Source: a virus
Taxonomy: Duplodnaviria; Caudoviricetes
Direction: 5' to 3' (one strand)
Length of the DNA: 27,229 nucleotides
IMG/VR virus record: IMGVR_UViG_3300017757_000107
Span: 1-27,229 of that record
Part shown: positions 1-27,229 of the stretch, one piece after another
Layout of the letters: every line of letters begins with the position of its first letter
How positions within the stretch are numbered: the stretch's first letter is position 1
Made by a program: the position numbers and the translations under genes
Notes under the pieces: generated by a model
What the model was told of the DNA's origin: nothing
The model's input: only the letters and a program-made list of their open reading frames with translations
The model's database searches: none

Positions 1-123
1 ATTTACTTAATGCTTTTATATGCCATTAAACACGACCAAAAGTTTTTAATATACAGCAGCGAAAACGAGCCTTACGAATTAATACAGCGGCTTTTAGAGT
101 TTATACTAGAGCAACCAATAAAT
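1..123. repeat. Terminal direct repeat, left copy (123 bp; probably a circular assembly overlap)
   Basis: 1-123 (atttacttaatgc...ccaataaat) is identical to 27107-27229 and lies inside a gene that reads across the join. Confidence 0.95.
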
Positions 124-735
124 AGAATAATACCGACAGACTTTAACGCTGGTATTGCCTGGATCAAAAAACATTTTCAATTCATAGACAACAGCCAGCT
201 ATATACTTATAAAGAGCTTTTAGCAGAGGCCGTAAGACATAGGACCGTTTTTAAATACGACGGTTTTTTAATAGACCCTTATAATAGTTTAGCAAAAGAT
301 AGGGACATGCTCAAAGGCATAAGCACCCACGAGTACGACTACGAGGCTACAACCGACATGAGACTATTTTGTAAACAATACAGAGTTACTATTTGGCTTT
401 GTACACATGCAAATACAGAGGCTATAAGGCAAGTATATAGAGACGGCCTATACCAAGGCTACCCAAAGACCCCAGAAAGCAGCAGCATTGAGGGGGGCGG
501 CAAATTCGTAAACCGCTGCGATTTTTTCGCAGTATGCCATAGGTTTATACAGCACCCCACAGAGTTTATGAATAGCCAGCTACATATTAAAAAGGTTAAG
601 TCTATAAGCTCTGGCGGTAGATGTACGCCGCTAGACGACCCTATTATGCTAAAAGCAATTACCAACAATGTGGGGTACTCTATCAACAATGAAAGCCTGG
701 TAAAAAAACTCAAAGCAATAAAGTCGCCGTTCTAA
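1..735 (+). CDS. DnaB-like (SF4) helicase, C-terminal part; the gene starts at 26936, about 301 aa in total
   Basis: In frame with 26936-27106. Contains YSSEN, Walker B-like FLIDPYN, LCTH and SSIEGGG..NRCD motifs; Walker A is in the other piece. Confidence 0.85.
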   Translation: MYLMLLYAIKHDQKFLIYSSENEPYELIQRLLEFILEQPINRIIPTDFNAGIAWIKKHFQFIDNSQLYTYKELLAEAVRHRTVFKYDGFLIDPYNSLAKDRDMLKGISTHEYDYEATTDMRLFCKQYRVTIWLCTHANTEAIRQVYRDGLYQGYPKTPESSSIEGGGKFVNRCDFFAVCHRFIQHPTEFMNSQLHIKKVKSISSGGRCTPLDDPIMLKAITNNVGYSINNESLVKKLKAIKSPF

Positions 736-764
736 GTTAGTATTTTTTTTATTAACTTTTAAAC

Positions 765-1358
765 GTGAAAAATTGCGTTTTATCGAAAATACATAAAAAC
801 CATAATATCTGGCTAGACATAGTACAGAGCTTTAAGGTCAATAAAGAGACGGCAAAAGACGTCGTTTCTGAAATGTATATAAACGTGCAAACGCATATAC
901 AGAAAAAAGGCGCAGACATATACTATAACGGCGACGAAATAAACTACTACTTTATATATATATGTTTACGAAACCTAGTCTACGATTTAAAGCGTAAAGA
1001 AAAAAAGGTTAAGTACATAGACATAGACAGTAAAAAACTACAAACCGAAACCGAAGAGTATATCGAAACGCCAGACGGTTACGAAAAATTAAAGTCTATA
1101 ATTGACTGGTACGAAAACCCAGAGTATTTAGAAATGCTAAAAGGCGATACGTACCTAGAAGACTTTACAAGCGACAAAATGCACCTTTACTATTTAAGAC
1201 GTATATTTAAAGAGGTTTTTCTTGACGGTAAAAAATTAGCTAAATTTAGCCGAGAAACTAAAATAGGTTACTGGTCGCTTAGAAATACCTTAAAAACTAT
1301 AAAAAACCAAATAAAAAATGAGTATAAAAATAGGCACGATACTAGAGACAATATTTAA
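765..1358 (+). CDS. ECF/sigma-70-like RNA polymerase sigma factor (probable late sigma)
   Basis: Region 2-like AKDVVSEMY...ICLRNLVYDLKRK and a region 4 HTH-like LAKFSRETKIGYWSLRNTL; GTG start. Confidence 0.7.
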   Translation: MKNCVLSKIHKNHNIWLDIVQSFKVNKETAKDVVSEMYINVQTHIQKKGADIYYNGDEINYYFIYICLRNLVYDLKRKEKKVKYIDIDSKKLQTETEEYIETPDGYEKLKSIIDWYENPEYLEMLKGDTYLEDFTSDKMHLYYLRRIFKEVFLDGKKLAKFSRETKIGYWSLRNTLKTIKNQIKNEYKNRHDTRDNI

Positions 1359-1479
1359 GTATACAGGCGTTAAATGGCTCGTAAAAAAAATAGTCATTGA
1401 CTGGCTAGGCTATGAGAGCTGCGGCTGCGAAGAGCGACGCGACAAGCTAAATTCATTAACTATAAAAAGGCATGAATAA
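1318..1479 (+). CDS. Small Cys-containing protein (53 aa, ...TGVKWLVK...SCGCEERRDKLN)
   Basis: Translated by hand; overlaps both neighbours; CGC motif. Confidence 0.7.
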   Translation: MSIKIGTILETIFKYTGVKWLVKKIVIDWLGYESCGCEERRDKLNSLTIKRHE

Positions 1480-1678
1480 AAAAGACTATCAATACTGGAC
1501 CAAATTTCGAGCTAGCAAGTCTACGTCTATTACAAAAGAAGAGTATACAACAATTTGCCGTATGCACGCAGAGTTTAAAAAGCATGCCTATTTTGAGCCT
1601 TGCAAATGCTCGCCAAAAGGCATACAGCGTTTTATAGACGACATAAACAAAATATATGAACAAAGACAAAACAAATAA
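1472..1678 (+). CDS. Small hypothetical protein with PCKCS motif
   Basis: ORF track; overlaps flanking genes. Confidence 0.7.
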   Translation: MNKKDYQYWTKFRASKSTSITKEEYTTICRMHAEFKKHAYFEPCKCSPKGIQRFIDDINKIYEQRQNK

Positions 1679-2144
1679 ATTCGAGCAAGCCGTTGTAGCT
1701 ATATTAAATATTGACGGCTGGCAGCTAAACTGGTGCGGCGATACAAACAACCTTTACGACGCCGAGGGTTTAACGCCAGAAAAAGAGGGTAAGCGCAATA
1801 AATGCGTTATAGAAATTAAGTTTAGAAACGTATACTATGAAGACAAGCTACTAGAAAAAAACAAATACGACAGTTTAATGGCCCTAGACGACGACATAGT
1901 AAAGCTATATTTTGTTTTTGATCCTAAAGGCAATTACCTATACTGGCTCAATAAATTAAATATGCCAGAGCCGCAAAGCAAAAACCTAGGTAAAACTAGC
2001 CTATGGGCAAACCAAAGAGTAGCCAAAGAAATATACTTATTACCAGAAAGTAAGGCAACCATAATACAAAGAAATTCTAACGAGCGAGCGCAAAAAAGCG
2101 TTTGGGACGAGTACCTTAAAAAACAGCGCAAAATAAGTTTTTGA
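1656..2144 (+). CDS. PD-(D/E)XK-fold nuclease-like protein
   Basis: E...YDA...VIEIKFR catalytic-like motif. Confidence 0.6.
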   Translation: MNKDKTNKFEQAVVAILNIDGWQLNWCGDTNNLYDAEGLTPEKEGKRNKCVIEIKFRNVYYEDKLLEKNKYDSLMALDDDIVKLYFVFDPKGNYLYWLNKLNMPEPQSKNLGKTSLWANQRVAKEIYLLPESKATIIQRNSNERAQKSVWDEYLKKQRKISF

Positions 2145-2188
2145 CATAAAAGGCCATATTTTAACATTTTTTTTTGTAATTTTAGGCT

Positions 2189-2515
2189 ATGGCAAAACAC
2201 GATATAATAGAAGAGCAAAAAAACAACGTATACGACATTGAAGAGCTAGCCTACTTTGGCAGCTTTGAAAAAGCCAGCAACTTACTAATTAACTGGCAAG
2301 CTAAAGCACAAAAGGCAAACAGCGAAAACACTTTAAAAGAGCTTACAGCTTGCGCAGACGCGCTAGCTAGAATAGGTATTTACGTTAGTCAAATGCAAAC
2401 TAGGCAGCGCGAATACGACGTACAGCTAAGTAGGTTTAGAGTAGCCAAACTAGAGGCAGACGCAAAAGCCGAAAAAGCAATACAAGACTTAGAAGACTAT
2501 AAACTACAATTATGA
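2189..2515 (+). CDS. Hypothetical coiled-coil protein
   Basis: 108 aa ORF, helical composition, typical codon usage. Confidence 0.7.
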   Translation: MAKHDIIEEQKNNVYDIEELAYFGSFEKASNLLINWQAKAQKANSENTLKELTACADALARIGIYVSQMQTRQREYDVQLSRFRVAKLEADAKAEKAIQDLEDYKLQL

Positions 2516-2607
2516 ATAAAAAAACCGAATACCAAATAACGTTTTATTCTCTAGTAGCTATACTTATAACTACAGCGTATTTAATATTTGACAGCTGTAC
2601 GTCATGA
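2512..2607 (+). CDS. Small membrane peptide (31 aa)
   Basis: MNKKTEYQITFYSLVAILITTAYLIFDSCTS; ATGA overlaps at both ends; one hydrophobic segment. Confidence 0.55.
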   Translation: MNKKTEYQITFYSLVAILITTAYLIFDSCTS

Positions 2608-2756
2608 CTGAATTACAGTTACTTAAAAACGAGCTAAAAGACATACAATATCTTTTAATGCAAACCCAGCATATAAGCGCTGGCAGCTTTGAATTTAGAG
2701 CCAAAGCCTTAAAGCGTTTAGAAGAGATAAAAACAATACTTAAAGACCTTAAATAA
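2604..2756 (+). CDS. Small hypothetical protein (50 aa)
   Basis: MTELQLLKNELKDIQ...KDLK; translationally coupled to neighbours. Confidence 0.6.
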   Translation: MTELQLLKNELKDIQYLLMQTQHISAGSFEFRAKALKRLEEIKTILKDLK

Positions 2757-2845
2757 TGTATCTACCAATTTTGCACCCTTGCCCAGTATGTTTAGGTATA
2801 TGCCTAGCGACATATTTAATACTCAAAAAAAATAAAAAGAAATGA
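2756..2845 (+). CDS. Small peptide (29 aa; HPCPVC, hydrophobic stretch, basic tail)
   Basis: TAATG and ATGA overlaps with neighbours. Confidence 0.5.
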   Translation: MYLPILHPCPVCLGICLATYLILKKNKKK

Positions 2846-2973
2846 AACATAACGCTATAGAAAACGAAATATTTGACGCGTATAGAAAACAACAAAAAGA
2901 AATACAAAAGTCTATACAAATACTAAAAAAGCATAACTATAAAATTTATAAAAATAAGCATGAAGAGCTATAA
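2842..2973 (+). CDS. Small hypothetical protein (43 aa)
   Basis: MKHNAIENEIFDAYRKQQ...; coupled start. Confidence 0.55.
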   Translation: MKHNAIENEIFDAYRKQQKEIQKSIQILKKHNYKIYKNKHEEL

Positions 2974-3127
2974 AATAGAGTACCGCTATTTAGCCTTTGG
3001 GGGTCAAGACCTAGAGGGTTACGACTACGACATAGTAAACGTAAAGGCTATAAGTCCTAGCCAGGCTATAAGGCTAGCAAAAGATAAGGCACCCTTTAAC
3101 GCAAAAGACTTTCAAATACTAAATTAA
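2960..3127 (+). CDS. Small hypothetical protein (55 aa)
   Basis: MKSYKIEYRYLAFGG...; stop overlaps the next ATG (TAATG). Confidence 0.6.
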   Translation: MKSYKIEYRYLAFGGQDLEGYDYDIVNVKAISPSQAIRLAKDKAPFNAKDFQILN

Positions 3128-3924
3128 TGAAAAACGAAATACAACTACTAGACGGCAACTTTTACGACAAAAGCGAGCTATTAAATAAAATGTACGACGA
3201 CGAGTTTTACTACGGCGAGCTGTCAAAACTAGCTTTAAGTAGCTCTAGTCTTAAACTACTTTTAGACAGTCCGAAAACATACTACTACGTTACTAAGTAT
3301 GCAAAAAATGAAACTACCGCGGCATTACGCGCTGGTCATCTATTCCACCTGGCCATTTTAGAGCCTACAAAATACGACAAGATCAAATTTGTTGAGGTGC
3401 AAAGTAGAAACAGTAAAAAGTTTAAAGACGCAGTAGAAGAGTTTGGCGAGGTTTACACAGCAAAAGAGCGCGACGAAAACAATAGACTTATAGACGCTAT
3501 GCTTAAAAACCCTACGGCCCAAGAATTAATAAGAGACAGCAAAAGCGAAGTACCAAAAATATCAAATGTTATGGGTATGCCGTTTAGAGGCAAGGCCGAC
3601 ATATTAAAAAACAAAGGCGGTATCGTAGATTTAAAAACTACCCAAGACGTACAGCATTTTGACAAAAGCGCTTTTAAATATAAATACCACTTACAGGCCG
3701 CAATTTATATAGACCTATTTAGTACGCCAGAAAAACCCTTAACGCATGAAGACTTTACGTTTTTATGCATTTCAAAAAATAATTTAGACATAGGCGTATG
3801 GCGCTGTAGTGAGGCGTTTATAGAATACGGACGCCAGGAATTACGCAAAGGCATAGACTTATATAAAACTTACATACGTGAAGACTTTGACATAAACGAC
3901 TATACAATACAGGGTACCTTATAA
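3127..3924 (+). CDS. RecE/exonuclease VIII-like PD-(D/E)XK exonuclease
   Basis: LSSSSLKLL, G.LFH.AILEP, FRGKADIL, IVDLKTT and YHLQAAIY motifs. Confidence 0.8.
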   Translation: MKNEIQLLDGNFYDKSELLNKMYDDEFYYGELSKLALSSSSLKLLLDSPKTYYYVTKYAKNETTAALRAGHLFHLAILEPTKYDKIKFVEVQSRNSKKFKDAVEEFGEVYTAKERDENNRLIDAMLKNPTAQELIRDSKSEVPKISNVMGMPFRGKADILKNKGGIVDLKTTQDVQHFDKSAFKYKYHLQAAIYIDLFSTPEKPLTHEDFTFLCISKNNLDIGVWRCSEAFIEYGRQELRKGIDLYKTYIREDFDINDYTIQGTL

Positions 3925-4262
3925 TGGAATTTAAAAGTAATTTCGAGTATGACTTAAAAGTCGGCCAGGTAAAAGAAAAACAGCTAGCCGACATACTAGA
4001 AAATAAAACCATTGAAGTAAAAAGCTGTATAGAGGCAGACTTTAATATATTTGTAGAATACGAAAGCCGCGGCAAGCCGTCTGGCATAAACAAAAGTAAA
4101 GCTAACTATTATTGCTTTGTACTAAAAAACGTATTTATATTAATATCACTAAACGACCTAAAAAAGAAATGCGCGCCTTATATGAATACAAAACGTAATG
4201 TAGTAGGCGGCGACAATAATACGTCAAAAGGCATACTACTACCAATTAGAGACTTAAAATAA
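3924..4262 (+). CDS. Small PD-(D/E)XK-like endonuclease-fold protein
   Basis: IEVKS, NIFVEYESRGKPSGI..SKANYY. Confidence 0.55.
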   Translation: MEFKSNFEYDLKVGQVKEKQLADILENKTIEVKSCIEADFNIFVEYESRGKPSGINKSKANYYCFVLKNVFILISLNDLKKKCAPYMNTKRNVVGGDNNTSKGILLPIRDLK

Positions 4263-4411
4263 TGAGACGCAAAAAACTAACCCAGCAAAAGCGTATAGAA
4301 ACCCTAGAGCGAGTAGTCGCCCAGCTATACGTTAAAATCGAAACCTTACATAATATTGTTAAAAAACTTACGCATGAACAACCACAAGAAAATAGCGGAC
4401 CTAGTAATTGA
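4262..4411 (+). CDS. Small hypothetical protein (49 aa)
   Basis: MRRKKLTQQKRIETLERVVAQLY...; TAATG coupling. Confidence 0.6.
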   Translation: MRRKKLTQQKRIETLERVVAQLYVKIETLHNIVKKLTHEQPQENSGPSN

Positions 4412-4781
4412 GTATACAGGCATAGACATATACAGTAATAGAAAAACCCAAGACATAGTAGACGCTAGAGCCTTATTTGAATACATAATGAAACACGACT
4501 ACAACTCGACTTATTCTAAACTGTCGGATCACTACAGAAAAAACGGCAAAGAGCGCAAGCATAGCGTAATGATATATAGCGTTAGAAACTTTGAAAACGA
4601 AATACGACACAGGCGTAAAGACTATAACGAATACTACCAAAATATACTACAAACAGACATAACAGTATTACAATACAAAAACGCCTATAAACTAATAACC
4701 GAAAACTTAAAAAACCAAAAACAACTACGCAAAATACGTAAGTATATTACAGAGGTTTTAGAAGAGCAACCTAAAAACTAA
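4374..4781 (+). CDS. HTH DNA-binding protein resembling the DnaA C-terminal domain IV
   Basis: RKTQDIVDARALFEY...RKHSVMIYSV resembles DnaA R..I..ARQIAMY...RDHSTV; ATG at 4374 preferred over TTG at 4356. Confidence 0.6.
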   Translation: MNNHKKIADLVIEYTGIDIYSNRKTQDIVDARALFEYIMKHDYNSTYSKLSDHYRKNGKERKHSVMIYSVRNFENEIRHRRKDYNEYYQNILQTDITVLQYKNAYKLITENLKNQKQLRKIRKYITEVLEEQPKN

Positions 4782-4797
4782 AAACAACCGTTATATA
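4771..4797 (+). promoter_or_regulatory. Putative phage-sigma late promoter (CTAAA-N13-CGTTATATA)
   Basis: One of five intergenic copies; the terS ATG starts 12 nt after the C of CGTT. Confidence 0.7.
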
Positions 4798-4800
4798 AGT

Positions 4801-5136
4801 ATGGTACGAGACACACAAGACAGTAAAAAAAAGATGCTAGAGGCCCTAGAGTTTAATTTAGGCATAGTATCTACGAGCTGCGCAGTCGCAGACGTAAGTA
4901 GAGCAACCCACTACCGCTGGCTAAAAGAAGACGAAGACTACAAAGCATACGTACAAAACATACACGAGGCCGCTATTGATTTTGTAGAGAGTAAGCTATA
5001 CGAAAAAATAAAGGACAAAGATACCGCAAGTATTATTTTCTATTTAAAGAGCAAAGCAAAGCACCGCGGATATGTAGAGCGCCAGCAAATTGAAGTAGGC
5101 GAGACAAAAGAGTTTACAGTCAAAGTTATAGAATAG
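4801..5136 (+). CDS. terS: Terminase small subunit
   Basis: N-terminal HTH (VSRATHYRWL), IIFYLKSKAKHRGY motif, directly upstream of terL. Confidence 0.8.
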   Translation: MVRDTQDSKKKMLEALEFNLGIVSTSCAVADVSRATHYRWLKEDEDYKAYVQNIHEAAIDFVESKLYEKIKDKDTASIIFYLKSKAKHRGYVERQQIEVGETKEFTVKVIE

Positions 5137-6308
5137 TGCAAATAGATACTAACGTCGTCTGGCGGCACCTAGAAGAGACAGACAAAAAAATAGTTATATG
5201 CCAGGGCGGTACACGTAGCGGCAAAACTTATAATATATTACTATGGCTTATATTTTCTTACAGCCAAAAGTATACAGGCAAAACCATAACAATATTTAGG
5301 GCAACGTACCCAGCTTTACGCGCTACAGTCATGCGCGACTTTTTTGACATACTAAACAAATACGACTTATACAACGAGGCAAAGCATAATAAAAGCAATA
5401 GCGAGTACAGGCTCAACGGCAACCTATTTGAGTTTGTAAGCATAGACCAGGCCAGCAGACTAAAGGGGCGTAAAAGAAACATAGCATTTTTAAATGAGGC
5501 TAACGAGTTAAGCTACTCTAGCTATAGCCAGGTTTTATTTAGGACCGTAGGCACCGACGGCGCCCCAAGTCTAATACTAGACTATAACCCTAGCGACGAG
5601 TATAGCTACATATACACAAAAGTAAAAACACGCGAAGACGCCGCATTTCACATAACCACATACAAAGACAATAAATTTCTAGAGCAAACACTTGTAGACG
5701 AAATAGAGCGCCTAAAAGAAACTGACGAAGATTACTGGCGAGTATACGGCCTGGGTCAAGTAGGACGCAACCGCGCGACTGTATTTAAGTTTAACGAGTG
5801 CGACGAAATACCAGACAGAGCTAAACTAATTGCCAGGGGTCTAGACTGGGGGTTTGTTAATGATCCTAGCGTTTTAGTAGCGACATACGTACTAGATAAT
5901 AATATGTATATAGACGAGCTGTTTTATAAGTACGGCATGACAAACAGAGACATACACAATGAATTAACAAAACTAAACTTAACGCGTGCCGACCAGATAT
6001 TTGCCGACAGCAGCGAGCCAAAGAGTATAGACGAGCTGTACCGCTACGGCTGGAATATTAAGGCAGCGACAAAAGGCAAGGACAGTATTATGCTAGGCAT
6101 TGACTTAATGAAACGCTACAATATATTTATAACTAGCCGCAGCGCAAACACTATACAAGAATTTCGTAATTACAAATGGCTAGAAGACAAAAACGGTAAT
6201 TTGCTAAATAAGCCAGAAGATAAAAATAACCATGCCGTCGATAGTACCAGGTATAGTATTTTTACTAGACTGTCTAGGCCAAACGTAGCTAGGTACGCTA
6301 TAAGATAA
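5136..6308 (+). CDS. terL: Terminase large subunit, PBSX/SPP1-like
   Basis: QGGTRSGKT Walker A, FLNEANE Walker B, DYNP, GLDWGFVNDP, ADSSEPKSI, NHAVDSTRY. Confidence 0.95.
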   Translation: MQIDTNVVWRHLEETDKKIVICQGGTRSGKTYNILLWLIFSYSQKYTGKTITIFRATYPALRATVMRDFFDILNKYDLYNEAKHNKSNSEYRLNGNLFEFVSIDQASRLKGRKRNIAFLNEANELSYSSYSQVLFRTVGTDGAPSLILDYNPSDEYSYIYTKVKTREDAAFHITTYKDNKFLEQTLVDEIERLKETDEDYWRVYGLGQVGRNRATVFKFNECDEIPDRAKLIARGLDWGFVNDPSVLVATYVLDNNMYIDELFYKYGMTNRDIHNELTKLNLTRADQIFADSSEPKSIDELYRYGWNIKAATKGKDSIMLGIDLMKRYNIFITSRSANTIQEFRNYKWLEDKNGNLLNKPEDKNNHAVDSTRYSIFTRLSRPNVARYAIR

Positions 6309-6310
6309 AA

Positions 6311-6323
6311 TTTGTATATTGCA
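6311..6323 (+). promoter_or_regulatory. Possible host-type -7 promoter element upstream of the methyltransferase
   Basis: TATATTGCA at 6315-6323, identical to copies at 7001 and 25710; no clear -33 element. Confidence 0.45.
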
Positions 6324-6335
6324 TAAATTTACGGT

Positions 6336-6965
6336 ATGAAACTTTTAGAGCTTTTTGCTGGCAGTAGGTCCGTAGGCAAAGAGGCAGAAAAACTAGGCTT
6401 TCAAGTATTTTCGTCAGACATAAACGACTTTGACGGTATAGACTACGTTACTGACATTTTAAATTTTGACATAAATAAACTACCCTTTAAGCCTACAGTA
6501 ATTTGGGCAAGTCCACCCTGTACTACTTATTCGCTTTTACAAGTAAGGCATCATAGAGACAATACTACGCCGAAAACAAAAGACGCCGAGCTAGCAGACG
6601 TAATAGTAAAACATACATTAAATTTAATTAAAGAGCTACAGCCTAAATACTGGTATATAGAAAACCCTAGAGCTATGCTAAGAAAAATGCCTTTTATGTC
6701 TGGCCTACCTAGAGCTACAGTTTGGTATTGTAAGTACGGCGACCATAGGGCCAAGCCTACAGATATTTGGTCCAATAATATATTTAGCCTTTTTAATACT
6801 AACGGCTGGCAGCCTAGGCCTAAATGTTTTAATGGTAATACTAAATGCCACCATAACCCAGCGCCGCGAGGATCAACAACAGGCACGCAAGGTTTTTTAA
6901 CAGACTACGAGCGAAGTATTATACCTGGCGAGCTAGGGCGCGAAATAATGCAAAACAGCAAATAA
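6336..6965 (+). CDS. Compact DNA cytosine-C5 methyltransferase
   Basis: Motif I LELFAG, motif IV ASPPC, motif VI IENP, C-terminal RSIIP; little room for a target-recognition domain. Confidence 0.85.
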   Translation: MKLLELFAGSRSVGKEAEKLGFQVFSSDINDFDGIDYVTDILNFDINKLPFKPTVIWASPPCTTYSLLQVRHHRDNTTPKTKDAELADVIVKHTLNLIKELQPKYWYIENPRAMLRKMPFMSGLPRATVWYCKYGDHRAKPTDIWSNNIFSLFNTNGWQPRPKCFNGNTKCHHNPAPRGSTTGTQGFLTDYERSIIPGELGREIMQNSK

Positions 6966-6977
6966 CTTTATAGACAT

Positions 6978-7009
6978 TTTGTTTATAAGTAAATTAATTG
7001 TATATTGCA
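6978..7009 (+). promoter_or_regulatory. Bacteroidota-type promoter TTTG-N19-TATATTGCA
   Basis: TTTG 6978-6981 and TATATTGCA 7001-7009; same layout at 25687-25718; close to the TTTG/TAnnTTTG consensus. Confidence 0.65.
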
Positions 7010-7015
7010 GACGTC

Positions 7016-7130
7016 TTAGTACAGCAGCGGCATTTTAAAGACCGCGTAAGCCTCGAACGCGTAGCTATACGAAAAATAGCAGTCATGCCTAAACTAGACA
7101 GGCGAGCGACTTAAACTACTAAATATGCCT
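7016..7130 (+). ncRNA. Candidate multi-stem structured RNA or 5' leader
   Basis: ttagta/tactaa closing stem enclosing gcgg/ccgc (or cgcgt/acgcg), gctat/atagc and agtc-gcct/aggc-gact stems; non-coding, just after a promoter. Confidence 0.5.
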
Positions 7131-7151
7131 GGTTAATTAAATTACGATATA

Positions 7152-7307
7152 ATGAAAAACTACGACTACAAAGAATTAATTAAAGACGCTGAATTTGAAG
7201 TACAGTATTACGAAAGCGAATACAACAAAGTAGAGGGCAGACTGTTTAGAGCAAAACTAGCTCTAGAGCAGTTACAAATTAGACAAGCTCAAAACGAAAT
7301 AGTATAA
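7152..7307 (+). CDS. Small coiled-coil protein (51 aa)
   Basis: MKNYDYKELIKDAEFEVQYYESEYNKVEGRLFRAKLALEQLQIRQAQNEIV; lies between the RNA and a terminator. Confidence 0.7.
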   Translation: MKNYDYKELIKDAEFEVQYYESEYNKVEGRLFRAKLALEQLQIRQAQNEIV

Positions 7308-7314
7308 ACATAAT

Positions 7315-7334
7315 TTTAGTTTAGTTTAGTTTAG
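7315..7334. repeat. (TTTAG)4 tandem repeat
   Basis: Read directly, immediately before the terminator. Confidence 0.8.
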
Positions 7335-7360
7335 AGGCAGCCGAGAGGCTGTCTTTTTTT
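7335..7360 (+). terminator. Rho-independent terminator
   Basis: aggcagcc-gaga-ggctgtct followed by a T run. Confidence 0.85.
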
Positions 7361-7365
7361 ATGCT

Positions 7366-7393
7366 CACAATTTTAGTATTTTAACGTTATATA
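7366..7393 (+). promoter_or_regulatory. Putative late promoter of the tail operon
   Basis: CGTTATATA at 7385-7393, just after the terminator. Confidence 0.7.
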
Positions 7394-7408
7394 ATAAACC
7401 CTATAAAA

Positions 7409-8026
7409 ATGAAAGTAAATTTAAGAGTACCGACAACCCTAGCAGACATACCGCTACATCAATACCAGCGCTTTATAAAGACGTTCGAAAATACGGACGA
7501 CATGACAGAGGCGTACGCTGGTACTAAAATGCTAGAGATATTTTGCGGCCTAAAAACAGACGAGACTTTACAGCTAAAAGTAAAAGACTTAAAGACAATT
7601 ACGAATAAATTAAATATAGCGCTTTCAGAAAAACCCTTACTAATTACTAGATTTAAAATAGGCGGTACTGAATTCGGCTTTGTACCCCAACTTGACGACT
7701 TAACGTTCGGCGAGTTTGTAGACATAGAAAATAACATAGGCGACTGGGACAATATGCACAAAGCTATGAGCGTACTATATAGACCTATTACAGAGCGCAT
7801 AGACAGCCAGTACCAAATAGAAGAGTATAGAGGCGACAGCTGGCACGACGCTATGTTAAATATGCCAGCAGCTGTAGCAATTAGCGCTATTAATTTTTTT
7901 TTTCTTTTAGAAAACGACTTACTGAAAGTTACGCTACCTTATTCGAGCGAAGCGACGACGGACAAAGCACAGGATCAAAAGCTGACAACTTTAACAGACA
8001 ATGGGGGTGGTACCACAGCTTTATGA
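7409..8026 (+). CDS. Putative tail assembly chaperone (G-like, 0-frame product)
   Basis: First gene of the tail operon; contains a T10 slippery run at 7894-7903. Confidence 0.6.
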   Translation: MKVNLRVPTTLADIPLHQYQRFIKTFENTDDMTEAYAGTKMLEIFCGLKTDETLQLKVKDLKTITNKLNIALSEKPLLITRFKIGGTEFGFVPQLDDLTFGEFVDIENNIGDWDNMHKAMSVLYRPITERIDSQYQIEEYRGDSWHDAMLNMPAAVAISAINFFFLLENDLLKVTLPYSSEATTDKAQDQKLTTLTDNGGGTTAL

Positions 8027-8163
8027 GTTTAGCAAACGACAAATTTTTAGACTTAGAAATTATAGCAAAAAAAAACGTACATAATTGCTTAACCTACTTA
8101 ACATACGTAGGACAGAAAAATAAAGTACAAGACATATACATAAAAAGTAAATTTAAAAAATAA
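7894..8163 (+). CDS. -1 frame extension of the 7409 gene (GT-like fusion, about 251 aa)
   Basis: The -1 frame opens after TAA 7891-7893 at the T run, encodes FSFRKRLTESYATLF...RQWGWYHSF...SKFKK and stops overlapping the ATG at 8163. Confidence 0.65.
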   Translation, partial: FFFSFRKRLTESYATLFERSDDGQSTGSKADNFNRQWGWYHSFMSLANDKFLDLEIIAKKNVHNCLTYLTYVGQKNKVQDIYIKSKFKK

Positions 8164-8633
8164 TGGCAAACAATGGCGCTAGAGCTTTTTTCTTAATGCT
8201 CGAAACAATTAAAAATACGTTACTACAAGATAAAAACGTTAATACGGTTACCTATGGCGACTTGACAGAAATAGACCTAAGTAAACAAACTATGTTTCCT
8301 TTGTCGCATATTTTAGTAAACAGCGCTACAAACGACAGCCAGACAATGACTTTTAACGTTACTATTATAAGTATGGACGTAGTCGATATAAGTAAAAAAG
8401 AATTAAACGATATTTTTGAAAGGGACGCGCACGAGCATTTTGTTTTAAATACTCAATTAGCTGTAGGCAATAGACTATACCAGCTTTTGCATAATGGGCA
8501 AGTAAGGCTAGACGGCTACCAAGTAGACGGCGACGCAAGCTGCGAGCCGTTCGTAGACCGCTTTAGTAACAACCTAGCTGGCTGGGCGACTACTTTCGAC
8601 ATAATGATAAAAAATGACTTATTTATATGTTAA
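8163..8633 (+). CDS. Putative tail terminator/completion protein
   Basis: Size, FPLSHI and F.DRF.N.LAGW motifs, position in the tail module (inference). Confidence 0.5.
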   Translation: MANNGARAFFLMLETIKNTLLQDKNVNTVTYGDLTEIDLSKQTMFPLSHILVNSATNDSQTMTFNVTIISMDVVDISKKELNDIFERDAHEHFVLNTQLAVGNRLYQLLHNGQVRLDGYQVDGDASCEPFVDRFSNNLAGWATTFDIMIKNDLFIC

Positions 8634-9193
8634 AAAATGTAAACAAAGTATTTAACGCTTTAGGTATAAACGTTGTTTCTAAGGCAAAATCAAACCTAGC
8701 AAATAGCAACAGCTCTGGCGCTTTAGCTGACAGCCTAGACTATAAAATAGACAACAGCGACCCAGACAACCCAAGGCTAAATTTTTACGCCGAAGACTAC
8801 GCAAAGTTTGTAGACTTAGGGGTCCAAGGTAACAACCCCCAGGCTATGCCGCAAGGCTCACTAGCTAGGTTTAATAAGGCCCCAAACAGTCCGTACCAAT
8901 TCGGTACAGGCAGCTATAGCGGTAGCGGTAGTTTGCGAGGCGCTATTGACAAATGGGTAGTACAAAAAGGTATACCAAACGTAAGAGACGAAAAAGGCAA
9001 ATTTATAAAACGTAAAAGTTTAGTTTTTTTAATATCTCGCAGCATCTGGAATACTGGAATAAAACCGACATATTTTTTTACAGACGCCAAAAACCAATAC
9101 AGTAGGGGCGTACAAGCTAAACTAGCTTTTGCCTATGCCAAAGACTTAGACAGCGAATTTAAAAACCAAAGAAAAAAACGAAAACGAAAATAA
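8627..9193 (+). CDS. Putative neck/tail-completion protein (HK97 gp10-like)
   Basis: SGALADSL, YAKFVDLG and GIKPTYFF motifs; basic protein. Confidence 0.55.
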   Translation: MLKNVNKVFNALGINVVSKAKSNLANSNSSGALADSLDYKIDNSDPDNPRLNFYAEDYAKFVDLGVQGNNPQAMPQGSLARFNKAPNSPYQFGTGSYSGSGSLRGAIDKWVVQKGIPNVRDEKGKFIKRKSLVFLISRSIWNTGIKPTYFFTDAKNQYSRGVQAKLAFAYAKDLDSEFKNQRKKRKRK

Positions 9194-10134
9194 TGTCAAA
9201 CTTTAGACCTTTAAAAAGTCCTATTACAATAGGCAACGTAAACGCGTCATCTTATACAGACGGCTATACAGTCGCAAATATATTTATAGGGGGCGTATTG
9301 ACTTTACAATTAGACCGCAAAGGCTTTGAAAACGGCGACACTAGCAGCTATTTTGAGTTTGCAGAAATACTAAACAGTTATTTAGATATTACATTTGACG
9401 GTACGTATACTAGTCAAACATTAAATATAACTTTAGAGTTTTACCAATACGACGACCCAGACTTAACCACACAATTAAATTTTCAGACCGAAACTTTTTT
9501 AGGCTTGTCTGGTTATTCTTATTTTCAACAAGGCGACAATTTTAAATATACAGCAACCCAGCCAGCAATAAGTACGACAACTTTATACATACCAGACGGC
9601 GTAGCTGGATATATACCTTTTTTAGATACTGGCGCGCCAGCAATTACTTATAACGCCTTTAGTACAACAGCAACAGCTATTACTATAGGCTCTACAGAGT
9701 TTACAATAAAAAGGATATGCGAGCCTAAATACCAAAACTATAAATTAACATTTTTAAATAAATACGGCGCTTTACAAGACCTATACTTTTACTTATTAAG
9801 ACGAGACAGTACCGCTGTAAAAACCGAAACTTACAAATCGCATATTACAACGCCAATAGGTGGTTATAGTATAAACACGCATAGCAAGCAAACTTTTGAA
9901 GTAAAAGCTAACGACAAGTTTGTTTTAAATACATGCTATTTAGACGAAACATACAACGACGTAATTACTGAATTAATGTTAAGCGAAAAAATCTGGATCA
10001 CTGAAAACGCTCAAGTATTGCCTATAAGAATTACGACATCATCATTAGAAAAAAAGACAACCGTAAACGACAAATTAATACAATACACGTTAGAGTTTGA
10101 GTACGCCTTTGACAAAATAAACAATATAAGATAA
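9193..10134 (+). CDS. Tail structural protein (distal tail-like)
   Basis: FLNKYGALQD...ELMLSEKIW pattern; beta-rich; position. Confidence 0.5.
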   Translation: MSNFRPLKSPITIGNVNASSYTDGYTVANIFIGGVLTLQLDRKGFENGDTSSYFEFAEILNSYLDITFDGTYTSQTLNITLEFYQYDDPDLTTQLNFQTETFLGLSGYSYFQQGDNFKYTATQPAISTTTLYIPDGVAGYIPFLDTGAPAITYNAFSTTATAITIGSTEFTIKRICEPKYQNYKLTFLNKYGALQDLYFYLLRRDSTAVKTETYKSHITTPIGGYSINTHSKQTFEVKANDKFVLNTCYLDETYNDVITELMLSEKIWITENAQVLPIRITTSSLEKKTTVNDKLIQYTLEFEYAFDKINNIR

Positions 10135-12287
10135 TGCGCGAAGTACAAATCTTAATAAGACAAAATAATTCGTGGGACAGGCTAGAGCTTTTTAAAGACG
10201 AAACAATTAGTCTTACGCAAACAATAAAAAACGCTAGAGATATAGGCAGCATATTTACTGACTTTACGCAGTCTTTTACTTTGCCAGCATCAAAATTTAA
10301 TAATAAAGTTTTTAAGTTTTATTACGATACAAACATTTCGTCTGCAGACAATTTTAACCCAAACGACAAATTACCGTCGCAAATATTATTAAACGGCGAT
10401 TTGTTTCGCAGAGGTTTTTTAGCTTTAAATGGCGTTGAAATGAAAGACAACAACCCTTTTAGTTATAAAGTTACATTTTTTGGCGAGACAGTAGACATAA
10501 AAAAACGACTAAAAGACTTAAATTTAAGAAACATATTTGACGGGTTTGAAGACTATAATCATACTTACGACGTAAACACCGTTACGCAAGGTTTAAATTC
10601 TAGTTTATTTAGTGGCAATATAATCTACCCCTTAATATCACATACAGAAAGATTAACCTATGATAGTAATAGCGCTGTAGCTGGTAGTAGAAATTTATAT
10701 TATGACGGTACTACAAACCAAGGTATAAATTTTAGAGACTTAAAACCAGCTATAAGACTTAGGCGAATAATAGACCGTATAAACGAAATTACAGGCGTAG
10801 AGTTTGACATGACTAAGGGCTTTTTTGCGTTAAATAATCAAGAATTTAATTTACTGTATTTATGGTTGTCTAGAGAGCGCGGCAAACTAGGTCAGTCGTA
10901 TAACGGCAGCGAGCAGTTTATTATAGACATAAATAGTATTACTGGCTTTTTTCAAAACGGCGGCTACCAGGGCGGCTGGACCCCACCATTAGAGCGTTTT
11001 TTTGGAAACTCGACAAACCCCCAGCCAGTAGCTTGTTTTATCAGTAATACTGGGAAAATATTTTGTAGAAGTTTTTACGAGTCTGGAGTAGTTAATGACT
11101 ATTTTACTTTAACGTGGCGTGTTGATAGTACAGAAACGTTTGACTTAGAAATAATAGACACTATTACTAATACTGTAGTAGCAAGTAGAACGGGCTTATC
11201 TGGATCAAACCAGACAATTCAACACGACGTAAGGGCGGTAGGCTCTGGCTCTGTAGTAACACAATTTTTAAGGTTAAGAATAAGAACAAACGACGCTACA
11301 TTTTCGGCATCATATATGGGCCTTGCTATAAGATATAAATATCGTTTTTTTGCTAATAGAACATCAAATACAGAAAGTCAAAATTTATCACCAAACGCTT
11401 TAGTAAACGATATAAGCATACCGTTACAAATGCCAAATATTAAAGTTTTAGACCTACTTACTGGCTTATTTAAAATGTTTAACTTAACGGCTTTTTTCCA
11501 AGAAGACGGCAAAATACTAGTACAAGAATTAGACGACTTTTACAACGCTGGTGGCGAAACAGATATTACCGCTTTTATAGATACAGAAAAAAAGTCTGTA
11601 AACTACCCTATACCGTACCAAGAAATTGCGTTTAGATACCAAGAGCCAAAAACTTTTTTATCTATAAACTTTAAAGAAATAAACGGCTACCAGTTCGGTA
11701 ATTTAGAAAACACAACTACCGAGCCAGACGTTCAACAAACAGACAGGGGACAAAAATACGTCGTAAAAGTACCTTTTGAAAAAATGATTTTTGAGCCTTT
11801 AACAGACCAGGCCGACGGCTCACAACAAAATTTACTGTATGGCTGGACCGTAGACAAAGACCAAGGCCCAGTAGCTATATCGCCTTTAATTTTTTATAGA
11901 AGAGTTACCCAGTCTACAAACGGTTATTCTGTACAAGACAGAGGGGTAGGCAGTACCCCAGCGCAACTAACGGCATACAACAGGGCCGCAAATAGTTACC
12001 TAAATAACACATTAAATTTTGGTAATGAAATTGACGAATTTACAGGGATAGTAAAAGAAGACAGTTTGTTTTTTGTTTATTACAGAAAATATATATCAGA
12101 CCTATTTAACAGACAAAGGCGACTAGTAAAGGTAACGGCTTATTTGCCAGTCAATTTTTTATTAACCTATAAGTTAAACGACTGTCTAATCATAAACGGA
12201 CGTAAATACCAAATAAATAGTATTAAAACAAATTTACAAACTGGTAAAAGTGAGCTACAATTATATAACAAATTATACTCAATATGA
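10134..12287 (+). CDS. Large tail tip/baseplate hub protein
   Basis: 717 aa; N-terminal LELF...FTQSFTLPAS..NN; C-terminal YQINSIKTNL.TGKSELQL. Confidence 0.6.
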   Translation: MREVQILIRQNNSWDRLELFKDETISLTQTIKNARDIGSIFTDFTQSFTLPASKFNNKVFKFYYDTNISSADNFNPNDKLPSQILLNGDLFRRGFLALNGVEMKDNNPFSYKVTFFGETVDIKKRLKDLNLRNIFDGFEDYNHTYDVNTVTQGLNSSLFSGNIIYPLISHTERLTYDSNSAVAGSRNLYYDGTTNQGINFRDLKPAIRLRRIIDRINEITGVEFDMTKGFFALNNQEFNLLYLWLSRERGKLGQSYNGSEQFIIDINSITGFFQNGGYQGGWTPPLERFFGNSTNPQPVACFISNTGKIFCRSFYESGVVNDYFTLTWRVDSTETFDLEIIDTITNTVVASRTGLSGSNQTIQHDVRAVGSGSVVTQFLRLRIRTNDATFSASYMGLAIRYKYRFFANRTSNTESQNLSPNALVNDISIPLQMPNIKVLDLLTGLFKMFNLTAFFQEDGKILVQELDDFYNAGGETDITAFIDTEKKSVNYPIPYQEIAFRYQEPKTFLSINFKEINGYQFGNLENTTTEPDVQQTDRGQKYVVKVPFEKMIFEPLTDQADGSQQNLLYGWTVDKDQGPVAISPLIFYRRVTQSTNGYSVQDRGVGSTPAQLTAYNRAANSYLNNTLNFGNEIDEFTGIVKEDSLFFVYYRKYISDLFNRQRRLVKVTAYLPVNFLLTYKLNDCLIINGRKYQINSIKTNLQTGKSELQLYNKLYSI

Positions 12288-12433
12288 TAAATTTAATACT
12301 AGAAATGCTGGACCAGGCAAACGGCGAGACTGAAAACATACGTATTGCGCAAGGCAAAAATAAATTACCTACAACCCTAAAAGACGGATATAAAAAACTT
12401 AAAAAGCAAAGTAAATGGGCATTGAAAAAATAG
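12284..12433 (+). CDS. Small protein (49 aa, ETENIRIAQGKNKLP)
   Basis: Translated by hand; bridges the tail tip and tape measure genes with overlaps. Confidence 0.65.
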   Translation: MINLILEMLDQANGETENIRIAQGKNKLPTTLKDGYKKLKKQSKWALKK

Positions 12434-14076
12434 GGGTAGAATTTCAAGTAAACGGCAAAGAGGCTGTAAAACAAATTAAAGATACCGCAAAAGCTCTAGA
12501 CACTTTTAATAGCGAGCTAGAAAAAAACCGCGAGGGTATGAAGATACTAGACCAGCTTACAGGCGGCGCAGTATCGCAATTTCAAGACTATAAAAACAGC
12601 GTAAAAGGTGGCATAGGCGCTATTAAAAATTTAAGTAAAAGTTTTAAAGGCTTAAAGGCTGCAATAATATCTACAGGTATAGGCGCTATTGTAGTAGCTT
12701 TAGGTTTAATTGTAGCGTACTGGGACGATATAAAAGAGCTAGTAAGCGGCGTAAGCAAAGAGCAAGAAGACCTACTCGCTTTACAGCAGCAGAGCGTAGC
12801 ACAAAGCCAGGCAGCTAGCGACGCAATTAGCGCAACGTCAAATACTTTAAAATTACAGGGCAAAAGTGAACGCGACATACTTAATTTAAAAAAGGCCCAA
12901 ACCGACGAAACTATAGCAGCTTTAGAGGCGCAACTTATTACACAAAAAGAAATTAAAAAAGCGCAAGTAGAAAGCGCAGAGCGAAACCAAAATATAGCAA
13001 AAGGTATTATAGGGTTTTTATCTACGCCTTTATTGCTTATTACAGGTCTAATAGACGGAATTACAAACAGTTTAGCGTCTTTAGGTATAATTGACGAGGC
13101 TACCAGTTTGACCGAAGACTACCTAGAGACTACGTCGTCATTATTATTTGACCCAGAGGCAGTAGCTGGCGCAGCAGACGAAACAATAAAAGAAACAGAA
13201 AGCCAATTAACTAAGTTAAAAAACACTAGAGACGGTTATATACTACAGCAACAGGCCCAGGATCAAAAAACCGCAGACGACGCGCTACAAAAGAAAAAAG
13301 ACGAAAACCAAAAGCTACTAGACGAAGAAGAGGCATTTCAAAAAAAGCTAGCAGACATAAAACAAAAAGACTTTCAAGACCAGCTTACAATGATGCAGCG
13401 TATTGAAGACGCGGAAAACGCATATTTTGACAGTAAGCTATCAAAAGAGCAGCTAGAAGAGAACGCAGTAAGAGAAAAATATTTTGCGCTTATTGAGGCA
13501 GCAAATGAGTACGGCCTGTCTACGGTAGACCTAGAGGCTGCCCAAACTGAAGAGTTACAAGCAATAAAAGACGAGGCAGCAGCTAGAGACAAGGCAAGAG
13601 ACGAGGCGCTAAAAAAGCAAAGACTGTCGGCAGTAGGCGACACGTTCGGCCAAATAGCTGGTATCTTAGGTAAAAATAGCGCAGCTGGCAAAGCGGCAGC
13701 TATAGCACAGGCGACAATTAATACCTACCAGGGAGTTAGTGAAGTTTGGGGCAATAAGACGGTATTACCAGAGCCATTTGGTACAGCTCAAAAAGTAGTA
13801 TCTACGGTAGGAGTTTTAGCAGCTGGTATGCAGACTGTAAAACAAATTAAGTCGGTACCAAAACCAAAAGGCGTTAAGGGGGGCGGCAGCTCTGGCGGCG
13901 GCGGCGGCGGTCAAAGTGCGCCAGCGTTTAATTTAGTAGGCGGCGGCGGTACAAACCAATTAGCCGAAACAATAGCAGAGCAAACCAAACAACCGTCTAG
14001 GGCGTACGTAGTAGCTGGCGACGTTACAACGGCCCAAGAATTAGAACGTAATACAGTAGAGGGCGCGGCGCTTTAA
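12415..14076 (+). CDS. Tail tape measure protein
   Basis: Ala/Gln/Glu-rich coiled coil, hydrophobic STGIGAIVVALG segments, Gly-rich linker. Confidence 0.8.
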   Translation: MGIEKIGVEFQVNGKEAVKQIKDTAKALDTFNSELEKNREGMKILDQLTGGAVSQFQDYKNSVKGGIGAIKNLSKSFKGLKAAIISTGIGAIVVALGLIVAYWDDIKELVSGVSKEQEDLLALQQQSVAQSQAASDAISATSNTLKLQGKSERDILNLKKAQTDETIAALEAQLITQKEIKKAQVESAERNQNIAKGIIGFLSTPLLLITGLIDGITNSLASLGIIDEATSLTEDYLETTSSLLFDPEAVAGAADETIKETESQLTKLKNTRDGYILQQQAQDQKTADDALQKKKDENQKLLDEEEAFQKKLADIKQKDFQDQLTMMQRIEDAENAYFDSKLSKEQLEENAVREKYFALIEAANEYGLSTVDLEAAQTEELQAIKDEAAARDKARDEALKKQRLSAVGDTFGQIAGILGKNSAAGKAAAIAQATINTYQGVSEVWGNKTVLPEPFGTAQKVVSTVGVLAAGMQTVKQIKSVPKPKGVKGGGSSGGGGGGQSAPAFNLVGGGGTNQLAETIAEQTKQPSRAYVVAGDVTTAQELERNTVEGAAL

Positions 14077-14079
14077 AAA

Positions 14080-14106
14080 CAAAATTTAAAATTAATACGT
14101 TATATA
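14080..14106 (+). promoter_or_regulatory. Putative late promoter CAAAA-N13-CGTTATATA
   Basis: ATG 14110 is 12 nt after the C at 14098. Confidence 0.75.
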
Positions 14107-14109
14107 AAT

Positions 14110-15045
14110 ATGAAAATTATAGAGTTAATTATTGACGAAAACGACGAATACAGCGGCGTAGACGCTATAAGTTTAGTCGAGTACCCAGCGATAGAAGAAA
14201 ACTTTGTTGCTTTAAACAAAAACGACAGAGAGTATAAATTTAAAGCTGTAGACGACGACAAGCGTATTTTAATGGGCGCGCTTTTAGTGCCTAACAAAAT
14301 GATATACCGCAAAGACGGCGACGAAGAGTATTACATACACTTTACAAAAGCTACAGTAAAAAAAGCTAGCGAGCTTTATTTGCAAAGAGGCAACGCAAAC
14401 AACGCGACATACGAGCATATAAAAGAAGTAGAGGGCGTTTCGTTAGTCGAAAGCTGGATAGTCGAAGACAAAGAAAACGACAAAAGTAATTTATACGACC
14501 TAGACTTGCCAGTCGGCACCTGGGTAGGCGCAGTAAAAGTATATAACGAGCAGCTATGGCAAATGGCAAAGGTAGACGGATCAATTCGCGGTTTTAGTAT
14601 CGAGGGGTTTTTTGCTGAAAAGGCGCAAAGGCCAAAAGAGCCAATAGCCGAAGACTTTAGCAGAGAGCTAAACGCCGCCTTTAAACTACTAAAAATAAAA
14701 CAGTCGCTAATTGAAATGTCGGCTAAAAAAAAAATTGATTTAGACAGCTACAATGACTACCCCCAAGGCGCAGTAAATAACGCTAAACGCGCTTTAGACT
14801 GGGTAGAAAAAAACGGCTGGGGCAGCTGCGGCGAGGCTACAGGCAAAAAAAGAGCTAGCCAAATTGCAAACAAAGAAAAATTAACACGCGACACTATAGC
14901 ACGTATGGCAAGTTTTAAAAGACATCAACAACATAAAGACGTACCCTACAGCGAGGGGTGCGGCGGTTTAATGTGGGACGCCTGGGGCGGTAGCGCTGGC
15001 ATAAACTGGGCCATAAACAAACTAAAAGAATTAGACAATGAATAA
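14110..15045 (+). CDS. Prohead protease (XkdF-like serine protease) with an extra C-terminal domain
   Basis: AISLVEYPAIE, H (TYEH), ESW, GTW, GFSIEG; second domain SYNDYP...DAWGG. Confidence 0.8.
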   Translation: MKIIELIIDENDEYSGVDAISLVEYPAIEENFVALNKNDREYKFKAVDDDKRILMGALLVPNKMIYRKDGDEEYYIHFTKATVKKASELYLQRGNANNATYEHIKEVEGVSLVESWIVEDKENDKSNLYDLDLPVGTWVGAVKVYNEQLWQMAKVDGSIRGFSIEGFFAEKAQRPKEPIAEDFSRELNAAFKLLKIKQSLIEMSAKKKIDLDSYNDYPQGAVNNAKRALDWVEKNGWGSCGEATGKKRASQIANKEKLTRDTIARMASFKRHQQHKDVPYSEGCGGLMWDAWGGSAGINWAINKLKELDNE

Positions 15046-15217
15046 AAGACGCAGACGAAATAGGGGCCTATACGGCATAGACAATACAAACAACGCGTCG
15101 CCAACTGGCGGCAGTAGGGCCTGTCTTTGTAAAGACGAGCAAACCTATAGTATTGACTGTTGCGACGGCTCACTATGGGCGCAAGGTATAGGACGTATAA
15201 CAGCAATAGACGAATAA
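15038..15217 (+). CDS. Small Cys-rich protein (59 aa; SPTGGSRACLCKD..TYSIDCCDG..AQGIG)
   Basis: Translated by hand (below the ORF-track cut-off); exactly fills the gap between genes. Confidence 0.75.
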   Translation: MNKRRRRNRGLYGIDNTNNASPTGGSRACLCKDEQTYSIDCCDGSLWAQGIGRITAIDE

Positions 15218-15451
15218 ATGGACCATAAACAAATTATACAAACACTTACAGACAATATAAAAACTGTAAACGAAAATTTTGTAGTAGAATACGACATGCT
15301 AACTTATAATTTAATGGACAGCGAAGAGCTAGACGGACCAGAAATTGTAGAAGACCTAGCCGAAACATACGAGCAACTAACGGTTTTTTTAGACATACTA
15401 AAAGACAAAGCCGTAGAGCTAGAAGACAACCTAAAAGACTTATTACACTAA
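15218..15451 (+). CDS. Small very acidic protein
   Basis: 20 D/E versus 5 K and no R in 77 aa; KAVELE resembles the KAEELG motif of downstream paralogs. Confidence 0.7.
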   Translation: MDHKQIIQTLTDNIKTVNENFVVEYDMLTYNLMDSEELDGPEIVEDLAETYEQLTVFLDILKDKAVELEDNLKDLLH

Positions 15452-15456
15452 AAATG

Positions 15457-15483
15457 CAAAAAAAAACATACTAACGTTATATA
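15457..15483 (+). promoter_or_regulatory. Putative late promoter CAAAA-N13-CGTTATATA
   Basis: ATG 15487 is 12 nt after the C at 15475. Confidence 0.75.
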
Positions 15484-15486
15484 ATT

Positions 15487-15942
15487 ATGAGTACAGAAAA
15501 AAGAGTGTTTAACAAGCTATTTAAAGGCAAAACTAACTTGTCTAAAAAAATAGCTTTAGGAACGCTAAAAGAAGACATAGACTTTTATATTGAGTATATA
15601 AACGAGCCAAAAAACAAAGCTGAACAAATTGTTTCAGACTTTGAAAGGCTGGGCGGCGAAATGCAAAGAATTTTAAGCGAAATACAGACACTTGTACCAG
15701 AGGCTAAAACTACTTTAGAGCTAGGCTATCGTTATACCGAAGAGGTAGACGAATTAATTGAGCGTACAAGACAAAGCGCGGACGAGCTGGGAATTGATCC
15801 AGCCGACATAGGTAATTTTACAGAGTTAGAGGCAATAGCAAAAGTAGACTTTTATTACTTTAAATATATAGAGGACGCCTGGTGGGAGAATATAAATTAT
15901 TACACGTCTGAATTAAAGGACAGCGAAGACTTATTTAAATAA
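15487..15942 (+). CDS. Acidic paralog 1, candidate internal head protein
   Basis: N-terminus MSTEKRVFNKLFK; shared ADELGIDP motif. Confidence 0.75.
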   Translation: MSTEKRVFNKLFKGKTNLSKKIALGTLKEDIDFYIEYINEPKNKAEQIVSDFERLGGEMQRILSEIQTLVPEAKTTLELGYRYTEEVDELIERTRQSADELGIDPADIGNFTELEAIAKVDFYYFKYIEDAWWENINYYTSELKDSEDLFK

Positions 15943-15948
15943 AAAACT

Positions 15949-16413
15949 ATGAGTACAAAAAATAGAGTATTTAGCAGACTGTTTGACGACAAAAAACACG
16001 CTGCGCAATTAAGAGCTGAAAAACGCAAACAAGACAAACTACAAAAAGTAGCTCTAGGTTTAGTAGACGAGCTAGACTACGACTACCAAAGTATAGCAGA
16101 CGAAACTAGTCGCCTATCTTATTCGGTAGACGAATGGTTTGACGAAAAATTTGACGTATGGTTTGATTTAGGCCGCGAAATTTACTCGGTATATTTTCAA
16201 AACAGCGAGGCATTTTTAACGCCAGACGACGTAGCAGACGACAGAGAAAAATTAATGCAAATTAGAGAAAAAGCCGAAGAGCTAGGCTTAACCGCCGAAG
16301 ACGTCTACCCAGAATGGGACAACCACTTACAAGAAATTGACTACCTAGCAACACTAGACCAGCGTTTTATTATGCAACAACAACAATTTAGAGACGAAAG
16401 TAAAAGCGTATAA
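15949..16413 (+). CDS. Acidic paralog 2, candidate internal head protein
   Basis: N-terminus MSTKNRVFSRLFD; KAEELGL motif. Confidence 0.75.
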   Translation: MSTKNRVFSRLFDDKKHAAQLRAEKRKQDKLQKVALGLVDELDYDYQSIADETSRLSYSVDEWFDEKFDVWFDLGREIYSVYFQNSEAFLTPDDVADDREKLMQIREKAEELGLTAEDVYPEWDNHLQEIDYLATLDQRFIMQQQQFRDESKSV

Positions 16414-16415
16414 TT

Positions 16416-16859
16416 ATGAATACAAACAAAACTATACTGTCTATTTTAGACAAATTTAAACCAGCTAAACAAGCTGTAAAACTAAATGTAGTACAAGACA
16501 TATACGACCTTTACGACAGTTTAAGAGATAGTTATGACATGACTTCTTACTACGCTAACGAAAGGCTAGAAGAGCTACAAAACGAATTTTTTGAAGTAGC
16601 TAACCCAATTCGTTTAGAAATTGACGAAATGGCTATAAATGGTATGCCTAGGTTTTTAGAAGAGGAGGGCGAAAAAATGCAAGCTCTAGTAGGCGAGCTA
16701 GAAAACAAAGCCGAAGAGCTAGGCATTGATCCCAGCGAATTAATACAGGGCTATGACGAGATAATTTTCATGGTAGATAATTACGAGGCCTTATACAGCG
16801 ACTTTATACGTCTATACAGAGAAACTATAAGACAGACAGGTAATAACGACTTTTTATAA
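16416..16859 (+). CDS. Acidic paralog 3, candidate internal head protein
   Basis: KAEELGIDP motif; N-terminus MNTNKTILSILDKFK. Confidence 0.75.
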   Translation: MNTNKTILSILDKFKPAKQAVKLNVVQDIYDLYDSLRDSYDMTSYYANERLEELQNEFFEVANPIRLEIDEMAINGMPRFLEEEGEKMQALVGELENKAEELGIDPSELIQGYDEIIFMVDNYEALYSDFIRLYRETIRQTGNNDFL

Positions 16860-16893
16860 AAATTACTAAATAAACAATAATAAATTAATAAAT

Positions 16894-17490
16894 ATGAAAG
16901 CAACAGAAATGTTATCGCAAATTAAAACTTTGCTACGTGCTAGAATAGGTTTAGCACAAATGACGCTAGAAGACGGCGAAACAGTTATCGAGGCAGACGC
17001 TTTAGAGGCTGGGCAAGCTGTTTTTATAGTATCTGACGACGAGCGTATCGCTTTGCCAGTAGGCGAGTATACGACAGCTGACGGCCAAATTGTAGTAGTA
17101 GCCGAAGAGGGTACTATCGCAGAGGTTAAGGACGCTATGGAAGTCGAAAAAATGGAAGACAAAGAAGACGAAGAGAAAAAAGAAGAGCTAGAAGAGGTAG
17201 TCGTCGAAGACGTGCCAGAAATAGCAGCCGAAGAGGTAGCAGCTATTGTAGAGGCAGTAGTCGAAGTAGTGGCGCCAGTTTTAGAAGAGGTTAAAGAGCA
17301 AGTAGAAGAGCTTTACAAAAAGTTTGAAGACCAAGAAGACAAAAAAGAAAAAATGTCAAGTCAAAAACCAGCTCGCAAGCCAATGAAACATAACCCAGAG
17401 GCAAAACAAACAGTAAAACAAAACTTATACAGTCAAGGTGCAAATTTCAATACAACCAAAGACAGAGTATTTAGTAAACTATTTAAATAA
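16894..17490 (+). CDS. Capsid scaffolding protein
   Basis: LPVGEY...G domain, Glu-rich coil, HNPE and basic C-terminal peptide; directly upstream of the capsid gene. Confidence 0.7.
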   Translation: MKATEMLSQIKTLLRARIGLAQMTLEDGETVIEADALEAGQAVFIVSDDERIALPVGEYTTADGQIVVVAEEGTIAEVKDAMEVEKMEDKEDEEKKEELEEVVVEDVPEIAAEEVAAIVEAVVEVVAPVLEEVKEQVEELYKKFEDQEDKKEKMSSQKPARKPMKHNPEAKQTVKQNLYSQGANFNTTKDRVFSKLFK

Positions 17491-17520
17491 AAAATAACAA
17501 ACGTACAAATTAATAAAAAA

Positions 17521-18513
17521 ATGAGAAAAACACACTTACGTACAATTACAGGTAATGGGTCAGTAGATAGTATTACAACTAGCTACGAGGGGCAGTACCT
17601 TGGCGAAATGATATCTGCAGCTTTATTGTCTGGGGACACTATCGACAAAGGCGGTATTACCGTAAAACCAAATGTAAAATACAAAGAAGTAATTAAAAAA
17701 TTGTCTTCTACAGGTATTGTAGGCGACGCAACTTGCGGCTTTGAAGTTACAGCGGATCAAATTACGCTAGAAGAGCGTATTTTAGAAATTAAGCCGTTTC
17801 AAGTAAATTTAGAAATTTGCAAAAAAGACTTTTTAAGCGACTATTTAGCTTTAGAAATGGGCAACAGCGCATACAAAAATTTGCCGTCTTCATTTGCTGA
17901 CTTTATTATGGCTCACGTAGCAGCTAAAGTAGCAGAGAAAACAGAGCAAAATATATGGGGCGGTTTAGGTGCAAACCCTGGCGAGTTTACAGGTATTACT
18001 GTAGAGGCTTTAGCTGACGGTAACGCAAACCAAGTACCAAACGTAACAGCTACAGCTTTTACAGCTGCAAATATTGTAGAAGAGCTAGGCAAAGTAGTAG
18101 ACGCTATACCAGCAGCAGTATATGGCAAAGAAGACTTACACTTATATTTACCAACTGGCGCGTTTCAAAAATACGTTAGAAGTTTAGGCGGTTTTGGTGC
18201 AGTAGCTGGTAACGGCGGCGGCGCTAACGGTGTAGACAATAGAGGCTCACTTTGGTATGATAACGGCGGCTTAACTTTTGAGGGAATTAAAGTATTTAAG
18301 GCCCCAGGTATGCCAGCAGACCACATTGTAGCGGCTGAAAAATCAAACTTATTTTTTGGTACAGCTTTGCTAGACGACATGGGACAGACAAGTGCTAAAT
18401 TGCTAGACATGGCAGACCTTGACGGCTCAGACAATGTTAGAGTAGTACTCAGATTTCAAGCTGGCGTAAATTATGGAGTATCGCAAGATTTAACGCTCTA
18501 TACTTTAGCATAA
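17521..18513 (+). CDS. Major capsid protein
   Basis: 330 aa after the scaffold and followed by a terminator; PNVKYK, LEICKKDF, NIWGG, DGSDNVRVV motifs. Confidence 0.85.
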   Translation: MRKTHLRTITGNGSVDSITTSYEGQYLGEMISAALLSGDTIDKGGITVKPNVKYKEVIKKLSSTGIVGDATCGFEVTADQITLEERILEIKPFQVNLEICKKDFLSDYLALEMGNSAYKNLPSSFADFIMAHVAAKVAEKTEQNIWGGLGANPGEFTGITVEALADGNANQVPNVTATAFTAANIVEELGKVVDAIPAAVYGKEDLHLYLPTGAFQKYVRSLGGFGAVAGNGGGANGVDNRGSLWYDNGGLTFEGIKVFKAPGMPADHIVAAEKSNLFFGTALLDDMGQTSAKLLDMADLDGSDNVRVVLRFQAGVNYGVSQDLTLYTLA

Positions 18514-18536
18514 TAAAACAAATATTTAATAAAATT

Positions 18537-18575
18537 AAGGGTAGGTAAGCTCAAAGCCTACCGCCCTTTTTTTTT
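18537..18575 (+). terminator. Probable terminator after the capsid gene
   Basis: aagggtagg...cctaccgccctt imperfect stem followed by a T run. Confidence 0.7.
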
Positions 18576-18599
18576 AATAACACTAAAAAACATAAATTT

Positions 18600-19136
18600 A
18601 TGAGCTGTAATACATTAAGCATAGGACGTACTTTACCCTGTACTAGCTCTGTAGGCGGTATTAAAGCCTTTTACGTTGCCAGCTATGGCACGCTAGGGGC
18701 CTTAAACGTAAGTTCAACTACAGGCGAGCTAGAGACAATAGGGGGTACGCCTACGCTATACAAATACGACGTAGAGGGTAGCAATGGTTTAGAGCAAGCT
18801 ATAACGGCTAGCGCTGAAAACGGCAGCGTCTTTTACGATCAAACTTTAACGGTTACGTTGAAAAAATTAGACAAAGCGACGCAATTCGAGCTACAAGACT
18901 TACTAAAAGCTAGAACGCATATTTTTGTCGAAGACTACAACGAAAACTTTTTTTTAATGGGCGCTACAAATGGGTGCCATAGCTCTGGGGGGTCCATAAC
19001 AACTGGGCAAGCCTACGGCGACTTAAGCGGCTTTAGCGCTATTACTTTTAATGCGCAAGAGACGCTACCAGCATTTTTTACGGCAGCAACAGTAATTACT
19101 GACAATGAGAGTGCATCACAAATTGAGCCAGCATAA
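18600..19136 (+). CDS. Major tail (tube) protein
   Basis: C..S.GR..PC..SVGGIK, ENGSVFYDQTL, TG.A.GDLSG; bracketed by terminators. Confidence 0.7.
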   Translation: MSCNTLSIGRTLPCTSSVGGIKAFYVASYGTLGALNVSSTTGELETIGGTPTLYKYDVEGSNGLEQAITASAENGSVFYDQTLTVTLKKLDKATQFELQDLLKARTHIFVEDYNENFFLMGATNGCHSSGGSITTGQAYGDLSGFSAITFNAQETLPAFFTAATVITDNESASQIEPA

Positions 19137-19172
19137 TATAAGGGTTAATAGGTATATGCAAAGGCTATAAAG

Positions 19173-19200
19173 AGGGCGCAGAAATGCGCTCTTTTTTTTT
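19173..19200 (+). terminator. Rho-independent terminator
   Basis: agggcgca-gaaa-tgcgctct followed by a T run. Confidence 0.85.
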
Positions 19201-19203
19201 AAG

Positions 19204-19230
19204 CAAAAAACTAAATTATAACGTTATATA
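19204..19230 (+). promoter_or_regulatory. Putative late promoter CAAAA-N13-CGTTATATA
   Basis: ATG 19234 is 12 nt after the C at 19222. Confidence 0.75.
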
Positions 19231-19233
19231 GAT

Positions 19234-19650
19234 ATGAAAGTATTAAAGCCGACAACTGACGAGCAAACATTTTACTTTATACCGCAAAGTTACGAAATAA
19301 CCGAGTTTTTAAGTTTAAGAGACGACCAAACTAACGAAACCGTAATTTATACTCCTACTATGGTAAAAGAAAACGACTTTATTAAAGTTACTGGCGTTTT
19401 TAATTTAGTAGAGGGTCATTTTTACGACGCCGAGCTAGTTAAAGACTTTGACGTATGGAATACAAATCTAGACTTTTGGCAGCTATCGCAAGACAACTGG
19501 GACGACAGCAAACCGCTATTAAACTTTGTAGTAGATAAAATTTTCTGTACAGACCAAGACATAGACCAGGCGCAAAATAAAAGGTATAGCATAAATAAAG
19601 GCGAATACCAAACGCAAAACACTTTCGACAATGACTATATAGTATTATGA
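19234..19650 (+). CDS. Virion-module hypothetical protein
   Basis: 138 aa, DKIFCTDQ motif, coupled to the portal gene. Confidence 0.6.
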   Translation: MKVLKPTTDEQTFYFIPQSYEITEFLSLRDDQTNETVIYTPTMVKENDFIKVTGVFNLVEGHFYDAELVKDFDVWNTNLDFWQLSQDNWDDSKPLLNFVVDKIFCTDQDIDQAQNKRYSINKGEYQTQNTFDNDYIVL

Positions 19651-21635
19651 AAAAACAACAAAAAAAACCTAGCGTAAAAGGCGGTTTAAAATTTATAAAC
19701 CTAAACACTTATACGTCGCCAGAAATTATAGAAGACAAAAAACAAGCCTGGGTCAGTTATGGCTCTGACAATTTGTACTATAGCTATCTAAACGACCTTT
19801 TTAACGGCTCGCCAACAAATTCGGCAGCTATTAACGGTATTGCGCAGCTTATAGCTGGGCGCGGCGTAGACGCTACAGACAGCAGTAAAAACCCAAACGG
19901 TTACGCTGTAATGAAAAAACTATTTACAGACGAGTGCTTACATAAAATAGCCATAGACTTAAAGCTATTTGGCCAGGCAAGCGTACAGGTAATATATAAC
20001 CAAGAGCGTACGCAAGTCGCGCAAGTGGACCATTTTCCTATAGAAACGTTACGAGCTGAACGCATGAACGAAGACGGCGAAATTGAGGCTTACTACTACA
20101 GCAGCGACTGGGCAGACGTAAAAAACAAAAAAGAATTAAAACGTATACCAGCTTTTGGTATGTCTAGCGAAAGCATAGAAATTTATTGTATTAAACCATA
20201 CAAGCCAGGTTTTTATTATTATTCGCCTGTAGACTACCAGGGGGCAACCCAGTATATAGAAATGGAGTGCGAAATATCAAATTTTCACTTAAACAGCTTA
20301 CTTAACGGTATGGCACCGTCGCTCTTAATGAATATGAATAGCGGCATACCAGACGAAGAGACGCAACGCGAAATAGAACAAAAAATTTACAGTAAATATA
20401 CTGGGACGTCCAATGCTGGACGCATAATTTTAGCTTTCAATAATGGGTCCGAAGAGCAAGCGACAGTCGAAACTATACAGCTGTCAGACGCGCACCAACA
20501 ATATAGTTTTTTGTCAGAAGAAAGCTCTCAAAAAATTATCATAGGCCACAGAATTACGTCGCCTATGCTACTAGGAATTAAAAACAATACTGGCCTAGGA
20601 TCAAACGCCGACGAGCTAGCCAGCGCTAGTATTTTATTTGACAATACCGTAATAAGGCCCTTTCAAGACCTTATTTTAAAATGCTTTGACGCAATACTAG
20701 CCTTTAACGACGTTAGCTTAAACCTATATATAAAGACCTTACAGCCGCTAGAGTTTATAGACTTAGAAAACGCTAGAACGGTAGAAGAGGTAGAAGAGCA
20801 AACAGGGCAAAAATTGTCTATGTCGGCTACAGAAATAGACGGCAAAACGGCTTATAGCACAATAGAAGAGGCCGAAGCTGCAGCCAAAGAAATAGGCTGT
20901 AAAGGACATCACGAACATACAGACGAAGAGGGCCAAACGTGGTACATGCCATGCGAAACGCACGACTTTAAAGCGCCATGCTGGGACGGCTACGAGCAAA
21001 TAGGTACAAAAATAAAAGACGGCGAAACGGTGCCTAATTGCGTACCATTGAGCGACGCCGACAAAATACGTGAAGAGCTATACAAGCGTTTAATGACAAT
21101 AGGCGAAGACGAAGACCTAGAAAATTACGACTTAATAGACGCCAGGCCAGCAAACGAATACGACAGCGTTTTACATAGCAGCTTAAATTTAGCTAGCACA
21201 GTAAGAAGTACGCCAAGTAAAAAGAGCGACCAGGACACTTTAATACTAAAAGTACGCTACGCATACATGGGCAACAACAACCCCCAGCGCGAATTTTGTA
21301 AGAAAATGTTTAACAACAAAATATACCGCGTAGAAGACCTAGACAGCGACAACCCAAACTACAACGGTAACGCTGACGGCGCAAACGCTGGTTTTGGTAT
21401 CGACGGCGCAGACAATTATAACGTCTTTTTGTACAAGGGCGGTCCGAATTGCCGCCATTATTTCGAGCGTAGGGTTTATTTAAGAAAAAACAATAAAAAA
21501 ATTACAGTTACAGAGGCTATTAAAAAAATTAACGAGCTAGACCCAAGTTTAAGGCCCGAGGCGCGTATAATTAAAAACCCAAAAGAAGTAGCTATGTACC
21601 CAGCAAATATGCCAAATAACGGATATTACAGATAA
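19647..21635 (+). CDS. Portal protein with long C-terminal extension (Cys/His modules and a MuF-like domain)
   Basis: YGSDNLY, SPTNSA, YYSPVDY, GTSNAG, GHRITSPMLLG, IRPFQ in the first ~380 aa; later REFCKKM...GGPNCRH. Confidence 0.8.
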   Translation: MKKQQKKPSVKGGLKFINLNTYTSPEIIEDKKQAWVSYGSDNLYYSYLNDLFNGSPTNSAAINGIAQLIAGRGVDATDSSKNPNGYAVMKKLFTDECLHKIAIDLKLFGQASVQVIYNQERTQVAQVDHFPIETLRAERMNEDGEIEAYYYSSDWADVKNKKELKRIPAFGMSSESIEIYCIKPYKPGFYYYSPVDYQGATQYIEMECEISNFHLNSLLNGMAPSLLMNMNSGIPDEETQREIEQKIYSKYTGTSNAGRIILAFNNGSEEQATVETIQLSDAHQQYSFLSEESSQKIIIGHRITSPMLLGIKNNTGLGSNADELASASILFDNTVIRPFQDLILKCFDAILAFNDVSLNLYIKTLQPLEFIDLENARTVEEVEEQTGQKLSMSATEIDGKTAYSTIEEAEAAAKEIGCKGHHEHTDEEGQTWYMPCETHDFKAPCWDGYEQIGTKIKDGETVPNCVPLSDADKIREELYKRLMTIGEDEDLENYDLIDARPANEYDSVLHSSLNLASTVRSTPSKKSDQDTLILKVRYAYMGNNNPQREFCKKMFNNKIYRVEDLDSDNPNYNGNADGANAGFGIDGADNYNVFLYKGGPNCRHYFERRVYLRKNNKKITVTEAIKKINELDPSLRPEARIIKNPKEVAMYPANMPNNGYYR

Positions 21636-21639
21636 AACT

Positions 21640-22143
21640 ATGGCAACAGCATTATTTATAAATAGAACAGACTTAGTAAAAAACACTATAATAAATGGCT
21701 CGGTAGATACCGACTTATTTATACAGTCAATAAAATTAGCGCAGCAGACGCATATTTTGCAGTATTGCGGCAGCGCGTTATATGACGAAATTTCTAATAA
21801 AATACTAAATAGCAACGTAGACGCCGACACAGAGGCTTTACTACAAGACTTTTTACAGCCTATGCTTATACATTTTGCTATGGTAGACTACTTGCCTTTT
21901 TGCTCGTACAGCATAAAAAATGGCGGCCTATTCAAGACTACCAGCGAAACAGGCGCAAACGTAAGTAAAGACGAAGTAGACTATTTAGTACAAAAGCATC
22001 TAAGTAGCGCGCAGTTTTATACTAGGCGTTTTATTGACTTTATGAGTTTTCACGCGTCGGCTAAATTTCCTAAATATTTTGAAAGTAAAAACGAGCAACT
22101 ATCGCCAGAAAAAAGCGCGGCGTTTACAGGCTGGGTACTATGA
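21640..22143 (+). CDS. Putative head-tail adaptor
   Basis: ALFI...GSVD.D....I..AQ..HI...G..LY pattern; follows the portal gene. Confidence 0.55.
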   Translation: MATALFINRTDLVKNTIINGSVDTDLFIQSIKLAQQTHILQYCGSALYDEISNKILNSNVDADTEALLQDFLQPMLIHFAMVDYLPFCSYSIKNGGLFKTTSETGANVSKDEVDYLVQKHLSSAQFYTRRFIDFMSFHASAKFPKYFESKNEQLSPEKSAAFTGWVL

Positions 22144-22238
22144 AAAAACAATATAAAATAAAAACTAAAAACGTTAAAAAGCTAGTAAGCTATTTACGTA
22201 AAGACAAAAAACAAAAAAATGAGTACACTAACAGGTAA
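22140..22238 (+). CDS. Small basic peptide (32 aa)
   Basis: MKKQYKIKTKNVKKLVSYLRKDK...; ATGA overlap with the upstream gene. Confidence 0.45.
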   Translation: MKKQYKIKTKNVKKLVSYLRKDKKQKNEYTNR

Positions 22239-23736
22239 AAAAATATCGCAAACGTATGAGGGTTTATTAAAAACTAGCGACGAAACGCCTTTGTCGGCAA
22301 CGCCGAAAGCAATTACAGACGGTTTAGGTAACAGCTCTGGTATAAAACTAGATACAAACGGCAATTTAGATGCTGGAAATACTATAAGTTTTGGATCACT
22401 TAAAGATACAGCCGAAAACATTACTATAAATAAGTTTATAGACCAGGCAGACGGCATAGTCAATAATGACAATGACACTAGCCTACCTACTAGCGCAGCT
22501 GTAAAAAACTATGTGGACCAGGCAGTAACGGCCGAAGACTTAGACTTTAGCGGCAATAGCGGTACTGGCGACGTAGACCTAGACAGCGAGGCGTTTCAAA
22601 TAACAGGCTCTAACGGCATAACTACAACCGCTTTAGATAATACGCTAGATATTGACGGAAGTACGCTACAAACGTCTATAAACACTAATACAGGCGACAT
22701 TTTAACAAACGCTACTAATATAACAGCCAATACTACATTAATTAACGAGCGTACAGCTGGTATAACAATAGGCGAAACAACTGGCGGCGACAGAGCAAAA
22801 GACTTTACGTTTCAAACTGTAAATTTTGGCGGTACCCCAAATAGTCAGTTTATTATGAGCCAGCAAGGCAAGTTTACTACTAAAAGTTTAAAAGTAGAAA
22901 ACGCCTTAGAAAGTACGGCAGCTGAAAACAAATTTTTAAATAATGGTAGGGTAGAAATAGGCTCAAATCAACAAACGTCTGGCTCTAGTAATTTGTCTTT
23001 AGGTTTAAACAATAATACCAATAGTAACTATACTTTAATAAGTGGCACAGGTAACGCAATACAAAGCTCTGTAAATAGTTTTATAGCTGGCCAAGGTAAC
23101 ACACTAATTGAAAGCCCAGAAGCCGTAGCTTTAGGCGAAAAAAATACTATACAAGACGCGCCTAGTTCTGTAGTTATAGGCGAAAAAAACTTTATAGACG
23201 GCGGCAGCGTAACACAGTCCTCTGTCCGTTCGCAAGCGTTCGGTTTTGGTAATCAAGTAGAGGGGTTTTCAAGTATGGCAGTAGGCGGTCAAAATAAAGT
23301 AACTACTGCACAAACTGGCTTTGCTTTTGGTTTTAAAAATCAAATAGGTGGGGATAGTTCAAATTTTGTAATAGGCGAAAACAACAAACAATTAGTCGGT
23401 AGAGGTGGTTATATGATAGGCGGCAACCTAAACGGCCAAACAAACACTATGGTTTTAGGCTACAGAAATGACATCACGAAAAGACCGACGCCAGACCAAA
23501 CAACAGGCTTATCTGACACTCGTATTGAAATAGGGGTAGGCGACGTAAACGACCATACAGCTATGTTAATTACAGAGGGTGGTGCAACAATAAGCGGCGT
23601 ACCGCAAGTAGCTAGAATAATATTACCTACAATAAAAGAGTTTGACTTTACAGACGACAACGACGCCGCAAATAATGGCATACCAATAGGCGGTTTGTAT
23701 CATTTTAAAGGCGACCTAAAAATACGGCTGGTTTAA
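22219..23736 (+). CDS. Tail fibre/receptor-binding protein with beta-helix-like repeats
   Basis: About 14-residue S..x(A/I)G..N repeats like YadA heads; Thr/Asn/Gly-rich; C-terminal GIPIGGLY. Confidence 0.75.
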   Translation: MSTLTGKKISQTYEGLLKTSDETPLSATPKAITDGLGNSSGIKLDTNGNLDAGNTISFGSLKDTAENITINKFIDQADGIVNNDNDTSLPTSAAVKNYVDQAVTAEDLDFSGNSGTGDVDLDSEAFQITGSNGITTTALDNTLDIDGSTLQTSINTNTGDILTNATNITANTTLINERTAGITIGETTGGDRAKDFTFQTVNFGGTPNSQFIMSQQGKFTTKSLKVENALESTAAENKFLNNGRVEIGSNQQTSGSSNLSLGLNNNTNSNYTLISGTGNAIQSSVNSFIAGQGNTLIESPEAVALGEKNTIQDAPSSVVIGEKNFIDGGSVTQSSVRSQAFGFGNQVEGFSSMAVGGQNKVTTAQTGFAFGFKNQIGGDSSNFVIGENNKQLVGRGGYMIGGNLNGQTNTMVLGYRNDITKRPTPDQTTGLSDTRIEIGVGDVNDHTAMLITEGGATISGVPQVARIILPTIKEFDFTDDNDAANNGIPIGGLYHFKGDLKIRLV

Positions 23737-23739
23737 AAA

Positions 23740-23901
23740 ATGAGCATTACAGATTTGAAAATATACACGTTAAATTTTAGTAGTCTAGCAATTAGCATGA
23801 CAAACATAGACTTAATTTTAAAACTTACTCTTTTAGTAGTTACTATAGGATATACTATACATAAATGGTATTTAATGAGTAAAAAAAATAACGAAAAATG
23901 A
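23740..23901 (+). CDS. Small membrane protein (53 aa), possible holin or lysis accessory
   Basis: IDLILKLTLLVVTIGYTIHKWY hydrophobic segment and basic tail, upstream of the endolysin. Confidence 0.6.
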   Translation: MSITDLKIYTLNFSSLAISMTNIDLILKLTLLVVTIGYTIHKWYLMSKKNNEK

Positions 23902-24032
23902 AATACATTATTAAAGGCTTACGTTTTTTAGCAAACAAATTAGAAAATTTTAAATGCGCGGTGCATAGAAACTGGAATATGTTTTTAGAGAGCCTTAAAA
24001 GTAAATGCGTATGCGAAAAATTAACAAAATAA
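23898..24032 (+). CDS. Small hypothetical protein (44 aa)
   Basis: MKYIIKGLRFLANKLENFKC...; ATGA overlap. Confidence 0.45.
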   Translation: MKYIIKGLRFLANKLENFKCAVHRNWNMFLESLKSKCVCEKLTK

Positions 24033-24439
24033 TAGTACACTGTACGGCTACGCCAGAGGGTAGAGACGTAAGTATTGACGAAGTAAGACGCTGGCACGTG
24101 GACGGTAGAGGCTGGCGAGACATAGGCTACCATTTTTTGATCCAAAGAGACGGCACAGTAGAAGAGGGGCGGCCAATAGAACAAACAGGCGCACACGTAA
24201 AAGGCGAAAACTGGGACAGCATAGGCGTAGCGTATGTAGGCGGCATGTCTAGCTACGGCGAACAAAGCGAGCCAAAGGACACTAGGACAGACGAACAAAA
24301 AGACGCTCTAATAGAGTTACTTTGCCAATTAAAAGACACTTACGGCGGCTATATATACGGACATAATAATTTTAGTAATAAGGCTTGCCCCTGTTTTGAC
24401 GCAAAAACTGAATACGAAAATATAAGCAATAGATATTAA
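24011..24439 (+). CDS. Endolysin, N-acetylmuramoyl-L-alanine amidase (T7 lysozyme-like)
   Basis: IIVHCTAT, DIGYHF, GAHVKG.N..SIG, GH...NKACPCF; start at 24011 or 24005. Confidence 0.92.
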   Translation: MRKINKIIVHCTATPEGRDVSIDEVRRWHVDGRGWRDIGYHFLIQRDGTVEEGRPIEQTGAHVKGENWDSIGVAYVGGMSSYGEQSEPKDTRTDEQKDALIELLCQLKDTYGGYIYGHNNFSNKACPCFDAKTEYENISNRY

Positions 24440-24589
24440 ATGTTTTTTACTATAATATTATTGTTTCCTAGTAGTTTTATAGTAGGTTTAAATTACTACC
24501 CAGCTGACGAAACGACAGACTTAAACGAAATAAACATATACTTATTTATAATACAAATAAAATACGCCTGGTATGAAAAAAATATTTAA
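24440..24589 (+). CDS. Small hydrophobic protein (49 aa)
   Basis: MFFTIILLFPSSFIVGLNYY...; fills the gap in the lysis cassette. Confidence 0.5.
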   Translation: MFFTIILLFPSSFIVGLNYYPADETTDLNEINIYLFIIQIKYAWYEKNI

Positions 24590-24968
24590 CTGGTTTAGTA
24601 AAGGGGTTATAGGCGAAGTAGGCAAAGTAATAGACGACTTATTTACTAGCGACGAAGAGCGTATACACGCTAAAAACGAAATACTTAAGGTACTTAAACA
24701 ACAGCAATTAGAGTTACAAAAATTACAGACTGAAATTATAGTAGCAGAGGCTAACGGTAATTGGCTACAACGCAGCTGGCGTCCTATCTTAATGCTAGCT
24801 TTTGGTTTTATAGTTATTTACGTAAAATTTTTAGCACCATTATTTAACTTCACTATACCGCCTTTAGAAAACGAGTTTTGGAATTTATTACAAATAGGTA
24901 TAGGCGGCTATGTAATAGGCCGTACAGGCGAGAAAATAGCAAAAGAATACGCTAGTACCAAAAAATAG
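24573..24968 (+). CDS. Holin (3TM holin-like)
   Basis: TSDEER, EA.GNWLQRSWRP, hydrophobic segments, IGGY..GRT.EK. Confidence 0.75.
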   Translation: MKKIFNWFSKGVIGEVGKVIDDLFTSDEERIHAKNEILKVLKQQQLELQKLQTEIIVAEANGNWLQRSWRPILMLAFGFIVIYVKFLAPLFNFTIPPLENEFWNLLQIGIGGYVIGRTGEKIAKEYASTKK

Positions 24969-24971
24969 GTT

Positions 24972-24992
24972 AAGGCCCTTAAAAGGCCTTTA
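24972..24992. terminator. Short hairpin ending the late region
   Basis: aaggcc-cttaaaa-ggcctt; weak T tail. Confidence 0.35.
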
Positions 24993-24999
24993 AAACGGT

Positions 25000-25100
25000 T
25001 ATACTAGTATATGTATATTCTAGTATATATATAGTAGTCTAGTATATAGTAGTATTTATATATAGTAGTTATATACAGTAGTCTACTATATAGTAGTATA
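25000..25100. repeat. Iteron-like TATATAGTAGT repeats and palindromes; candidate replication origin
   Basis: Copies at 25028, 25043, 25059, 25072 (1 mismatch) and 25087; palindromes at 25000-25011 and 25083-25096. Confidence 0.6.
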
Positions 25101-25192
25101 AAATATAAATAGTTTGCCAAACGGCAAATTTTTTTTTCTATTTTTTTATAAATTATAATTTCATAGTTTTACGCTAGGATCAAAAAAGCATA

Positions 25193-25612
25193 ATGTTAAG
25201 CAAAAAGTCTAAAAAGCCTACAGTTACCAAACTAAAAAAAAAGCTAGACACTATTTTTAGTAAATACGTACGTTTAAGTCATGCAAACAAAAGCGGCTTT
25301 GTTAAGTGTTTTACTTGCGACGTAAAAAAATACTGGGAGAAGGACGGCATGCAAGCTGGACATTTTATAAGTAGAAAACATACTATAACGCGCTGGGACC
25401 TTAAAAACGTTATGCCGCAATGTTATAGCTGTAATTGCCATTTTTACGGCAGACAATATATTTTCGGTAAAAACCTAGATAAAAAGTTCGGCAGCGGTAC
25501 AGCTGAAAGCCTTTTACAAAAAAGTCGTCAAATGCAAAAAAATACTGTTTCAGACTTACAAGACTTAATTAAATTATATACTGACAAATTAGAGCAACTA
25601 ACAAAAAAATAG
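25193..25612 (+). CDS. ninG: NinG/Rap-like HNH endonuclease
   Basis: FSKYVRL, CFTC, MQAGHFISR, TRWD..N..PQCYSCN. Confidence 0.85.
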   Translation: MLSKKSKKPTVTKLKKKLDTIFSKYVRLSHANKSGFVKCFTCDVKKYWEKDGMQAGHFISRKHTITRWDLKNVMPQCYSCNCHFYGRQYIFGKNLDKKFGSGTAESLLQKSRQMQKNTVSDLQDLIKLYTDKLEQLTKK

Positions 25613-25695
25613 TATATTTGCCCCAGTAAAACGCTAGTTTTGCTATTTATATCGTAGACAAAGGACAGTTTTTTTTAAGGCTGTCTTTTGTTTTT
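25613..25695 (+). ncRNA. Candidate ~70 nt small RNA (-7 box, hairpin, terminator hairpin)
   Basis: TATATTTG 25613-25620; agtaaaac-gcta-gttttgct; aaaggacagt...gctgtctttt. Confidence 0.4.
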
Positions 25696-25718
25696 ATAAA
25701 CAATTTGTGTATATTGCA
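25687..25718 (+). promoter_or_regulatory. Bacteroidota-type early promoter TTTG-N19-TATATTGCA
   Basis: Same layout as 6978-7009. Confidence 0.65.
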
Positions 25719-25741
25719 GTCAATTACGATATAATAAAATT

Positions 25742-25885
25742 ATGCAGCACACTACAGAATACCTACTCGCTAGAGTAGCAGCTCTCGAAAACGAGATAGA
25801 AAAATTAAACAACCAACTAGAATACCAAAAGGCCAAGTCAGAAACGTTGCAAAGCGCTTTAGACGAGGCCTATTTATTTATATAA
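25742..25885 (+). CDS. Small coiled-coil protein (47 aa)
   Basis: MQHTTEYLLARVAALENEIEKLNNQL...; first gene after the promoter. Confidence 0.65.
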   Translation: MQHTTEYLLARVAALENEIEKLNNQLEYQKAKSETLQSALDEAYLFI

Positions 25886-25903
25886 CCCTTAACAATAAAA
25901 ACA

Positions 25904-26281
25904 ATGAAAACAGGTAAAATAACTCACTTAGAGCCTAACGGCCTATGGAACGGTTTAACTAAATACAAAGTTACTTTCGCAGACGGCAACCAGTATACTT
26001 TTTTCGCAAAAGGTAATTTTAAATTTGCAGTAGGCGAAACAATTAGCTACGAAGTTACAAACGAAGAGTATCGAAACGCAAAAGTAAGCGCAGACGAGTA
26101 CAAAAAAGAAACGCAAACAAACACTACGCCAAACGTAAGTACAAGTTTTGTAAGTAAAGACATTTTAATTATACGCCAGACATGTATAAAAGCCGCTGCA
26201 GACTTCAACGCCAGGCGAGCCGTAGGGTCCGACGAAATAATAAAAGACGCGCAGTTAATGTTTGACTGGGTTACGAAATAA
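25904..26281 (+). CDS. Hypothetical protein, possible OB-fold ssDNA-binding/annealing protein
   Basis: Beta-rich N-domain, linker, IIRQTCIKAA helix; function is inference. Confidence 0.55.
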   Translation: MKTGKITHLEPNGLWNGLTKYKVTFADGNQYTFFAKGNFKFAVGETISYEVTNEEYRNAKVSADEYKKETQTNTTPNVSTSFVSKDILIIRQTCIKAAADFNARRAVGSDEIIKDAQLMFDWVTK

Positions 26282-26311
26282 GTATGCACCAAAAATGCAC
26301 ACTTATAGACT

Positions 26312-26527
26312 ATGTTTGTAAAAAATAAAAATATGAGAGACTTATTTACAAAAGAGCTAGGCGGAACCCTACTAATAGTAAAACCAAACGGCGATACTTA
26401 CGAAGTTAAAAGGAATTTTCGCAGCCACATAGTAATAGACCCAGACAAAAATACGCCTAAATTAAATAACGAAGAGAGCGACTACTTTAAAAAACTATAT
26501 AGACAGAGTAGCGCATATTATAGATAA
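26312..26527 (+). CDS. Hypothetical protein
   Basis: ORF track; start may be the second Met. Confidence 0.6.
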   Translation: MFVKNKNMRDLFTKELGGTLLIVKPNGDTYEVKRNFRSHIVIDPDKNTPKLNNEESDYFKKLYRQSSAYYR

Positions 26528-26544
26528 CCCTTAAAACAATAAAA

Positions 26545-26865
26545 ATGAATACTAAATACGAAAGTGAGTTTGTCAATAGTTTTGTCGTAAAAGACGAGCC
26601 TAAATTTGACTGGATAGCAGCAAAGCTACATATTAAAGCGTCTGAATTTGTAGACTTTTTACGTAAGCATAAAGACCATATAAAAGCCAATAACGGTTTT
26701 ATGTCTATAGACTTACTTAGAGCGCAAAAGGACCGTTCAAAAATGTACGCTAAGTTTACAAAAATAAATAAGCAAGCGTTAAAGACTGACACAAAAAAAG
26801 TAGAGACGTCAGAGTTTATGCCAGACCGCGAAGAGGTTACGGCAGACGACGACTTGCCGTTTTAA
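26545..26865 (+). CDS. SSB-like protein
   Basis: Ends in DDDLPF, like the bacterial SSB C-terminal tip. Confidence 0.6.
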   Translation: MNTKYESEFVNSFVVKDEPKFDWIAAKLHIKASEFVDFLRKHKDHIKANNGFMSIDLLRAQKDRSKMYAKFTKINKQALKTDTKKVETSEFMPDREEVTADDDLPF

Positions 26866-26883
26866 TTTTAATTAATTTTATAT

Positions 26884-26913
26884 AAGGGTAGTAGAAATAC
26901 TACCTTTTTTTTT
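26884..26913 (+). terminator. Rho-independent terminator
   Basis: ggtagta-gaaa-tactacc followed by T9. Confidence 0.8.
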
Positions 26914-26935
26914 ATATTTAACCAAAAAATACGAT

Positions 26936-27229
26936 ATGCTAGTAAACTATAACGAACAAATAAAAACCCTTTCAAGTCTTCGCAAAGGCGAATTTAAACA
27001 GGGTCTTAAATTAGACATACCAGAAATAGACGAATACTTTAGACTAAAACCCCAAGACTTTGGCATTTGGCTAGGACACGCAAACGTAGGCAAAACAAGT
27101 ATTACTATTTACTTAATGCTTTTATATGCCATTAAACACGACCAAAAGTTTTTAATATACAGCAGCGAAAACGAGCCTTACGAATTAATACAGCGGCTTT
27201 TAGAGTTTATACTAGAGCAACCAATAAAT
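26936..27229 (+). CDS. DnaB-like helicase, N-terminal part (continues across the join)
   Basis: MLVNYNEQIK...IWLGHANVGKTSITIYLMLLYA; Walker A GHANVGKT; in frame with ORF 10..735. Confidence 0.85.
   Translation, partial: MLVNYNEQIKTLSSLRKGEFKQGLKLDIPEIDEYFRLKPQDFGIWLGHANVGKTSITIYLMLLYAIKHDQKFLIYSSENEPYELIQRLLEFILEQPIN
27107..27229. repeat. Terminal direct repeat, right copy
   Basis: Identical to 1-123. Confidence 0.95.

Follow-up and report, generated by a model that had tools for sequence, protein, structure and literature searches.

GATC is a known consensus for phosphorothioate (PT) modification (GpsATC; PMC9521924, PMC6459918), and two PT-based systems come close to the pattern described here. 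DndCDEA-PbeABCD, from Haloterrigena jeotgali A29 and three haloarchaea, shares the GATC core and a preference for tGATCc, which out of 16 flank contexts carries the highest PT modification in 4/4 archaeal Dnd hosts (17.8, 22.8, 13.9 and 13.4%; PMC6459918 Suppl. Table 1), and virus carrying PT marks evades PbeABCD (PMC6459918). The account of that system, however, concerns marks on a GATC-rich chromosome (1.4-2.6% modified) and mentions no virus that spaces its acceptor sites (PMC6459918). In DndBCDE-DndFGH/DndI, a translocating or scanning nuclease is switched off on reaching a PT (PMC11662687, PMC10470545, PMC6435447), which halts DndFGH translocation and releases DndI (PMC11662687). Here the likeness is a frequency of about one PT per kb (PMC9521924) and the existence of GATC-specific versions; the best-studied versions, on the other hand, mark GAAC/GTTC, and these words form no lattice here.

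Two other known phenomena overlap with the pattern in part. E. coli Dam/MutH mismatch repair also uses GATC, in either orientation and up to a maximum distance (PMC4786541, PMC5014478). Restriction-site avoidance in phages (PMC12707154) is similar in that dozens of motifs, and GATC in most of its contexts, have been purged from the clade studied here, and in that many relatives purge GATC fully. It differs in that this phage keeps one context at neutral density, evenly spaced and with a ceiling on gap length. Chi-type signals and ParB/KorB palindrome lattices are likewise short words that persist throughout a genome, within genes and despite the price paid in coding. Unlike a Chi-type self signal, however, the lattice has no orientation bias and close pairs are rare, and unlike a ParB/KorB/Noc-type docking lattice, the motif has no long palindrome and excess copies are removed rather than gained; no ParB-like family was found among 34 proteins (Pfam) or 27 (PHROGs). 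To our knowledge, selection for even GATC spacing in a phage has no precedent, and a literature search returned no published description of such a pattern.

An even row of GATC sites in a circular phage genome

The window, the whole stretch of 27,229 nucleotides that was analysed, carries a 123-bp terminal direct repeat (positions 1..123 recur at 27107-27229), and hence represents a complete circular genome of 27,106 bp. This circle holds exactly 19 GATC tetramers (0.70 per kb, about one per 1.4 kb), each reading GATCA on one strand. An initial annotation, made from the letters alone, had arrived at the same count, and our computed scan reproduced all of its site coordinates and its 19 circular gaps. 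GGATCA makes up 17/19 sites, 12 on the plus strand and 5 on the minus strand; the other two, both on the plus strand, are AGATCA (3380..3385, in an exonuclease VIII-like gene) and CGATCA (18836..18841), which fill GGATCA gaps of 2607 and 2844 bp.

As the annotation had also noted, the sites fall in unrelated genes and different frames: 18/19 are genic, in all three codon phases, and one, GGATCA at 25177..25182 (+), is intergenic. The other plus-strand GGATCA copies lie in the genes for the helicase (161..166, within Trp-Ile-Lys), a DnaA-domain-IV-like HTH protein (4526..4531), a C5-methyltransferase-like protein (6870..6875), a putative tail protein of 717 aa (11202..11207), a putative tape-measure protein (13260..13265), the prohead protease (14578..14583), the putative major capsid protein (17754..17759) and the portal (20598..20603), and at 7972..7977, 9995..10000 and 22393..22398. 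Those on the minus strand lie in the genes for a PD-(D/E)XK-like nuclease (1919..1924) and the terminase large subunit (5861..5866), in both cases within Asp-Pro, in the amidase gene (24138..24143), and at 15795..15800 and 16727..16732. The codons used at the sites, described earlier as otherwise avoided, are indeed rare in the genome (GAT 58 vs GAC 494; ATC 24/577 Ile; GGA 36/500 Gly).

Circular gaps range from 932 to 2090 bp with a coefficient of variation (CV) of 0.27. For 19 sites on a circle, the analytic probability of a minimum gap of at least 932 bp is 5.2e-9 (the annotation gave about 1e-8 for 930 bp), and none of 2,000,000 random placements attained the observed minimum gap or CV. 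Among 2757 scanned words (4-7 nt, at least 8 copies), GATC/GATCA had the lowest gap CV. Synonymous-codon shuffling, a control proposed along with the original observation, never gave equal evenness: the lowest CV reached in 3000 shuffles was 0.38, and of 4000 shuffles 28 had a minimum gap of at least 932 bp, none had a maximum of 2090 bp or less, and none combined that minimum with a maximum of 3000 bp or less. The even GATC spacing in this genome is confirmed as real and not due to chance.

The spaced unit is GATC itself; any GATC counts, and GGATCA is its preferred context. All 28/28 variant (non-GGATCA) GATCs lie at least 444 bp from a GGATCA, at a mean distance of 1044 bp vs 522 bp at random. 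GGATCA (TGATCC on the other strand) accounts for 91/111 GATCs in seven lattice genomes vs 136/739 in GATC-rich relatives, and in our phage it occurs 17 times against 2.4 expected from codon shuffles, a 7-fold excess. The motif spans 6 bp, with only weakly A/T-rich flanks. None of 12 core-mismatch variants was enriched (0-1.3x): like the target of an enzyme, the core works either whole or not at all.

Conserved spacing, shifting positions and bounded gaps

The lattice is present in 12/16 non-redundant loci of close relatives (the clade). The comparison of related phages suggested in the annotation showed spacing kept while positions shift: six relatives at 77-79% identity keep only 3-4 of 10-14 aligned sites of our phage. 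What is conserved is the spacing and not the positions of the sites. Among the most conserved positions are those at 1919 (a cluster of 18 sites) and 5861 (a cluster of 21). The site at 22393 is lost in relative G001 (93.5% identical), with a new site 53 bp away; in these relatives overall, new sites did not arise near lost ones above chance (P 0.90). L001, 91% identical to our phage, has one gap of 3429 bp and was left out of the gap pool, and the distant lineages L139, L146 and L186 carry AGATC instead of GGATCA.

The 104 pooled gaps have a mean of 1416 bp, a maximum of 2964 bp and a lag-1 correlation of -0.07. Exponential, hard-core and hard-ceiling fits trailed the gamma, truncated normal and soft-repulsion ones by about 48-105 AIC, with the hard-core model 69 AIC behind gamma. 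Selection acts against long gaps as well as short ones, and orientation is irrelevant (49 plus and 42 minus sites). The annotation's proposal that one site per 1-2 kb is kept and the rest removed, unlike simple restriction avoidance, is supported by the codon shuffles, the position turnover and this gap modelling.

Could negative selection alone produce such a row? Restriction enzymes that act on two sites might punish close GATC pairs while others purge most flanks, leaving isolated GGATCA to drift in. Sau3AI-type enzymes need two sites, and Sau3AI-like restriction-modification occurs in Flavobacteriales, the presumed host order (3/201 genomes). Moreover, 36 pentamers are all but absent from the clade, which is also generally short of 6-bp palindromes (median observed/expected 0.23); the GGATCA density of 0.63/kb is no higher than the 0.33-1.09/kb of 12 GATC-rich, unselected relatives; and, given a set number of 19 sites that exclude one another over 930 bp, the gap CV of our phage is not unusual (P 0.19). 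However, exclusion should lower density and leave a long tail, and repulsion alone at neutral density predicts 14-44/104 gaps above 3 kb where none was observed. Full purging, too, is quickly reachable: at most one GATC is found in one clade member and in 27/64 outgroup loci, and none of the 5 aligned GATCs of L196 survives in L097 (95% identical), suggesting that purging is easy when favoured. We consider negative selection alone improbable. Removal of sites, or their survival at random positions, as plain restriction-site avoidance would predict, was found only for non-GGATCA contexts and zero-GATC relatives.

Core signals are less probable still, whether primase or DnaA sites, pac or nick sites, or ECF-sigma -35 boxes (TGATCC-N16-CGT), and we give them hardly any weight. 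The phage does have a helicase and no recognisable primase gene, and Okazaki fragments are similar in length to the lattice spacing. At the same time, GATC is absent from relatives whose helicase and terminase are nearly identical, in one such clade member over 13.5 kb; no strand or replichore bias of sites was seen; CGT stands at spacer 16 from TGATCC in 0/65 independent sites; and no distant conserved element was found within 40 bp of TGATCC sites. The zero-GATC clade members largely refute a core role in replication, packaging or transcription, and the outgroup loci with at most one GATC (27/64) likewise speak against packaging or priming. Of the roles suggested in the annotation, a modification mark to be met by a host system within a set distance fits best, while packaging, ejection, priming and programmed, T5-like nicks are disfavoured because of the GATC-free clade member and the presence of sites on both strands.

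Possible phage-encoded readers and methyl marks

A phage protein might instead read the sites, which we regard as unlikely. The PD-(D/E)XK-like nuclease (1656..2144, +) could nick GATC, and would thereby start recombination-dependent replication or repair, or else the DnaA-domain-IV-like HTH protein (4356..4781, +; Pfam Bac_DnaA_C, E 5e-5, below the curated cut-off, and thus a weaker candidate) or a 51-aa protein of no known family (7152..7307, +) could dock there. In a comparison of 73 (redundant) loci, the pre-catalytic nuclease loop co-varied with the GGATCA lattice: an Asn four residues before the catalytic Asp was present in 15/15 GGATCA-lattice rows and in L139 and L242, and in 0/56 others. 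The lattice-bearing L174 and the GATC-free L097 show 100% identity where their helicases overlap, 98% in terminase and only 78% in the nuclease, and L174 groups with the lattice clade in the nuclease tree (support 90). The 51-aa gene is found in every lattice locus covering its position and in none of the zero-GATC loci, and the GGATCA and AGATC dialects could reflect co-evolution.

Independent contrasts are few, however. One and the same nuclease loop accompanies 0 or 13 GATC (L104 vs L105), 0 or 8 (L097 vs L196), and even and uneven AGATC alike (L186 vs L140); the allele follows the GGATCA lattice but neither the AGATC lattices nor the zero-versus-many contrasts. The association is also confounded with host shift: L097, L196 and L116 have two separate cassettes in common with the non-lattice L104/L105 lineage, as expected after such a shift. 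The 51-aa gene occurs in four loci that lack a clear lattice, including L100, L107 and L111, L097 hardly differs from lattice members in its HTH recognition helix, and zero-GATC relatives have no other lattice word in place of GATC.

Similarly doubtful is methylation of GATC by a host Dam-like or other methyltransferase, with a distance-limited reader that needs one mark every couple of kb; helicase-based defences of the DISARM, Druantia or solitary-Pbe kind, or methyl-directed repair, are possible readers. GATC is the most frequent methylated motif in marine MAGs (PMC8919816), some tailed-phage genomes are methylated at it (PMC9516812), and solitary PbeAC has base-modifying neighbours in 155/320 cases (PMC6459918). 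In E. coli mismatch repair, GATC is needed within a distance and more sites bring no gain (PMC4786541), and added GATC lowered the phiX174 mutation rate (PMC5014478). Near-complete methylation would let few sites suffice, and D12-class adenine methyltransferases, a class assignment that does not imply GATC specificity, were found in 54/301 Flavobacteriales. On the other hand, a saturating methyltransferase leaves the strong GGATCA preference unexplained, and the phage's own methyltransferase gene is absent from 7/14 lattice loci covering its position. Nor did 201 Flavobacteriales genomes, unlike E. coli, contain a repair-type MutH: the MutH-domain matches (3/201) are restriction proteins of the Sau3AI type, 450-480 aa long and encoded next to C5 methyltransferases, and the one compared with the PDB was Sau3AI-like (E 8e-78).

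Phosphorothioation as a tentative explanation

The reading we prefer, if with less than even confidence, is that the evenly spaced GATCs are acceptors for a host self-mark, most likely of a Dnd-type PT defence. The host would be a flavobacterium whose dndCDE has GATC specificity, and progeny DNA would receive its marks while the phage multiplies, with TGATCC as the best acceptor. An effector that translocates along the DNA (DndFGH-, Pbe- or HerA-like) might then do damage that scales with the distance to the next mark, thus penalising long gaps; on meeting a mark within about 1-1.5 kb, the nuclease would stand down. Every extra site may be costly, perhaps due to GATC cutters of the Sau3AI kind or PT-dependent nucleases (4/251 genomes) in other hosts, and this per-site cost would remove sites that add little cover. 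A convex gap-length cost combined with a per-site cost would give a peaked, uncorrelated gap distribution like that observed, and lineages on hosts lacking the system would lose the lattice, by decay or by purging.

Since TGATCC is GGATCA on the other strand, the top context of the lattice coincides with that of archaeal Dnd, a match that rests on distant enzymes, whose motif the flavobacterial Dnd may not share, and that luck would give 1 time in 6 to 1 in 10. Below the top context, the ranking departs from the archaeal PT table (Spearman coefficient 0.49, p 0.33, for 6 non-palindromes and 0.12 for all 10). In E. coli B7A, PT reportedly has no strict flank constraint (PMC6435447). The use of AGATC in L139, L146 and L186, the 3429-bp gap of L001 and the co-variation of the nuclease variant with the lattice count against a PT mark, as does Salmonella, where GAAC/GTTC is co-modified with GATC (PMC12914056), given that these words form no lattice here.

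If the PT reading holds, the lattice may amount to counter-defence by genome architecture alone, a minimal even row of the best PT acceptors written in synonymous codons, a view that we again put forward only tentatively. Its period (~1.4 kb, with a ceiling of ~3 kb) would read out the scanning range of the host effector, its dialects would tell which mark-writing enzyme a phage lineage meets, and such lattices could form a general type of counter-defence, hitherto overlooked, among viruses of bacteria and archaea.

The lattice density of 0.70/kb is similar to the PT density of about 0.84 sites/kb (PMC9521924). The archaeal enzymes favour their top flank only mildly and leave modification incomplete (23% at most), such that few of the 19 sites might bear a mark unless density control were to fill them. 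dndD was found in only 10/301 Flavobacteriales genomes, about 3% of the sample. Among six annotated dnd loci, four have DndE fused to a HerA/DptH-like ATPase, and one, like DndCDEA-PbeABCD (PMC6459918), has pbeA/pbeC-like genes beside dndCDE. Full dndFGH was not seen in the part of their ORFs that was scanned; effector-like genes were present at 5/6 of the loci. Against the PT reading, stretches free of GATC reach 16 kb in one dnd-positive genome, G224.

Evenly spaced GATC sites in the window

Our recount showed that the window, a complete circular phage genome of 27,106 bp with a 123-bp terminal repeat and nearly all of its genes on the same strand, carries 19 GATC sites, with every site position and gap as the initial annotation had them. 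The gaps range from 932 to 2090 bp with a CV of 0.27, and their evenness is beyond chance, as had been proposed (P for a minimum gap of at least 932 bp, 5.2e-9); this CV is the lowest among 2757 words scanned in the window. Codon shuffling, which had been suggested as a control, gave a lowest CV of 0.38 in 3000 shuffles; a minimum gap of at least 932 bp alone arose in 28 of 4000 shuffles, and a maximum of no more than 2090 bp in none of 4000.

The composition of the sites is also skewed: there are 17 GGATCA against a codon-shuffled expectation of 2.4±1.2, and 19 GATC in total against 15 expected, so that other contexts have been purged and GGATCA kept. At the same time GGATCA is not denser than in relatives (0.63/kb, compared with 0.33–1.09/kb in 12 GATC-rich relative loci); it is held at approximately neutral density and re-spaced. 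The lattice is real, selected, lineage-wide and beyond what known avoidance explains. A literature search, in which most papers were judged by title or abstract opening and few subscription papers were covered, turned up no description of GATC sites spaced evenly along phage genomes.

Turnover of sites among related phages

Relatives were collected through capsid, terminase and protease searches (best 80 of approximately 530–600 matches per large scan), together with five fuller records. The first four scans yielded 106 sequences 11 kb or more in length, or 80 non-redundant loci, 16 in a close clade and 64 outside it. GATC spacing was significant (p<0.01) in 12 of the 16 close-clade loci, and spacing there persists while site positions turn over, the behavior that the initial annotation had suggested checking. 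The exceptions were L001 (p 0.06, with a single 3429-bp gap), L008 and L196, which have decayed, and L097, with zero GATC in 13.5 kb. Outside the close clade, 27 of 64 loci had no more than one GATC; four or more were present in 36, of which 7 were spaced at p<0.01. The cultured relative P12024S has 82 GATC, irregularly spaced.

Aligned window sites were retained at 15 of 17 positions in G001 (93.5% identity), and at 77–79% identity retention was 4/14, 3/13, 4/10, 3/10, 3/10 and 4/10 in the relatives G002, G003, G004, G005, L171 and L174, respectively. Replacement of lost sites in place was considered and rejected, as the nearest relative site to 29 lost sites lay 525 bp away compared with 450 bp under the null (P 0.90). 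The lattice re-tiles when sites are lost, with no local replacement. Distant lineages (L139/L019, CV 0.30; L146; L186) carry AGATC lattices, a second "dialect"; in L139, GGATCA sites adjoin AGATC lattice sites, with no exclusion between the two. In two further relatives, L300 and L301, GATC is strongly clustered (CV about 2) and absent from a 3.5-kb stretch, which points to a mosaic with segments derived from lineages free of GATC.

Form of the signal and distribution of gaps

GGATCA makes up 63 of 94 independent site clusters. Across 11 genomes, the 28 variant GATC sites all keep a distance of 444 bp or more from GGATCA (none within 300 bp, against 9.6 expected), so any GATC counts. None of the 12 types of single mismatch within the core is enriched, site orientation is mixed (49/42), and no distant conserved element was seen within 40 bp of the sites beyond a weak A/T-rich flank. 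We also looked for a longer or bipartite motif and for an ECF promoter at the sites, and found neither.

Pooling seven genomes gave 104 gaps, partly non-independent because the genomes are related, with a mean of 1416 bp, SD of 573 and range of 234–2964, and no lag-1 correlation (r -0.07). Soft repulsion with free parameters (AIC 1614), gamma (1615) and truncated normal (1619) models fit this pool, while hard-ceiling (1666), hard-core (1684) and exponential (1719) models fail. Strict minimal cover was rejected, since it predicted a negative correlation between neighbouring gaps and reached P(min≥932) of 0.01 in simulation. A cost growing faster than gap length, combined with a per-site cost, would account for both edges of the distribution; a scanner that loads at random and damages DNA until it reaches a mark would give such a faster-than-linear gap cost.

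Negative selection acting alone seems improbable: repulsion at neutral density predicts 14–44 gaps over 3 kb, whereas the longest in the pool is 2964 bp. Avoidance itself is pronounced in these phages. The window and close clade have 36 pentamers near zero, far more than sister lineages, the avoided motifs including CCGG, CCCG, GANTC, GGATG, GATGG, GTCAC, GGTGA, CCTGC, GCTCC and CAATC, and the trimers ATC, GGA and CAC stand at 0.4–0.46. The scarcity of TGATCA and GGATCC is no surprise, given that palindromes are avoided in general (median 0.23).

Host affiliation and candidate readers of the sites

The gene set of the window (helicase, exonuclease VIII-like protein, terminase, C5-methyltransferase-like gene, protease, portal, amidase, holin and NinG) has its nearest cultured matches in flavobacterial phages: capsid and portal match Nonlabens phages P12024L/S at 28% and 39%, the terminase matches Flavobacterium phages at 37%, and the helicase is nearest to those of Maribacter and Cellulophaga phages. 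We infer that the host is a flavobacterium. More than half of sampled window words were present in two sequencing runs labelled marine metagenome, whose contigs told nothing more about mechanism; no RNA run was among the runs listed as containing these words. Host searches gave five matches in genome_contigs, all distant, and in 401 Flavobacteriales genomes nothing closer than distant phage fragments, besides short matches attributable to chance. A tail-protein search gave no matches. The dnd+ genome G224 resembled the window in 20 kb but was rejected as host: it avoids GGCC, GCGC and ACGT, its correlation with the lattice clade is poor (rho 0.17), and no matching DNA turned up in 41 relatives.

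A core phage function for the lattice is unlikely, because the GATC-free L097 matches the lattice member L174 at 100% identity in the helicase overlap and 98% in terminase, because all five aligned GATC were lost between L196 and L097 (95% identical), four through synonymous change, and because no substitute word stands out in zero-GATC relatives (4–6-mers, 80 loci). We consider core signals a very improbable explanation; an explanation of some other kind is improbable. L097, L196 and L116 have two cassettes in common with the non-lattice L104/L105 lineage, suggesting a host shift.

The same events altered a putative nuclease (1656–2144) and deleted a 51-aa gene, as might be expected if a phage-encoded protein read the lattice. 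A pre-catalytic Asn in this nuclease divides the 73 redundant rows: all 15 with the GGATCA lattice have it, as do L139 and L242, and the other 56 lack it. However, the same nuclease loop occurs with 0 or 13 GATC (L104/L105) and with even or uneven AGATC (L186/L140), and we regard a phage reader as unlikely. The nuclease has a PDDEXK_14 cluster as its ESM Atlas neighbour (0.96; family on 65% of members) and no profile match in the PDB; the 51-aa protein has no family in ESM Atlas. A second nuclease-like ORF (3924–4262; phrog_13596) is restricted to the close clade, the same group that lacks GANTC.

We favor, with moderate confidence, a host self-mark of some kind. Methylation is an unlikely form of it; the phage C5 methyltransferase was rejected as writer, its gene distribution being patchy. 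Marine methylomes (PMC8919816, PMC9516812) and GATC in mismatch repair (PMC4786541, PMC5014478) are treated in published work. A phosphorothioate (PT) mark is the more plausible form, though still tentative. Archaeal DndCDEA marks GpsATC; tGATCc, the reverse complement of lattice GGATCA, ranks first for modification among 16 contexts in 4/4 strains, and PT-marked virus evades PbeABCD (PMC6459918). A GATC-specific Dnd system restricts phage (PMC10470545), the tdp consensus is GpsATC and Salmonella Dnd marks GAAC, GTTC and GATC alike (PMC12914056), and PT level is kept constant (PMC12707154). PT density is given as about 0.84 sites per kb, with flank preferences (PMC9521924), and E. coli B7A has 4855 PT sites 0.1–10 kb apart with no strict flank rule (PMC6435447). 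PT both represses the translocation of DndFGH and causes DndI to be released, in a study that leaves open how unmarked stretches are spared and how self is told from non-self with only 10–15% of motifs marked (PMC11662687).

Against PT, the flank match has a 1-in-6 to 1-in-10 chance of being luck, other flank contexts show no rank correlation with the PT table, no GAAC/GTTC lattice was found when looked for, and G224 has GATC-free stretches of 16 kb. If the PT reading holds, escape through acquisition of the host's mark would here take a new form, one that relies on site spacing alone. It would be a positive-selection counterpart of restriction-site avoidance, would work without any anti-defence protein, and would leave a signature, readable from sequence alone, by which defence systems could be matched to the hosts that uncultured phages infect. 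If the phage lineage tuned acceptor spacing, the scanning distance could be read as a number, and the lineage would offer a direct test. Even with a methyl-sensing system or phage nuclease as reader, a kilobase-scale distance would be measured along DNA, shaping codon choice genome-wide.

Among Flavobacteriales, dndD was present in 10 of 301 genomes. Candidate sources of a per-site cost were Sau3AI-like R-M (3/201 genomes) and PT-dependent nucleases (4/251); Sau3AI requires two sites. Of six dnd loci, for which a PADLOC scan covered 31 ORFs, four have a DndE-HerA/DptH-like ATPase fusion, one has pbeA/pbeC neighbours and one has dndCDE only. The fusion (510–530 aa) follows dndC-dndD in compact clusters amid housekeeping genes (L285:1756–3291, L286:7659–9224, L288:10864–12441 and L289:7262–8839), possibly a minimal PT defence.

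Three other features of the window may be functional. An AT-rich intergenic segment with nested inverted repeats 5' of ninG (25024–25111) is a possible origin of replication. The element CGTTATATA-N3-ATG, found four times (4789–4803, 14098–14112, 15475–15489 and 19222–19236) against 0.08 expected by chance, each time directly 5' of a packaging or structural gene, and kept in relatives, is likely a late promoter giving leaderless messages. Three acidic paralogues (D+E 21–23%) in the protease-scaffold interval (15487–15942, 15949–16413 and 16416–16859, with 17455–17490 also listed) vary strongly among relatives, and two of them start with the RVF-x-x-LF motif found at the end of the scaffold protein. 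By comparison with T4 internal proteins, they look like internal proteins targeted to the capsid, and are possibly DNA mimics.
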